Assembly: GCA_045837725.1 (NCBI GenBank)
Contig: JBEWZL010000056.1
Location: forward strand, 248,001 to 312,000
Length of the DNA stretch: 64,000 bases
Source of the DNA: Vermamoeba vermiformis
Taxonomy: Eukaryota
Direction: 5' to 3'
Shown here: in pieces, positions 1 to 64,000 of the stretch
Numbering within the stretch: position 1 is the first letter of the stretch
Layout of the letters: every line of letters begins with the position of its first letter
Made by a program: the position numbers and the translations under genes
Notes under the pieces: model-generated
What the model was told of the DNA's origin: nothing
What the model saw: only the letters and a program-made list of their open reading frames with translations
The model's database searches: none

Positions 1-189
1 GTTTAAGTTGTTACGGTCATCTAAATTTGGAAGATTTGCTGTAGAATCGGCAGCCAGTAATATTTTTGTATAGATATTCGTTGAAAATGAGCGGTACACG
101 TGACTTTTCTGAGACGAAAAAAACTTAAGTTTTGTTAACTTCTTTATTTGTACTATTTGTAGCTCAGCCCACAACTCTTGCCATATACA

Positions 190-798
190 ATGCGTGCGTT
201 TTATATATTTTGGGGAATATTTTTGCTTGGTGCAACGAACGCGGCTTGGTTATCCACTAGATCTTGCAAAGGAGGCTATATTTGGGGGCCTGTGACTGTA
301 GATAATGGCAACTGCGTGCCTGGATATTTCCCTGAAAACGACGATCGATTGCTAGTCTCTTGCAGCAAAGGCGAAATTCAAACTTTCAGATGCGTGGATT
401 CTAATTGCCAGAACTGCCAAAAACTGCGCAATATTATCGCAGAGAATGGAGTATGCACCAACAGCACTACAGATCCTAATTATATTTACCATTGCTCAAA
501 CAACCCGCTGGATTTCAGACAGATCGTCGGTTCGTACTACTACATGACCGAAGACTTCTTCGCATCCAATGCCACAAAATGCAGAAGCGATCCTTGGCGC
601 ACCGTAGTTCGACCTGTTGGCGAGTGTTATGATGGCACTTACAATGATAACTACCAATCCATCATTTGCGAAAAATACACTGCGAGAATAATTATGTACA
701 AAGATCCAGTGTGCCAGACCTACAGGAATGAGGAAGATCATTATTTGCATGAGTGCTCGTACGTGGACGACTACAAAAAATATTGGAATTGTTTTTAA
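190..798 (+). CDS. Secreted cysteine-rich protein of unknown function (single exon, ~202 aa)
   Basis: ATG at 190 opens a hydrophobic signal peptide (MRAFYIFWGIFLLGATNA); many Cys, N-glycosylation sequons, loosely repeated Cys modules. Confidence 0.75.
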   Translation: MRAFYIFWGIFLLGATNAAWLSTRSCKGGYIWGPVTVDNGNCVPGYFPENDDRLLVSCSKGEIQTFRCVDSNCQNCQKLRNIIAENGVCTNSTTDPNYIYHCSNNPLDFRQIVGSYYYMTEDFFASNATKCRSDPWRTVVRPVGECYDGTYNDNYQSIICEKYTARIIMYKDPVCQTYRNEEDHYLHECSYVDDYKKYWNCF

Positions 799-1189
799 GA
801 AGCCTTCGAAAGATCTCTGTCTAACCTCGATAATAAACGGACAGTGATATGTTATAATGATTTGTATATGCTTGTATTTTTGATTTATAAGGCAACGAAC
901 AAAAATAACTTGCTTTATTCGTGGATTCGCCAACATTCTATTAGAGCGTCTTGAAGAGGGAAGGAACGGCCACAGGTTAAGTAAAACTTCGACCAAAAAG
1001 CTTCTAGTGCGTACAACATGAGTGCACGAATTCACAAGCCACGGCACCGCTTCGTAAGAATAATGGCTGCTCCGTTCCGCCTTGACGTGCGACAGTAAAG
1101 CATATAAAGTGATTTTTGGCGTCATTATTCTAGTTGTTATTGTTTGTTTAAATACTAACTACTTGCTACACACGAGTTATTAATTAATC

Positions 1190-1778
1190 ATGAAGAATCA
1201 GTTATTGATCTTGTCAGCCACTGCTCAATTAGGTCTATCCGTATTATTAGGATGGATTATGGGCATGTTCTTCGCATTCAATACGAACAAAGTGTTAATA
1301 TTCAAGAGTCAACACAAGTAAATCCGCTGACATCTAAAAGTCAACGTCAGATCTAACTCTCAATAATTAATTCAGGCTAACAAAGGCACACATTGACTAC
1401 CTCATGATGTCTATAATGCAATTCGCCGTTGCCGCGGCTGTAGACGAGATACCAGAGAAGCAGATCTGGCCGTTAGTAGTCGGTGCGTAAAATAATTTAA
1501 AATATTATTTAAAAATCCAGCAATAATACTTTTCGTCTGTAGGTGCGTGGACCAATCCATTTTTGTTCATTATTTCATCCGTTATGCCCAGTGTAGATAA
1601 AGTTCGCTGGTATCAAAGGTAAAGTAAAATTTAACTTGGCCTATTCAAGTCATATTTGCCTATTAAACGCATATTAGTTTGTTAAATATTTATTCACAAC
1701 AGCTTGAGCACTGCTAGCTTCATTCTTATGACTTACGGAGTTTACAACTTGATCTCTTTTGTTTACAACTCAAAATGA
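1190..1778 (+). CDS. Small (128 aa) multi-pass membrane protein, possibly StyC/HabB-like; 4 exons
   Basis: Exons 1190-1317, 1376-1482, 1543-1618, 1703-1778 joined by GT-AG introns give an open frame with ~4 hydrophobic segments, motifs AHIDYLMM and GAWTNP; absent from the ORF track. Confidence 0.75.
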
Positions 1779-1945
1779 ACCTGCACGTCAAACAACCATG
1801 TAATAAATATATTATGCAATAAAATTGCTATATTGTTATCATTTTATGGTACGGGTTCAATAGTTTTTCTCGTGTTTATTTGAAAATTCATTGAGAAAAG
1901 TTTTTGCGATCGAACTACAACAAGCAAGCCGAATGTTGTAAATAT

Positions 1946-4288
1946 ATGTACACTATCATATTAGAAACTCCTGAAGCGAATCAATTCGAACCTTGGACTC
2001 CGACAATTTTAATGGAACATCCACAAGAAAAAACTCAGACCAAATCTCCTGAAAAAGAGAAAGAGGACGGCGGAGCATGGCAAACAGTTTCTAAAAATAA
2101 GAAACATGCCGAAGGTGATGGTTTAGAGGTATATAATTGAATAAAGACCTTGACTGCACAGATCACTAATTATTTCATTTTTATAAAAATTAGGAAAAAT
2201 CTAAAAATAGTCAAAAGAACTCGAGCAGCTCACTAAGAAAGAGTAATAACAATATTGCCCTTGAAAAAGACACTATCAATTTTTTTGCTGGCAATCCGAC
2301 CGTGGAGATCAACAAAGGTGTAATTCACTTGTATCGTGATACGGAGAGTAAAGAACAAGCCTCCGTCAAAAGACTACCCGTAAGTACTCCATATTTATCC
2401 ATAAGGGTCTATTTTGCCCTCAGGTTTCCGTTGCAAATCCGCTCGAAGATCGGATCATGCTTCGGACTTTTTTCCTGTTTCAATTTCTAATTTGATTCTA
2501 TTATAGTCCGAGCGCAGTAATATCTTACTCGTGCTGGCCGTACCGTCCTTCATGTCAATTTCAGATTTCTGCAGTTTTTGCGGTGCTTTTATGAAAACTA
2601 TCGAGCACATGCGCATCATCAGGTAACACTCTAAATATGATAATATAGCCCTATATAATATCACCTATTAACCATAAATATCGTAGTGACACGTCACCCA
2701 ATCGTTACATGGTGGCAATGAGATTTGCAGACCAATCGAGTGCCGATGAGTTCTATCAATATTACAACGGCAAGCAATTCACTTCATTAGACGTAAGTGC
2801 TATACTATATTAGTGCCCATGTCCTTTACTAATACTGACATGTATTCCATCGATAGCCTGAAGTCTGTTACGTGGGATTTGTCCGCAAAGTCGAGTTCCT
2901 TCAGCCCTCAAAAGCGACACTTTTCCCGCCAAAAGGATTGACTGAACTGCCCAACTGTCCCATCTGTTTAGGTACAATATTACTACTGATAATTATATAG
3001 AGCATTGTACACTAACAACCATTTGTCTGGTTCAGAAAAACTTGATGCCTCAGAGAGTGGCATATTGACTATTTTGTGCAATCACGCGTGTCATTGCGAG
3101 TGTTTGGCACGATGGCGCAAAGACAACATGTGTCCCATCTGTCGCTACGTGCAGCCAGTAGGCCATAAGTCTCAATGTGCCAGCTGCAGCACGACCGAAT
3201 CGTTGTGGATCTGCGTGGTCTGCGGTCACGTGGGTTGTTCGCGGTACAAAGAAAGTCACGCGTACGATCACTTCAAACAGACGCAACACACTTACGCACT
3301 CGAACTCGAGACTGGTCGTGTCTGGGACTATGCTGGGGACGGCTACGTGCATCGATTGATTCAAAATCAAATGGACGGCAAGATCGTCGAGTTGCCTGGT
3401 CAAGCGCTCGCTGATGACCGCGACGGAGGCAACAGAATTGTACATAAGGACTTGGTACGTATGACTATCCTCCCCTATACTCTACAAGTAAAAAAATTAG
3501 TTTATCTGGCAATTTGCACAACCACAAAATTAACCAAAAATTATACCCGCGATGATTTCACATATGTGAAAAATAATTATACTAGCATGACGTACAATTA
3601 TCCTCCCTTAGATTTATAACTAGCCTTCGGGGTCAAAAAAAAATATCAATTTCTGGCGATTTGCCCCAAAATTGACAAAATTATGGCCCGTGAAAAATAG
3701 TTACAATAGTATGCTAATATGTACGTGTAGGACAAAGTGGAGACGATTGCATTGGAATATCAGTATTTGTTGACAGCACAGTTAGAGACGCAAAAAGTGT
3801 TCTTTGAAGAGCTGTTAGAGAAGCTAGAAAAAGAAAAAGAAGAAAGAATTCAAAAATTAGCGCAACAATCTGAAGTGCTGTCGAAAGAACAAAAAGAAGC
3901 GGCGTTGAAATTGAAAGAATTGGAAAAAGAGAAAAAGAAAGCCGAGAAAAGATCGCAAGAGCTCGAAAAGAAGTTGGGCGAAGTGTCAAAAGAGACGCAA
4001 TTTTTAAAAGAATTGAATCAGGCCTTAGAAACCAATCAAAAGGCGTGGCAAGATAAGATTGAAAATATTGAAAAAAATCTCGTTCATGAAAAAGATCGAA
4101 AAATCAAAGAATTAGAAGAACAAGTGCGAGATTTGATGTTTTACATCGAGGCACAAAAGAAAATTGAAGATTCAACGTCAGAATTGAAAGACGGGCAGTT
4201 GATTGTCGTGCCGGATGCCTCGCCGAAGAAAAATAACAACAATAATACGACGCCTGGACGAAGGACACCGCGCAACAGACGAAAATAA
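1946..4288 (+). CDS. BRAP: BRAP2/IMP/ETP1-like RING and zf-UBP E3 ubiquitin ligase
   Basis: BRAP2 domain (GNPTVEINKGVIHLYR), RING (CPICL..CNHACHCECL..CPICRY), zf-UBP (LWICVVCGHVGCSRY..HAYDHF..VWDYAGDGYVHRL), coiled coil ending LEEQVRDLMFY. Confidence 0.93.
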
Positions 4289-4555
4289 GTCTTGTTCGAA
4301 TATCTTGTAATATATAAACAATAATATTATTAGTGTAAGATGATGATCTGGAAGATTGCCAAATAAGTCAAAAATTTAACTAAAATTATTGTTACGTTAT
4401 CATCCGGAGTTGAACACGAGAGTACGGATCGTGCTAGCTTAAGCTTTACAGCGACATATTAACAGAGTTTAAGGCAGCCAGAAGCAACTGTCACAGGGCT
4501 TGATCTGGGCTTCAAAAAAAAATCAGCTTAGTAGTAGTAGTTTAAATTGTCAAAA

Positions 4556-6613
4556 ATGGAAGTCCATAATCGTATTGATTTTACGGAAATTATGCCAACA
4601 GAGGTAATTATTGTCTGATTTAAATTCTTAAACAATTCGCATTAAATATTTTTACATTACAGGTGTTATTTAATATCTGCTTCAATTTGACTCGCTTTGA
4701 GCTAGCAACGGGTGCAACTATATGCAGAAAAATGAGGCACGTCTGTTTATACCTCTTAGAACACAAACGAAAGATCCGGTTAGTTGACGACATCTTGAAC
4801 GTGATCTTCGTTGCTTTACCCATGTCAGGTACGTCATTGAATTATATGACAATAATCGTTGATTACATTTGTTAGGCAAGACAACCTTAATTAAGGCCTT
4901 GACTAAACAAGAAGGCACCGTTACCCGCGAAGATCGGCCTGATCTAAAAGACGCAGCGCGCACGCACTATATTAAATTGAAGACTGTATCACTACGAGGA
5001 CACCATCAAACAATTACACTATTTGATACGCCCAACGCACCGAATCATCGGTCTTTGAATTGGATCTACGCTTCGCAGGTAACGTCCAAATTTACTCGTA
5101 ATGATATCTGATGCAACGTAGTATTGATTATCCCTATTTCAGTCTGATTTGTGCGTTTTAGTGATGAACGGCATGACTGACGATCCCAATATTGAAGAAA
5201 AAGAGATCAAAGAGCTAATTACCGGTACTTGTCATATGATGAGCTCTCGCGATGTTATTGTTGCCATCAATATTAAGGGAGATGATATTGTGGCTGAAAA
5301 GAGTAAGTTCGATGAAGATTTTCAATGCACGTACTGGATCTTATTGACTTCTTTAGGATTCCGAGAAATGAAAGACAAAGTCTCTCCTATACTTACCAAA
5401 GCAATTGGACCATGTTTCGATGTCATTCCGGTCGATGCAGAGCGAAACATCGGTGTTTTCGCGGGATCAACATTCTCCTGGTTTAAAGGATCTGCCCTCT
5501 GGCCCAGACTCGTGGAAAATCAAAAGAATATTAACTACGATATAGAAGCCGTTGAGAAGCTTCGCCATGGGCCATTTGAGATGCAAATAGCCTTCAAATA
5601 CAGAGTTCGAGGCGTCGGAACTGTTGCTGCAGGCAGAATATTGTGTAAGCGAAGAATTCATTGCAATATGTGTTCAAATAGGTATAAATTAATGTTAATA
5701 TAATAGCTGGTTCGATCGCTGCTACTAAGGACCTGCAAGATAAGCGGATCCGGTGTATCCCTACCACTGTCTCCGGTTGTTGTCTCCGCACCATCGATTC
5801 AGGCCTACATTTGAACTTAAATGAATCTGTAGCTGTAGCTGGTACGCATTATATAAATATACGATATAAATACTGACTAATAGGTCCTAATTAGGTGATT
5901 TTGTGGGTCTTGGACTGAAAGGCGTTTTGTATTCAGAGCTGCGCAAACGATTTGGCTTTACATGGAGCCCCATGGATCCCATCACCAATAAGACAGTCCC
6001 TATTGATAGCACACTCGCATTTCGCATGCAATTTGTGGTCCTAGAGCCGCGCCTAATGGGTCTGCATGAGACTTACACGGTCCACTACGGATCTCACCGC
6101 GTTCATTGTGTGTTGCTGTGGATATTCCCCTCGAGTTCATATAAGACTAGTAAAGACGCCAAAGAGCTGAAGAAGGGCACGGCTATTATGGTGCCGCTTG
6201 AGCGGCTGCCCATCCGCATCTACAAAGCAAACGGATTCCAAAAAAATATTCACGGCAAAGTCATGTTGACGCAATCTACCGGCAAAATAGCAGCTATTGG
6301 TCGCATAGATAAGGTCCTATCAACTTATATGGACCAAGTGCCTATGGCTGTTTCTCCGCACGGTAAGTAATACTCCTACATTCGAAATTTTCTGCAACAT
6401 CTAATTAATACGTTATTCATCTTTGTCATAGATTACATCAAGCAATACGATACTATCATATCCGAAGCCAAAGCTCTATTTAATACCCCAAGCGAGGACA
6501 AGTTGTTGGATTCATTTGTCGAGCACTTGAAAACGAGTAACGGCGCTCAAAACAGCGTCAAAATGTTTAACAAACGAACTGATGATCGAGGGTATTACTA
6601 TAAAAATGATTAA
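4556..6613 (+). CDS. F-box fused to a divergent eEF1A/translational GTPase-like module (multi-exon)
   Basis: Spliced N-terminus IDFTEIMPTEVLFNICFNLTRFELATGATICRKMRHV is F-box-like; then P-loop ALPMSGKTT, LFDTP, VIVAIN, SWFKG, YRVRGVGTVAAGRI, AGDFVGL and C-terminal AAIGRI as in eEF1A domains I-III. Confidence 0.8.
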
Positions 6614-6973
6614 CACTTCTGAATGATGTTTTGCGGAGAGGCAAGCAACAAGACAATTACTGCAAATGACTGCACGCGTGCAGGCCGAAAACGCAGTTGG
6701 TATGCGAGGTGCAATATCTTGTCCTGTACAGGACGCAATTTGGTGCCGATGGAATTAGCTATGATGATTGTACTTAGCATCGGCTGTCCTCGGTTATCGT
6801 TGCAATGACGCTAGTAATACGGAAACGCGAGAAATGACAAAAGAAGCCAGAAGAGACCAGCCCTGACCCATCATAGAGCACCGAAACAACGCCTTTGTTT
6901 GTGTGCAATCGTTTTGTATCTCTTCTCGTATGTTCTAATAAACTGCAGGATCTTTTGCGTAGCTTGATTTTAC

Positions 6974-8696
6974 TTAAGGCAAGGTCAGATGAGCCGTGCC
7001 ACCAATGACATCGATGTAATTGTACGCAGGTGATTGATAGTAATCGCCAAACTCGTTGGGAATGTTGCCGTGCACAATGCCCTTCGCAGTGACGCTGACC
7101 AACTGACCCGTGCAGGCACCAGCACACGTGACTTGGAAGGTCGTGGAGTACGGTGTGTTGGTTGGGAATGAGCTGACGTACACTGACTGCGACGAACCCG
7201 AGGCCATTTGAAGCGGGAAAGTGTCTGACACGTGTCAAGTTAGTTGCGTGTCGTGCTCAATCAGGGCCAATCATACCGTAGTCGTAGCTGTCCGTGTCAA
7301 ACTGAAGTTCAATGAGGGCGTTGCTCGCTTGATAAGCACTGCAGTCGAATGAAATCAAGCACGGATAAGTCGCCACAACACTGATTTGAACTGTCGTGTT
7401 CGAAGCAGTCTGCGACACCTGTCAAAAGTGTTAACTTGCGCAACATGAGTGCAATTTACATATAACGACTCACAATATTTGCTTTCGCGTTGACTTGCCA
7501 AGGATAAATTGCAACACCTGCCAAATACAACTTTAGAACTAATACGGCCATAAACACGTAAAAAACTTTTGTACGGAGTTGTCCGTCAAAAAAACTAAAG
7601 AAAGCGCAATCCAAAAATACGATTCAATGCGTTAAGTAATGCATACCGAAATAGGGGTTGGGACGAGGACTATCATTCTCGCGGTACTTCCACGTGTTCA
7701 AGAAATCTGCCTCGCTGAAGGTGTAATATCTCGGCGTGCCATCTCTGTCAGAATCATGAGTTAACAGCTGAAATTAGTTGTATGTGATAGTAAGTCCCGT
7801 GCCTGTCCCAAGGATCATTTGCCGTGATTGTTCCTGCTGCATCATCGTAGCCCACAACGACGCGGAAATGACTGTGAAAAAATGAATCAATTCATCGGCT
7901 TCAAATCTTTCTTTTGCAACAGAAGATTCGTATACTAATCTAATAGATACGTATACTTGCAGTGCACTTACCCGTCATGTGTACCGTTCACTGCAAAGTC
8001 GACTAACACCATCACGGGGATATCTTGTGCGATCAGATCCTGCTTCAAGCGTCAATACGAATCATGATGAACTCTGCTTCAGTCTTATATTACCCACCTT
8101 GAGTTCGCTAAGCCAGTTATAATTATCTTTCCAAAATGCGGCCAGTCCGAGTGGCTGATTTGGATAACCATTTTGCAGCTGCAAGTCGGTCAGATCCCGC
8201 AATCATATGTCAAAAAGTTGTCACGTAAACAATGGTACCATCATGATTGTAAATATTGCAATTATTAATATGCCGCAGTCAATTCAACCAATGGAATGAT
8301 AGATCATGTTTGTCAAGCATACCTTGAAATCAGGATATAATCGACCCATGGACGAACTTAATGCTGAAAAATGAGCGCCCCTAATTATTTCAAGTGATAA
8401 GGTACCTATCATAATCAATTTTGTTAGCGGGCTATAGCGGATTCAACGCCAAATATTAGAATTTATTTTTTAATTATCTTACCCTCGTGCGTAGTTGAGC
8501 GCATAACATCCATTATAGAAAATTGATTGACCTGCACGCCGTAATAATCTAAAATCATTTGAAGTGAGGCATCACCACATCCAAAGTTTGTTTCTTGTCG
8601 GTGATACGGCACATCAATTCGATGCGATTGAGGACGCGCAAACACATTAACATATAATATGCTATATAGAGATAATACTATTATAAAGGACCTCAT
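6974..8696 (-). CDS. Secreted peptidase C39-like (papain-fold) protein with beta-rich C-terminal domain
   Basis: Signal peptide; DVPYHRQETNFGCGDASLQMILDYYG (Gln/Cys), HFRVVVGYDD (His) and NDPW (Asp) in successive exons. Confidence 0.85.
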
Positions 8697-8805
8697 TTGT
8701 GGTGATAATTGAGGGTCGAACCGTTAAAAAAATAATCGGATCAGCGTTGAAATTTACTTCCATTTCGTAATAATAATACGTGCTTTATTCGTTTGGTGTG
8801 CCAAA

Positions 8806-9334
8806 TTAGCAATTGACCGTAGGAATAATGTTCTTAACACAAGGACAGCCTAGCAAACGAAATATGAGATTTTTTTTGAAGGGGATGTGGTAGTTGGTAC
8901 TTACAAGATTGCCACATAGTACTGCCATAAGCTTCAAAACATTTTTGGCATGACGCAACATTAGTGCCACAAACTACAAATATAAATTAGAAAATTATTC
9001 GCGACTTTCAGTACAAAAATTATTCTACAATACTATGACCTTGAAAAATAGAGACCGATGGTATATTAAATAATATGCGTATCATAGATAGCCTTACCAG
9101 GAACGCAGGCTCCAAGAGCCATTCCACACTTAATTTGAGCATCCATGTTGCACGTGAGCTCGGGTGGTTTTTGGCTTACTTCTCTAGTCTTACGCTTAGA
9201 GCCATTTTCACCACGCTTTTTGCCTGGTTATGCGTTAATCCAAGAAGATCTCGCAGGAGAGTCGGATTACCTTCAACGAGGCAAGCAGAAGCCAGAATAA
9301 GGCCCAAAAAGATTACGACAAACCACTTGTTCAT
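8806..9334 (-). CDS. Secreted 100-aa prepro-peptide with a 10-Cys C-terminal domain; 4 exons
   Basis: Exons 9334-9271, 9223-9098, 8973-8905, 8849-8806 with GT-AG introns in consistent phase: signal peptide, basic spacer, then CNMDAQIKCGMALGACVPVCGTNVASCQKCFEAYGSTMWQSCCPCVKNIIPTVNC*. Confidence 0.8.
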
Positions 9335-9616
9335 GGTGCTATTCATAGAGTAATTTGAAGCTTTACTCCAAAAAAAATTGGAATGTTGTTCAGTGAACCA
9401 ACTCCGCAAGACCACATCTAGTTATCTCGCGGGCATCTGAAAGGGAAAATCATGTCGGGATAACACTAAGGGGTTTATATTACAAATATTACATGAGGAG
9501 GTTCTGTACAAGGTTGAGACCATTCGCATCCTAAAGGCGCTGCATCTTAAACAAAGCCGTCGGAAGATCTCCAGCAAAATTGAGGGTTTTTTGTCGCGAT
9601 ATATCAGCTTCAAGTA

Positions 9617-12464
9617 TTACTTGTCGATGCTGCCGAAAGCGTTCTTCTGCACGCTCTGCAAGAAGCTCTTTCTATTGTTTGTAATTCGATCTTCAAAATT
9701 TTTAGCTTTGTACGAGGCGACTTGACAACTCTTAATCAGCTGCAGCAATGTGTCTCTGAACTCTGAGCTGTGCTTGTAGACGTAGTAGTCAGGTGCAGAG
9801 CTTGACTTGTTCTCTGAACCGACGGGGACACTGTCTTTTCGGATCACGCAAACCCTTTAAACAGACTGTAAGTGACTGCAGCAGGAGTACGTTACTGACT
9901 ATACTTACTTATAGTATACGTCTTTCTCTTCGACGAACTTCATTCGGTGGCTCTTGCGAGTTTGCAAGGTCAAAGCCGGATTTGAGACGTTTTTCTTCGA
10001 GAGAGGAGGAATGACGATAGCAGTCTCAGAAGAGGCTGATCGGTGATGGAAGACATTGCCAGGACTGCTGCGAACGCTCTTTGAGTCGTAGCTCTCAGAA
10101 ATATCTTCCGAGTTGGATTCGGTCGAGCTTGTGTCGTCACGATAACTGCCACTCAAAGACAGACTAGGGCGCACTGTCTTTGGCTTCTTGCACGCCAAGT
10201 GTCGCGAGGCGGCGTCTGAACCAGTCTCCAGAGACACCACCAAGAAAATTTCTATTAAGAAAGGTACACAAGTTAGCTAAATTGTGTGATCTGCAACATT
10301 TTCGATAGCGGAAATTTATTACGACTTCGTTAATGTCTCTTCCGAAGCGTAATTCATATTTTTAAATTAGAGGACATTACTTACGATTGAATTTGCTAGC
10401 GATGGTAGCGGGATCAAACGGCAACTTGCTGTTCGGATCAACAAATACGACGTTGACTGCATTGTTGCCCAAGTGAACTTTTCTGTTGTGAGCACCACCT
10501 GAGATCAAGTCTGCGACGTGGAAGGCGTATTCTGAGCTGCGCCAGCGAGTACAAACGAAGGTCTCGCCGTCTTTGTTCGCTAAAAATAGTTTCGAATTAA
10601 TTTTAATTATTCAATATGAGCAAACAAAATAAAACGATAAATCAATGCCATAATGAAGAAAAGCGTGACTCTAGCTTAAAGAGCGGATTTATGTCAAATG
10701 TCTTTTTCGGCATTAAGTAACGCTGACGAAATTTGAACCGGCATTGCCATATTTGGAAATCACCGTATTTCACGCCGTAAGGTTCGAAAAATGTAATAGA
10801 AAAGAAATGAGAACGCTTTTGTACTTACATCGAGTGTCCAAGCCACCAGTAAAGCCACCAAAGTCCTTGAGAGGGATCTCTTGGCCGAGAAGGTGAACAA
10901 ACTCTTGATACTCAGTGCTTCTTCGTTCTAAATAAATGATTGCAATAAAATGAGCAAGGTTGTCAATATACTGCATGATTTATAATACTTACGGTCCTCG
11001 AGCAGTTGCTGATCGTTTTGTTGTCCATTAAAGAAGACAACACCAGCTTTATACTTTTGATCCACGTGCAGGAACTCAGCGCGGAGACGAATCATGGCCA
11101 GCAAGCCCTGCATAAGCTCGGAGTTCACCGACTTGAGCTTATGAAATTTCTTTTCTGACACATCTGTCGACAACGGGTCAGACCCGCTAGATTGAAAGAA
11201 TCTACGGCACTATTTTTAGGCACTTACCAGGTTGTAACGCTTGCAGAATCTTTTTATCGGACAGTCTCGATTTTGAAGGGGATCCAGCTGCGCCCTTTGA
11301 AGATTTAAGTGAAGAGGCCAAAAGCAAGACTTTTTCATCTTTCTGTATAATATAATGTAATGATTAGTGTTTGTATACAAGATTTTCGGGCACGCGATGC
11401 ACAATTCATAATGTAAATTAGATCTGCGATCTCGAGATGCAAGATCTAAATATGGAAAGACCGGAATCACCAAAAACCAGTGGATTATTGAAACTAATAG
11501 CTTACCTCCATCGTGGAAATAATGGCTCTGACCTTGGATAGACGCTTAGAATCGTTTGGGTCGTACTCTCTGGCAACAACGATCAGAATTAAAGGATTAG
11601 CAGGATCGTTGCAGGAACCGTTGGTGATAAAAACTGAAATATCTATACAAATCGATTAGTATAAATGAGTCAACATTAGAGGCGATGAATGGGCGGAATT
11701 TTGTTCCAAAAAATCTTTTCGTGACCGACGATCAGGAATACGTCAGTTAGGGCTTTGTCAATTATCTTGTATAAATAAAATAAAATAAAACCACTAGTTG
11801 GGTTAATAAATGTCGACTGGTTGCGGTGATCGATTGATTTATGTCTTTTCTTTTTCGGATGTGAACCTTTCGATCGAACAAATTTTGTGCGTAAATTGGT
11901 TCCAACAAGTCGTCATAGTATAAAATACCATTATACATACCACTTTCATTGGCTCTGGTGAAGTAACGATTGATCCATTGTTCAGATACAGCTCCATCGC
12001 TGGTCTTCTGTTCGGATTCAAATTCTTTCAAAGCCTCAGTATCTGTCTCTAGAACGAACCCCGATGGGGTACTAACATTGAACGAGTGGGCTACTTGAGC
12101 CATGTGTTGTTCTCGTTCTCGTTGCAATTTAGAAATAATATTTTCTGCCTCGCTCGTTGGTTCGGACAAGTCCGAGTCGGACGACTGCTCCAACTCGCGC
12201 ATGCTACTTGGACTCATTTGTAGAGCCTCAAACAACGAAAGCTCAACGCTATCAATGCGCGAAATGGGTGGAATCTGAGAAAAAAAGATATTAGACTTCA
12301 TGAATCAAGTCAAGACACGTAAAAGAAGTAAATTTGATTCGATTATCATATAAATCGCCATCGGTTTTCAGTATACACAGATTAATCGAATTAAATTGAG
12401 ATGGTTTGCGATAAACCGACACAATCCAACAACTCCTCGTCCGTTGTACCTTCACTTGTGCCAT
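9617..12464 (-). CDS. Rap/Ran-GAP domain protein
   Basis: YKAGVVF, EYQEFVHLLGQEIPLKDFGGFTGGLD, FHVA, KVHLGNNAVNVVF (Asn thumb) across exons; 5' exon ATG GCA CAA GTG AAG|gt inferred. Confidence 0.85.
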
Positions 12465-13405
12465 TGTAACCGGACTCCAACGAATAACCTTTGAGCTGTG
12501 GTCTTTCGTGCCAAAAGTAAATATAATTATGCCGTTGTCTCGTTCATAAAATTTTACTCGAGTTCGCCACGTGAAAATTCCGCATTAGGCAACACTGAAA
12601 CTGCTAAATTTGAAAACCACGCGTCGATCACATCATTTTATCGCGTTTATGTAACTTATGAGCACGAGCGGCTATACTCTTCGTCTGCGGCGAGCCAGCC
12701 CGAAATCAATTGATCCGTCCGGAAAAATTTGCACGTCTTAAGACACGAATAGCATCATTGACAATTGGCGACTTTTATGGAATATAGACTAACGATACTG
12801 AATTTGATTCAATATCTCTCGCACTTTAGCTTTCATTAACCGTGTAATCCAGATAAAAGTATACTTTTATCTTAAAACTTGACGTTAGTCAGACCGGAGT
12901 AATAAGTATGATTATAGACGTCATATCGGGTGGTAAATTGTACCTTGTGCCTGCGGGTGTCGAAAGAAGTGCACTAAAGATGACAGTCCTGTTCGAAACA
13001 AAGATTCACAAGATTAAAATTATTTAATGCCGAGAGCACAGCACTAGAATTCTATCGGCAGTGGTTGAATTGTATAAGGCGCAGATAATACCACTAGACG
13101 CAACCATCGTAAAAATAGAACATATTTCCGCGAGGGCTTTGCTGAAATTGAATGTAAAATTGAATTATTCCCAAATCTGCCAAGATTTTCGGGTATTGGT
13201 ACAACGAAAACTCTCTAATTCATTTGTAATAGACCCCACAGTCAAAACCATCAAAAGTCGCTGCAAGCTTAAGTTCTGGATTTCGCACCTCGGTGTATTT
13301 TTTTGTGTGCATGAAATTGGATAATTGCGCAATTTATCCTGTCGTTACAGAAGGAACCACAAAGGGATTATGTACCGTTCTTTCTTGTAACTGGACAGTA
13401 ACAAA

Positions 13406-16359
13406 ATGGCACGCAATTACAAGGGCAGGATCCGTTGCGATCGACCCTTCGTACAACACTTTATTTTGCGACCTATTGAGAGATTGATTCTTATACTATT
13501 ATCTATTATATTTCTAGCACTTATTGGCTTCGGCGCTTTATCAGTACCAGTAAGTAGCACGTCAAACACTCGAAATCACCATTTTATAACTTTAATATTA
13601 TTATTTTCAAAATTTTATAATTAATAACAACACTTATATTATTATTGTTACGTTTTGTAATATTTATTGACGAAAATGCGCATTTTAGAGCACTTATTTT
13701 GAAGATGCTGATTTTCTCTATGGACCCTTCAACGTCACAGAAAATGCAGTGCCTCTCAACGCAACATTTAAATATAATATTGTATTAGACGGTCATAGCC
13801 ACGCAAGGCATCGTAAGTAACCGACAAAGGCAATTAATATGAACTCGGGATCTGCCAATAATAATTTCCTATATATTAACGGCGAATAAACTTATTTTAT
13901 TTATGTGTACGCGCAACTAATTTATATTTATAGCCGTCGATGATGGTGCTCTGACCTACGAACAAAATATTTTGTGGCATATTGCTAATGGATTCAACGC
14001 GGCAATTATTACCGGTCATAATACACTTGGCACAGGTAATGATTCGAAATATAGAATCGATTGTCATATCATTTATGCTGTATTGCAGCACTCAATCGCT
14101 GAGACATCTCGTGTACATTATTGTTAGCACTGGCTGATTCGTTTATTATTAGCGAACAACACTCGTCGCATTGCACTTGAAAAATACGACGACAAGATTA
14201 AGGTAATTATATAACAGCCATTTACACTCCATTTTGTCCGGTACAATTCGAGTTTGGCTCTGTGATCTGACTGTCATAGTTCAATTTCGATTGGTATCTC
14301 TTAGTTATCGTCAAGCTTAGTGAATAATTCAAATACTTTTGCCAGATTATTATGGGCATGGAATATTCTACGTGTCGTATTCATATGAACCTTATCAACA
14401 TCGAAGTTGCACCTCCGATCTACGCCAAGCCAACAGACGAACAACTCCAAGAAGTGATTGACTTTGTGCACGCCCAAGGAGGTATTCTACTGCTATATAT
14501 TATTGGTCAACTTACTGCATGCGTTGACGCATCGGAGGCCTAATTCAAAGTCCCTGGATTATTCATCCGTTGATCGCTACTTCGTATTTTGTTCCAATAT
14601 ATCTTTAATTTCCGACGATAAGATTCGTTATCTATGCGCTATTAAGGTAGTACAGCTCACTAACTTTTTTGTACTGGATGCAGGTCTTGTATCGGTCAAT
14701 CATTTTGGCTGGAGCTTGCCTGTGATGCCTACTCACCCTACCAAGCAGCAACTGACCGAGTAAGTAGTCTAAAACCATATCTACGATCTCTACGGCTGCA
14801 GTTCAATCGGTCTTTCCTCAACAGATCTCATTACTGTGATCAACGAATTAAATTAAATACCAGCATGAAATTTAGATGCTTTACGTGGGAAAGGGCATAT
14901 CAATTCGCATTAAACTCAAATTTACGCAATACTAGCTTGATGTTAAATTTAGCTAATACTGTATTTGGTAATGCGGATTTTTAAATTTAATTCGTACCAG
15001 TTTCATGAACTTGAAATCCAAGCTGCAAGAGCTTCAGTTTTATAATTTCATGTCAGTATCTCTTTACAAATTTTTGACGCCACATTTTCGGGCATGTTAC
15101 AACTGCCAAAATTTATCCGTACACCAAGATCCAATTTCAGATCAGCTTTACGAAATATCTGACCACTTCTTTAAATAGTTGGGGCGTAGACTTCTTCGAG
15201 GTCGCGAATGGAGCTTCAGAACAGTTTGACGTCCAAAGTTTATTGTGGATCCAAGCGCATCCGGAAATAGGCATGATCAGCGGCACGGACATGCACTGGC
15301 CTCATATGGGCAGTAAGTATTAGCTACAATCTATCGCTAGCTTACTTTCAAGACACAATTCAAAATACGTCAGTTTTATCACTGTACAACAAATTTTATT
15401 TCTGATCCGAACTTTCCGAACCATTTTGTCTCCTGCTTTAGTAGACGTATTAATTAGTATACCTGACCCCCACTCGTTCGGATATACAATACATGTACTA
15501 TTGATGCCGGAGTTAATGTAATGCGCGTACAGATAAAGTCTACACAGTGCTCAATGCTGAAAATTTCACCGTTGAATCAATCATGGAAGAACTGCGCGCG
15601 AAGAGAACGAGTGTCATTTACGATGTGATTGGCGTGGCTGGGTATGTATATTAATTAAGTGTCATATTGTGACTCAATAGGAGCACGAACCACTCAATTT
15701 TGATCGAACCCATTATTAAATCGTACAATCGAGATTACGGCATGGTGACACATTGCACAACATAATTAAGTGTGGCACTAGCGGAGATCATGATTTTAAT
15801 ATTAATATATCTGCCATCCGTGGATTGTTCCTAATTACTAATGTTTTACAACACAGTGGTGAACGCTGGTTAGTGTATCCCGAGTCGATATTCCTCGGTC
15901 CATTGGGCTATATAGGCAACATAGTAAATAAGTAAGTGCTATGTTGGAAGCTATTCAATCAAATCAATTTTAATGCGGAAAAATTCGCTGGTTTGTGTTT
16001 GCAAAGTGCGCATATCGCAAATACACAGCAAAATCCATTTAACTCGCTGTTTCCCGCAATATACTATCCGATCAACATCGATTTTGCAATATTGAATTTG
16101 TGGTTACTAATTTTTATTGCAAAGCTTCTACGCAGATCTGCGCGGGCTTTATTCGTTCACTGACGAAGGCTTTTGCAACCCCGGTGGTATAGTCGTGTAC
16201 GGCGACACACTGACATCATTTATATTCTGGGTATTATTCTTTTGGTTCGTTGGTGAATTGTTGCGGATTGCGATAATGGAGGTGATCTGGCCCCTCATCA
16301 AAAAAGCGAGGAAGAACAAGAATAAGTTCAAGAACGAGACTGACCTTGAATCGAAATAA
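13406..16359 (+). CDS. Membrane-anchored PHP-domain (polymerase/histidinol phosphatase-like) metallo-phosphoesterase
   Basis: N-terminal TM; DGHSH, TGHN, GMEY..HMN, VNHF, SGTDMH motifs; C-terminal TM; many exons. Confidence 0.8.
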
Positions 16360-16521
16360 TATTATTGAAATGTAAATAGTAGTTGTAATAAATGTATTAT
16401 TTAAACAGGAGACTGACCGTATTTACGGATGGAGCACGAGGGAGTACAAAAAAAGTTGTTTTATTCACAGCTAATGCACAATATGCACGATGTAATGTAA
16501 AATACAGGTCAGTGATTCAGA

Positions 16522-19050
16522 TTACTCTTGTCTATTCTTGAACCAGCCCTCAACAGCGTCGTCGTCAAATTGAGGCATGAAGTCGACTTCAGTAATCTCG
16601 GTGAAGCCTTCAGACTTGGAGGGAGCTGCAAAGTTCTTGTGGAACACGTTGTAGCCAACGTCAGGAATGCGACGCACGGTACCATTGCTTTGGCGCTATA
16701 TAGAAAAGCTTAGAACGCTGGATTTGGATCGACGATTAAAGACCAGACTTACCTCACGGAAAAGGTTCATATGCTCAGCAAGTTCGCGAGGAGTCTTCAT
16801 AACGAAGCAGCGCACGGGAACTTGATGCTTCTTAGCAGCGGCAAGGTAAGGAGCACGAGATTTGGCATCCGGATTCGTGTTGTCAACGACAGCAGATTTT
16901 CCCTCAGCCAAAGCTTTCTCTACTGCATCCAAGCACTTCTTAGGGGTAAGAAGGGTATCCTAGCAGGAGGTCATGCGTTAGACACGAGATCTAGCTCAAA
17001 CACGATAACGGCTAGTAACTTACTCTATTCACACGAACATAGCCGTGAGGCACCAAGAATCGAGTGGAGAAGGTAGACTTGCCGCTAGCAGGCTGTCCGA
17101 CCATGATGACAAGTTCTTGCTCCTCCTTGGCGTACTTGGGCAGTTGTTTGGGCATCTTCTTCTTGTACTCCTCGAGCAGTTGCACGGGATCGATGCCGCC
17201 CCACTTGAACGGCACTTCTTTCTCGCCCAAGAAGTACTCGTCGGGGGTAAGGAACTTCAAGCCGATATTGTGCGCGAATGCTCTGTCAGTGCACGAGAAA
17301 TCTTTCTTTGCTCCAGCCTGAAGAAAAAAACGGATGTGATCAGTTACGCGTTCCATGAAAAGCAACAGAGGATTAGATAATCGCCAATATTCGATGATTA
17401 CCTTCCATCCAGCAGGGCGACCAGCAGCATCACCAACAAAGACGGATTCTTTCATGTCAACAGCAGCACCTTTGCGCATCGTCTTGACGAAGAAGTCCCA
17501 CATGGAAGTGTGAGGCTTGCGCCAGTGGTTGGTAGCTGCAGCAACGCACGCTTGGATAGGGAAGCCCAACTATATGCGAGAGAATGGTAAGTTAAAGTCT
17601 GTAAGCCCAAACGAAAGCATCCGCCACACCTCTTCAGCCAGATCGAGGATTTTACCGGTAATGTCGTCGATTCTAGTTTTGCCCTTTTCAACACCAGCTT
17701 GATTGGTGAAGATAATAATGTTCCAGCCGTCTTTGTAGATTTCGGTGAGCTTGGGCTTGACTTCGTCGAACAACCAACGCCAATCTGCGCGACCGCTGGC
17801 AAACTTCGCCTTGCTCTTTGGAGTAACAAGAGTATCATCCTGCAATATTGGAAATTAATCGCGCCGTGGAATAAGTAAGAAATGAAATAAAATTGAATTT
17901 AATTCCAGAAAAATATCGCAGCTGAAGAGATTTTTCTTACCATATCAAAAGCGGCGACCTTCTTTGAGTGTTTAATTTCGGGAGAAGTCAAGTAGTAGAA
18001 GGTATCTTCCTCGGCCTCCCATTTAAGACCGAATGAGCCTTTGAACACTGCAGATTGAAAAAGTAACGGTTAGTTGGGAGATCGAGGAAAGAAAATCGAC
18101 AATTTAATTTAGCCATAATTTAGTAAATAAAATTATGTGCACGATCGTACCTTCTTTCTTTTCAACTCTAGCGCGTTTTGCGCGGCTAGATGTAACTGTC
18201 TCTTCTTGCTCGCTGGCAGAGTTTTCTTCTTCAGACTCAGCTTGAGCACGTGTTCTTTTCTTGGGTGGCATAATTGATTGTGTTAGTCGAGGTTGAAAAT
18301 AATAAGCCTACAAACGAATTTATCTTTTTTGGGGACGGCATGTGACACGCCTCCAGAAATAAAAGTCGGGTAGTGTATTTTCACGAAATTAATCACGTGA
18401 GGTACGCGATCATACCGGTATTTTTCAAGTACATACCACGCCTGAAGCTTTCGGCTGTGAGGCTTCGCCGGGGGCTGGATGGGTACATTGTTTGAAGTGA
18501 TCTGGGTTCTTCCTTTTGCACGCAGCGCCATAAGGACAAGGATGCAAGCACTCGATAAAATGTTGCGGATTTTTACGAGTACACTGAGCACCGTACTTGC
18601 ACGGGTGAGAGAATTGAGTGAAATGAACTGGATTTCCTCGCGTACAACCGGCACCGTAGCGACAAGGAGATAATAGCTATCGATTAATTAATATCGATAT
18701 TTTCTATTAATTATAACGATAAATATTACCTTTTTAGAAGTATCGGTGTTGGTGTTAGAATTATTCGAATTGTTATTATTTACAGAGGTGTCAGTATTTT
18801 GTTCATTCGTATTATTATTTTCATCTGTCACATTATCATCATTGTTTTGATCTTCCATTGGCTCATCGTTATTTTCTACCTCTTCGGCAGCTGATTTAAT
18901 TTCTTCTTCGAAACTATTTTCATTTTGGCGCTCTTCCTCTTCCGCTCCACTGTTATATTTTGACCCATAGCTATCTGCTTCATTTATAGGACTCTCTGAT
19001 CCTTCATCGTCGATGATGTCTTGCGAAAGAATCTTGTTGCCGCGTTGCAT
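16522..19050 (-). CDS. PNKP: Bifunctional polynucleotide 3'-phosphatase/5'-kinase with N-terminal acidic tract and 3 PBZ zinc fingers
   Basis: HAD phosphatase (AAFDM|DDTL, FTNQ, RKP, FVGDAAGR, DFSCTD), kinase (GQPASGKS, VVDNTN); upstream exons 19050-18730 and 18676-18437 splice in phase 0 onto 18259. Confidence 0.9.
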
Positions 19051-19119
19051 CTTGTCAGTTAAAATAAAATTGAACAGTTTTGTTCAGCATTTGGAAAAAG
19101 AGACACCACGGCGACCCAA

Positions 19120-22100
19120 ATGGAGGAGTCCATTTTGTCTGATGTAAACAGCTACAGCGGTGGGTCAGAAGTTGGTTTGGCGGATGTCTACAGCAGATCT
19201 GAAACCCTCGTTGGTGAAGATGTATTATCTATTGAGCTGGATAATTTACATAATCCAGGGATACTGTATACATCCGTAGGTAAGTCTTAGCAACGAAAGA
19301 TTTTTTGAATTCAATCCCATTTTTATTTTCAAAATTCAGAGAGGCGTTATTAACACCGCTGGTAATATTGATCAAGCATGTACTGCTGGATTACAATTTT
19401 CTAAATTTCAAATTTCAATTTGTCTAAGTGTCATTCGCCTTAGACATTGCGGATGTGAGTCCAAGAGACATGTCTATGAGTGAAAATCCGTATTATGAAG
19501 GAATAGAGCCATTGCCTGAAAATAGCGCGAACAATGCTCCGGGAGGCCGCTACTTAGAATCATCGGATCAGCTCAATCAGCTTCATCAGTCAAACGATTC
19601 GTTGTCAGAAACAAGCTCAACCGACCATAATAGCGACGAATCGAGCTGGAATGAACGATTTCAGCGCATTTATAACACCGAGAACTCTTTGGAGAAGTAC
19701 CTAGCATTAGGCAAGCTCGTCAAAGATTTTGTAGACACGGCTCAGACGTGAGTATTATAGTATTATAATCAACGTCAGTTCATCATCTTGTTCGTTAGCT
19801 ACGGCAAAGTCATCATCTCCGAGAGCGCACTGCCAGTCTCAGAAAAGACGATCAAACCAAAACTCGACATTGGTATTGCTGGCGGTGACAAATGTAAGCA
19901 GCACCTTACAACTGAACAATCATTTGCCACATTATTGACGTTTGTGAGATATTTGTGCTGGAATATTGTTCAAATATGCCACGGACAAGGAATTGAATGG
20001 TGGATTTTGGATGTACGGCGGGGACCACAGAAAGGACGAATTTGCTTTGAAGTCAGCCAATCACGAGCTGAAGGGCATTATCAGGTAAATGCCACTATTG
20101 AGCGTGCGGTTATTGACTAACGAATATGGGCGTAGTTACTTGAATGCGGGTGTGAAAGAATTATGTTTGCCACTGATGGTAAGTACATCATAGTACATTC
20201 CAATCGATGTAGTGTTTAATATACCTTCAGGCCGTCATTGACTACGCAGGAATACGATTGGTAGCGGTGGCATTGTTGCCTATCAACGAGACCACACTGC
20301 GTTACGGCAGCAACAACGCTGGTCGCACGATACACAACTCTGACAAGAAGCTCAACATGCACATAGAACGAGTCGCGAAGAAGTTGAATATCAAGGGCCA
20401 TCCAGTGGGATTGACGAAGAAAGTACTGTTTGGCCCTGGTGATCTCGAAGGTCACTTGGGCACCGACGATCGGTACTATGTCCTGGACTTCGCACGTTTG
20501 TACCCGCCTGAGCCTCCCAGCAAGAGAAAGTAAGTCGAATCGTCTTTTAGGGCGATCTAACGCATATTCAGTTTGCACCAGAGAGCCACGTGGTTCAATC
20601 TGTTGCGCCCTGAGCTCGTCGCTTCTAACTCCGTGCCACTGAGCCCTGATGCGTACTCGTGTTTTGAATCAGAAAGTACACGCACCGTTAGCAAGAAAGA
20701 GATTGTCCATGCAACTGTTCGCTTGTACAAGGTCATCATCCCGAAGTTTGCGAAGGATTTTGACGATGCCCAAAGCTTGGCAAACGGTAGCACCGATCAC
20801 AATCAATTAATAGAGAGCTTGCATCGAGCGGGCATCAACATTCGTCACCTTGGTTTTGTTCTGCTTAAGACTACGACACAAGTAGCTCGTTCAATTATTC
20901 TCACAGAGATGGTCGCGAGGGTTATAAAAAATGAAATCAAGAACGCATTCAGAGAGCAATCGATGCTATTCAGCTCGCGAGATAAGATCCAGCAAATCAT
21001 TTTGGACGAAATGAACGCAATAACCGAGACGAACTCCCTCAATTACGTCACATTTTGGACCAACAGAGTGCATGCATTACTCCAGAATAAATTTCAGTAT
21101 AATTACGCCGAGGACCCGCTCAACTCTGAAGTGGAGATTGAAAGCTTGGTTGACAAACGAGTGTTGATCGACAAGCTCGAGATGATGATTGGTACGCTGT
21201 CAACGTTGTCGCTAATGTAGCTTACAGTTTTGTAGGCTTTAAACTGACTCACGCGGCAAAGCAATCCTTCTTGGAATCAGGCACAGCTGTGTTCCGAGAG
21301 GTCGACATTAAGTCTATCGAGCCTCGTGTGAAGCACTTGAATATCGTTGATTATGCCGAGGGTGCTGTGTACATGTACTTGGCAAAGAGTTGCGGAGAGC
21401 GAGAAACCAGCAGGTGGAAACAATATCTCCAAAATGCTATCAAGAGCTTTGCCTCCGCACTGTCGGCTGCACCTTTTGATGGCTCCTCTTGGTAAGAGTC
21501 TGTTATTAACACCTTTCGCTAAGTCTTGCACACAGCTACAAGTTGGCGCGCTGCCTGCACAAGATTACGGAACTGGAGTTAGACAATGGGCCCTTCGAAT
21601 CACTCGTGAAACAAGCGTCAGAGAAGTACGCGCAGTCTATTCTCTTCGGGTACTCGCCTGAGAAAGTACTTGAGAGGCGAGGACAGCTGTTGTTGATGGC
21701 TGCCGGACGCACCAATGAAGAGAAGTACTATCAACTGGCTGGTGAGAGCTATCAGCAAGCGTTCAGATATCCCTCGTGCATGCACATCATTAAAGAGCTG
21801 TTTGAACGAGCCAACGAGGAGCAAGGTAAGACAACGTTGACCTGGTTCATATCTAACTATTAGAACAGGCGAAAAGCTTCTCAACACACTCAAGCTGTCC
21901 CTCTATTGTCCAGTTCTGCAATATCAATTCGCTCATGAATTAACGCGAATTGACGTGTCCAAAGTAGCTGCATTCTCTCAGGCAGAGCTGATACTGCTGT
22001 TCTCAGGACTCAACAAAGTGAAGGAGCTACTTGTTTCGACCTTGAATATCAATGTAAGGCTCTTCACATTAGTACGTTAATATTTGTTGACCGTGGCACA

Positions 22101-25100
22101 GGACGAGTTCATCGAGTTTGCTGCGAACAAGTGGCCTGGCTTGGAAAAGCTAGATATCTCAGGCATTCTCAATATCACTGATCGGGGCTTGGCGGCGGTG
22201 TCTAAATGTACTGACTTGAAGTATCTCAACTTAGATCGGATGGGCATGATTAGCAACGAAGGTATGTATCAAGTCACAATGGCTGGACACTTTGCCCTGT
22301 TTGTGACATCTTCGCAGGTTTGATAAAGCTGTCAAAGGCATGCAGCAAGATTGAAGAGCTGTCAATATGTCAGTGCAGTCAAATCACCGAGGCGTGTTTG
22401 ATACAGGTCACGGATAATTTGCCTCATTTGCAGCACTTCCATTGCATCATGTTCCACGAGCTTCAGCCCAAGTTGTTCACGAGTGAGGGGCTAATTCAGC
22501 TTGTGCGACCTGGCACCAAGACGCTACGTGTCTCAGTGCATCGTCTGACCAATGACAGCGCCGCACAACTCATCCAGAAGATAAATCAAACTGGCGCAAA
22601 GATAGAGAACATCGCGTTTTACAGAGAGAGCGATATGATCGCCGATCGCGATGCTGACACGCGCGGAGAATTAATATCTGAAGAGGGATTTATTCCGCTG
22701 TTCAATGTGCTGCCCCACTTGAAGTCAATCGAGATAAGCAACTTGAACATATCTGACGACGCACTACGGTTCATGCTGGCACACTGCACCAATCTGGAGA
22801 AAATTGTACTGGCCAGTCTAATATGCTCAGACCTGTCTAGCGAGTGGTTAGACGCGATCACCCCGAACAACAGCAAGTTGCAGCACTTGGAGCTCAGGTC
22901 CACAGCCAATGAGACCTCGCGTGTACCACTAATCAAGCAGCTGGCGACGTCTTGTCCTCGCCTCGCCACTCTCAAGACAGAGTCGTTCTACTTGCCCGAC
23001 GAACTGATTGCCATGTCAAACTGTTTTCCTTATTTGCAAACCTTAGACGTGTCCTTCAATGTAAGAGTTTATCGTATTCGAAGACGTTTCTAACATGTTA
23101 CAGCGGTACCTTAACATCGATGACGTGGTGATACGATTGTGCTGCGAGTCATGGCGCAATTTGAAGAAGATTCGTCTTGAGGCTTGTGACAAAGTTTTTG
23201 GCTTCGTGGACTCGCTGCTTCATTTGTCCAAGAACACACCGAAGCTGCAGTCACTGTCGCTGCGGATTTTAGACGAGATTAACCCGATGGCTCTCGCCGA
23301 CTTTTTCTACCAACCAAAGCCGAAGATCACCAAACTGGACCTGTACAAAAGCGCACCAGTCAACGACGAAGCAATGGCCAAGATATTGCCACTCGTGCCT
23401 AACTTGACGTAAGTTTTTAGGTATCATAATAAGTGCTGATTCATGTTTAAGGCATTTAAATTTGTCGTACACACGAGTCACCAACAAAACTGTTAATTTG
23501 CTCGCCCAACACGTGCCTAAGCTGCGAAAGCTTTACATGGACGGCGTTGCTGGATTGACTGACAGTGCCTTCATTGACGTCGCCAAGAAACTGAAGCACT
23601 TGCGGGTGTAAGTCCTCAACGCCTACTACTTCCTCCTCACTATTAAATATTTTACAGTATCAGTGTTGGCGAGCAGATGTCACTGAACGGAGGATGTGTC
23701 GCGTACTTTGCGTACTATTGCGACAACTTACAGAGAGTGGCAATGAGAGTCAGCGAAGATTTGTACGTTGATCCTTCAGTGTTGACTTCACACCTGACGT
23801 GCACTATTATTTGGCGAGGTACGGCACTTAATATACCAGGCTGTCGCTCTAATCGTTCATTGGTTTGATGCAGCCAAGGTCATGTTTTTGTTCTGCAAAA
23901 AGATTCAAGGGCCCATGCGACTAGAGATGCTCAAGAAATCAGCCGAGATTCTCAATCGAGTGTTGTGCACCATGCCCGAGTACTTGAATGATTACAAGGC
24001 GTTTTGGCTAGCCAACGCCCAGAAAATGGACTCAGATGCGCTGCACCAGTACATCTACATGCTCGATTACTGTCCGCAGATCATCAATCTGTTGCAGAGC
24101 TATTGGCAGTACTATCCTAACGACGAGCTGTTCACGTCAAGCTCGCTTAAATTGACGCGCAACTATCTCGTCAGCAAGACCACGTTGATCAAAGTGCTGT
24201 CGGCCCTAACTCAGCCAATCAGTCTACACATGGCAAACTGCATGTGGTTCACTCCTGGTGAAGTGGTAGAGGTACTGTCCTCGTTCCAATTCAAGTCATT
24301 GCATCTGTACAATGACACGTGGCAGTTGTTCCACCAGTCCATTGCCAAATTAAGCACTCTGTCGCAGAGTTCGCTGGTCAGTTTGGAAGTGTCAAATCAC
24401 TATGACTTGCAAGCCCTCGATGTCGCCAAGTTTACTAACCTTACCAACCTTGATGCTTCATTTTCAACGCGTGACTCGAGTAAGTCAAGTAGTTACATAG
24501 CCTGCATCGCTAACACGAATTAGTATGGGGCGCAGGTGAACTGACAGCCATACTTGCCTCTTGTAAAGGGCTCAAAAGAATCGACTTCTCGGGCAGACAT
24601 CAAGCCTCTGCCAGTGTGCTCACTGACAGCGATGCCGAGTCACTGACTTTCGAAAAGTTCAGAGCTGGCGTCGCCGTGTCATTAGCTGATGCTGCGAGGC
24701 TGTTGAAGAACTCGCCCAGCTTGCTAGACTTAAGGATACGGTACGATGAGTGTTATGCTAATAGTGTGCGTCTATTAACGGCTATGTAGCATTGGAGCGG
24801 ATGGCGGACTGGATCGTGTGATCATTGGCAATCTAGTGTCACTTGAACTGTTCGAGACTCATCTGACCAATGACATTTTGACATCGTTGACAACCTGTCA
24901 ACACTTGAAAGAGTTCTCTGCCGTATACTGCACTTTTGGAGCCGACAGCCATGACGCCTTCAGATCATTTTTCAGCTCACTAGTCTTCACTAAGTTAGTC
25001 ATGGTACCAAAGAACAAGCGCGAGCTAAACCAGCACGTGTTTGAATCCATCGCACAACAGTCGCAGTTGCAACACTTTGAAATTGCCTTCCATCCTTGCC

Positions 25101-26061
25101 CTCGTTGGCAAACATGGATTACGTTGATCGAAAAGAACGTTTCACTGAAAAAATTCATTATTCGCGACGGCTCAGTTATGGTACACTTCGCGCTACAAAA
25201 GATTATTCCGCTACTTCCACCTTTGGAGACATTCACTGGCATTTCATTGGATGATAATTTGCTGGCCATTCTTGCGCAGAACTCGCAGAAGACATTGAAA
25301 GTGTTGAACCTTTCAGCAAGCTCGGATCTGACAGAGTGCAAAGCTCTAGGTCTGTGCCGTAAAATGGAAGTATTGGACCTATCGTACTGCAACATTAAAG
25401 ACGAGGACTTGATGCACGTGACGACGTGTCTGAGTGGCCAGCTGCAAGAAGTCTATTTGCGGCAGTGCAAGAACATATCTTCCGCGACCATTATTGCCTT
25501 GTTGCAACACTGTCCGAGACTTCGTCGGATGAATGTGTCTGGTCAGTGCAATCATCCAAGTATTGATTACTGTTTCTAACTCTTCAAATAGAATGTGTTC
25601 AATTGACGGACTCGGTATTACCAGCACTACAAGAGTACGGCAATTGCTTGGAAGAGGTCGATTTAACTCAATGCCCGCTACTCACCGTGGATAAAATCGA
25701 TCAACTCAAGTTATTTTCAGTTGTCCAGCTGCGAGCTTCGCGCAACATTTTTGGGTACATGATCTCGGAAGAAGTGAAACAAATACACGGTACGTGACAA
25801 TAGCATAGCATTAACATTTGACTTAACGTATTTTCTTTAGTCTCGTATGACAATCTCTTCAAGGCACTGGCTCGCAAAGTCTGCACGCGCAGCTTGCTCA
25901 AAAATTACAGTGTGAGACAAGAGGCAACGTACTGCACCACGTGTCAAGCAGTGGTGTGCAAGTCGTGTCTGATCAAGTGTCACAAGGGCCACGAAGTCAA
26001 CGACGAGAACTATTTCAGCGTCACGTGTCAATGCAGTGTCAATTGTAAATGTCAAAAATAG
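19120..26061 (+). CDS. Large Clu-domain protein with helical region, extended LRRs and C-terminal UBR-like zinc finger
   Basis: Clu motifs (GIAGGDKY, DLEGHLGTDDRYYVLDFARLYPPE, LLRPELV, LHRAGINIRHLG, EMVARVIK); FBXL-type LRRs (LDISGILNITDRGL, LDLSYCNI); terminal CT..YCTTC..VCKSCLIKCHKGH..CQC. Confidence 0.85.
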
Positions 26062-26127
26062 TTGTAGATAAATTGTAGATAAATTTGATTTGTTTTATAT
26101 ATTACAGTGCCAGTACTACGCTCAGTG

Positions 26128-28278
26128 TTAGTCCGCATGATTGTTGTTATGATTGCTCTCTTTTTCTTTGTCACTTCGCGGTGTGGTCGGAGCAGATCCA
26201 ATAGTGTCCGCTTGTTCACGCTTGAATATCGGTCTGCCGTGGTCAAAATCGCCAGTGAAGGTCATCTTGCTCGGGTCATATGAGCCACTGTCACTCGAGC
26301 CCATCTTGTACGTGCCTTCGCCGTGCGGTAGTCCGTTTGCAAATGAGCCCTGTAGCGTCGTGAGTGAGCTATTTGATGCACTTGTAAGCAGCAGTAGGAT
26401 CACTTACCTCATATTCATCACCGTTCTCTAACAAATAAGTGCCGTGGACCATGTTGTCATCGACAAATTTGCCCTGCAAAAGTATCGTATTAGGAACTAT
26501 TTGCCTTATTTGGTCATGTCTGTTGCCAACAACTACGTACCGAAAACACGTTCTTTTGTTCATTAGTCGTGAATTCACCCTCGCCGTGTCTCCTGCCAGC
26601 ACGCCACTCGCCCTTGTACACTGCGCCAGAGGCACTCTTTGAAGTATTGCGGTTATTTATCGTGTCGGAAATACATGCAATGTTTAGCTTTACCTTGTAC
26701 GTTCCTCGACCGTCAAACAGTCCGTCCTTAAATTCACCTTCATACACGTCATTGGAGGGTAGCAGTAACTTGCCTAATTAGGAACGAACACGTGTCAGTT
26801 CAAGTGTCACAAGCACGTGTCATAATTGTACCTTGGCCGTTGGGTTTTCCATTCTGAAATTCACCTTCGTATATTGTGCCCTCTTTGAACCTGTTAAATC
26901 GTTAACGATCACGTGACTCGTAATTGCAACTGCTCGATTGACTTACGTGAATTTTCCTCGGCCGTGTCGCTGTCCCATCAAATATTCACCTGCAAACCCG
27001 TTAATCTCACTTCTATTTACTATAGTAATCAGTTCGATATACCTTCATAAACATCTCCATTTGCAAAAGTATATACACCGCGACCGTGCTTTTTGCCTTT
27101 GACATAATCGCCCTTGTATCTGTCTCCACCGGCATATTCAAAGCTGCAGCCTGAAATACATGCAAAGATAAGATAACTATTTGGTATAGGGTGTTTGTGC
27201 GTACCAGGGCCATGCAGCGTGTTGTCTTCAAATGAACCAGTGCACGTTAAATTTGTTTGACCGAAGCGATAGGTGCCTTTGCCGTGGAATTTTCCGTTCA
27301 AGAAATCTCCCTCAAAGACATCGCCGTTCATGAATTCGTAGCGGCCGTTAGTGCCAGTCATTTGGCCGTTCTTGAATGGACCATCGTATTTGTCTTTGCT
27401 CGCAAATATTAGCCGACCTGACCCGTGCCACTGACCCAGCTCGAACTGGCCTGTGATGGTATAATCGATTTTATCAATATGTAGGTCATAGTAATAGTGT
27501 ATTATAGTCATTACCTTCATATTTGTCTCCATTAGCGTAATGACACACGCCTTCACCGTGAAATTTGTTGCTTTTGAATGATCCTCGATATTTTTCTTTG
27601 CCTGATTCATATACACCTTCTTTGTATTCCCCATTGTCGAATATACCCTACATAGTATAATTATCATTAATAACCATGCTCTAAACTTGTTTCAGCATCT
27701 TTTGTTGAAATTGTCATTTTTGTTCGAATTTTCATCGCGGTATATTTAAGTATCAAAATGATATGAATATAATATCTAAGTGTATCTTAATACCATTGTC
27801 ATTGTGATATTGCATTTAACGTACTTCGAAGTGACCTCCGTCTTTGAAAATCAATTTCCCTTGTCCAGTCGGCACGCCTTGCTCGAAATATCCTTCATAT
27901 ACATCACCGCTTGCAAATTCATAGCGCCCTTTGCCTTCTTTTTTGCCTTTGTAGTAACCTCCACGATATACGTCGTTGTTCGAGTATTTCACAACGCGCT
28001 GACAGATCCATTATTAGATTGATGTTAAAATATGATAATAATATTTAGGTATCTATACTGATATAGTAATGTCATAATAACGTCTCGAGTAATTAATTGA
28101 AATTAAATTTGATTTTTCAATATTAAAAATCGATTGATTTTAATACGTGCTAGTTTATTATTACTAACGATGTTAAATATAGTAGCGGTGAATTATAGAT
28201 GTGATTAATTATTAGATCGGGTACCTCGTCGGCACTATTGGCTGCTTGACCGGATTTGCTTGTTCCGTTCGCGCTCAT
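26128..28278 (-). CDS. MORN-repeat protein
   Basis: Many YxGxF/WxxGxxHGxG repeats (e.g. YKGDYVKGKKHGRGVYTFANGDVYEG) over many exons. Confidence 0.92.
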
Positions 28279-28362
28279 TAAATCGGAGCAATATTTATTA
28301 TTTACAACACAATATATTAAATAAATAAGTTGTTCATCAGATCAGATCTGTGACAAAAATGA

Positions 28363-28376
28363 TTTTCGCGCCGAAA
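28363..28376. promoter_or_regulatory. Overlapping double E2F-like site upstream of the MORN gene
   Basis: TTTTCGCGCCGAAA matches TTTSSCGC on both strands, ~85 nt upstream of the MORN ATG. Confidence 0.4.
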
Positions 28377-28427
28377 TTGATATTAATTCTTTTTCGCTTT
28401 ACGGGTTATATAATACAAGGGCTGAGC

Positions 28428-30412
28428 TTAAATCTCATTCTTATAAACATCTATGATCTTGATAACAATTTGTATGGTTCCCATCACTCCACCAGTCAAT
28501 CCTAGCAAAATGTAAAAGACATCCAGCGCTAGATGCGCCTTGTTCGTCGAGTGGCGGAAGAGTTTCATATGAATGAGCGCAGGGAATACAAATTGTAATG
28601 CACTGGAGCCTAAAGCGCCAACAAGACCAATCAACAAGCCTAAAAGAGTTCCGATCAGTTTGCCAGTACGCAACAGACTATCGAACAACGTACCAATATT
28701 AGGGCCAGCAGATAAGCCAATGATCATAGTACCAACGACGACAGATGTTCTAAATGCATTCTGCTTCCAGTAGAACTTCCAAGTTTTGCGTTCTTCTGGG
28801 GATGCGTTTTTGAAAATGTGTTCCTCGCAGATATCTGTGACTGGGAACAGTTGCAATGGATACAAGGCGATAATACCGATAATAAGACTATGAAGAGGTA
28901 AGTAAGTGATTGTCTACATCAGATCCGCATTAACTTACCAAATCGTAATAGCCTTAATAAGGTAGTACCAGACGTGTCCATTGGCCGCAGCGAATTGATC
29001 CAAGTTGACAGTGAATTCACTCTCCGTATTGTGACCAAATGCCGAGTAGCAGACTGAACCGAAGAGCGTGTAGTTGATCGAGGCAATGGTCAGACACAAC
29101 ACGAGCACGCGTGGGAACTTGGCAGGGTTCTTAATGGCAGTCTCACAGGGCAGTACCTGTGTAGTATTATTAGAATAATGCCGCATCGAAGCTATCAGTA
29201 AGTGTAACGTACCAATCCAATGCCTTCAAATGCATAGATTGCAATGCCGAACATTGTAGGAATGTTTCTGTTAGATGATGAGCCCTCTGAGCGGTATTAA
29301 CGATATCAATGTAGTGTGTACATACGACCAATTGACCCACACAGTGACGTTGTCGAACACCGTGCCTGCATCGTGTTGTCGCACGAGCGTGATGACTGAC
29401 ACCGTGTACGCGACGCCAATGCCGAACAAAATATTCACATTGGCAAAGATTGACAAGGGCGCGACCTTCTTCAAACTGTAGTGCATTTAGTATATGCTTG
29501 TAAGTCACTATCGATGCTACAGATTGATATTCCGGCACGTACCTGCGCAACCAAGACAAGCCAACAAAGATTGGAAACCACATCAGCGAGACATAGCGCC
29601 AATTAAAGTTCCAAGGCAGATACGGCAACACATTTTGACCGAGGAACACGACGTACACGCAACAGAATCCAGCCTGCAGTGCGGTACGTTAATGACATGA
29701 GATCTCAGTTAGGAAGAGCTTCAAAGACGTACCTGAGTGAATACGAGTAATATATCGACGAGTACCTGGCCCCATTTGCCGTACAAATGTCCCATAATAT
29801 TGCCAAAAGTTACTACAGGCACATTACGCGCAACTAACTCCTGTTTGGACTTAACTAGCATTGACATCGTGTGAATCGTCATAATCGCCACTAATACCAT
29901 GATAATTACTCCTGCCTATCGAGGTAATCAATATCTTCAATTATTCGGTCCAGGTGGTTAGAAAATTCCGATCTTGTCAGATCCTGCTTATGATATCTTC
30001 CACCGTTTCAATTATACTTACCACTAATCCACTTTGAACAAATCCATACGGCAAGCCTGTTAAATAATTAAAAATTAAAAAAACGAGGTTTCTAACCGCA
30101 TCTGATTGCTGTCGGTGGAGATATGACAACAGCGATTATAAATGCAATAAATACCTAAAATTCCAGACCCTAAATAGGCTTTCAGAATTAACAAGCCGAT
30201 CTGAATTGATCTAAATTAAAATGTTAGGACAGAAATCAAGCGATCACAATAACAACAAGGCAATATAATTAATACCCAGTATTTCGTTGTCTTCCTTCAC
30301 TTAATTCAACGTGTCCGTGATCCTGCTTGGTGTTGATCGAGTGGTCATTGCCGTAACTCGCATGATGGTCGTCACCTAACAAAGGACGTTTTTCAGGCTG
30401 ACTACTGCTCAT
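28428..30412 (-). CDS. Amino acid/auxin permease (AAAP, SLC36-like) transporter
   Basis: LKAYLGSGIL/GLPYG, YAFEGIG, VLPCETAIKNPAKF, YPLQLFP, LVGALGSSALQFVFPA; N-terminal EKRPLL dileucine-type signal. Confidence 0.9.
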
Positions 30413-30862
30413 TGAATATGGAGCAATAATAGTGGCCTTGTTACTGGTGCAAAACGCCAATTATCACGTCCAGCCGTCCTGTCAAACTTATCTTGCGTCC
30501 CGACATCGCAATTTCATGGATATTAGCGGACATTAACTTAAAGCTCGTTATTTCAGCGCTCTCTAGCTTCTTTTGGATTTAGAGGGCAAACTTGGTAAAC
30601 GTTGCGGAGCAGCAATGACTTGAAGCAAAGGCTGCCTGTCCATAGTACAAGCGCAAAATCTAATTTAAAGAGTATTAGGAGTGCTCTATTTAAAGCAGGA
30701 TCCAGTTGGAGTGGGACGGGATGCATTTCTGACACAACTTGGCACAAAATTGGTTTATTTACATGTTGCAAGATTTACATACATCAATTTATTATATTTA
30801 TGCCGTAGTTAAGCAACTGTGACAAGCTGGATGCGTTCTTTAATTTGCGATTGTGGGTCCAT

Positions 30863-31338
30863 TTACTGATAGTTGCTTTTAATATTCAAAATAAAATTTT
30901 CTATAATCTCTTCTTCGTCATCAACGATTTCCCTTCATTGTTTCAATTAGTTTGCTGCAAATTCAAGACATCTGGATTCCGCCGAAGATAGAAACTAATT
31001 CGTTGTGGCTTACCATGTTGCGAAGTGCCTCGAAGCTGCTGCTGCCAATTCGACCTTTGATGCATTAGCGTGCTTGGTTCGCAATCGGAATACTTTTTTG
31101 TAGTTTCGCAGAGATGATACATCCAAATGATTCAGATCCGCAATAAGCTACAAGATGAAGGTTAGAATACAATATTATTTGCTTAGGAGTTGCACCGTAC
31201 TAAATTTCCATCATCAGGCTCGTTAATTTGATTGATCGCGGGCGAAAAAGTCTCAACTTTAGAAGAAGTCTCGCCGTCATCACTGCGACCTCCGCCTAAT
31301 TTAGCTTGTCTTCTACGGCTACTACGTCGTCTGTCCAT
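30863..31338 (-). CDS. SAP30-like protein (Sin3-binding domain only); 3 exons
   Basis: Spliced ADLNHLDVSSLRNYKKVFRLRTKHANASKVELAAAASRHFATWEIVDDEEEIIENFI matches SAP30 C-terminal pattern; basic N-terminus. Confidence 0.75.
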
Positions 31339-31549
31339 GATGGTGTTTGTTATATATATGCGGCCTGGTTTATGAATAATTAAAGTTCCGCCATTTTTTG
31401 TCCGCCGTTTTGCAGCACGTGATGAGCACGTGATCTTTAATTGACACGATAGTGACGCACAATGGATGAATTGATATTGTTTATTTCGATGATTACTGCT
31501 ATGTACAATTATTTCTAAATAAGGCAAGAATTTGATTTCAGATCCGGAT

Positions 31550-33923
31550 CTAGTTCAGCTCTGAATTGGACAGACTAGACGACGAGGACTTGACAGGGAT
31601 CGACCTAGAGAAGCGACGTTGGAAGCCAGGTGTGCGTCCTCCAGCAAGTTGTTTGGCAATAGCGAAAGCGACATCCAAGCTCTGCGTGTAATTGAGTCGC
31701 GGGTCGCAGAAGGTCTCGTAGGCCTCAGACAAGTGATGGTCTTGCAGCTGCGGTGAGCCACCAGTGCACTCAGTCACGTCCTCGCCTGTCAGCTCTAAAT
31801 GCACTCCACCCAATCGACTCTTCTCGCGCGTGTGGATCTCGAAAGATTGCATCAATTCAGAGGTGATCTTTTCAAAGTCACGTGTCTTGATGCCCTGCTT
31901 GGTGACTTCGGTGTTGCCGTGACACGGATCACACACCCAAATCACTGGAATGCCCGTCTTTTTCACGGCTCTGATGTGTTCGGGCAAGAACTTGCCCACT
32001 TTCTCGCAGCCATAGCGTGTAATCAAGGTTAATTTTCCTATAAATTGATTGGTCGGTTAATAATCGACTTACTAAATTAGGAAAAAAAAGAACTAAGTAC
32101 GTACCAGGTTCAGACTTAGGATTGAGCACTCTGACAAGTTCAACGAGCTCATCAACGGTGATGGAAGGGCCCACTTTGAGACCGACTGGATTAGCAATGC
32201 CGCGGAAGTATTCAATATGTGCGCCATCGATTTGACGAGTGCGATCTCCGATCCACAAGAAATGAGCTCCGAGGTTCATGTAGCCGGCTGTTGAATAAGG
32301 AACATGTTAGTATAATTGAGTATTAATATGAATAATGAAGATAACGATATTAGAGCGAGATCTGGAGGTTGTTAGAATTGTTAGTGAACTAAGATCTGGT
32401 TTTAAATTCGACTGAAATAAATAACTGAGTAGTATAATACACTTACAATTAGTGCTCTTAGTCAATGCCTCTTCGTAGTTCAACAACAGCCCCTCGTGTG
32501 AGGTGAACAGATCAACTGATTTTAAGCTTTCGCCTTGATCTGCATTAATACTCGACAAGAACGACAGACCTTCGAGAATTCTATCGATGCATTCTATAGT
32601 AAGATTATTAGTAGTAGAAGTTAACGGACTTTGATCGAATATCTTGAAAAATATCCAAACAAAAACGTCACATTGTTTTCAGTCCCGTACAACTCTAATT
32701 TGTCCCATTAAAGATTCGCTAAATATTATTATGCTAGTACTATAATATTATACCTTATGATCTATTATTAACGATGAACTAAATAAATATAATTTCGTAC
32801 CTTCGTAATTGCGTCGAATATTATCGTCGTAAATGCTGTCTAACTTCCACGTCGGTGCGTCGTGCAAATTAGCAACACCACCAGCAATCATGGCGCGCAA
32901 ATAATTCAGCGCTGCACTCGAGTGGAAGTATGCCAGCAACAGTCGATTGGGATCTGGCTCTCTGTGCGACAAATCAAAGCTGTTGACGTTGTCACCTTTG
33001 AACGAGGGATATGATACTCCATTGATAGTTTCATTAGGCGATGATCTGTAGGTATCGGGTTAAACTAGTTTAACGGAGATGCCGATCGGAGAAAAAACTT
33101 TTCGCGTAACAGCCTACTCAAAATAAATATATGGAATATTTATATTACCTTGGCTTGGCAAACTGACCGGCTAATCGACCAATACGAACAACTGGGATTC
33201 TGAAAAATAAGAAAATTAATTCAAACTCGAGAATACCGTATTTCTTTGGTCTGAAATTTACCGAATGGTTATATACGATACTTACCTTGATTGCCAAATG
33301 ATAATCAAACTCATTTGAAGCAGGATCTTGAATTTTCCTTCGATCGCTTGCTGATTGCAATCCAAAAATCGTTCAGCGCAGTCACCTCCCTAACAACATG
33401 TTAATACATATAACAATACTCAACGGCTAATATTTAGCCTTCAAAACCAATTTAGGAACAATCGAGAAGATTCGCATCTCTTACCTGGAGAATAAATCGT
33501 TCGCCACGACATACGGCAGCCAATTGCGCCTTAAGAGACTCGACTTCTTTCTGATGCACGAGCGGTGGCAAGCTGCGCACTTGTTTCAAGGTCGCTTCAA
33601 GGGCTTTTTCATCTAGTTACGATAAATATCATTAGCATGATCGGTTTACGACGTAAATAAGAACTATAACAAGTTATAAGTACTTCAATATACGATAAGA
33701 TTTTCGGACCACTTTTCCTTGAGAAAAACAGCAGAATAAACTGGAGACTGGCGCCGGCATCCGGGATCACAAAAAAAACAATAAACAAATAATTACCTGG
33801 ATATTCGGGCTGCTGTTTAATAGGAAATTGTCTCCAGGAATTAGGTGTCCATTCCCCTCGCTTGGAACCGTCGGTGTGTAGTAACAAATTATCGTAGGCA
33901 TCCGTTTCACTGTAAGACGACAT
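31550..33923 (-). CDS. Class II DAHP synthase (3-deoxy-D-arabino-heptulosonate 7-phosphate synthase)
   Basis: WTPNSWR..QQPEY, QGGDCAE, GRLAGQFAKPR, FTSHEGLLLNYEEAL, HFLWIGDRTRQIDGAH, CDPCHGNT, GGVHLELTG, CDPRLN. Confidence 0.96.
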
Positions 33924-34471
33924 TGTGGAAGGTTACGATGAGGAATGGAGTATTATATTAGTCGAGATTGGGAGGTTTGACTAGTCAGATCTCGCTTGTT
34001 GTTGATAAACTCGGAAACAAAAAAAAAATAATCTGCGCGCAGAAGATCCTTCGGAATTGTCGGAAAACTCACAAAAGGACACAGTAACATTGCTGTCATT
34101 GTTTTTTCAATGCTTTCAATCAAAGGGAGCAAGCGTTCGAGCTCGTACGGTCTAAAAGCATTTTGTGAGTCAAAGTTCAACCGCGTACAGGCTCCTGCCT
34201 GGTCTACGAATTAGGCTCAATTCGGTGCAATAAAAAGCATCGTGAAACGGACTGGTAGAAATCCGCCCGATCCAGTTCTCCGGAGGAAATGATACGTTTT
34301 AATATGTTGCTGACCTTTAAAGGGCATTTTGGCTTTCTAAGATAAGACAAGTACATTATTATTATTGCCATGTTGTTTTCGGTGGTTTTGCTTTTTTTGA
34401 ACTGACGTCAGGGAAATAATTCGCGTTTTTTGATTTCGAGCTTTATTGAAATACAGCAACACACTTCAAGC

Positions 34472-37036
34472 ATGGGTGACGTGAATAAGACTTATTCAGC
34501 TCAAGTACTGCAAAAGCTGCGCAACAAATTGGAAAACAAGGCAAGATCTGGCTTGACTTGTGGCGAAATTGAAATCTGACTTTACAATTCGATAGGAAAA
34601 ATTCAAAATTATTATTTACTTGCGGTTATTTAATACTGATGTTATGCAATATTTTTTACTGTCTGTGGTTGATGCTAATTATTTTGTAATAATTACAGAA
34701 CTGTTTTGACTGCAACGCACAAAATCCGACTTGGGCTTCATACACATACGGTATATTCATCTGCTTGAATTGCGCATCAGTTCATAGACAATTGGGCGTG
34801 CATATTACATTTGTCAGGTACTTACTGCTCCTTAGAAAGTTCATACAACGGATTCGTTTTTCACATAAACGAAAAATTATCAAAAATTAAACTAATAATA
34901 CGTACCATTAACTAATAAATCAAATTATAAAGATCTACTGAATTAGACGAATGGGGCAACGAACAATTAGAGCGGATGGTGCAAGGTGGCAATGGCAAAG
35001 CCAAAGCATTTTTTAGACAACACGGCGTAGCAGTATGTTCAATATTTATTATGATTTTATATTATTACACTAGGATACCTAACACGACGACAGTCGGAAA
35101 ATTCGAAAAATCATTAATGATTGTAATCACCGAGGAATTGCCCTGCTTAATGACGATTACCATATTAGGACACTGCCAAGCCTGAAACTAAATACAAATC
35201 ACGTGCTGCTGAAATGTACAAAGCAAATTTGACCGCTGCCGTCAATGCTGCTCTCAGTGGTACGCATCAACTCGTTCATGAACAGTGACGCAGACTGAGA
35301 TCTTACTTTCCTAATTAGGCAAGACCCCTGCAGTCAAAGAGGACGATGACTTTGACGGATTTGGCAAGTTTGAGGACTTCGCGCCTGTCAAAGACGAGCC
35401 CAAGTCAACGAGCCCAGCAGTGAGTGCCAAGACAGTGCAATCACCGCAACCACGAGCTGTGGAGCACACTGAGCCCAACTACAAGAAGTAAGTATGCGCA
35501 TTGCCTTATTTGGGAACGAGATATTTGGGAATAGCGAAGACTTTATGGAGTGACATGTTGCTGTGAAAATTCTCGGTTCATGAACGAGATATTAAGCGTT
35601 GTCTTTGCAGAAATTTAATGGCCCCCACCGCGACAGCAGCCAAGAAAAAGAACGTGCAAAAAGTGACGACCGATTTCTTCGCGGACTGGGACAATGACGA
35701 GCCTGAGCCCGAACAAGAAGAGCCTGAACCCAGCCCTGTAGCTCAACGACGCGAAGAAGAGGACGTGTAAGTGATAGCTATTTATAGAGCTAGGTCTGTG
35801 GTATCGTACTTACTGTTGTCTGCAGCTCCGAAGTGCGTGGTTCATTCTCACGCTTGTCGTACAAAGACAACAACGCCAGTTCAAATGCCTCTCGCGAGCC
35901 TGAAAGAAATGTGACACAATCACGTCACGAGCCACAGAGCTCTAACACACGCAGCACTCAGAGCAAACGTCCTGGCGACAAGTAAGTGGAGTCACTTGCA
36001 CTCGAATGAACGCTAACGTGTTGTCATTGCAGGGAAGGTATTCGCCACAATTTGTTCGACGACGACATTGCCGATCGCGAGAAACAAGACCGTGAGCGTG
36101 AGAAGGGTATGCAACGATAATGCTGGCACCTAAGTAGGGCCCAAAAGTAACTGTTGTTGATATTCAGGCTCGTACTTGCCTCCTGGTCAGCGCTCTTCAC
36201 ACCGAAACAACGATTATTTCGATCAACACAATGACGAGGAAGATGATGGCTGGGGCAATTTGAACAAAAAGAATCAGAGCTCTAGCTCGAGCTGTAAGTG
36301 GTGACTTTGACACGTGTCACATGTCAACAATCTAATGCTTCGAACAGCTTACAGCAGCTCAGCGTCACGTGCCCAAGTCACTTCACGCTACGGCTCGGCA
36401 GCACCCAAACCTCAGTCAGTACGCTCAGACGATCCGTGGGACAGCTTTGACACCCCTGAAGAGGAACAGAGCTCGTACTCGAACAAGAACAGCTCATCAC
36501 GCGACAACTACGGTCAAAGTCAGAGCTCACGTTACGGAAGCAGCAGCTCTTCTTCATCGACCTCTTCATCGCGTGGAATGAGTCTCGGCAACTCGTCCTC
36601 TTCATCTTCACGCCCTACCACTAGCTCGTCCTCGCGACCTTCAACTGGTGGTGAAGCTGATTTGTCCAAATATAGCAATGCTCGTTCAATCTCCTCGGCA
36701 CAATTATTCAATCGTGATGAAAGTGACTTTGTGCCGCAAAACCGCAGTGGAAATTCATACAGCTATGGTGGCGGTGGTGGCTACGGCAATGGTACGTCGA
36801 TGATATTTCCTTATTTGGTAACTATTCTTAACTTGTTTTACAGACCACAATGTCACCTCGCGCATAGTCGAGACAGCATCAGCAGATCTGTCAAACTTAA
36901 AGGAAGCTGTTGTAGACAAGACTAGAAAGGTACTCACCGTATTAATTTATTTTAAGCTCATACACTAACTGCTGATAATTAGATCGGAGAAATGGCGTGG
37001 GAATGGTTCTCAGATCTGCAGGACCGATACACTTAA
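34472..37036 (+). CDS. ARF GTPase-activating protein, ArfGAP2/3 (Glo3)-like
   Basis: [42 protein letters not shown]-terminal [14 protein letters not shown] Glo3 motif. Confidence 0.92.
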
Positions 37037-37178
37037 CTTCAACAGCGTAGTGTCAGTCTTTTATGTTTTATTTGTATTAAATTCGAATAAATGAATAGTA
37101 TTGCGTTCGAATAATTATTGTTAGCAGCAGATCCAAAAAACTTTGTGCCGGCTGTCTTTTTCAATTTTCAGCTCAAAC

Positions 37179-37885
37179 ATGTTACATCAACTCACACGTC
37201 TATCTATTAAACATACTCGCTCAATTAAAAGAACTTCGTTGCTCAATCGAACAGCGACTTCGGAATTGAAGCGTAACTTTACCAAATCTGCTTCTCTCTT
37301 TGCACGAAAGGTTACGTTAACGGAAGAAAGCGGATTTCGTCAAAATATTACCGTTGGTAATTATTCAATTACATCTGATGCTTCAGTAAAAGATGGTGGC
37401 AAAGAAGAAGGTAAAATCTTTTTTAAATAAGAAAATTTGCCAGTTATTTTCAAAATCAATTAAATTAATCAATTACAAGAAAAATCGCTCCTAAAATCTG
37501 ATTTAAATATTACCAGGTGCCTCTCCTTTTGAACTCATATGCAGCGGATTGGGATCTTGGTACGTCGATAGATCTGATCAAAATTGATTTTGACCCCTAT
37601 TTACTCGTCCACAGCACTAGCATTACCGTGCGCATGTACGCCAATATGAAGAAATGGCCCCTCGAACAAGTGATCATCAACTTGACACACGACAAAGTGA
37701 CGGTGGAGAGCGAAGAGCCCAATGCCCAGCCTCGCAAGGTGGACAAATACGTCAGAATGATTCAGTTCAAGGGTCCATTGAGCAGCGAACAGCGCACGAG
37801 ACTGTTGGAGATTGCGAACAAATGTCCCGTGCACAAGAGTCTGGCGCAAGGCACGAACATTGTCGAGACTCATCTCGTGCAGTAA
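37179..37885 (+). CDS. OsmC/YhfA-family protein with putative mitochondrial presequence
   Basis: Arg/Ser/Thr-rich N-terminus; spliced GASPFELICSGLGSCTSITVRMYA and RLLEIANKCPVH. Confidence 0.88.
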
Positions 37886-38123
37886 ATCAGGTCCTCATTG
37901 ATAATAACAATAGCGCACAAATAAATATGCATCATGTACAGCTCGTAGTCATCACACTAAGCACATCAGACCACATTTCATTTTAAAATCACATCCGCTT
38001 TGATTTGTGACATGTCAAAGTTCTAGAATCTTGTTATTCAATTAGTTCACGTAACATCGGTACAAGTAGAGTACTCAACTAAAGATAATTGAAGAGCTGA
38101 TCATATCTAGCCGGAAAAGACAG

Positions 38124-39146
38124 ATGCGCTGCAATTTGTTTTGTTTAGTTTTATTTTTTGGCCTGGCTTTTTCTCAATGTAAGTTGCTAATTATTTAACA
38201 TGGAACGTGTAATGCACTGAAGTTAATTTTGCTAGCTTTCCAAGAGCACAGTCTTTGGAGTTCAGGTAGTTGTTTGTTTAATTATCATTTTACGCAATTT
38301 AGCAATATGGAACTCATTATTTAACTTGCAGAGGCAAAGAGCAATGACTCGTGCTCTGTTGGCATCTACGACGTAGCCATAAATCTGTCCAGCAGAACGC
38401 AACTCACTAGTTGCTACGTAACCGCTATGAATGTGTTTAATCTTTTCAGCGGTCAGTGGTTACGAGATTATCTCACTTACAACGACACCAAGCTGGATGC
38501 AGGTCAGCTACGCAGCATTGTCGTCCAACCAGAAGGCCCACCAGCGGCGTTTTTTATTAATATCAATTATCCTCGAGATGGAGGCGTCATGCACAGTTTT
38601 ATTATTGAAAGAAACAAGTTTGGCACTAATAACAATGACGAAATGACATACAGGGTGTGGATGTCGTGGATTGCTAGTAAGCGACATCATATTGCATGTA
38701 TTATAAGTAATCACCATTACCTCCCAGAATACACACTGGTTGACTGGATAAACAACTCGTTAACACCTTACGGTGGAGGAGCGATACTCGACACTAATGC
38801 AATGAGCAAGTACTTCGACTACCTGAAGTTAGTTCAATACTATGGTACAACCCCAGAAGACCTCGAGGCATGGAAGATGGCGTTTGGTATCTCTCCGATC
38901 GGATTTGCCAGAGCAAACCTTCCATTAACCCAAGCGCCGGTCGGAGAGAGACCCCTTTTTTTAAGTTATGGCCTCACAGCACGTCAACAATATAGTTCGA
39001 ATAATTTGTTTAATGACTGCAACGCAAACATCGATGCGACCATTAAATTGGCCCAGAACTGCGCACTTTTAGGTATTGCCCAACAGTACTGCCAAATATG
39101 TATAAACTGGTGTGAAGAATCTGCACGTCGAGTTACACATCATTAA
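38124..39146 (+). CDS. Secreted protein with putative papain-fold Cys/His core resembling Cif/CHBP deamidases
   Basis: Signal peptide MRCNLFCLVLFFGLAFSQ; spliced CYVTAMNVFNLF..MHSFIIE..YRVWMSW..YTLVDW; in-frame 51-nt intron 38677-38727. Confidence 0.6.
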
Positions 39147-39381
39147 CAAGCGTAATTGGATCATTGTACGCAAAAACAAAATGCACTTATTTATTCCCTC
39201 GACCAAAACAAGAGGGCTAACACTGCGAGAGAAATAAACGAAGTTTCTTTTGACACCGAGGAGTACTGCTGGCAATTAGTAGATGGAATTGGCAGCAGTG
39301 TTTACGCCGCCATTGATACAATCGATTATGCCATTTGGTTGACGTCATTAATATCGTCGACTAGCACCATCATTCATGTGT

Positions 39382-42300
39382 CTATTCATCGTTGGCGAGT
39401 TCTTTGTCCATCAAATTGACGCGTTTCAACACTTCTTTAGCGGCCTCCAACATGCCCGCACGCTTCAATTTCAACGCGAGTTCTTTGTCCTCTTTAATCT
39501 TCTGTTGCAACAGCTCTGAATATGACTCCATAGTCAAGATCTCTTTTTGAATCTTGATGATCAAGATTTGCATCTTCATTTGCACTTGATTCAGACGCAG
39601 CTGAAGTTCTTCGGGGATTTCTTTCTTGCTGCGTTTCAACAAGACCATTTGCTGCTCAATCTTTTGCTGCTCATATTCGAGCACGGCATTGCTTTCAATG
39701 CGATCGATGCTGCAGACAAAGGGTGAGTAATGACGCGAATACTAACTTAGAACTGGTGCATTATTTTACCTGTCCCAATCAGCTGGCACATCGTTGTTTG
39801 GTGCTTCAGTGGCTGGCTGTGAGTCCGCTACAGGTACCTCTTTGACAGGTGTCTCGTTGACAGGTGTAACAGGCATAGGAGTGACAGGCTCGTCCTTGCC
39901 AGGCGTCTCATCGACAGGCGTCAATTGTCCGCTCTTTGGTGCACTCTCAGTCGATGGTGGGCCTGAGGTAAAGTCATCTTTTTCTGGCACTTCTGTTGGC
40001 TTCTCTGGCTCAACAACAAATTCGGGTACTTTTGTCACAGGCTCATCTTTGACAGGTGTCACTGGACTCGTGGACTCGACAGGTGTGACAGTCTTCGAGG
40101 ACTGTTTTACGTTGGTGTTGTTGGGCTGAGCAATAGGTGGACTAGTGATGGGGAAGTGTTTCTCAATCTTCAAGATCTGTTCGCGCGTCACTCGGATCTG
40201 CTTGGCTAACAATGGCTCGCGCAATCGTGCTTTGATCTCGAGCTTGCCAATCACGTTCTTCTTGCCTTCAACGATCTACGTCAAGTGTTAATACTACATC
40301 GCGTTGTTATTCAATGCGTGCTCACCTCTACAAACTCATGCACAGTCGACTGGTTTAACAAGTCCTGCAACTTGAGCTCTGCTTGACCAATCTTGACATC
40401 GCGCATCAAAAACGAGCGTTGATGATACACTTCAAAGGTCACTTTGCGCGACTTCAAGAAGCGAGCAAAAACGTTCTTGCGCTCAATCTTCACACGTGCC
40501 GAGAAGTTGAATTCTAGTAAATGACGTCAGAACTGTCACCGCAGTGAATATTAACACGCTTACCAGGCTCAATTGACTTGCGCACAGTGTTCGAGCGAAT
40601 CTTCTGCACTTGATTCTGCGGCCACGGGAACTCGCAGTAGATGTACATGTCAAGCGTGTCATAGCCCGAGGGCGGCAAGATGTCAAAGGCCCGCACAAGC
40701 TGGAACTCGAGCTCGTCCATGCGCACCTCAGGGTTGATGATTTCTTCGCGCCGTTCAATGGCATCAAGCTTGAAGAGTGGTGGTGGCACGTGTGGGAACT
40801 GTTTGGCCCGTGTGACTTGTTCGAGATCAGCGGTGAGATCTTTCTTTTCGCGCAGATATTTGAGTGCCTCTTGTTTGTTGCCCATGTTTTTGTATTTCTA
40901 CAATTGAGTGTCAGCGGTGGTATTTAACTAGCATGTGTTGATTAGACTTACCAGCGCGTTATTGACCGCTTTAGATATTTGCGCATTCAACAGCTGTTCA
41001 ATGGTCTCAAACACACGACGTCGTTTGTAGTCCTCGTCACTTTCACCCTCGTGTCGCGGTGGATTGTGCGCTGCGAATGGATCATCAGCCAAACCCGTTG
41101 CTTGTGAGGCCGTGAGCTCTTCATCGAGATCTCCGACACCACTGCTCAGCTCTGGACGTGCAGGGCTGGTGGCCTTGGCTTTGGGCGATTTCTCTTTGGG
41201 CACACTCACCACATTGTGTCCTGGGGACATGGTGGATGCGGCTAAATGTGCTGGGCCACGAGGGGGTGTGGCTCGTGTCACCGGCACTGAAGCTGAGAGA
41301 TTGTCAGCGGGCGTAGGTGCGGACAACTCTTTGGCACTCGGAGGGATCTTGGAGGGGTCTGTGGCAGTGTCAGCAAAGCACATCAAACACCGTCAGTGGC
41401 CCACTTACCAATGTGTTCACCGCGACTAGCACGCTGATGCATGGCCTCGAGTGTCTTGCCAACCTTCAAGTACTTGAGCGCTGCAGACTTGTTGCCTGAC
41501 TTGTTGAACTTGGCTGCAAATGACTTGTACTCGAGACTGCGCGAGTGCAACAAATCCACGAGCTGTTGATCGACTGCTTTGGGCTCGTCTTCTGGATCTA
41601 CATCGCGCATTGAGCTGTCAAGCGGTGACTCCTCGTGCGTGATTGGCAGTTTGACACGTGTCAACGGCGGTGACTGCTGCATGATGTCTTCCGGGGCCAC
41701 GTGTTTGACATTGACTGGCACACTCTGCGCAAGCACGTGACTCGTGTCGAGGTCCATCATGCTGCCCAACTGATCGAACTGAGCGTCCTCTTCATGTGCT
41801 TTGTTTGACACGCGGTGTGGTGCAGTGCTCTGAGTGACAGGTCGCGTGTCAACAGGCATGGCGAGTGACTCGTTCAAATCATCGAACATGGTTACATCAC
41901 GCACTCGCTGCGCACTCGTCTCTGATCGTTCGCTGTGTAGTCCTCGCGTGCGCTGTTCGTGCTCGTGCAACTCGTGTTCCAATCGCTTGATTTCGTGCAG
42001 CATCACTCGCGCCTCTTCCATTTGCCCAGCAGCACGTGTCTCGAGGCAGTGTTTCTTCTCCACGGCAATGCGTTGTCTCAAGTACTCTGCGCGCGAGTCC
42101 CCTGGTGCCTTGTCTGTGCACAGTTAGCGCTGCTCGAGTGTTAGAACCGAGTGCCGTACCTTGACCTGCGGAGCGGGCACTGCCATCATCAGCCTCGAGA
42201 CCAGTGAGCTGTGCGAGTAGATCAGGGTCGTTCAAATCATCTTCGTTGAACTGCATCTTGTCCACATCAATGTCTTCCAGGGCTCCTTTCAACATTTCTT

Positions 42301-42606
42301 GCAGATCTCGCTCTAATTGACAGAAAATATATTTTAATTAGGAAATATATTTATAAATGCATGTAATGTGCACATTTCAGCCAATATAGTCTTTATAAGA
42401 AAATTATTTGATGACATAATTAACTAGCCCAAAATTTTTCGAATTTACTGAAACTTCGTCATCTTCGTACCTGACAGCTGCATAGAGTTGTCCATTAAAG
42501 AACTTTGACTTTCTTCTATTAAACTATGTGCGTCGAAACCAAACCCGAAAGGATCAGCCTTGCCTTTTGCTGATCCCGATCTTGCTGTATTTTGCTTTTT
42601 TGCCAT
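39382..42606 (-). CDS. CC2D1A/B (Lgd)-like protein with DM14 repeats and C2 domain
   Basis: DM14-like helices (AAKFNKSGNKSAALKYLK; GNKQEALKYL), C2 domain (YIYCEFPWP; TFEVYHQRSFL..IGQAELKL), conserved C-terminal VLEYE tract. Confidence 0.8.
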
Positions 42607-42804
42607 GATACCTTACAATTTAATTTCAATCTTGTGTGGCCATGGACAGCTGTAGTTAATTAAATTGCGTGAGTTTGCCGCTGTGAGAATTTGGCGCAAA
42701 GAAATTTCACTGTTGCAAAAAAATTGGCTTACGTTGCATAATTTGGGTATTATCTCTTTAATCTAATAGTATTGGCCAACAAGCCATTTGTCATATATAT
42801 CATA

Positions 42805-43953
42805 ATGGTAAGTAACTAGACGAACAACATTGAATGGAATAATTTCATAGATCAACCTTGTATTATTAGTCTCTGTACACAATCAAAGCAGTATTTGTAT
42901 TAGACTCAAATGGCGATCGTTTGCTCGCTAAGGTAACTATTCAGTAACATACGGCCACTTTGGCTGGAGAATTAATATTATTTTTACATTTATTTTAATT
43001 TTTTTCAAAATACTCCTGCAGCTTGTAACAACTCTTTGTACTCTAATTTATCGGGTAAATTATTTCAAAAATATTAAAACTAATATTGATGGCAAAATAA
43101 TTCGTTAAGGACTAAAACTGACGAATATAATTTCAATACAGTATTTTCCGATAGATCCGAACCTCAACACGAAAAAAGAGCAAGAAACATTTGAAAAGAA
43201 TTTATTCCAAAAGACTCACCGACAGAACGGTAAATAATACTTAGAATCGACCTCGTCGACATTATTGCTCGAATATTTGACTGACTGAGCTACTTGCAGC
43301 ACAAATTATATTGCTCGACAAATACGTTGTGCTCTACAAGTCCTCTTCCGATGTCATATTCTACGTCGTGGGCAGTAAGTACACACCAATCAATGTGCTC
43401 TGATTGTCATTGTGGAGCTGACGTTGCACGTGATCCATCAAGTTCGAGCACTAATACAACACCTTTAAATAGGCAGCAATGAGAACGAACTCATCCTCTT
43501 GAGTGCCCTCGAGGCCTACACTGACGCACTGTCCTCGCTGTTGAGGTACGTACTCGTGAATCAGCTCTGTGGCACGTGATTTGATGCTCACAACTACACT
43601 GCAGAAACACAGTGGACAAACGCGGCATTGTGGAGAACATGGACTATGTATTATTAGCACTCGATGAGCTCGTGGACGGAGGGTACGTCACTCACTCGCT
43701 ATTAACATTGATGTGATCAATATCCTAACACTTGTCGCAGCATTCTGTTGGAGTCTGATGCACAGCTCATTGCTCAACGCGCGTCATTGAAACAAGCTGG
43801 TGAAAGTGAGTGCCATGCAATAGAGTGTTCATGAATGCACCACTCATACTAATCTGTCCCTCTATTCCAGGTGAACTGCCCATCGCTGAACAAACGCTCT
43901 CTCAGGCCCTGCAAACAGCCAAGAAACAGTTCGCGAAGAATTTTATTTATTAA
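42805..43953 (+). CDS. COPZ: Coatomer subunit zeta
   Basis: YTIKAVFVLDSNGDRLLAKY, ETFEKNLFQKT, ENELILLSAL, ENMDYVLLALDELVDGGILLE; first coding exon is ATG only. Confidence 0.93.
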
Positions 43954-44181
43954 TCGACACTGTGACTGGAGCCATGGCTGTCAGTGCTGGAACTGACTGT
44001 AATAAATTTTGTAACTAACTCACCCCTCATCTGCGTGTTTAATATGAATACAGTGGTACAATAGGCCTCTCATATTTAGCGGAGTTAAATAATAATTTAT
44101 ATAAAACTAATTACAGTGCGAACACTCTTGAACGCGCCATGAGTACAACAAATAAGTACAATGTTCATAATAAGAGTGGTC

Positions 44182-45013
44182 TTAGTCTCGATACTGCTCT
44201 TGTTTCTGTTGCATCAGTGACTTCAATTGGCGCTGCAACATTTTGAGCAGATTCTGATCTGTCTCTGAAAGCTTCTTTTGATTCTTCAATGTGATCACTG
44301 CTGAACGGACCTTTCTGATCTCTTCGTCGAGAGCCTCGCCTTGGTGGTTCTTAATGCTGTTGTTGCAATGCATTAGCCTCATCAGAGTATGAATGGCGCA
44401 ATGGTGGTACGTACACATATTGAGCATTAGCGACAGTAGTCTGATGCTTCCACTCTTTGAACATCTTGAACAGTGACTTCCACTTGTCTTGCGAGCTCTG
44501 CCCTTGCAAGGTCTCAGTGGATTTGGTGCGCATAAACTTCATTTGATCTTCTTCGTCTTCGGGGACTAGAATCGAGGCATTAGTACCATTATATGAATCG
44601 ATATATTCTACGTACCCTCGGGGGGAGGAGTGTATTGCAGCATTCCAGATTGCGTTACTGCGTGTTAAAACAGATCGGTCAGAATTCTCGATCACGAAAA
44701 AAATTTGTTTCGTACGCGATGAGCCAGTAATCAAGTTCGTGAGACGAATTTCTTCGAGCTTAAGTGCCTCTTGGAAGGCCTTAGTTTGTTTACGCTTCAA
44801 TCTCTCGAGCTGTTGTTCTAATCTCTTCAATTCTTGGGCGAGGTTCTGTAATCCTGTTAAGTATGATCGTAGGCACATAGATCCTGCGTACCTTTAAATC
44901 TCTAACGAGGTCCTGTTTATCCATAGATTTATCAAAGCGCAGTTGATACATCCGGTTTTGGATGGCATAAATTTCCTTCTGCTTCTCGGCAACAGCTAAT
45001 TCATACTTATTAC
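44182..45013 (-). CDS. Hypothetical coiled-coil protein (5' end unresolved, possibly ATG at 45291)
   Basis: Open exons with heptad character (NLAQELKRLEQQLERLKRK; DEEIRKVRSAVITLK) joined by GT-AG introns. Confidence 0.55.
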
Positions 45014-45965
45014 TGTCAAAATAATAATTTAATTATTATCACATCGAAAATAATAAGGTGCGCCATTAAGCAGAGTTTTCGATTGAATTTTTGCGAGTTC
45101 GTTTTCTAAAAATTCGAATAATGATTATTGAGCAAGAGCGAGCTTGCTTTATTATAGTGCATCGTGTAATAATATAAGATATAATTATAGGCGAATTAAT
45201 ATCTCCAAACAGTCGTAAAGAATTTCGAAATAATTCAAGAAGCTTACTGATATTCCACACTGGCTACAGTGGGTGAATGTACCTCAGCCATATTATATTA
45301 CTTGTATAGTGCTTCAATCGATGGAAATAGATTTCAGAAATCAACAAATTGCTAGAACACTGATGGCTGACACGTGATTATTTCGTTTTTGCGTTTTTAA
45401 CCACGTGGCGCAGTTCTAAAAGAGGCATTTCAACCTTGACAGCAGACTGTTCTCCATGAGGCTAAGGACAAGGACAAGGACACCATTATCGTTCAGCAAG
45501 CAACATGGAGCCTTTTTAACGACCACTTTCGAGTCTCTTACAATTTGTTGACGATATCAATATGACATAATAATAACGACCATAATTCTAACCATGTTAT
45601 TATACATGCCAACTCCAATTAATATTGGCAACTCGATTAATTGTTATTTGAAAGCTTCCTTTGAATGCAGTCGCACTGCCTCCGTGCTTAAAAGGCGTTG
45701 CTTTCCCTGTGCGAGCCTCGGCGAAATTGTCCCTCGTTCCGTTGTCCCCTACAAAAGTCAAACTTTTTCTGTTCGCAGCATGCTGGGAAGAAAGGGACAA
45801 AAGCACAATCTCCACACACGCGCATTTTTTGTTTTACACAACACCACACAACACACTTCTCTGTTAATTATTCGGCTTGGTGGCTAACTTACACACCGTC
45901 GCTTAAATAACAGAAACCTAACAACCCATATTCTTATTACAACTCGAAGGCTAACATACACTTCA

Positions 45966-47018
45966 ATGGATTCTGCTCTTGCTGTCAAAGTCAAGTACGG
46001 TGATCAATTCCGTCGCTTCAACTTGAAGAGTAACTCGTTTGCTGAATTTTCGCAAGACATCCGCTCCATTTTCCAGCTGGATACGAATCTTCCCTTGGTC
46101 GTCAAGTACTTGGACGACGAAGGCGACGAGATTATTATGAGCTCTGATGCTGAATTAATCTGCGCGATTGACTTGCTGCCTGCTTCTGCTAGCCGCTGCT
46201 TGAAGGTCTTCGTGCAGATTCAGCAACAACCACTGCCTGGCTCGTTCCCTACCACCCCGGTGCAGCCGATGTTCTATCCCCAGCCTGTGCCTGCTCAACC
46301 CAAGATGTCTCATGACGCGTGGCGCGAAGCTGTGAAGCAGCGCAAGATGGAGAAGCTGGAAAAGAAGATCGAGAAGAAGATCGAAAAGAAGTTCGACAAG
46401 CTGGCTGACAAGCAAGAAAAGGCTGGCATGGTCCGTCCAATGATGGCTCGTTTGGTCTCGCACGTCACTGTGCCTGATGGCCAGGAGTTTGGACCGGATG
46501 TGACCTTCACCAAGACCTGGAGACTGCGCAATGACGGCACTCAGCCCTGGAGCGCCAACTTCTCTTTCTTGCGCGTGTCGCGTGGAGAGGACGCGTTGAA
46601 TGCACCTCTCTCCGTGCCACTCGGCCAAGAAGTCGCACCAGGGTGGGAAGTGGACATCACGGTCACCATGAAGACACCCACGCAGCCTGGCGCGTACGAG
46701 AACTTTTGGAGACTCACCACGCCTGAGGGCCGCAAGTTCGGTCAGAGAATCCGCTGCAAGATTGCCGTCGTCGCGTCCAGTGAAGACGACAGCTCTTCCA
46801 ACGAACAAAAGTCAGGCAAAGAGACCAAGCAGCAGTACTTCGCTGCACTGCGCGACAAGTACCAAGTGCAGCTCAATGTCTTGCACCAGATGGGCTTTGA
46901 GGGCTACGATCGCAAGTTGTTGAAGAAACTCGACAAGTTCCAAGGCAACTTGGACCTCGTGTTGAACTTCATCATCACGCGCAAGAAGAAACTCGCTGGA
47001 GTGGATCCCAAGCACTAA
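45966..47018 (+). CDS. NBR1/p62-like autophagy receptor: PB1, NBR1-FW and UBA-like; intronless
   Basis: PB1 (VKVKYGDQFRRF; VKYLDDEGDEI), FW domain (VTVPDG..FTKTWRLRNDG..W; WRL..GRKFG), C-terminal LHQMGF UBA-like. Confidence 0.88.
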   Translation: MDSALAVKVKYGDQFRRFNLKSNSFAEFSQDIRSIFQLDTNLPLVVKYLDDEGDEIIMSSDAELICAIDLLPASASRCLKVFVQIQQQPLPGSFPTTPVQPMFYPQPVPAQPKMSHDAWREAVKQRKMEKLEKKIEKKIEKKFDKLADKQEKAGMVRPMMARLVSHVTVPDGQEFGPDVTFTKTWRLRNDGTQPWSANFSFLRVSRGEDALNAPLSVPLGQEVAPGWEVDITVTMKTPTQPGAYENFWRLTTPEGRKFGQRIRCKIAVVASSEDDSSSNEQKSGKETKQQYFAALRDKYQVQLNVLHQMGFEGYDRKLLKKLDKFQGNLDLVLNFIITRKKKLAGVDPKH

Positions 47019-47487
47019 CGGGTCAACTTGAACCCCCTGTGTGCACGTACTAGACCCTGATCTGTTGTGCACTCTTAGTTCTTTGTAGGAGTGATCATTT
47101 TGTTATTCATTTCATTGATCTATTTGTAACCGTGCACGAAATAAACTGACGACAGATCTCAAACACTCTGCGTGTCTTATTCATCTCTGTGAGCATAATA
47201 ATATTTGATACTAAAGGAATTCGAAGGACAATGTCTTTATTACTGAACTAAAGCTAAGAACAGTGCTGTACAAGGACTGCTTTAGATCAATAACAGAGCC
47301 ATTGGATCAAAATTGTTGTCTTTGACGAGGGCAGTAAGGGGATATATTGTGATAATAGGGAGTAGTCTATATGTTTGGAAGGTGCGAAATGTATTGTGTT
47401 ATTTTTGTTGGTATTTACAAAGCTGGGGCTGGAGCGATTATTTAGCTATATATTATATTGAGTGTTGCTATGAACAGACACGAGACT

Positions 47488-48418
47488 TCACTCGTCCATT
47501 TTGAACACTTCATCTTCTATAATTAACAGCGTTGTTAGTACGTGCGAGAGCAGGATCCGGAACAATTTAACAGTGCGAACAACAGCAATGCAAGTGGTAT
47601 CGAATACTTACCGCCAATCTTGTTGTTTTCTTCGTCCTCTTCGGAGCTATCGGCCTATTATTGTGATTGTTAGCATCGAAAGCGATAAAAAATCTGGTGT
47701 CGAAATTGAAGCTGAAATTTAACAAAATGGTTCGATAGCCCGTATTTAAGTTGCGTAGTAGTCTCGTACCTCGTCCTCCTCAGGGATAGGTCGGCTACCA
47801 TCATCCTTGCCAGTCACGCCAGGGATAAATGGCAGATGCACTGGAGGAGTTTTGCTGAGCGGTGATTGTCTCAAGAACAACAATTGATTTCTCTCGTACA
47901 TAATCTTAGTACCTAATCGACAATGAACGTTAGCGACTAATCATATTATGATTTAATAAATTCGTGGATGTTTTCCGCCGATGTGAAGACCAACCGTATT
48001 ATGTTTGAGGCAAATTAGAATTTAGTAGTGCCATTATATTTGCACAATTATATTATAGCTTTTGAGGGTGTGTATTGAATTTGTAATGAAATCGCAATAT
48101 TGTTAAAAATTAAAATATTAAATAACATTTTAGGCCTCTTTGATTTAATATTGATTGGCACTTATTAATACATAACTATTTAATATTGAAATATTTTCCT
48201 TGAATTTCAATAATTAAGCTGAGGTTTATCTTCGGCAGTATTAAATCTGATCGTGCTGAAATTAATTTTAAATTACCTCCGGGGGTAGTGGCATACATAG
48301 TACCACCAGGAGTTTGAGAAATATCTCTGGGGTTGGGCGACCAGCCGTCTGCACGACTAGGGATGCTGATGGCAGAGGTGTAAGAGCCGGGCTTTGAATT
48401 CAGCTTTGAAGTTGACAT
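47488..48418 (-). CDS. EIF4EBP: eIF4E-binding protein (4E-BP)
   Basis: [24 protein letters not shown] (YxxxxL-phi), [14 protein letters not shown]-terminal TOS motif FKMDE*. Confidence 0.93.
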
Positions 48419-48874
48419 TGGGTACTGTCTAGACTAGAAATATATTTACAAGTCTTTTTGAAACGAAAGGGCACAACTAGTAATAGTGTCTGGGTGAGTT
48501 CTGTGCTCTTGCAAGCCTTGATCGCTCAACAATAAAACAAGTCCATTAACGAACAAACCGACGCCGCACTCATGAACTGAACTCCGGCATACTATGGAGG
48601 AGTTGATTAGTGGCTTAATTACGCTATGCTTGCTAACACGAGGACGCTGGTAAGATCCGATCGGATGTCTTTGGATCGTCTTCCACAAGCTATTTTTGTT
48701 CGCTTGGGTTATGTATTCCTACTAGCACAATATGCTTCTAGACTACGGTCTCGAGGCGTTGCATGACGGTTAGTTTCACTACCGACCAAGAGTATCTTCC
48801 AACCCACGCCACAACAACGAGTCTTTCGCACTTATAGATAGCAATTTACTTGAATACTAATTATAACACATAAC

Positions 48875-50459
48875 TTATTTAGACTTGTACTCCTTGTTGA
48901 ATTCACGGCCGATCAACATACGACGGATCTCGCTCGTACCAGCACCAATTTCGTAGAGCTTAGCATCGCGGAGAATACGACCAGTGGGGTACTCGTTGAT
49001 GTAGCCATTGCCGCCGAGACATTGAATGGCGTCGAGAGCAACACGTGTGGCCTTCTCAGCGCAATAGAGAATGACACCAGCGCAGTCCTTGCGACTCACA
49101 TTGCCCGCGTCACATTCAGCAGCGACTGAGTACAAATAGGCACGGCACGCGCGCATCGTGGTGTACATGTCAGCGATCTTGCCTTGCAGCAATTGGAACT
49201 CACCGATGGGCTGACCGAACTGCTCACGTGTGTGGACATAAGGCAACACCACGTCCATGGCAGACTGTGCACGTGAGTGAGCAACACGAGGTGTAGTTAA
49301 CGAGAGTAGGACACACGTACCTGCATCAGACCAACGGGACCAGCAGCGAGCACGAGTCGTTCCAAGTCCAAGCCACTCATCAAGACATAGACACCCTTGT
49401 TGAGACCACCGAGAATGTTCTCTTCGGGCACTTCACAGTCCTCAAACACGAGTTCGCAAGTGTTAGAGCCGCGCATGCCGAGCTTGTCGAGCTTTTGAGC
49501 GGTCTTGAAGCCCTTCATGCCCTTCTCAATCAAGAAGGCAGTGATGCCGTGAGGGCCCTTGTTCAGCTCAGTCTTGGCGTAGACCACCAACACATTGGCG
49601 TCGGGACCGTTAGTGATCCACATCTTGTTGCCGTTGAGCACGTATTTGTTGCCTGTGCAGTGCGTTAGCTTCACGTGTCATCAGAGTTCAGCACCAGATA
49701 TGCATCAACGCACCCTTCTTGTCAGCACGCAGCTTCATGGACACGACGTCACTGCCGCTGCCAGGCTCGCTCATGGCCAAAGCACCAATGTACTCGCCTG
49801 AGATCAGCTTGGGCAAGTACTTCTGTTTCTGTTCTTCGTTGCCATTGCGCACGATTTGATTGACGCAGAGATTGGAGTGCGCGCCATAAGAGAGTGCAAT
49901 GCTGCCACTCGCGCGACTCAACTCCTCGACGATGATGCAGTGATCAGTGTACGACAGACCCAAGCCTCCGTACTTCTCTGCGCTGCGTTAGTGTCGTGGA
50001 GATGATAAATGTGTCTGATAGTACCTGGTGCAGTGACGCCTAAGAAGCCCATCTCACCCATCTTGGGCCACAGCTCGTTGGGAAACTGATTGTCACGATC
50101 CACTTGCGCGGCACGAGGAGCAACGTGCTCTTGTGCCCACTTGTAGACTGTCTCGCGCAACTGAGCATGATATTAACGCCCAATACTAGTGTATTATATT
50201 GAATGCTATTGCGTACCTCTTTGCGCTCAGGTGTCTCCACGTAATTGCGCTTCTGTTGCTTGGCGAAGATCGAGCCTGTCAGAGTCTGATAAAAAATTAT
50301 TAAATATCAATACTTGATAATACTATTAACCTTTTGATGGTCAATGCCCACAACTGCGAATCGCAGTGGGGTGAGGTATTGCGACTAAGGAATTTTCAAT
50401 ATTATTTTAATCAATTAATCAACGTATCGTAGCATAAAAATGTGTATTACTGATGTCAT
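48875..50459 (-). CDS. IVD: Isovaleryl-CoA dehydrogenase
   Basis: [56 protein letters not shown]. Confidence 0.95.
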
Positions 50460-50714
50460 TATTACCGCTGTATTTTATTAATTAGCCGCGTATTCGTAAT
50501 GGGATCTATTTTAATTGCATCAAGAGTCGCGAGCTGAAAGCTGTCAACTAACACTTACTGTGGCTGATTTCTTCGAAAATACTGCACGATGAGTTGTGGC
50601 AGCTCTTTGGAATAAACGAGGAAGCATCTTGTGTGGATCTGACTTTGGCGTAAATGAAAAATAATCTTTCCTTGGCTTTAGCTATTTTAATAGGCAACAT
50701 TTCAAGTCACAACA

Positions 50715-52498
50715 ATGAGTGTTATATTGGAGACATCATTGGGTGACATTACCATTGACCTATTTGTCAAAGAGTGTCCTAATACATGCAAGAACTTCCT
50801 CAAGCTGTGCAAGATCAAGTACTACAATAATTGTCTGTTCCACAACATTCAAAAGGACTATATTGTGCAAACTGGTGACCCCACCGGCACTGGCAAAGGA
50901 GGAGAGTCAATTTATGGGTAAGTTTTCTGATCTGTCAGTAATGATATTATTATGTTGAAAAAACACTTCGTATTGATGCTAAGATGCATTATGTGATCTT
51001 ATATGCCGTTGAAAAATATTTGGAGAATTTTTAGAATTATTTTTTAATTGTAACTTTTTCTCTGACTAATCACGCACTTTCATATTTAGAATACTCTACG
51101 GCGAGCAAGCAAATTTCTTTGCCGATGAAATTAAACCTAGTTTGCGTCACAAGAAGCCTGGCACAGTCGCAATGGCGAATCCAGGACCGAACTTGAACGC
51201 TTCACAATTCTATATAACAGTTGGAGAAAATATGACCTCTCTTGATGATCAACACACTGTATTTGGCATTGTAGCTGAAGGACTCGAAACAGTTATGAAA
51301 ATCAACGACGCATTCACGGATCAAGAGGGCAGACCCTTGCAAGTGATTAGGTACGCATCGATCGTTATGTAATGCCTCGTTAGTACGCTACTAACAATAG
51401 CAATATAATAGAATCCGTCATACTCTTATTCTCGATGACCCGTTCCCAGATCCGTCAGGTCTCAGCGTGCCTTCACGCTCTCCCTCACCCAAGCCTGAAA
51501 AACACATGTTAGCAGAGGACTTTGACATCAAAGACATTCCACAGGACGAAGAGACACTCGCGAAGATGAAAGAAGAACTCGCTGCTAAAGAAGCACGTGC
51601 TCGTGAGGAAATTCTCGCGGTGGTAAGTACCTCAATCCGTCTGTTGCAACAGCGCTATTTGATAACACGGCACTGTTAGGTCGATGACTTGCCCGATGCG
51701 GATGTTAAGCCACCCGACAATGTGTTGTTCGTGTGCAAATTGAACCCAGTCACGACCTCGGAAGATCTAGAGATCATTTTCTCGCGGTTTGGCAACATTA
51801 TTAGGTATTCAATAAGCAATCACTTGCCATGACTACTCGAGTATTAACCCATCCATTGTCGTGTAGCTGTGAAGTCATTCGCGATTGGAAGACCAAAGAG
51901 AGCTTGCAATACGCCTTCATTGAATTCGAGACCGCTGCAATGTGCGAAGAAGCGTACTTCAAAATGAACGACGTGCTCGTCGATGACCGCCGTATTCACG
52001 TCGACTTCTCACAATCAGTCGCCAAGGAGAAATTCAAAGCGGCTGGAGGCTGGAAAGGCTATTTTTGTAAGTACATTTTGCACCAATTACGCAGTAAAAT
52101 CTCGCGCTAATGTCTTTGCAGCACAGAAAGCAGCTGAAATGTCGGGCAGAGGAGGACCCAAATATGAGAGTAAAAACCGCGGTAATAATAGCAAGTATGA
52201 CATGTTGTTTGATGACGATGAGGATCGAGGACGCAGCAAAAGAAAAAGAGATGACGATTCGGACTCGGGATCTGATCGTAAGCGACACAAACGGGATGAC
52301 AAGCGCAGAGACAAAAGACGAAGCAGATCACGCAGCAGAGAGAGAAGACGAAGCAGATCTCCGCAAAGAGATAAGCGAAGAAGTCGCTCGCGTAGCCGAG
52401 ACCAAAAGAGAAACAGAGATCGGGACAGACGAAGTCGATCCAGATCCCCTCGGAATCGACGAAGCAGATCGCGAAGCAGAGACAGAAAGCGTAGGTGA
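50715..52498 (+). CDS. PPIL4: Cyclophilin-RRM-RS protein PPIL4/CYP59/Rct1
   Basis: [30 protein letters not shown] ([34 protein letters not shown]), RS tail. Confidence 0.95.
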
Positions 52499-52864
52499 GC
52501 TCGCTATGAATCGCGATATTAAAGACATAATTTTATTTAATTAGTTACGCGCAATTATTATGTTCTCGGTAGTCCTTTGTGTTTCAGTAATTTTAGCTTC
52601 TGTGGGAAATAGAATCCTAGCTTGCAACAATCCCTGAAATTAAGACAAATTTTCTCTAACTCACCCGCGCAAATCTAGCAATGACCATAAAAGTCGCGCT
52701 GTTTCAGCATCTAACAGAAATTTCACGTAATGATGCCAGAAAACCGACTCTAATAGCGATGCGTAATGAAAGGTCTCAATTATAAAAAGCTATTTTCTTG
52801 ATCTTATTCATTCAATTAAAATCATCTTAAACACGACACAACACTTCAACAAAGTAACAACGAA

Positions 52865-53486
52865 ATGACGCATTGGTGGCCGATCCGACTCACTATCATC
52901 ATCATCTGCGGCTCTGTAATTGCCTTTGGTGCTACTAATCTTATTAACGGTGCTATCCTCTTGTCTGAATGTCTTCTTACTGGCGGTTCTAGTTGCGGTG
53001 GCAAGTCCCAATCTGACGCTGTTGTCACCTACGGCTTGAATATCGCTCAAGGTGCTTTCCAATTGCTTGTGCCTATCCTCGCTCTATTTGGTACTGCTAG
53101 GTAAGCTTCTCTCTCACTTATTCTACCTTTAGTTCAGTTACTGAATGGTTTTTGTTTTCAGATCTCAATCTTTCTTCCACGTTAAGAGACGCGACTACGT
53201 TATCATGGTCATCTTCATGGTTCTCTACTCTTTACAACTCGCTTTCACCATTGCTTCGCTCGTTACTGCTGTTATTACCTTTGCTAACACTGTCGCCAAT
53301 GCTTCTAACCCAGACGAAGTTATTTCCGACGTTTTGGACTTCATTTGGTTCGCTATCTCCACTGCTTTGAACTTGATTCTTTGGATCTTCGGTCTCATGT
53401 GGACCATTCACCTCCGCCGTACCTTGCACGCTCCTTCCACTGCTGCTCACAAGGGAACCTACAAGCACAACGCTCAATCTGCTTAA
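52865..53486 (+). CDS. Small four-TM membrane protein, unknown function; 2 exons
   Basis: Hydrophobic helices in both exons, intron 53101-53161 (gtaagc..ttcag), strongly biased codon usage. Confidence 0.7.
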
Positions 53487-53562
53487 GCTAAATTATTTAT
53501 GTAAATAGGAACGAATAAAATTTATTTAGAACAAGCTAAGTTTATTCACAGAGCGAATAAAA

Positions 53563-53609
53563 TTTGCCCGCCTTTTTTTGGTCAAACTTTTTCAAACTAC
53601 TAGCCGTTA
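53563..53609 (+). promoter_or_regulatory. Putative cell-cycle promoter module of CDC20 (E2F-like, CHR-like, MSA/Myb)
   Basis: TTTGCCCGCC 53563-53572, TTCAAA 53591-53596, TAGCCGTTA (=TAACGGCTA) 53601-53609. Confidence 0.45.
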
Positions 53610-53681
53610 CAAACAAACACTTGCCAAAAAACGTCCATTGTTTACTTCCATCAAACAACAACACAACGCAGCTGATCCAAA

Positions 53682-55317
53682 ATGTTAGACAGCTATTCCC
53701 AGATCTCAACACCATTCAAGTCCTCGGTTAAGAAATCGGTAAGTTATACTAACAGATCTGAATTTTCCAGACCTGCTCCCCACACACCGTACAAAACTCC
53801 TTCAAAGACTCGCTATGGTGATAGATTTATCCCACAACGCAAGTAAGAATCCTTAAATTCGTATTCTAAATAAATTAAATATTGACGTTCAATTCGAAGC
53901 TCGACCGACCTCGAACTCGGCCACTTCAGTTTAATTCATGATAAAGCATTGACCTCCAAAGCAATGCTCGACACTAGTCCCTCCAAAGAGCAATACAAGT
54001 CTACCATTGCAGACTCGTTGTTCGACTCGAATCCACACAGCAAAATTCTTTCTTTCCAGAACAAAACCAAGAATCTCAGCACATCCTCTGACGATTACGA
54101 GAACAAGCGCAAGCTATTGTATGCGCAAAACAAGTTTGTCAACAACACTCAAAAGCCCTCGCGTGTCATTCCCAACGCACCAGAGAAGATCTTGGACGCA
54201 CCCGCGATTATGGACGACTATTATCTCAACTTGCTTGATTGGAGCTCTTCAAATATGCTCGCTGTTGCTTTGAAGCAGTCGGTGTATTTGTGGAATGCCA
54301 GTGATCAATCTATTGTCGAGGCGAGTATTAAAACCATTTTTTCCACGATTTATCTAACCTAGCATTGCAGTTGGTCACCCTTCAAGAGGAAGATAACTAC
54401 GTCAGTTCATTGTCATGGTCTCAAGACGGCACACTGTTGGCTGTTGGCACAAACTACAACGACGTTCAGATCTGGGACGTTGAGCGCAGCAAACAATTGC
54501 GTCGCATGCGCGGTCACACAGCTCGTGTCGGTGTCTTGGCTTGGAATCAACACTTGGTCAGCTCTGGCAGTCGCGACAGCAGCATTTTCAATCACGACGT
54601 CCGCGTGGCTCAACACCACATCTCGAGCTATCAACGACATACCCAAGAAGTCTGCGGTCTCAAGTGGTCGCACGATGGCACTCAATTGGCCTCTGGTGGT
54701 AATGACAACCTCGTCAATGTGTGGGACATGCACAGCACCGAGCCTGTCTACACGATGAACCATCACCTCGCCGCTGTCAAAGCTATCAGCTGGTGCCCGT
54801 GGCAAAAGAACTTGTTGGCTACTGGAGGTGGCACTGCCGATCGCACCATTCGATTCTGGAACACGTCCACTGGTGCTTGCTTGAACGCTATTGACACTCG
54901 CTCTCAAGTGTGTCAGCTGTTGTGGTCGAAAAACCATCGCGAATTGGTCTCATCGCACGGGTATTCACAGAACCAATTGATCATTTGGAAGTACCCTCAA
55001 ATGCACAAGGTCGCTGAACTGACTGGTCACCAGTCGAGGTAAGTGACGCACGTTTATTGCCGTGCCTTCGATGTACTAATGACTGTTGCAGAGTACTCCA
55101 TATGACCATGAGTCCCGATGGCAACACTGTTGTTTCTGCCGCTGCTGATGAGACTCTTCGCTTCTGGAACATCTTCGAGAACGAGTCGTAAGTAAAGCAT
55201 TGCTAGATATCATCTCGGTACTAACTCCCTACCAGGCCTGTGGCACAGAGTCCTAAGAAGGTCATTCCTGTTCGCAAGAACGCTCCTCTCAGCCTCAGCA
55301 GCATCAAGATCCGTTAA
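53682..55317 (+). CDS. CDC20: APC/C activator CDC20/Fizzy
   Basis: C-box [30 protein letters not shown]40 repeats, C-terminal IR tail. Confidence 0.95.
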
Positions 55318-55720
55318 GGCTGGGGACGGATCTGTGTTGTTGTTGATGAGCACTTGGTGCAGCAATGTGTACGCGTAGCTAGGTGCTTTTGAGCGCCCAT
55401 TGACGTAGCTGTAGTGTGGGAGCTGGTTTGGCACTTGCAAGACTGTCGGTAATTTTACAGCTGATGCAATTTCGTTTTGATGCTTCGAAATTGAAGACGA
55501 GTTTCAGGCTCGTCGTTAAACTAACCAATTTAGGTACTGGCGATTATTAAGTTAGTTGCTAACCCAATTGGTGTTTCTTAACACCTTTCTTGCAAAGAAA
55601 TTTACATAAAGAATTCTCGGCCCGAAATTTTTACCCGCTCGGGAACCCGCAATTTTAACGTAACGGTTCAGTTATTGCTGCTAATTATTATTTGAACGCA
55701 CCTTGTATAGACTACGAGCA

Positions 55721-57473
55721 ATGTCTTGGTTCTCTTCAAGCAGCAAAAAGAAAAAGGAACAGGAATTGCTCGAGATCAACCGATCTCACGAATCCCAAGC
55801 TCTGGCACTTGGCATTGCTCCATCCACGACACCAAAGACCACTACATCGTCGTCAAGTGCACAAGCAATTGATCAATTAAAAAAGAAATACGATCAAAAG
55901 ATAAATCAGCTGGTTGCGTCGTTAGAAGCCAAAGCAGAGGATTGCATTCAACTTCAAGATGAGCTCAAGGCGTTGGAAAAAGCTCAAAAGGTTATGAAAA
56001 GTGAAAATGAACAACTGAAAAATGAAATAGAGAAACTTAAAAAAGACGTGCAAAACTCGAATAAGGTAGGTTATTGCGATTTTATTATTTGAAATGTAAA
56101 TTTATGTTTTTACGGCACTAATTAATTGGTCTTGCTAATGAAATATTATAATAATTAAACAGTTATTTAATACAGCAGGTTAATTTCGTAAATTAAAATT
56201 GCATCTCGCAACGGTTATTTTTTATTCTGCTTGTCAATTTAATAAACGAATTACAAGCACCAATATTTATTAAATTAATTAAATTAGACAAAACAATCAA
56301 ATGAAGAGATTATCGAAGAGTTGCAGCGAAGGATCATCACGCTCAGTTCCTCGCTGGAAGAAATGGCGATGGAAAATCTCGAACTCGACAACAAACTGCG
56401 CGAGGCCACGGGCAAACCATCGACCAATTTGGGTGCCAAAGCTCCTGTAAGTAACTTGTCAGCTGTAGACACGAGTCAAACAGATCACATTGCTAAATCT
56501 CTGTGATTTAGCCCTCGCCGCTGTCCCTGTCAAGAAGTATTGGCGATGAAAAGCGCTTGGAGGCATTGCAGTACGTAGCACAACACAATATGGGAAGTGT
56601 GGCTAATAATATCTTGTAGGAATCAAATCAAATCGCTCGAAGCAGAACTTCAAAGCAAGAAGCAGCGCATCGAGATACTAGAGTCAGAATTAATTAAAGA
56701 GGTGCAAGAGAATGTAGCACTGAATGAGTCGTGCGATAAATACGAGGACAAGATCCGCGAAGTGGAGAAGAAGATGAAGGACAATTTGAACAAAGAGGCC
56801 TCGCGCCGTCGTGAAGCTGAGTACTCTGTGACACGCCTGAAGGTAATTGATCAATACTCACGCTATAACTACGAGTTTCAATGGATTAACACCCGTACAG
56901 AAAAAAGTACAAGAGTTGCAGTTCTTGCTGGAGGAAAAAGATGACGACTATTTGAGCAGTGATAGTGACAGCGACAGTGACAGCGAAGATAAAAAGAAAA
57001 AGAAGAAGAATGAACCAAAGAACGACAAATCTAGCAATACGAACGAGCCCGAGAAGAAAGCAGAGAAAGCTGAAGCAGCGAAGGAAGAGCCAAAGAAAGA
57101 AGATAAAAAGGACGATAACAAGAACAAAGAGGATAAGAACAGCAAAGACGATAAGAGCGCGGTGAAAAAGGATGACAAAAAAGACGACCACAAGAGCGCA
57201 AGCAACACTAAAGAGGACAAGAGCTCGACGAAGAAAGATGACAAGAGCTCAAATGGCACGAAGAGGGATGATAAAAAAGACAAGAGCAACAGTCCCCAGG
57301 AAACTAAAAAAGATGACAAGACCAAGAAGGACGACAAAAAGGACACCAAACCGGACTCTAAGAAATCAGATCCAGTTGCGACACCGGACAAAAAGACACT
57401 CGCCCCCGTTCAAAATCCCCCCACACCTTCACCACCCAAGCGCGGTGGCTTCCAACTGATCAAGATGAGTTGA
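55721..57473 (+). CDS. Hypothetical coiled-coil protein with Lys/Asp-rich low-complexity tail
   Basis: Multi-exon coiled coils followed by KKDDK-type repeats. Confidence 0.7.
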
Positions 57474-57711
57474 TGCACCGAGCTCATCCCAGACTTGTAA
57501 ATAGCAAGGTCCATTGTTTATCATGTACAGTACAACGCGACAATAAATTTTGTTTAATTGACCGTCAGTGTTATCGTTAACATACATTTATTTACAGCGT
57601 GCCGCTCACTGCACAGCTCGTGGCACTGATGCTGCACTAGCATTGTGACACTCGACTCGCGTGTTGGCGCAAAATTGAAATATACAGGTATAAATATAAT
57701 GCGCGAGATAT

Positions 57712-58782
57712 TTAGCTGTAGAATATCTCGTTGTAGAACTGGTCCATGCGCTGCAGTTCCAGTTTGTGCTGGCACGAGTCAGTGGTGTGCGTGCAGAAAC
57801 CATTCATAGTGCCCGGTTGGTTGAGGTTGTTTTGCGTGTTGTACATGAATTTAGAGGCCTCGCGTTGCAAGCCGACGGCATTGAGCATGTCAATCATCTC
57901 CACCAACACCTCCAAGTCTCGGCTCGGCATGGTGCGAGTCATCTTGCGGATGCGCTCGGTCTTCTCTTCCAAGGACATCGACGAGTAGGTCTGAAGAGTG
58001 CGGCTGATCAATGAATCGAAGTCCTTCTCTTCTGCGTTGTCCAACTTGCGTCGCTTGACATCAGGGATGCCCATCTCTTCCAACAGCGCGGACATCTCGG
58101 CATTGGGATCGGGCACCTGACCTGAAGCAATTGACTTGAGCAGTTGAGTTTGTTCAGCTTGGCGCAACTCGATGGCCTCCAATTTCTCCATCAAGAAGGC
58201 CTCGTTGTAAGTGCGCTTGCGAGGAGTGGGAGATGATTCGCGCGGCACGTACTCGCTGCTGCCGGGTGAGCCAGGCTCTTCATTCGACACTTGCTCGGTC
58301 TTAATGGCAGGGGTCTTTTTGCGGTGCTTGAGTGGCTTAGAGATGACTTTGATGGGTCCGGACAGCAGTTGCAATTGAGGGAACTGCAGATTTAAGGGAT
58401 CCCAAACGTGAATTTTGAGTCTGAAGAAGTTGTCTTCGTGGTGACTCGAGAGCACCTTGATTTTGACGTCGAAACTGATCTGGTCGCCGGTGTCGTTGAC
58501 CACGGGCTTGTAATCCACGGGCTTCACCTTGACGAAGCTAACTTCCTTCTCGTCGACGACGTCGTATATTAATTTAATATCGAAGGCTAAATGGTTGAAG
58601 TTGGAGACCTTGGCGTTGCGCAATCCGATCAGCAGTTGGAAGGGTGAGTTCTTGACCACAACGTGCACGATCTGAGTTTGGCCGTTCTTGGTCACCTTCT
58701 CTTCAGTCAGGGCGGTTTGCTTGATTAAATCCAACTGCGGTGCTCCGCTTCGCATTTGATTCAGAAAGATTGTGTTTTCCAT
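57712..58782 (-). CDS. CudA-family transcription factor (amoebozoan); intronless
   Basis: VHVVVKNSPF, KIKVLSSHHEDNFFRLKI, SGPIKVISKP resemble my recollection of the CudA DNA-binding core; basic NLS-like tracts. Confidence 0.7.
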   Translation of the reverse strand: MENTIFLNQMRSGAPQLDLIKQTALTEEKVTKNGQTQIVHVVVKNSPFQLLIGLRNAKVSNFNHLAFDIKLIYDVVDEKEVSFVKVKPVDYKPVVNDTGDQISFDVKIKVLSSHHEDNFFRLKIHVWDPLNLQFPQLQLLSGPIKVISKPLKHRKKTPAIKTEQVSNEEPGSPGSSEYVPRESSPTPRKRTYNEAFLMEKLEAIELRQAEQTQLLKSIASGQVPDPNAEMSALLEEMGIPDVKRRKLDNAEEKDFDSLISRTLQTYSSMSLEEKTERIRKMTRTMPSRDLEVLVEMIDMLNAVGLQREASKFMYNTQNNLNQPGTMNGFCTHTTDSCQHKLELQRMDQFYNEIFYS

Positions 58783-59395
58783 GGCTTGATGAAGGGCTAC
58801 TTGCTAGATCTGCGTGGGGTAAATTGAAAAAATGTCCTGATGTGTTGTTGCCTCATTACAGTGCTAATTAAAAAAACCCAGAATCGCACGCGCACTTCTT
58901 TCTCTTTTTCCAAGTTGGAAAAGTTGATGGAAGGTTCTATGGAAAAATCGTATGTGATTGGTCAGAAGGCACATGGGCCAATCATCGAAGGAATTTCAGC
59001 CAATAGAATCGCTAGCAAAGGTATATTTTGGAGTGCCCGGTACCGCCGATAGGTAAGCCTTGGTGTCCCAACCGAAAGATAATACCCTTTGCTCGATGAG
59101 CAGTAAGATCTGATTGCTTATTTGTTCCTTTTGAACCGGGCACTCTTCAGCAAGCCTTAAGTACATCCTTTGTTCTTGTTCTTTGATAATTTTTTTCCGT
59201 AGCTTCGAGAACCAAGGATCCTTCCATCGATATGTGATTTGTGCTATTTTTATACGAACGAGCTTTTCTTGTCTTGCTACGACCGCTCTAGTAAATTTGT
59301 ATTGGTGAGGGCCACACTATCTGATATGAAAGTCTATGATACAATTTATAGCTTGGCCTCCAGTCAGTTAGCCAGGATCCGATCTTACTTCAGGA

Positions 59396-60303
59396 CTATT
59401 GATTGTTACGCTTCCATTTGGTCGGGAAGTTCTTGCGTTGTCTCTGTCGCTCTTTCTCGCGCTCTTCTGCTGCACGTTGCTCGTCTAATCGCTGCTGTTC
59501 ACGCGTGTCCGCGGCGAACTGTGTGCGCTGCTCTTCTAAGTACTCGTCCCATCCGTCGTTTAGGCGCGTGTATCTAGCGTACAAGTTAGTACTATACCAC
59601 ATAGAAAACCGTATAATTACTTGTTGGAACGGCACTTGAGTGCAATGACAAATCCAACAACGATTAGCGCGATGATTATCAGCACTACGAGGAACTGCGT
59701 TAGATCATTGTACTTAAGGCAAGACATGACCTAGTCTTACCTCCTACTGCGCATATAATAAGCAGCATTTCAAAGGCATTGACTACAAGCAGTCAGTAAG
59801 GTTAATGTCAACAACAAAAGCGTACCAGAGCACGTCTTCCAGTAGTAGTTGCTCGATGTCAAAGTGTAGTTGGCATATTCAGAGTCATTGCCTCGAGGGC
59901 CGAATATAGTACCCAATATGCAGCGCGTCTCATTGACGAGTGTTTCGCGAACGAGCGTCGGATCTGACTCTTCAATAGAGGTGCGAAGCCATATGCAATT
60001 CAAGTGCGTAGAACAGTCACCACACGTTTTTTCGGAAGTACAATCTAATGACAAGAATTAATTAGGCTTATTGTAGGTTTCAAAAATGATTTTGATCTCG
60101 GAATAGATTGGGGCATACAATCAGCCGAAATTCACAGGTTTGTAAAAACAGGTATAAAATAAACGTAATTTTTGGTGGCCATATTTCAAGGTGATTTCAC
60201 TCTATTAATATATGGCGCTTCATTAATTACCTTGAGCGCAATAGATGCCCAATTGCGTAAGAGCTATCAATATAAAGACTTGTGTTCGCCTGCTCAAAAG
60301 CAT
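59396..60303 (-). CDS. PTTG1IP-like PSI-domain single-pass membrane protein
   Basis: Signal peptide, DCTSEKTCGDCSTHLNCIW..C..YYWKTC, TM segment, charged cytosolic tail. Confidence 0.7.
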
Positions 60304-60406
60304 TGAAAAATTAGTTGCTTATTCCGACTTGATTCATACACTTTCTGTGTGATTAGTTGAATGAGGTTTCGTTTGATTTTTCTGCTGTTAAATTGACACG
60401 CCAGCC

Positions 60407-61112
60407 ATGAGTCAACAGAACATCGAATTCGAGTTTGCATTCAACGGCAAGAAGCATAATTTAACTGTTTCGAACAATGTTTCGGTAAAAGGTCAGATCT
60501 ACCCCTTATCGAACGGTATTAATTTTTGATCTTAGATCTCAAAGATAGAATAATCGGAATGCTAGGCACTCCTCTAGAAAATATGAAGATATTGGGATTG
60601 AGGAAAGGAAGCGTTCCTGATGACAGCGTGAGTTGAAATTTAAATATTGATAAGAATTAAAATAAATAATTAATTAATGATCGCAGGAAATTCTCTCATC
60701 GCTGAAATTAGCCAAAAAAGCAAAGATTATAGTACTCGGATACGAACCGAAGGTAACAAATACCATTGCAGATCCAGCGTTGTACTGAAGACCAAAGCAG
60801 GATGCAGTCAAGCCCTCCAGCCCCGCACCAGCCCCTGAGAACAAGACGCTGAATGAATTCACGCAGATTGAGAATGACATTGCTGGCGTGGAACAGTTCA
60901 TTGAAAGTTTTATTCACGAACACGGTCCTCGCGCCCTCGACAAGACGCAGAACTTTGAGCTGAAGAAGCGCGAAGAGTTGTTGACGCAGCGACTGATCAA
61001 ACTCGACGGCCTCGCGGTCAATGACGACACGCGACCGAAGCGCAAGGCCCTGGTAGAGCACATTCTGAGGGTCGCGGACAAATTGGAGGCGATGAAGATG
61101 TCAAACAGTTGA
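60407..61112 (+). CDS. Ubiquitin-like plus BAG domain co-chaperone (BAG1-like)
   Basis: Ubl exons (FAFNGKKHNLTV..DLKDRI..MKILG); BAG helix EELLTQRLIKLDG..RKALVEHI. Confidence 0.85.
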
Positions 61113-61115
61113 CTC

Positions 61116-61564
61116 TGACACGTGTCACATTCAACACCACTTGTACAGCGCAGTAAATGACACTTTTGACAGCTACCACTCGTCAGTCACCGCGGCGAGG
61201 CCGTCATCCGCTGCAAACACTAATTCTCCGCCGTCCTGCTCTTGACACGTGTCATCTGCTGGCTCGTCGTCGATAAAGTCGTCCCATTCTGATTTCTTTT
61301 TTTGGTTCGTGGTGCTCGGAGTGACAGCAGGGCTCGTGACACTTGACACGGACTGGGGTGCAGTGTTTGACACGTGTCTAACAGTGGCTGTCACACTCGT
61401 GTTCTGCGCTCTGTTCGCTGTCACGGCACGTATCTTGTCAATCACGTGCTGTTGTGTCTGTGCCGTCTCATCAGTGACACGTGTCAAAGTGGGTGTTGGA
61501 CTGGGTGTTGATCGTGCGAGGTGCGCAGTTGAAATCAGACGCGGACTCTCATTTGACACGTGTC
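61116..61564. repeat. Cluster of dispersed palindrome (T)GACACGTGTC(A)
   Basis: Copies at 61116, 61243, 61369, 61475, 61555; further copies at 7226, 36308, 41652, 63297. Confidence 0.85.
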
Positions 61565-62180
61565 GCGCTGTGTTCTCGTGACGCGCGTACTTCGGCGCTG
61601 ATTCGTAGCTGTCACGTGACTCACTCGCTGTCCACTTGCGTTTGACACCTGTCACTGCGGTGTTTCGTTTGGGCTGAGCACTCCACTTGTTAGCACTCTG
61701 CGCCGTGTTATTTCCTGATTTGGAAGGTCTTTTGTACTCGGGCAGTGCTGTCAACAGCTCCGTGCCAGCCTCAGTTTGACGCGTGTCATTGCTTGAAGTG
61801 TCATTGTCCTGGTTACATCAGCATACATGTCTATATAACGCAGCCTATATGACTAGCCGTACCTCTTCCAAGAACTGCGCCCATTCATTGGTCTGGTCGC
61901 GCGGAGTGTTGTTATTAGACCCCTCGCTTTCAGTCCGCAACACGCGCTCCTCAACATGTTTCAGCGTGTTCGTCGCTGCTTCTTCTTCAATTTCACCGCG
62001 CTTCATGTTGTATTCTTGGACGATAGGACGGATGTCTGCAGCTTTGAACGACCGCGCGTAGATCTTGCGTACACTTTGCTTGGAGCCACACATCTTGCAC
62101 ACAAAATCATTTGTTTTGCGCAGCTGTTGTGCTTGAAAGGATTGGCACGAGTAGCAGCGCACTACGATGTGTTCGGGCAT
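61173..62180 (-). CDS. MRNIP: MRN-complex interacting protein (C5orf45/UPF0544)
   Basis: VVRCYSCQSFQAQQ..FVCKMCGSKQSVRKIY..AADIRPIVQEYN; EWAQFL and SEWDDF motifs. Confidence 0.88.
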
Positions 62181-62562
62181 CTGAAATTAGCGGAAATTAA
62201 TAATGCACAATCTTATAAACCAAAGATATACAGAATTGCACTATTGAATATAGAACTGCGTGAATTAATTATATAAATTGTGTCTGGTAAATTTTCAATG
62301 TTGGATCTACCTTTAATTTAATTAAACTTCGTGGTGTGGCAAGTCAAACAGAGGATTGCAAACTCAATCGAGCAGTGGTGCGGAGTTGTGAGAACCAATC
62401 AGAGCAAATCAAATTCAATAGGCACAAATCTCTTGTCTGTGCTTGTCACCGCAATCATAAATCAAAACTGCGAGGCATTCACACAATTGATAATCATTGA
62501 GTTGATTGGCTGCACCTCATGATCTCATTTTGAACCTTGTACTCTAGCAGAGCCTACAGAGC

Positions 62563-64000
62563 ATGGCCATCACACTTTACATGCCATTAGAGTTTGGTAA
62601 GCGGAACTTTGTGGGCAAATTGAATTATTCGATTAATTCAATTTAATTTTGATACTCAATTAATACTGGCCATTTATTATTTAAAATGATACGTGCTTTA
62701 TTAACATCAACATAATAATAATATTCAGCAGTCATTTAAAACATGTCGGACCCCTTTTATGCGCGAAGTGATCCGCTATGCATGTCTCTCGAGCAATCGC
62801 TGCACGAGAATAGAGACCTTGCCGCTAAACTACTCGAAGACGTGGCTAAGACTGAAGAGCTCTTAATATCATTGCACAAACAACTCAAGAAAGCTAAAGA
62901 ATTCACATCTGCACTCGATCATCAACTCCTCTCTCGCCGCGCAGAGTTGAAGTAAGCTACTACAACTATATGTACTATTACTAACGCCGTGGTTCTAGCG
63001 CGCACTACAAACAGCTCGCTGAGCAGTACGGCGTGCCACTCGAACAGCTGTCCGTGATCACGCTGCTCTCAGACGAGCTCTATTTGGCTATATTTACCTA
63101 CTTTGACTACGTCACGCTCACTGAAATTTCAACGGTAAGTGGCACGTGCTCGCAAATAGACTGCTGATTATGACACGTTTGACAGGTGAGCAAGAAGTGG
63201 CTCACTCTCACGCGGGACAATTCGCTCTGGCTGGCACTGTTCATCAAGTACGCACTGTGCTATAAATAGACCTCTTTTCACTGAAATCACGTGACTGACA
63301 CGTGTCCGCAGAGCCAAAGACAAGTACGTGCCCGAGAGTGTGCGCGAACAAGACCGCAAACGACGCGCGGCACAAGAAGAGCGCCAGAAGAGTTTGACGG
63401 CGCTGAGTGGACTGCACAAACACAAGCGTCGCCTGACTGCTGACAAGCGCGGCACGGAGCTCAGACCTCGCCTGCCCTGTTACTACGCGCACTGGTACCA
63501 CTACTTTGCTGATCGCATGCGCGTGCACAGTTGGGTCTGGCCCGAGACTGCAGCACCGCGCAGCAGACGCGAGGCAGTGGGATTTGGTGCGCCGGAGCCT
63601 GGCTGGGCCCTGGCACTCGAGGACTGCGCGCTGAGTCAACTGCGTCACGGCCGCGTGGAGCTGTTTGACAAGCTGACGGTGGTGCTGGCGGATGTGCAGC
63701 ACGATCTCAACAAGAACTGTAAGTAGTCACGTGATCGCGTGCGAGGGCAGAACTAACGGACCAATCAGCGAACATCTTGACCACTGACGGACTCAACTGC
63801 GACCAGCACGAGCAGTGGGCGGACAGTCTCAGTCTCAAGGCACAGACCAAGACGCCATTCGACGCTGCACTCTTGTGCGAGCGCGCAGTGGACAAGTACT
63901 TGACAGCTGTCAAACAGTTCGAGGACAAATATCTCGCGTCAGTTGACAGCGCACTCGAGGACACTGCGCGTGACAGTCCTGTGCGGCTGTTGACCTCCAA
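62563..64000 (+). CDS. F-box protein, runs off the window (partial)
   Basis: LLSDELYLAIFTYFDYVTLTEIST|VSKKWLTLTRDNSLW F-box after a coiled coil; further exons to 64000. Confidence 0.78.

Follow-up and report, generated by a model that had tools for sequence, protein, structure and literature searches.

An F-box protein is characterised by the target that its second domain recognises. Skp2, FBXW7 and KDM2A/B are substrate receptors of SCF ubiquitin ligases, and some F-box proteins act outside SCF ligases. The EF1A fold combines a G domain with two β-barrels, and domain II of genuine EF1A holds the aminoacyl pocket. Ski7, Hbs1 and eRF3 are EF1A-like paralogues with N-terminal adaptor regions. 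We know of no F-box protein that uses an EF1A-derived pseudo-GTPase as its recognition domain. A literature search turned up no description of an F-box joined to such a body, in agreement with the initial annotation of the locus, which knew of no characterised protein with this architecture. The gene described here lies in a 64-kb stretch of DNA, the whole of which is referred to as the window. The reading that we adopt, with a probability of roughly 60%, is that the gene encodes an F-box protein of 549 residues in which a three-domain pseudo-GTPase derived from eEF1A would bind substrates, with a helical extension behind it at the C-terminus.

The spliced model spans window positions 4556–6613 on the + strand and comprises 8 exons totalling 1650 nt, that is, 549 codons and a TAA stop. 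All seven introns are of the GT..AG type and are 47–69 nt long. An in-frame TAG at 4538–4540 lies 18 nt 5' of the ATG, and the start Met together with the residues that follow aligns with the relative P0002 from M18 onward. The neighbouring 5' gene has its own stop at 4288. A tblastn search of the 64-kb window with the spliced model located no second copy, and the window gave no Rfam or tRNA hits. The features, with the supporting joints seen in the contigs designated X1, are as follows.

4505..4555 (+), 5' UTR, minimum extent; the 5'-most X1 contig piece begins at 4505 and runs across intron 1
4556..4603 (+), exon 1, residues 1–16 with the start of the F-box (..IDFTEIMPTE); gene model, joint 4603/4663 in X1
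4663..4828 (+), exon 2, remainder of the F-box (ending near residue 47, ~4764), linker LEHKRKIRLVDD, β-1 and, from 4813, ALPMS as the N-terminal half of the P-loop
4876..5078 (+), exon 3, P-loop GKTT, shortened switch-I region and G3 remnant DTPN (5025–5036); alignment, joints 4828/4876 and 5078/5143 in X1
5143..5302 (+), exon 4, central part of the G-like domain, including the G4 remnant NIKG (5269–5280); alignment, joint 5302/5357 in X1
5303..5356 (+), intron 4, stop-free and in frame over its 54 nt, yet spliced; missing from P0002 and P0001, removed in X1
5357..5644 (+), exon 5, last part of the G-like domain, then the beginning of domain II (YRVRGVGTVAAGRIL); gene model, alignment
5707..5841 (+), exon 6, domain II β-barrel, the least conserved of all parts; gene model, comparison with P0002
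5895..6362 (+), exon 7, last part of domain II (DFVG) followed by domain III; family motifs here are AFRMQF, LLWIFP and FQKNIHGKVML; invariant family columns
6432..6613 (+), exon 8, family-specific C-terminal helical extension (~60 residues) and TAA; helices of the proxy model

Introns 1–4 are absent from the X1 contigs, which come from a near-identical strain and match at 95–99% identity, and the sequence is joined at the GT..AG boundaries 4603/4663, 4828/4876, 5078/5143 and 5302/5357. The first two of these junctions had been set as a test in the initial annotation, and both are spliced. The description of X1 as RNA is a guess only, and the GT..AG-precise joints argue for cDNA. An open reading frame at 5128–5703 runs through intron 4. 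The X1 pieces stop at 5628 and restart at 5990–6290, so that their coverage excludes introns 5–7; these introns are supported by gap-free colinearity with the intronless P0002 and P0001 and with P0082. Comparison of the window with X1 reveals 14 synonymous and 6 non-synonymous differences, corresponding to a pN/pS of ~0.12, and the gene is under purifying selection. We read the locus as a eukaryotic gene that carries introns and is expressed, probably from an amoebozoan related closely to Vermamoeba. Three RNA-seq runs (X3–X5) were also considered as expression data and set aside. They yielded 6 reads in total, with 90–95% identity over 5518–5606; because the reads diverge past the match, they belong to another gene or organism and are neutral with respect to expression.

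The closest full-length relatives encode the same fusion in a single frame. P0002, which is intronless and transcript-like, aligns with the window model colinearly throughout (blastp, 349 of 552 residues identical, 63%, E 0.0). P0082 is a third full-length intronless member with the same N-terminus as the window model. The F-box occupies the N-terminal position in 5/5 distinct full-length sequences of the core family, namely the window model, P0002, P0082, P0006 and P0069, a count that leaves out P0076 and P0081 as near-copies of P0002. Among the window protein, P0002 and P0082 the F-box region is 62–74% identical, at least equal to the conservation of the whole protein, and the linker after it is invariant at 12 of 12 positions. 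Domain II is the least conserved part (43–54%) and the exon 7 region the most conserved (73–77%). The family is small, lineage-restricted, multi-paralogue and fast-evolving, and its two named members, P0006 and P0009, are Vermamoeba vermiformis transcripts. Database entries label the family proteins 'translation elongation factor EF-1alpha', a label that is misleading. The multi-paralogue family, its less degenerate form P0030 and the C-terminal helical extension had been overlooked in the initial annotation.

The core family forms a clade with 100% support in the phylogenetic tree, and the stem leading to it measures 1.81 changes per column. This clade is nested, with 98% support, in a separate clade of divergent EF1A-like proteins and does not group with the canonical eEF1A-like rows. 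As the sampling of the tree excludes named eEF1A, EFL, eRF3 and Hbs1 references, its placement of the family is provisional. A metagenome scan retrieved one locus (L001), a P0006-type gene located at the end of a contig and represented by its C-terminal half only, and a homologue search with P0030 added no further F-box-bearing relative. ESM Atlas matches were low (0.82) and all fell in translational GTPase clusters, many of them labelled Nucleocytoviricota; they are treated as leads only.

At the sequence level the window N-terminus is a diverged F-box, homologous to the bona fide F-boxes of its paralogues. Pfam scores of the closest full-length relatives are 18.6 bits (P0002) and 22.1 bits (P0082) against a cut-off of 24.3, and exon 2 by itself scores 17.6 bits with F-box_4 (E 0.0037) against a cut-off of 32. 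P0006 exceeds the Pfam cut-offs, with 24.1 versus 20.5 bits for F-box and 25.6 versus 24.3 bits for F-box-like. P0030 also passes, with F-box at 25.1 bits together with GTP_EFTU at 48.7 and GTP-eEF1A_C at 39.2, and its precomputed Pfam list includes PF00646. Alignment of window-type with P0006-type N-termini by hhalign resulted in a probability of 97.3% and an E-value of 2.3e-11 over 59 columns without gaps. A profile of six N-termini searched against PDB sequences gave 28 matches at E<=10, of which 27 are F-box chains as judged by chain names; at E<=1e-3 this holds for 15 of 15, with a best E-value of 3.5e-6. The window-type profile alone reaches only E 0.23, against the F-box of KDM2B, and the two-sequence profile of P0006-type N-termini has no PDB match at E<=0.01. 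The window F-box deviates from the usual motif in that Met-Pro stands in place of the leading Leu-Pro and Met in place of the Trp in C-K-x-W, and it shares the hydrophobic register of the paralogues that pass Pfam. The earlier assignment of an F-box is thus upheld by homology to the paralogue F-boxes, whereas the Pfam scores of the window subfamily itself stay below the cut-off.

The F-box is continuous with three eEF1A-like domains after splicing, as originally proposed, in an open frame colinear with P0002. All of the strings on which that proposal was built (the F-box-like string, ALPMSGKT, DTPN, NIKG, YRVRGVGTVAAGRI and AGDFVG) are present in the translation. Alignment with canonical EF1A-like proteins places ALPMSGKT, DTPN and NIKG at the G1, G3 and G4 positions, and YRVRGVGTVAAGRI and AGDFVG in domain II, where the GxGTVxxGR motif is kept. 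The G2 switch I region is deleted, the G3 DxxG plus His is replaced by DTPNA and the G4 NKxD by NIKG. The GKGSFKY segment, correctly reported as absent, falls within a deletion of ~27 residues that also removes switch I with RGITI. The G motifs are eroded, as described in the initial annotation. Switch I, G3, G4 and the catalytic His are lost, and the Walker A pattern [AG]x4GK[ST] is matched by ALPMSGKT. P-loop residue G72 of this motif is split by intron 2. P0002 and P0082 keep GK[ST]T, their first position being Ser, and P0006 and P0069 have no P-loop. From these motifs the body is classified as a pseudo-GTPase that has lost its switch.

Pfam GTP_EFTU scores in the relatives are 13–24.6 bits against a cut-off of 26.5, and exon 7 matches GTP-eEF1A_C with an E-value of 0.021. 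In a profile search of PDB sequences the best matches were to archaeal EF1A (E 6.4e-11) and yeast eEF1A (E 1.6e-5), followed by eRF3 (E 1.1e-3) and EF-Tu (E 0.016). The fold evidence was obtained from P0002, a proxy 63% identical to the window protein, for which an AF2 model computed from a 64-row alignment has a pLDDT of 82.9 and a pTM of 0.82. The best Foldseek match of this model is 3vmf, with an E-value of 3.1e-26 and a TM-score on the target of 0.74. Superposition on archaeal EF1A-GTP with VIA-align resulted in a Z score of 32.5 and an RMSD of 2.7 Å over 381 residues, covering model residues 74–491. On this model the body has the three-domain EF1A fold, a G domain and two β-barrels, in a closed, GTP-like arrangement predicted by AlphaFold. 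The C-terminal extension is modelled as helices over residues 502–561, with pLDDT block means of 96, 97, 91, 79, 54 and 38 over residues 511–562. It has no Pfam or ESM Atlas match and no meaningful match to PDB sequences (best E 0.24).

The SCF-adaptor function is putative and is suggested by the N-terminal F-box, which would dock on the Skp1 subunit of an SCF ligase. A body that would no longer be able to cycle through GTP hydrolysis and is predicted to be closed and GTP-like would act as a constitutive recognition module; the eEF1A shape thus probably serves for binding. The ligand may be something that normally fits domains II and III of the EF1A family, such as a tRNA-shaped factor, a partner of a translation factor or the ribosome. 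The low conservation of domain II (43–54%), the seat of the aminoacyl pocket in genuine EF1A, counts against this reading. In the most specific form of this proposal, which we advance as speculation and consider improbable, the protein would represent a class of its own, and a new one, among SCF substrate receptors. Its switch-dead, closed EF1A body would engage the A site and GTPase centre of the ribosome, or else factors shaped like tRNA such as eRF1 or Pelota, and bring a ubiquitin ligase to translating or stalled ribosomes, as an amoebozoan route of surveillance or translation control unrelated to the known ones.

Three other explanations were weighed against an F-box protein with an EF1A-derived recognition module. 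The eroded G motifs and sub-threshold GTP_EFTU scores could belong to an eEF1A retro-copy or pseudogene in decay, or to two adjacent genes wrongly joined. This explanation is scarcely credible and is contradicted by the results: the frame is open over 8 exons with 7 canonical introns, X1 joints connect exons 1-2-3-4-5, intronless relatives carry the same fusion in one frame, and the upstream gene stops separately at 4288. The decaying pseudogene that the initial annotation had allowed for fails on the excess of synonymous over non-synonymous differences (pN/pS ~0.12). Alternatively, the protein may be an EF1A-derived pseudo-GTPase scaffold acting outside SCF ligases, its F-box-descended N-terminal helices no longer binding Skp1. 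Such a loss would be in keeping with the sub-threshold F-box scores of the window subfamily and with Met at the consensus Leu and Trp positions. However, the F-box is conserved as well as the rest of the protein (62–74%), it keeps the hydrophobic register of the Pfam-passing paralogues, and its N-terminal position is preserved in all five distinct full-length core-family sequences; we regard the scaffold as a possibility, albeit an unlikely one.

A further proposal, raised in the initial annotation, is that of a decoy or guard, in which the eEF1A look-alike would capture factors that pathogens or giant viruses direct at eEF1A and pass them to a ubiquitin ligase. The two relatives that carry a name, P0006 and P0009, are Vermamoeba vermiformis sequences, and according to PMC7125106 this amoeba offers a niche to amoeba-resisting bacteria and giant viruses; a lineage-restricted, multi-paralogue, fast-evolving family (stem of 1.81 changes per column) would suit this role. 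Nonetheless, the stretch with GKGSFKY and switch I is deleted and the P-loop itself is gone in P0006 and P0069, which makes faithful mimicry of eEF1A unlikely, and the surface is just 15–19% identical to real EF1A. Searches of viral contigs with the family alignment A5 and with P0056, P0030, P0037 and P0034 found no relative, which is weak evidence against a viral link given that single-protein scans reach close relatives only. No positive evidence for a bait or decoy emerged, and we consider this role very improbable.

Should the F-box protein with its EF1A-like body prove to be a genuine SCF receptor, the translation apparatus is the likely source of its ligand, and ubiquitination in amoebae would be tied, in a way open to testing, to recognition of the elongation-factor type. 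In addition, the family constitutes a natural series of GTPase decay, from P0030 with P-loop and DTPG intact, through the window type with the P-loop only, to the P0006 type with neither, and is useful for the study of pseudo-GTPase origins. P0030, a EukProt transcript, resembles the window protein in having an F-box followed by an EF1A-like body, and it shares a K-N-x-[RH]-G insert in domain III with the window family. It differs in retaining GPPQSGKT and DTPG, in exceeding the Pfam cut-offs for GTP_EFTU, D3 and eEF1A_C, and in lacking the C-terminal extension. P0030 lies on a long branch, and a tree uniting all F-box forms is not rejected (AU p 0.664).

Like eEF1A and archaeal EF1A, the window protein has the three-domain fold in the same domain order (as modelled on the proxy), GxGTVxxGR and the Walker A GK[ST]. 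Unlike them, it has neither switch I nor the catalytic His, DxxG is changed to DTPN and NKxD to NIKG, an F-box at the N-terminus and a helical extension at the C-terminus are added, and the family is only 15–19% identical to them. The family is not canonical eEF1A, as it does not group with it in the tree and its Pfam domains are not all above the cut-offs. With F-box proteins such as Skp2, FBXW7 and KDM2A/B the family shares an N-terminal motif of ~40 residues, modelled in P0002 as short helices at residues 26–69, whereas its C-terminal module is an EF1A-like pseudo-GTPase in place of WD40, LRR or another described receptor domain. Ski7, Hbs1 and eRF3 likewise combine an EF1A-like body with an N-terminal extension that recruits another machine, and chains of Hbs1l and eRF3a are among the top structural matches of the P0002 model (Z scores of 31.1 and 30.9). 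Their sequence affinity to the window family does not go beyond the shared fold (E 1.1e-3 for eRF3 versus 6.4e-11 for archaeal EF1A), and the N-terminal extension of the window family, in contrast to theirs, is an F-box.

The window gene (4556–6613, + strand) is maintained and spliced and encodes an F-box, an EF1A-fold pseudo-GTPase body and a helical tail. The gene model contains eight exons:

4556–4603, + strand, exon 1
4663–4828, + strand, exon 2
4876–5078, + strand, exon 3
5143–5302, + strand, exon 4
5357–5644, + strand, exon 5
5707–5841, + strand, exon 6
5895–6362, + strand, exon 7
6432–6613, + strand, exon 8

All seven introns are GT..AG and 47–69 nt long. The spliced frame of 1650 nt encodes 549 residues followed by TAA, and an in-frame TAG lies 18 nt 5' of the ATG. 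The sequence strings cited in the initial annotation were all found in this translation. The upstream neighbour is:

2993–4288, + strand, zf-UBP domain (E 3.9e-24), then a long coiled-coil tail

This neighbour resembles ubiquitin ligases of the BRAP2/Etp1 type. A stop of its own lies at 4288, and therefore the F-box exons are not part of it.

A search with exon 7 yielded two relatives labelled at source as 'translation elongation factor EF-1alpha'. One of them, P0002, has 562 residues and lies without introns on a 2,692-nt contig; from Met18 to the final residue, the spliced window model aligns with it with 349 identities in 552 positions and 10 gap positions. P0082, a second intronless lineage (546 residues, three contigs), agrees with them in N-terminus and body. 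As read from the alignment to the intronless relatives, a gap occurs at none of the seven exon junctions. Seven genomic ORF fragments (P0004, P0005, P0007, P0008, P0013, P0018 and P0023) run into introns whose positions, as read from the fragment ends, match window introns 4, 5, 6 and 7. Short contigs of the public run X1, 95–99% identical to the window, omit exactly 4604–4662, 4829–4875, 5079–5142 and 5303–5356; they cover introns 1–4, not introns 5–7, and the 5'-most piece begins at 4505. The two splices that the initial annotation had proposed, 4603/4663 and 4828/4876, are thus precise in contigs presumed to be RNA. That assignment is a tool's guess, and the exact GT..AG removal is the pattern expected of cDNA. 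The window and the X1 contigs differ at 20 single letters, 14 synonymous and 6 non-synonymous (pN/pS ~0.12). Purifying selection therefore acts on the gene, which is not a decaying copy.

Intron 4 (54 nt) preserves the reading frame and contains no stop codon. Translation of its 3' half gives YWILLTSLG, and the P0007 genomic fragment reads YWIWLTSLG at the equivalent position. X1 shows it spliced out, and cDNA-like relatives lack it. Either a retained-intron isoform or simple conservation of branch and acceptor sequence is possible. RNA-seq runs X3–X5, chosen by species label, gave six reads of 90–95% identity over a domain II stretch (5518–5606), which then diverge into sequence encoding a GVGTVAVG-like motif. 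The probable origin of these reads is a different EF1A-family gene in a different organism, and they are uninformative on expression either way.

Exon 2 alone matches Pfam F-box_4 with an E value of 0.0037. For F-box-like, P0002 reaches 18.6 bits and P0082 22.1 bits, both below the cut-off of 24.3. When the three window-type N-termini were combined in a profile, the best match among PDB sequences was the KDM2B F-box, at an E value of only 0.23. The F-box of the window subfamily is weak when taken by itself; the argument is carried by its homology to other family members. P0006, a deeper paralogue known from a Vermamoeba vermiformis transcript, has LPNEILLEIF at its N-terminus and exceeds the Pfam cut-offs for F-box (24.1 vs 20.5), F-box-like (25.6 vs 24.3) and GTP_EFTU_D2 (35.7 vs 30.3). 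P0030, a less degenerate F-box-EF1A transcript from EukProt, passes for F-box (25.1 bits) as well as GTP_EFTU, D3 and eEF1A_C, in agreement with its precomputed Pfam list. Alignment of the window-type and P0006-type N-termini by hhalign gave 97.3% probability and an E value of 2.3e-11 over 59 columns without a gap. A six-member N-terminal profile, five of whose members match Pfam F-box at E ≤ 0.1, returned 28 PDB matches at E ≤ 10, of which 27 are F-box proteins by name and the other is CNOT3 (E 0.63); at E ≤ 1e-3 all 15 are F-box chains, with KDM2A the best (3.5e-6). Among the window-type members the F-box stretch is 62–74% identical, at least the identity of the whole protein, and the 12 residues that follow it, LEHKRKIRLVDD, are invariant. 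The Pfam scan detected an F-box in none of 19 other EF1A-like matches; in a second scan of rows besides P0006 and P0030 it appeared only in P0056, weakly (E 0.06). From these comparisons we conclude that the N-terminal segment of the window protein is an F-box that has diverged yet been maintained, with putative Skp1 docking. The F-box of the initial annotation thus stands through its homology to paralogue F-boxes that pass Pfam, and the window subfamily itself remains sub-threshold.

The erosion of the nucleotide motifs in the initial annotation was borne out by the alignment, including the changes in G1, G3 and G4 and the loss of RGITI and GKGSFKY.

Table. GTPase motifs in the alignment.
G1: canonical rows GHVDSGKS; window ALPMSGKT, which fits [AG]x4GK[ST]; P0002 SLPESGKS; P0082 SLPSAGKT; P0030 GPPQSGKT; absent in P0006 and P0069
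Switch I: canonical rows, ~45 residues past G1 including GKGSFKY and RGITI; window ~27 residues shorter, both strings missing
G3: canonical rows DAPGH; window DTPNA; P0002 ETPNG; P0006 RPPNK; P0030 DTPGN; P0056 DTPGS
G4: canonical rows NKMD; window NIKG; P0030 NFMS; P0056 NKIE

The catalytic His following G3 is missing in all F-box-bearing forms. These motifs indicate that the window body cannot act as a GTPase switch; bodies of its subfamily may still bind nucleotide or phosphate via the P-loop.

Pfam signals for GTP_EFTU, D2 and eEF1A_C are sub-threshold in the window exons and closest relatives. A two-sequence profile matched PDB sequences of archaeal EF1A (E 6.4e-11), yeast eEF1A (1.6e-5), eRF3 (1.1e-3) and EF-Tu (0.016). 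The fold was assessed on an AlphaFold model of P0002 as a proxy for the window protein, which reached a pLDDT of 82.9 and a pTM of 0.82 with 64 alignment rows (pLDDT 33.6 with 2 rows). Its best Foldseek matches are EF1A-family chains, headed by 3vmf (E 3.1e-26, TM 0.74 on target), and VIA-align of residues 74–491 gave a Z score of 32.5 and an rmsd of 2.7 Å over 381 residues. Chains in the GTP form or in ribosome/eRF1/Pelota complexes fit best, with GDP-form chains at TM ~0.4 in Foldseek; the model is therefore predicted to adopt the closed arrangement. Domain II of the window protein retains GVGTVAAGRILSG. Among the window-type members, identity is highest in domain III (73–77%) and lowest in domain II (43–54%). 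In the alignment and the P0002 model, domain III is followed by a helical extension of ~60 residues, for which Pfam, PDB sequences and the ESM Atlas yielded no known match. In P0006 and the other deeper paralogue, P0069, domain III is interrupted by a basic and probably helical stretch that the window type lacks; it occupies ~65 alignment columns in P0006, with a few residues less in P0069.

When 1.84 billion representatives were scanned with HMMER, 66 matches reached E ≤ 1e-3, 23 of them ≤ 1e-10 and 8 ≤ 1e-30. The strong matches are fragments or full-length members of the core family, whose distinct full-length sequences are the window model, P0002, P0082, P0006 and P0069; at E ~1e-9 and weaker, EF1A-like proteins whose Pfam domains are ordinary predominate. 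The relatives come from JGI, Logan, NCBI and EukProt, and P0006 and P0009 are source-labelled Vermamoeba vermiformis. Window GC in 2-kb bins is 0.38–0.52, mostly 0.38–0.48; PMC7125106 gives 41.7% for V. vermiformis CDC-19, so the composition is consistent with, though not diagnostic of, such an organism. A tree computed from 438 columns for 30 rows places the core family in a single clade (SH-aLRT 100, stem 1.81 changes per column), nested within 19 divergent EF1A-likes (support 98) and separate from canonical eEF1A-like rows. P0030 and P0056 lie on long branches in unsettled positions. A constraint uniting all F-box forms gave a slightly better likelihood (+7.08) and was not rejected (AU p 0.664); the F-box/EF1A fusion may have arisen once. 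Domain III of both P0030 and the core family contains the insert K-N-x-[RH]-G. Viral contigs scanned with the family alignment and single proteins contained no relative. Divergent EF1A-likes from ENA and JGI contigs (P0034, P0037, P0057, P0003, P0048, P0063 and P0068) have no F-box; several show altered G motifs (e.g. DVPGA in P0034), and with the F-box family they form the 98% clade apart from canonical eEF1A.

Elsewhere in the window, a long multi-exon LRR gene at ~21800–25800 (+) matches Pfam LRR_At5g56370 (E 9.9e-9 and 7.3e-6), with repeats that resemble the cysteine-containing LRRs of F-box/LRR proteins. The following loci are ordinary eukaryotic housekeeping neighbours:

17015–17569, - strand, PNK3P phosphatase
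20561–21217, + strand, CLU/eIF3_p135 domain
27032–27691, - strand, MORN repeats
45888–47015, + strand, NBR1-like protein, PB1 and N_BRCA1_IG
54332–55039, + strand, CDC20/Fizzy WD40 protein

The tRNA and Rfam scans found no tRNA or Rfam family in the 64 kb.

By analogy with characterised F-box proteins and EF1A-family domains, we favour a reading (probability about 0.6) in which the F-box would connect to Skp1 and cullin-1, and recognition would fall to the switch-dead EF1A body. A less likely alternative, next in probability, is a scaffold that acts independently of SCF. The bait or decoy for pathogen effectors proposed in the initial annotation is weakened and now quite improbable, the segment to be mimicked being deleted in the window protein and some family members having no P-loop. 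Least probable is a pseudogene or a wrong joining of genes: the open eight-exon frame with canonical introns, the colinearity with intronless P0002, the X1 joins across introns 1–4 and the pN/pS value all contradict it, and with it the decaying eEF1A copy that the initial annotation had considered.

For the favoured SCF receptor, the type of ligand can be guessed at from EF1A-family partners. In this family, aminoacyl-tRNA, eRF1 or Pelota is bound by domains II and III, and contact with the ribosome is made through the G domain; the top Foldseek and VIA-align matches of the P0002 model include such ribosome/eRF1/Pelota complexes. Among the listings and abstracts returned by full-text literature searches, none describes an F-box fused to a domain of the EF-Tu/eEF1A type, and the available part of PMC7125106 mentions neither F-box nor elongation factor; databases already list these proteins, under a misleading elongation-factor name. 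The F-box-EF1A architecture is real and unusual, in a narrow family. Set against known systems, it rates as an F-box protein with a receptor module not previously described and, equally, as a new EF1A-derived pseudo-GTPase family of putative function.

Follow-up and report, generated by a model that had tools for sequence, protein, structure and literature searches.

The closest described parallels to the palindrome analysed here are a prokaryotic repeat, the sites of eukaryotic transcription factors and, for its intronic copies, the spliceosomal branch site. Palindromic TALE-homeodomain sites include MEIS-type sites alongside that of TGIF1, the usual variants of the E-box have CASSTG centres, and the branch site has the consensus yUnAy, as in the UACUAAC type. 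Cyanobacterial HIP1 (GCGATCGC) is 15- to 300-fold over-represented and tied to orphan methyltransferases (PMC5861425, PMC4390886); this prokaryotic 8-mer can exceed one motif per gene, and two such methyltransferases are described (PMC5861425, PMC4390886, PMC13756078). In the TGIF1 crystal structure, ATTGACAGCTGTCAAT carries one homeodomain on each of its two opposite faces, with contacts to the central G and C (PMC6158717), and HY5 binds the G-box TGACACGTGGCA (PMC4415419).

Over-representation and geometry of the palindrome

The perfect 12-mer TGACACGTGTCA occurs six times in the 64-kb window (the whole stretch of DNA analysed here), at 7226, 36308, 41652, 61116, 61243 and 61475. Its 10-mer core GACACGTGTC is found nine times, at these six sites and at 61369, 61555 and 63297. 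The initial annotation had placed every copy correctly, including the 14-mer TTGACACGTGTCAA at 41651 and the near-copies at 26788 and 26813. None of 100 dinucleotide shuffles of the window contained the 12-mer, and the core averaged 0.06 copies per shuffle with a maximum of one. An order-3 Markov model predicts 0.014 copies of the 12-mer and 0.11 of the 10-mer, while the order-5 expectations (0.21 and 1.1) are inflated by the motif's own hexamers. Among all 10-mers and 12-mers of the window, the palindrome is the most over-represented. Allowing up to two mismatches to the 12-mer gives 30 matches, whereas 100 shuffles averaged 3.49 and never exceeded 10. The four cores outside the 61-62 kb cluster compare with about 0.11 expected (Poisson ~5e-6). 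The shuffle and Markov counts thus confirm a real iterated palindrome around a CACGTG core, as had been proposed, and lower-order composition, named at that time as a possible explanation, does not account for it under either the dinucleotide or the order-3 model.

The core is built of two inverted TGACA half-sites separated by exactly 2 bp. A half-site spacing scan of the window found TGACA-N2-TGTCA 9 times versus 0.23 expected, while the other spacings from 0 to 10, in inverted and everted arrangements, gave 0-1 occurrences each versus 0.1-0.3 expected, with none enriched. The centres of the nine cores consist of G and C only (CG in six, GG, CC and GC in one each), and the anatomy of the motif is that of a CASSTG E-box with TGA/TCA flanks. 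CACGTG is found in 52 contexts in the window, nine of which are GACACGTGTC, with the runner-up context occurring twice. Copies with non-core flanks are also enriched (43 versus ~15 expected) and may be ordinary E-boxes. Half-sites reach 16 in one 500-bp bin versus a mean of 1.9 per bin.

The motif resembles HIP1 in being a short perfect palindrome that greatly exceeds background, present in coding sequence whatever the frame, lineage-conserved and of a function which in HIP1 has long been unclear. Unlike HIP1, it is a 12-mer of a eukaryotic host, has 0.14 cores per kb in the 64-kb window, is patchy and is intron-biased. With the TALE-homeodomain palindrome TGACAGCTGTCA of TGIF1 it shares the inverted TGACA half-sites, the 2-bp spacer and the T/A flanks; ATTGACAGCTGTCAAT and the 14-mer differ only at the centre (GC versus CG), and the window copy at 63901 is exactly TGACAGCTGTCA. 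However, the centre is CG in six of the nine copies and GC in just one, and the copies lie in gene bodies, not promoters. The CACGTG or ACGT core is also that of the E-box, G-box and ACGT elements of bHLH and bZIP factors, and the HY5 G-box equals the one-mismatch copy at 24313. Those elements belong to promoters of plants, animals and fungi, whereas our motif has no promoter copies, keeps strict flanks and is imposed on coding sequence.

Distribution of the copies along the window

Outside the MRNIP gene, the following copies and variants were located:

7226-7237: perfect 12-mer in predicted minus-strand intron 7225-7276, stopping 1 nt short of the 3' splice site (intron end ...ctaacTTGACACGTGTCAG)
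7413-7424: near-copy CGACACCTGTCA (2 mismatches), at or straddling the predicted 3' splice site of the next minus-strand intron
24313-24324: one-mismatch copy TGACACGTGGCA within the plus-strand F-box/LRR ORF 23798-24520
26786-26822: near-copies GAACACGTGTCA and AAGCACGTGTCA beside CCTAATTAGG, in a minus-strand intron (assigned by eye) of a MORN-repeat gene
36308-36319: perfect 12-mer in predicted plus-strand intron 36294-36347 (54 nt), with an overlapping near-copy at 36315
40050-40061: family variant TGACAGGTGTCA, read TPV in a Pro/Val/Thr-rich coding stretch of minus-strand ORF 39769-40275
41651-41664: perfect 14-mer TTGACACGTGTCAA, read L-T-R-V-K in minus-strand ORF 41386-42123 (weak, sub-threshold Snf7 match)
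61116-61127: perfect 12-mer starting 3 nt past the stop of the plus-strand BAG-domain gene, in the 60-bp convergent BAG/MRNIP gap
63171-63182: near-copy TGACACGTTTGA (2 mismatches) at the 3' end of predicted plus-strand intron 63135-63185
63296-63307: core copy TGACACGTGTCC in predicted plus-strand intron 63248-63311; 4 nt separate it from the 3' splice site, and it overlaps a CTGAC branch-like site
63901-63912: variant TGACAGCTGTCA (L-T-A-V-K by manual reading) within the plus-strand gene of 62.7-64 kb; its sequence is that of the canonical TGIF1 palindrome

Three of the nine cores are located in predicted short introns, five in coding exons, where all three frames are used, and one in the 60-bp gap between convergent stop codons; the earlier description of copies mainly in mid or 3' gene regions is therefore only partly right. 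All copies lie in transcribed DNA. None of the nine cores was found in AT-rich intergenic or promoter DNA, the place to expect ordinary transcription-factor sites; this absence is not significant at these numbers. The spread is patchy: seven copies are packed within 0.7 kb at the MRNIP 3' end, from the BAG/MRNIP gap onward, and no copy with two or fewer mismatches lies in 8-24 kb or 42-56 kb. Groups of copies extend from one gene into another and across strands, here from BAG over MRNIP into the following gene.

Intronic copies and recurrence in environmental eukaryotes

Seventy-five high-confidence introns were inferred, constituting 6.4% of the window; the filter required a branch-like word. 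Three of the nine cores fall in these introns (binomial P ~0.016), and nine introns contain a copy at three or fewer mismatches. TGACAC is the top hexamer of the last 28 nt of introns (n=8), and 17 of the 75 predicted branch sites are of the yTGAC type. Most branch A residues stand 9-14 nt upstream of the intron end, in agreement with the terminus ...TGACACGTGTCAG. Imperfect intronic copies are strand-asymmetric, with nine sense TGACAC versus two GTGTCA in the 75 introns, although this asymmetry is partly built in by the branch-like word required by the filter. As a pure double-stranded DNA dimer site does not predict such asymmetry, an RNA or branch-site component is indicated.

The same motif is present in introns and in a conserved enzyme exon of two environmental eukaryote contigs. 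The first (L007) has seven cores in 3 kb across two genes, five of them intronic, and manual reading places a copy or near-copy in about nine of its 11 introns, in the stretch from branch site to 3' splice site. The second (L001) has three copies in a single 311-nt intron. Two exonic copies of L007 align to Arabidopsis ACX4 without an indel (LTRVI versus VSRVM, YDTCL versus YDMCH), so the motif is not an insertion there.

The introns of these contigs, the enrichment of cores in the window's introns and the confinement of every copy to transcribed DNA speak for a pre-mRNA element, in which yUGACAC would be an extended branch site, the whole word would aid 3' splice-site definition or splicing regulation, and self-complementary copies might pair with each other. 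The intronic left half does resemble a spliceosomal branch site in its yTGAC sequence, a typical spacing to the 3' splice site and a sense-strand bias. However, branch sites are non-palindromic and absent from exons, and the majority of introns here rely on CTAAC, CTAAT or TTAAC and lack the motif. Since 66 of the 75 introns lack it, it is no general splice signal. A branch site could do without the right half, and nothing in RNA calls for perfect two-fold symmetry; five of the nine cores are in coding exons and kept in orthologues, and copy groups cross genes and strands, in L007 as well as here. The RNA fold of the MRNIP 3' region was no better than shuffles (z = -1.54, equalled by 2 of 20), and no Rfam match was found in the window. 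We regard an RNA-level function as rather unlikely.

Recurrence in related environmental eukaryotes would also fit a HIP1-like molecular drive, i.e., biased repair, gene conversion or methylation-linked conversion of near-matches throughout the genome with no site-by-site function. Cyanobacterial HIP1 offers a precedent of over-representation combined with orphan methyltransferases, and a perfect palindrome with a central ACGT/CACGTG resembles a possible methyltransferase-type site. Coding copies stand in all three frames and were made by substitutions, not insertions, and the excess declines with Hamming distance (6, 7 and 17 matches at 0, 1 and 2 mismatches versus ~3.5 expected overall). Locally, however, the distribution is not of the HIP1-like kind suggested by the initial annotation but patchy, with two empty stretches, and the small share of motif-bearing introns also disagrees with a genome-wide drive. 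CpG is not depleted (3231 observed versus ~2990 expected from base composition), hence there is no sign of heavy 5mC. In the literature searched, the term "highly iterated palindrome" refers to cyanobacteria in all 17 papers using it, with no eukaryotic precedent. Such a drive appears improbable to us.

Imposition of the motif on the MRNIP coding sequence

The densest group of copies belongs to MRNIP:

61176-61808, minus strand: last coding exon, with four cores and two variants
61243-61254: perfect 12-mer, minus-strand reading D-T-C-Q
61368-61379: one-mismatch copy, coding strand AGACACGTGTCA, read R-H-V-S; the perfect form would create an in-frame TGA stop
61475-61486: perfect 12-mer, read T-R-V-T, with R or P in orthologues (CG or CC centre)
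61554-61565: one-mismatch copy, coding strand CGACACGTGTCA, read R-H-V-S, stop codon avoided
61643-61654: variant TGACACCTGTCA, read V-T-G-V-K, with T-G-V-K invariant in 5/5 orthologues
61777-61788: variant TGACGCGTGTCA, read D-T-R-Q
61809-62180, minus strand: intron 61809-61862 and first coding exon 61863-62180, free of motif copies

Twenty-three TGACA/TGTCA half-sites lie within 61050-61850. Translation confirms the three frames reported before (DTCQ, TRVT, RHVS). The two TGA-frame copies have the codons CGA/AGA-CAC-GTG-TCA, with CGA or AGA in place of TGA. Synonymous recoding of the exon with the window's codon usage gave a mean of 0.16 cores, and 0 of 20,000 recodings reached the observed four; codon-choice probabilities of the exon copies are 0.004-0.025 per site. 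The view that protein selection is not the explanation is upheld, and codon usage likewise fails. In addition, TTG-ACA-SST-GTC-AAA is shared by unrelated proteins, being read LTRVK, LTAVK (by manual reading) or VTGVK.

One could still attribute the motif to composition, codon usage or a recurring peptide, as V-T dipeptides are abundant in the MRNIP tail, RHVSN occurs there twice, and the TPV repeats at 39.8-40.1 kb yield CC-centred variants. Some GG/CC-centred variants do lie in this TPV-rich coding repeat, and the variant at 40050 could be explained by the protein-level repeat instead. For the core set, however, this extremely improbable account is refuted: the dinucleotide, order-3 and codon-aware nulls fall short 25-fold or more, a protein-level account is inapplicable to the intronic and intergenic copies, and one word serves three reading frames.

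In five MRNIP orthologues (67-97% identity) the motif-encoded peptides are kept, with 16 of 20 motif-encoded residues invariant versus 76 of 139 other aligned residues (manual count), a conservation that does not separate DNA-level from protein-level selection. At the sole variable central codon, R alternates with P (CGT to CCT), which keeps it within the G/C-centre family. In the closest strain, P0161 (97% identity), P stands in place of the window's R, so the perfect form can be dispensed with.

Relics of mobile elements (MITE ends, joined terminal inverted repeats, excision footprints or introner remnants) would be compatible with the presence of copies in introns and with the preservation of frame by a 12-bp insertion. 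Membership in a longer transposon or MITE family, which the initial annotation had considered, is largely refuted: the only feature common to the flanks of 13 copies is a 5' T, with no target-site duplication or longer repeat, and motif-bearing introns are otherwise unrelated. TRF found no tandem repeat. The L007 exonic copies show no indel relative to ACX4, and no presence/absence of four residues was seen at motif copies among the MRNIP orthologues. We consider a mobile origin highly improbable.

A possible site for a dimeric DNA-binding protein

We tentatively favour the reading of TGACACGTGTCA as a selected binding site for a symmetric (homodimeric) DNA-binding protein, to which the "chromatin-protein site" put forward in the initial annotation comes close. 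In favour of this reading are the excess, the fixed half-site geometry with its G/C centres, the codon-level imposition without insertion, the peptides kept in orthologues, the homotypic clustering here and in L001 and L007, and the structural precedent of TGIF1; the strand asymmetry in introns and the P of strain P0161 count against it. The motif would be the lineage's own cis-element, read as double-stranded DNA by a symmetric sequence-specific protein, and selection would retain its copies within transcribed DNA, preferentially in short introns. There, the left half may double as a branch-site-like yTGAC, with the copy often abutting the 3' splice site. In the absence of an intron, the motif would enter coding sequence via codon choice and tolerated substitutions, and in the frame creating a TGA stop the outermost base alone would be sacrificed. 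We speculate that such binding may serve transcription control from within genes, act where 3' ends converge as a roadblock or boundary, or mark some other chromosomal landmark.

Abundance and symmetry of the palindrome

The palindrome is a real and statistically overwhelming feature of the window, notable for its unusual dual coding and for its association with introns. The perfect 12-mer TGACACGTGTCA occurs six times in the 64-kb window (7226, 36308, 41652, 61116, 61243 and 61475) and its 10-mer core GACACGTGTC nine times, the additional sites being 61369, 61555 and 63297. All positions listed for the two words in the initial annotation were borne out by the window scan. None of 100 dinucleotide-preserving shuffles contained any copy of the 12-mer, and the shuffle mean for the 10-mer was 0.06; an order-3 Markov model gives expectations of 0.014 and 0.11, respectively. 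Across the composition-aware backgrounds, six 12-mers stand against 0.006-0.014 expected and nine 10-mers against 0.06-0.11 (64-kb window only). Lower-order composition, named by the initial annotation as a possible source of the copies, falls far short of these counts. The palindrome is the top over-represented word among both the 10-mers and the 12-mers of the window, and with up to two mismatches allowed 30 copies are found (shuffle mean 3.5, maximum 10).

The structure of the word is equally constrained. TGACA-N2-TGTCA was observed nine times against 0.23 expected in the 64-kb window, while all other half-site spacings from 0 to 10, in inverted and everted arrangements, are at background. 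The central two bases of these nine copies are G or C only (CG six times; GG, CC and GC once each). Of the 52 CACGTG hexamers, nine are flanked by GA/TC, and every other context is seen at most twice. The CACGTG/ACGT core is present in 9/9 10-mer copies, and the variants carry CASSTG. Given the fixed spacing, the G/C centre and the dominant GA/TC flanks, the word has strict two-fold symmetry and admits two readings, a pair of TGACA half-sites or a CASSTG E-box with flanks.

Several other words were recorded. Beyond the nine cores, the window has 43 CACGTG hexamers with other flanks, including TCACGTGA-type sites (e.g., 61610), against about 15 expected for all CACGTG; these may represent a separate, ordinary E-box. 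In 14 other long ORFs CACGTG occurs 11 times, compared to a codon-aware expectation of 3.9. The palindromic 10-mers TGTTGCAACA (25500, 39503 and 51642) and CAAGTACTTG (41467, 46103 and 63893) are present three times each. Repeated TPV units in a Pro/Val/Thr-rich coding stretch (39800-40130, minus strand; a gene without a Pfam match) yield several TGACAGGTG words.

No description of the motif as a genomic repeat was found in the literature under the 12-mer, the 10-mer, the 9-mers or ACACGTGT combined with "intron". Matches to the motif words came from primers, Widom-601 constructs and plant G-box/ABRE work.

Copies in the MRNIP coding exon

Five of the nine cores in the 64 kb lie within 61116-61564, at the end of MRNIP, a minus-strand gene convergent with a plus-strand BAG-domain gene. 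The four cores outside the 61-62 kb group still exceed the expected number of about 0.11 (Poisson P ~5e-6, our own arithmetic).

Copies of the palindrome in and next to the last coding exon of MRNIP
61176-61817, minus strand: ORF of 214 codons with six copies
61777, MRNIP ORF: DTRQ, one mismatch
61643, MRNIP ORF: VTGVK, GG/CC centre
61554, MRNIP ORF: RHVS, one mismatch
61475, MRNIP ORF: TRVT, perfect
61368, MRNIP ORF: RHVS, one mismatch
61243, MRNIP ORF: DTCQ, perfect
61116: core starting 3 nt past the BAG stop, within the 60-bp gap before the convergent MRNIP stop

The gene model is backed by a full-length orthologue of 324 residues which joins the zinc-finger exon to the motif-bearing exon and matches Pfam MRNIP (9e-24). 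Start-to-start spacings from 61116 through the MRNIP copies are 127, 125, 107, 79, 89 and 134 bp. The interval 61050-61850 contains 23 TGACA/TGTCA pentamers, and one 500-bp bin has 16 of them against a window mean of 1.9. The two MRNIP copies placed in the frame that would give TGA begin with CGA and AGA instead, which is the closest possible match avoiding a stop codon. The 12-base palindrome is demonstrably superimposed on coding DNA in each of the three frames, yielding only at the stop-creating base.

For a codon-aware null, the MRNIP exon was recoded 20,000 times with the codon usage of the window itself. Recoded exons had 0.16 cores on average, compared to four observed, and none of the 20,000 synonymous recodings reached four; the codon sets used at the MRNIP copies have a joint probability of 0.004-0.025 per site. 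Protein sequence was accordingly rejected as the source of the motif, in agreement with the initial annotation, which had argued from the use of all three frames (DTCQ, TRVT and RHVS) that protein selection does not explain the copies. We regard an artefact of composition or peptide sequence as essentially excluded.

The peptides encoded by the motif are retained in five orthologues of the MRNIP tail (67-97% identity): TGVK, the first RHVSN, HVSN of the second one and TCQ are each present in 5/5. By our count over these orthologues, 16 of 20 motif-encoded residues are invariant, and so are 76 among the other 139 aligned residues. The difference suggests retention at the DNA level but does not settle it, because selection on the protein could give the same result. 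The central residue of TRVT is variable: two orthologues have R, and three, the 97% strain among them, have P. R versus P would correspond to CGT versus CCT, the same G/C-centre variation as among the window copies.

Introns and gene positions of the copies

The window is eukaryotic DNA; its G+C content is 43%, and most introns are about 40-75 nt long. Its genes include zf-UBP/RING, CLU, F-box/LRR, MORN, NBR1-like, CDC20, BAG, MRNIP and acyl-CoA dehydrogenase; one more ORF has a weak, sub-threshold Snf7 match. Introns were assigned from sequence by rules (GT start, branch-like word, YAG end and an open frame across the junction), and 75 high-confidence ones were kept, covering 4,079 nt or 6.4% of the window. 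RNA-seq depth over 60.7-63.3 kb in the runs with the same species label is about 1-5, too sparse and diverged to confirm introns. Three of the nine cores fall in inferred introns, five in exons and one (61116) between the convergent stops.

Introns with a core, inferred by the rules
7225-7276, minus strand: intron ending in TTGACACGTGTCAG
36294-36347, plus strand: intron
63248-63311, plus strand: intron ending in CTGACACGTGTCCGCAG

No core (0/9) is located in intergenic upstream DNA; the 560-bp divergent promoter at 62181-62743, for instance, lacks the word.

At up to three mismatches, 9/75 introns have a copy, compared to 1.1 in shuffled introns and 2.7 in random window segments. TGACAC is the commonest hexamer in the final 28 nt of introns, and 17/75 inferred branch sites are of the yTGAC type. 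Within introns TGACAC in the sense orientation outnumbers GTGTCA 9 to 2, an asymmetry partly built in, since the intron filter required a branch-like word. An RNA-level or splicing element would account for both the intron bias and the overlap with branch sites. It leaves unexplained the two-fold symmetry and the conserved exonic copies, and 66/75 introns have no motif. A branch-site or 3' splice-site signal would be expected in the majority of introns, on the sense strand and at a set distance from the 3' splice site. The 3' RNA of MRNIP shows no excess structure (folding z = -1.54), and Rfam gives no match in the window. On balance, we consider such an element unlikely.

A second palindrome, CCTAATTAGG, is found three times in the window (5886, 26773 and 35310) against 0.026 expected, each time in an intron or at its 3' end. 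The copy at 5886 reads CCTAATTAG up to the junction, followed by G, and 5 nt separate the one at 26773 from a near-copy of the main palindrome.

The palindrome in environmental contigs and relatives

Metagenome contigs were scanned for two cores 95-125 bp apart, giving at least 116 loci. No blastn similarity to the window was found among the loci listed. Two environmental eukaryote contigs from one metagenome, L001 and L007, are intron-bearing and were the sole informative ones among the loci inspected; the 26 others inspected were satellites or repeat families, bacterial-looking GC-rich DNA or other pairs. The same pair pattern has only two matches in the viral collection, and no MRNIP orthologue was found in viral contigs.

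L001 has three copies inside a single 311-nt GT..AG gap, the removal of which restores an open frame. L007 has seven cores in 3 kb, each with flanks of its own. Four of them are in introns recognised by the same rules, and a fifth is intronic by manual reading.

Introns of L007 with a core
257-302, minus strand: intron ending in ATGACACGTGTCAG
653-712, minus strand: intron
1893-1944, minus strand: intron
2104-2156, minus strand: intron

Two more copies of CCTAATTAGG were noticed by eye in L007, at about 1010 and 2946.

The remaining two cores of L007 are in a conserved acyl-CoA oxidase/dehydrogenase exon. In its alignment with the Arabidopsis acyl-CoA oxidase ACX4 (E = 9e-33), LTRVI is opposite VSRVM and YDTCL opposite YDMCH. 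There is no indel in this alignment; the exonic copies arose through base substitutions, some of them altering amino acids, rather than through insertion. As these contigs show, the palindrome is also found in uncultured relatives.

The acyl-CoA dehydrogenase gene of the window (48.9-50 kb) was considered as an orthologue of the L007 gene and proved to be only a paralogue, so it offers no orthologous DNA comparison. Reads of an aquifer metagenome run pile up at 48670-50003 to a summed depth of 139-213, and joints and loose ends are numerous there. Since this stretch encodes the conserved acyl-CoA dehydrogenase (minus strand), the pile-up is probably due to homologues from other organisms.

These data also bear on the origin of the copies. 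The flanks of 13 copies have nothing in common beyond a frequent 5' T, repeat finding around the copies yields only the 14-20-nt motif itself, and Tandem Repeats Finder reports no rows. On these grounds a MITE was rejected as the source, as were a longer dispersed repeat and a decayed tandem array. A tandem or coding repeat is likewise at odds with the uneven spacings and the three reading frames, and transposon or MITE ends and footprints with the lack of indels versus ACX4 or among the MRNIP orthologues. Membership of a longer transposon or MITE family, raised by the initial annotation, is ruled out by the same unrelated flanks and missing indels; relics of mobile elements have, in our estimate, next to no probability.

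Substitution origin and indifference to frame are both accounted for by a drive like that of HIP1, the highly iterated palindrome of cyanobacteria. The window motif resembles HIP1-type palindromes in being perfect and many-fold above composition-aware background (in the 64 kb covered), and in occupying coding DNA whatever the frame. Further marks of HIP1-type words are a genome-wide abundance near one copy per gene and cognate DNA methyltransferases acting on the core; the window offers nine cores in 64 kb. The patchy distribution of the copies fits such a drive poorly, and we find it a doubtful explanation. In the literature searched, all 17 papers with the term "highly iterated palindrome" deal with cyanobacteria. 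The initial annotation had proposed a genome-wide HIP1-like word around an E-box core, due to biased repair or methylation or serving a chromatin protein. This proposal is partly supported: the palindrome excess, the coding presence in three frames and the failure of the codon-aware null hold, and the genome-wide extent and the repair or methylation origin are its conjectural parts.

For the CDC20 of the window, no homologue exceeds 68% identity, and the best named ones come from dictyostelids and assorted protists. The NBR1-like protein has environmental relatives at 99, 87, 86, 83, 81, 80 and 78% identity, then none above 48%. RNA-seq runs with the species label of the source (X21 and X23; 44001-64000) map mostly at 90-95% identity (16,615 of 21,966 reads in X21), which suggests that clearly separate lineages go under this label. 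Many RNA reads from the highly expressed NBR1-like gene have "opposite strands" joints (45859-45945 and 46868-46908), and about half have a 6-nt insertion variant behind 45960. Both may be due to differences between strains or to artefacts of the libraries.

A putative dimeric DNA-binding protein

We tentatively favour the palindrome being a selected site of a putative dimeric DNA-binding protein, while rating the chance of this at somewhat under a half. Perfect two-fold symmetry is the mark of a symmetric protein dimer on double-stranded DNA. The fixed half-site spacing, the G/C-tolerant centre and the homotypic grouping are what such a dimer would leave, as would groups crossing gene and strand boundaries.

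One model is provided by TALE homeodomains, whose palindrome shares with the window motif the inverted TGACA half-sites and the fixed 2-bp spacer. According to PMC6158717, ATTGACAGCTGTCAAT is contacted on opposite faces by two TGIF1 homeodomains. This site differs from the window 14-mer at 41651 only in the central GC versus CG, and the window copy at 63901 matches it exactly. The centre in the solved TGIF1 complex is GC (TGACAG half-site), whereas the TGACASSTGTCA family has GC in 1/9 and CG in 6/9. The CACGTG (CANNTG) or ACGT core of bHLH E-boxes and bZIP G-boxes is found in all nine cores, and the HY5 G-box given in PMC4415419 is identical to the window copy at 24313. A CACGTG-binding bHLH or an ACGT-binding bZIP would be an equally good candidate. 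Sites of these factors are expected in promoters or enhancers, unlike the cores of the window. The lack of promoter copies counts against a dimer site in general, as does the polymorphism of one perfect copy in a close strain. The intronic copies, by their sense-strand bias and their position at branch sites, suggest an RNA component, which also speaks against it.

Significance

The usual view is that short regulatory words stay out of coding sequence or persist there by accident. Here, a palindrome is favoured in tiny introns beside splice signals and is also written into coding DNA. Less probably than a dimer site, a lineage-wide 12-bp palindrome could be a eukaryotic counterpart of bacterial signature words (HIP1, uptake sequences, Chi), i.e., a drive or a landmark and not a gene-specific element. 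As such, it may be kept throughout gene bodies, overriding synonymous and some non-synonymous codon choices. It may be maintained by sequence-biased repair or a methylation drive; alternatively, its groups may mark replication origins, may act as cohesin or boundary sites where gene ends converge, or may serve as a self-mark.

If a dimeric protein binds the palindrome, the compact protist genome would offer a clean natural setting in which to study dual-use ("duon") coding sequence and gene-internal regulation. Should the palindrome instead be generated by a drive or be a chromosomal landmark, it would be, as far as our literature search shows, the first HIP1-like word in a eukaryote. Either way, the palindrome is a simple, testable handle.

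Follow-up and report, generated by a model that had tools for sequence, protein, structure and literature searches.

The 64,000-nt window of Vermamoeba vermiformis DNA analysed here contains a four-exon gene on its forward strand (38124-39146, +; Table 1), which opens with the ATG at 38124 and encodes a protein of 282 amino acids, about 29 kDa with its leader still attached. The gene is real, and it is spliced. Intron 3 is free of stop codons and in frame, so that the raw read-through ORF contains 17 additional residues, and splicing exon 1 straight to exon 3 with exon 2 skipped leads to a TAG stop. The earlier note had described an intron-containing eukaryotic gene, and the three introns are now confirmed, since the indels of a related contig, the reading of an intronless homolog and the splice joints in a relative's sequencing run all agree. 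In the related contig (L001), introns 1 to 3 differ by indels of 23, 3+3 (6 gap columns) and 4 nt, respectively; the exons hold a single indel, of 6 nt, and frame-breaking indels are confined to the introns. The intronless homolog (P0038, 293 aa) reads W-L-A-K-Y over junction 3, without the residues that intron 3 would supply. All three splice joints are present in contigs of a relative's run, X5, which is presumed to be RNA. There, a contig spanning 38096-38178 is joined to 38236 (intron 1 removed), a joint given as 38262/38329 with a cut of +3 equals 38265/38332 (intron 2 removed), and 38676 is joined to 38728 with a synonymous AAG replacing AAA (intron 3 removed); exon 4 is covered by X5 contigs up to 39132. 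The X5 contigs show that the gene is transcribed in a close relative, the run being presumed RNA. Among the sequencing runs listed as containing the gene, none is labelled RNA; the RNA-seq runs X21-X23, whose species label is that of the best-matching DNA run, yielded 0 reads, which does not count against transcription. The gene is also under purifying selection: its dN/dS against L001 is 0.24, the 282 codons of the two differing by 22 synonymous and 21 non-synonymous changes.

Table 1. Features of the four-exon gene, in window coordinates.
Feature	Position	Strand	Remarks
Exon 1	38124..38178	+	Start codon and hydrophobic leader; residues 1-18 and first base of codon 19
Intron 1	38179..38235	+	57 nt, GT..AG; 23-nt insertion in L001
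Exon 2	38236..38265	+	30 nt
Intron 2	38266..38331	+	66 nt, GT..AG
Exon 3	38332..38676	+	N-terminal domain with invariant Cys56 and His116; segment aligning to the Cif catalytic core
Cys56 codon	38412..38414	+	Candidate nucleophile; aligned to the Cif catalytic Cys
His116 codon	38592..38594	+	Sole internal His of the mature protein; aligned to the Cif catalytic His
Intron 3	38677..38727	+	51 nt, GT..AG; 4-nt insertion in L001
Exon 4	38728..39146	+	C-terminal half, five conserved Cys, stop codon

The gene sits in an ordinary eukaryotic setting. Its exon GC content (0.44) falls inside the range of the window (0.38-0.52), and its neighbours are eukaryotic, encoding an NBR1-like PB1 protein, an OsmC-like protein and a product with a weak Snf7-like match. 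Recent horizontal transfer and contamination were considered and rejected on account of the three introns, the native GC content, the eukaryotic neighbours and a structure conserved in the relative. The suggestion that the gene had been horizontally acquired is not supported either: phmmer over 1.84 billion representatives returned no bacterial relative, and there is no case for acquisition when no donor lineage is detectable.

Several features point to the secretory pathway. The N-terminal leader is hydrophobic, with a mean Kyte-Doolittle value of 2.18 over residues 3-17, and judged from this hydropathy it is probably a signal peptide, in keeping with what had been claimed for it. Hydrophobic leaders are likewise found in P0038 and in another homolog, P0004, despite their differing sequences. 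The protein carries four N-x-S/T sequons, and its mature part has seven cysteines, all of which are aligned in P0038; because this number is odd, one thiol is left unpaired. Cys36 and Cys56 are both conserved and lie 20 residues apart, and the distance from the leader to Cys56 is only about 38 residues. As an alternative role, Cys56 could form a disulfide with the conserved Cys36.

The protein belongs to a family that is small and confined to a few microbial eukaryotes. An exhaustive phmmer search of the 1.84 billion representatives gave 4 proteins at E<=0.001: P0002 and P0003, which are pieces of L001, P0004, and P0005, a repetitive protein of 1516 aa that was left out as spurious, judged on its sequence alone. 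This leaves three real relatives, with one further added by profile search. P0004 is found on 9 contigs, the longest of 6.5 kb, and P0038 has the appearance of a transcript. A word-based homolog search with the window ORF scored none of its 235 candidates, a related-contig search with a single protein yielded 156 pattern matches and 1 relative, and a scan of viral contigs with P0038 gave 3 pattern matches and no relative. At E<=10, Pfam returned 0 families for the window ORF, its exon pieces, the L001 pieces, P0038 or P0004, and NCBIfam and PHROGs gave 0 matches. Sequence and profile searches of the PDB produced chance matches only; those of the sequence searches were a metallo-beta-lactamase (E 0.61), aligned to the intron-encoded stretch, and a LIM domain (E 1.2). 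Within this family, Cys56 is kept in every sequence covering the site (3/3 in alignment A4, and also in P0038), and His116 is invariant throughout, in the local sequence M/I-H-S-F.

It is this pair of residues that recalls the Cif deamidases. Cif/CHBP proteins (PF16374) are type III effectors, papain-like glutamine deamidases that act on NEDD8 and ubiquitin. According to the available portion of PMC3202828, the Cys-His-Gln triad is strictly conserved among Cif homologs and mutation of any one of its members abolishes activity, the N-terminal tail is linked to substrate recognition, and Cif is described solely as a bacterial type III effector. In our Cif set, the glutamine (Q182) lies within a Y-Q-S-D motif that is invariant in 21/21 sequences. 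The motifs picked out by the earlier note (CYVTAMNVFNLF, LDAGQLR, AFFININ, MHSFIIE, YRVWMSW, TLVDW and AMSKYF) are all found where it placed them, and so is the spacing it gave, with His116 60 residues after Cys56 and Met139 23 residues after His116. The Cif strings that it quoted agree with the Cif sequences compared here except that CGVTANTIMKLF has A for T in the E2348/69 form; the version with T is carried by another Cif sequence, P0011.

The likeness to Cif lies in a stretch of about 65-160 collinear residues in which the invariant Cys and His are aligned, the two being 60 residues apart here and 56 in Cif. Along with this pair, about a dozen other family-invariant positions are collinear with Cif-invariant ones: C-x-x-x-A (Ala at Cys+4), L-F/L (of which the L is invariant), Y, D-G..H-x-aromatic (D-G before the His and an aromatic at His+2), an acidic residue at His+5, R..F and W-M. 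BLASTP, hmmsearch and hhalign all align Cys56 with the Cys of the Cif motif P-x-C-G-x-(T/S)-A-N, but only C..(T/S)A is shared around it, and His116 is aligned with the His of G-H-A-Y, but the preceding Gly of Cif is absent in the family.

Directed comparisons with Cif give a small signal. By BLASTP, the unspliced ORF matches the E2348/69 Cif ORF at 26.9 bits (E 2e-4 as a single comparison), and the alignment pairs both the Cys and the His. When the spliced protein is compared with 27 Cif sequences, the Cys and His of either protein lie inside the HSP in 23 cases out of 27, and the best HSP reaches 33.5 bits and 26% identity over 175 columns. When all 818 ORFs of the window are ranked by BLAST against Cif, this one comes first with 30.8 bits (the runner-up has 25.4), and 14 of the 27 Cif sequences reach at least 22 bits with it, compared with at most 4 for each of the other nine ORFs in the top ten. 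An HMM of our own, built from 21-27 Cif sequences, scores the protein at 7.6-8.2 bits, and at 7.8 bits with the leader removed, a value reached by none of 2000 shuffles; the same 7-8 bits are equalled by an unrelated 54-aa ORF of the window, and the window-wide E is about 0.1. Comparing family with family by hhalign, with the window protein as master of the family profile, gives a score of 25.3 and an E of 0.0098 for 65 columns that pair the Cys and the His, a score matched by 1 of 300 column-shuffled Cif profiles. Extra family members weakened this signal (E 0.01-0.016, Prob 3-4%), and the C-terminal halves compared alone gave an E of 0.34.

The signal is missing in the more divergent homologs. 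Against the Cif HMM, P0004 scores -3 bits, showing no similarity, and P0038 stripped of its leader reaches -3.1 bits, which 515 of 2000 P0038 shuffles equal. Among the BLAST HSPs listed for P0038 (27) or for P0004 (with 24 of the 27 Cif sequences), none spans both Cys and His, and the best alignment of P0038 with Cif brings another His into register. Nor does the window protein match L021, the most divergent Cif that we found (E 0.51), and Pfam CIF gives no match to it at E<=10. A search of an E. coli chromosome with the window ORF scored 1 first-look candidate, at another place in that genome (11.3 bits, E 0.356); Cif was not among the candidates and thus receives no rank from this search. 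The claim that the protein resembles Cif thus holds in part: directed tests rise above nothing and align Cys and His, whereas library-wide searches never find Cif, and neither P0038 nor P0004 is similar to it. The resemblance in sequence is measurable but marginal, too weak for naming a Cif enzyme, and the protein is not, on these comparisons, a member of the Cif family.

In a language-model search of the ESM-Atlas, the cluster nearest the window protein is Cif (0.80), with Gln_amidase (PF15644) and SpvD (PF05563), neither of which has a Pfam match, right behind at 0.78-0.79, so that the three span 0.78-0.80; for P0038 the neighbours are NlpC/P60 (PF00877) and CHAP clusters at 0.80-0.84. One in three shuffled proteins attains a score at the level of 0.80-0.84, and all these neighbours are leads only. 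We take all five to be papain-like families. Structure prediction added little. AlphaFold2 models of the read-through ORF from a single sequence (mean pLDDT 35.7) and of P0038 with 4 family rows (mean pLDDT 37.7) are unusable, and a Foldseek search of the PDB with the low-confidence P0038 model found nothing at E<=0.001, its best E of 0.19 being meaningless. In both low-confidence models the Cys lies at a helix, which is followed by another helix and then by three strands, the middle one carrying the His; in that of P0038 (pLDDT 37.7) the Cys helix is 69-84 around Cys72 and the His strand 131-143 with His133. As far as models of such low confidence can show, this order fits the general plan of papain-like (CA-clan) thiol hydrolases, in which the nucleophilic Cys stands at a helix N-terminus, the His on a later beta-strand and a polar third residue on the strand after that.

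The Gln strand of Cif, F-L-Y-Q-S-D, falls in a gap in hhalign and in the best BLAST alignments and is without a counterpart in the protein. Met had been said to occupy the Gln position, and in the register of the earlier note Met139 does; the BLASTP/hhalign register puts the strand in a gap instead, and an ungapped register would set Arg136 opposite the Cif Gln. The pairing of YRVWMSW with FLYQSD and of TLVDW with FEDW was rejected, BLASTP and hhalign both choosing W-M-S against D-W-M. Neither register is statistically secure. The remainder of the protein is also unlike Cif. In place of the N-terminal tail and type III signal there is a eukaryotic-type leader, the C-terminal half is unrelated, seven conserved cysteines and sequons are present, and introns interrupt the gene, which lies in eukaryotic genomic surroundings.

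The reading that we favour, tentatively and at slightly less than an even chance, is that of a secreted papain-like Cys-His hydrolase domain, possibly related to Cif, in a small family of microbial eukaryotes. The N-terminal domain (approximately residues 36-145) would be a papain-like thiol hydrolase module, with Cys56 at the start of a helix as nucleophile and His116 on the following beta-strand as general base, and its nearest detectable family would be the catalytic "head" of the bacterial Cif deamidases. In place of the Cif tail and Gln strand, the protein carries a leader of eukaryotic type and, beyond the domain, a C-terminal extension in which five cysteines are conserved. Given that the Gln strand has no counterpart, catalysis would proceed through a Cys-His dyad or with a third polar residue such as Glu121, Asn123, Asn130 or Glu132. 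The enzyme would attack an amide or peptide bond at a site other than the cytosol, either in the medium or in the lumen of the phagosome/lysosome, most likely in material of ingested or competing microbes and not the cell's own NEDD8 or ubiquitin. Such a module may be a genuine descendant or ancient cousin of the Cif-type deamidase head, one that lost the NEDD8-binding tail and Gln strand and was rerouted to the ER as a disulfide-stabilised, exported enzyme, but this we consider rather unlikely; conversely, it may be Cif that arose from a eukaryotic family of this kind.

The most serious competitor to a papain-like hydrolase is that there is no enzyme at all. The protein could be a secreted Cys-rich protein with a role in binding, adhesion or matrix, in which Cys56 is tied to Cys36 in a disulfide, His116 is structural and the likeness to Cif is a coincidence of the twilight zone; we hold this to be a real possibility, albeit probably not the correct one. 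It would account for the failure of every library-wide search to give significant similarity to Cif, for the loss of that similarity in P0038 and P0004, for a Cif signal that is lower at the profile level than pairwise, and for a random ORF of the window equalling the Cif HMM score. Two conserved cysteines 20 residues apart in a secreted protein and the absence of the canonical third catalytic residue are also what it would predict, and Cif was picked post hoc, among many genes, by the reader who wrote the earlier note. Coincidence is strained, however, by the collinearity of the invariant positions with those of Cif, by an hhalign score that only 1 of 300 profile shuffles attains, by the position of this ORF as a clear BLAST outlier among 818, and by the fact that two family members independently fall near papain-like families in the language-model search.

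Were the domain an enzyme, two more specific identities have to be weighed. An NlpC/P60-CHAP kind of peptidoglycan or cell-wall amidase or peptidase, released into phagosomes or the surrounding medium, where it would kill bacteria or digest them, would suit the secretory routing, which calls for a substrate outside the cytosol, and NlpC/P60 and CHAP are the ESM-Atlas neighbours of P0038. There is also a precedent, described in the accessible part of a preprint (bioRxiv 10.1101/2020.04.10.036376), in the Dae proteins of ticks, secreted papain-like amidase effectors that are of bacterial derivation and were domesticated by their hosts; Dae2 represents the eukaryotic adoption of a bacterial toxin, whereas the family here is without a detectable donor lineage. 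We nevertheless regard such a cell-wall enzyme as improbable, since an hhalign comparison of the family with a profile of 7 NlpC/P60 domains from E. coli gave noise (score 14.1, E 0.22, 16 columns elsewhere, with Cys and His unaligned), neither NLPC_P60 nor CHAP of Pfam matches at E<=10, and the ESM scores are within the noise range. Very improbable, in our view, is the identity originally proposed, a genuine Cif/CHBP deamidase of Gln40 in NEDD8/ubiquitin, gained by horizontal transfer and exported as a toxin aimed at other eukaryotes. Cif is indeed the closest family in each of the directed tests, and the Cys and His are paired. Yet the Gln strand, essential in the triad as presented in the available portion of PMC3202828, has no counterpart here, or has Met or Arg in its place; the N-terminal substrate-recognition tail is missing; entry into the secretory pathway leads away from NEDD8 and ubiquitin; a delivery device is not evident; and the composition is native, with no detectable donor lineage. 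NEDD8 deamidation by this protein appears unlikely, at least in the amoeba's own cytosol, because the protein would be ER-routed and is Cys-rich and sequon-bearing.

Should the relation to Cif prove spurious, the gene would still belong, on good support, to a very small and uncharacterised family of secreted proteins with an invariant Cys/His pair, which would be useful for annotation and otherwise ordinary. If the relation is real, it would represent the first eukaryote-encoded, secretory-pathway relative of the Cif fold; our search of the literature found no report of a eukaryote-encoded Cif-like protein. The fold, known only from an effector that bacteria inject, would then gain a branch of secreted eukaryotic proteins acting on a new substrate, and the family would bear on the origin of Cif and on how papain-like toxin domains are re-tooled, through loss of the Gln and acquisition of new targeting.

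The gene under study carries four exons (see the table), and its model, built from the sequence of 37600-39700 and its stop-to-stop frames, is confirmed by three independent lines. Its three introns, all GT..AG, measure 57, 66 and 51 nt and leave a coding sequence of 849 nt for 282 amino acids; GC content is 0.44 in the exons versus 0.27-0.37 in the introns. Intron 3 is in frame and stop-free, so that the raw ORF (38325-39146) carries 17 additional residues. The earlier note had described a secreted protein with a Cys codon at 38412 and a His 60 residues further on; that codon and spacing hold, every peptide string quoted there is found in the sequence, and the proposed signal peptide corresponds to a hydrophobic leader directly after the ATG. 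The mature protein has a single internal His (His116), seven Cys (36, 56, 241, 255, 265, 268 and 272) and four N-x-S/T sequons.

Coordinates of the exons and of neighbouring features in the window
Feature	Position	Strand	Remarks
Exon 1	38124-38178	+	ATG at 38124, then hydrophobic leader
Exon 2	38236-38265	+	
Exon 3	38332-38676	+	
Exon 4	38728-39146	+	
OsmC-like ORF	37502-37885	+	Pfam PF02566, E 8.6e-7, 29.7 bits (cut-off 27.5)
NBR1-like autophagy-receptor ORF	45888-47018	+	PB1 E 1.8e-11; N_BRCA1_IG E 6.8e-27
Gene or genes converging on the 3' end of the gene under study	39382-42123	-	About 235 nt away
Weak Snf7-like match	41383-42123	-	25.2 bits, under Pfam cut-off 27.3
F-box/LRR-type leucine-rich repeat ORF	22254-23093	+	PF24758, E 9.9e-9
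Second F-box/LRR-type ORF	24779-25579	+	PF24758, E 7.3e-6, 26.2 bits, under cut-off 27

The three introns of the earlier note are backed by indels in a relative, by a homolog without an intron and by joined contigs from a sequencing run. The relative, L001, is a metagenome contig of 1476 nt whose ortholog shares 261 of 282 residues (92.6%) with the window protein. In the DNA alignment of the two, all splice sites are preserved, the two indels that would break the frame (23 nt and 4 nt) are confined to predicted introns, further indels of 3 and 3 nt are also intronic, and the sole indel across the exons is 6 nt long. P0038, a full-length intronless homolog of 293 aa from contigs no longer than 1005 nt, lacks the intron-3 residues, its W-L-A-K-Y spanning the predicted junction exactly. 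Contigs from X5, a run that we can only guess to be RNA, contain all three joints (38178|38236, 38265|38332 and 38676|38728) and reach 28 nt upstream of the ATG; they are 95-99% alike to the window and come from a close relative. The dN/dS between the window gene and L001 is 0.24 (dS 0.135, dN 0.032), and the protein is therefore under purifying selection.

The family is small. An exhaustive phmmer search of 1.84 billion cluster representatives returned four proteins at E<=0.001, including P0002 and P0003, two prokaryote-style ORF calls from L001, and P0004, a partial homolog (189 aa, 42% identity); P0038 was added by a profile search (3 matches among 571 candidates). P0005, the fourth of the phmmer proteins (1516 aa, repetitive), was set aside as spurious, judged from its sequence alone. 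P0004 has about 20 additional residues, absent from P0038, between the conserved W-D-P-Y-x-F-R-N and W-I-T-A-E-Q-L. These are probably a retained intron; the window gene has no intron at that site, which would mean that intron positions vary within the family. A word-based search with the window ORF matched none of 235 candidates, a viral scan found no relatives, none of the members matched a Pfam, NCBIfam or PHROGs family at E<=10, and sequence and profile searches of the PDB produced chance rows only. The N-terminal leader is hydrophobic in all members, with differing sequences; Cys56 and His116 are invariant, and the seven Cys align.

The neighbours are ordinary eukaryotic genes, and the NBR1-like ORF is a clear marker of a eukaryotic window. 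Between the end of the upstream OsmC-like ORF and the ATG lie 238 nt. That synteny is not visible in L001, since positions 1-107 of that contig are an inverted copy, 98% complementary, of its positions 877-983 (the end of exon 3, intron 3 and the start of exon 4), either a contig-end assembly artefact or a partial inverted gene duplication in that organism. The convergent region includes a coiled-coil-looking ORF (39382-41 ... 39741), and the two F-box/LRR-type ORFs are possibly a tandem pair. An Rfam scan of both strands of the 64 kb gave zero families at the gathering score, and no tRNA, snRNA or rRNA genes. The 64-kb window holds no paralog of the gene, whose GC content is typical of it. 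The horizontal acquisition proposed in the earlier note cannot be argued, because there is no donor signal.

The resemblance to Cif, a bacterial type III effector that deamidates NEDD8 and ubiquitin, was examined against the E. coli E2348/69 locus (record NC_011601), with 32 database relatives and 10 genomic loci, of which 21 and later 27 sequences were aligned. The RefSeq frame of that locus (L003:1195-1851; 218 aa, ending ...DDICNY) was used unaltered; other E. coli entries (P0007, 279 aa) run about 60 residues beyond its end. The Cif motifs given in the earlier note proved essentially right. BLASTP of the window ORF against E2348/69 Cif gave 26.9 bits over 71 columns (E 2e-4 for a single comparison) with Cys and His aligned. 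With the spliced protein, 23 of 27 HSPs spanned the Cys and His of both partners and 17 of 27 reached E<=0.01 in a one-protein search space, the best having 33.5 bits in a 175-column alignment with 26% identity and 15% gaps; for L001 the counts were 24/27 and 20/27. The window contains 818 stop-to-stop ORFs that are 40 aa or longer, and in a BLAST ranking of all of them against the Cif set this ORF came first (30.8 bits, 139 columns; runner-up 25.4 bits, 34 columns). It matched 14 of 27 Cif sequences at >=22 bits, and none of the other nine top-ten ORFs matched more than 4. A Cif HMM scored the protein at 7.6-8.2 bits, and at 7.8 bits without its leader, a value matched by none of 2000 shuffles. 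Comparison of the two families by hhalign scored 25.3 (E 0.0098, 65 columns), attained by 1 of 300 column-shuffled Cif profiles; the reversed profile gave 14.1, as did a specificity control of 7 E. coli NlpC/P60 domains, which is noise.

The Cif interpretation is a reasonable, unproven lead. Cif was chosen by a reader already aware of the resemblance, and single-comparison E-values therefore overstate the case. Across the window, the Cif HMM score of the ORF (7.1-7.7 bits; window-wide E 0.09-0.14) merely ties that of an unrelated 54-aa ORF (7.5 bits). The same HMM gives P0038 and P0004 about -3 bits, a level that 515 of 2000 P0038 shuffles reach as well; none of the BLAST HSPs listed for them against Cif (27 and 24, respectively) spans Cys and His, and the top P0038 alignment (E 0.010) relies on another, non-conserved His. 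The most divergent Cif found, L021, did not match the window protein (E 0.51), the C-terminal halves on their own gave E 0.34, and with more homologs significance falls rather than rises (hhalign E 0.01-0.016, Prob 3-4%). In the ESM-Atlas the nearest cluster to the window protein was Cif (0.80), then Gln_amidase and SpvD; P0038 had NlpC/P60 and CHAP as neighbours instead of Cif. One third of shuffled proteins attain ESM scores of 0.80-0.84. A serious alternative, though one we hold to be somewhat improbable, is a secreted, Cys-rich protein without catalytic function whose likeness to Cif is due to chance.

Membership of the Cif family is contradicted. The Cif review PMC3202828 describes the Cys-His-Gln triad as strictly conserved, with activity abolished by mutating any one residue, and implicates the N-terminal tail in substrate recognition; all 21 Cif sequences of the first alignment carry Q182. 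BLASTP and extended hhalign agree on a register in which the family-invariant W-M-S lies opposite the Cif-invariant D-W-M and R-N-K-F opposite R-D-A-F, with the Cif segment containing F-L-Y-Q-S-D left in a gap. The Met reported at the Gln position is Met139 in the register of the earlier note only; the ungapped alignment places Arg136 there and the BLASTP/hhalign register a gap, and in no register does the window protein offer Gln, Asn or Asp. Unlike Cif, it lacks both the Gln and the tail, and with two defining features failed it is not to be filed under Cif. That the protein is a genuine deamidase of NEDD8/ubiquitin of the Cif type, released as a toxin, is very improbable. Its leader, its sequons and at least six Cys able to form disulfides make the cell's own NEDD8 or ubiquitin an implausible target. 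A Dae-like cell-wall amidase, for which the Dae2 preprint (bioRxiv 10.1101/2020.04.10.036376) offers a precedent, seems unlikely. In the literature, represented mostly by the openings of abstracts, we found no report of eukaryote-encoded Cif-like proteins.

AlphaFold2 models of the read-through ORF (pLDDT 35.7) and of P0038 with four family rows (pLDDT 37.7) are too low in confidence to judge the fold, and Foldseek matched nothing meaningful to the latter. In their predicted secondary structure, a helix starting near the Cys and another helix precede three strands, of which the middle one bears the His; only this order of elements is compatible with a papain-like core.

Both the gene and the observation of the earlier note are real: it encodes a spliced, conserved, secreted-type protein with an invariant Cys/His pair. 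Our preferred reading, tentative and a little short of an even bet, takes the N-terminal domain to be a papain-like thiol hydrolase, with the Cif head domains as its closest detectable relatives. Catalysis would be by a Cys56-His116 dyad, or may involve another conserved polar residue (Glu121, Asn123, Asn130 and Glu132 are invariant in the family), and the enzyme would act on an amide bond located outside the cytosol.
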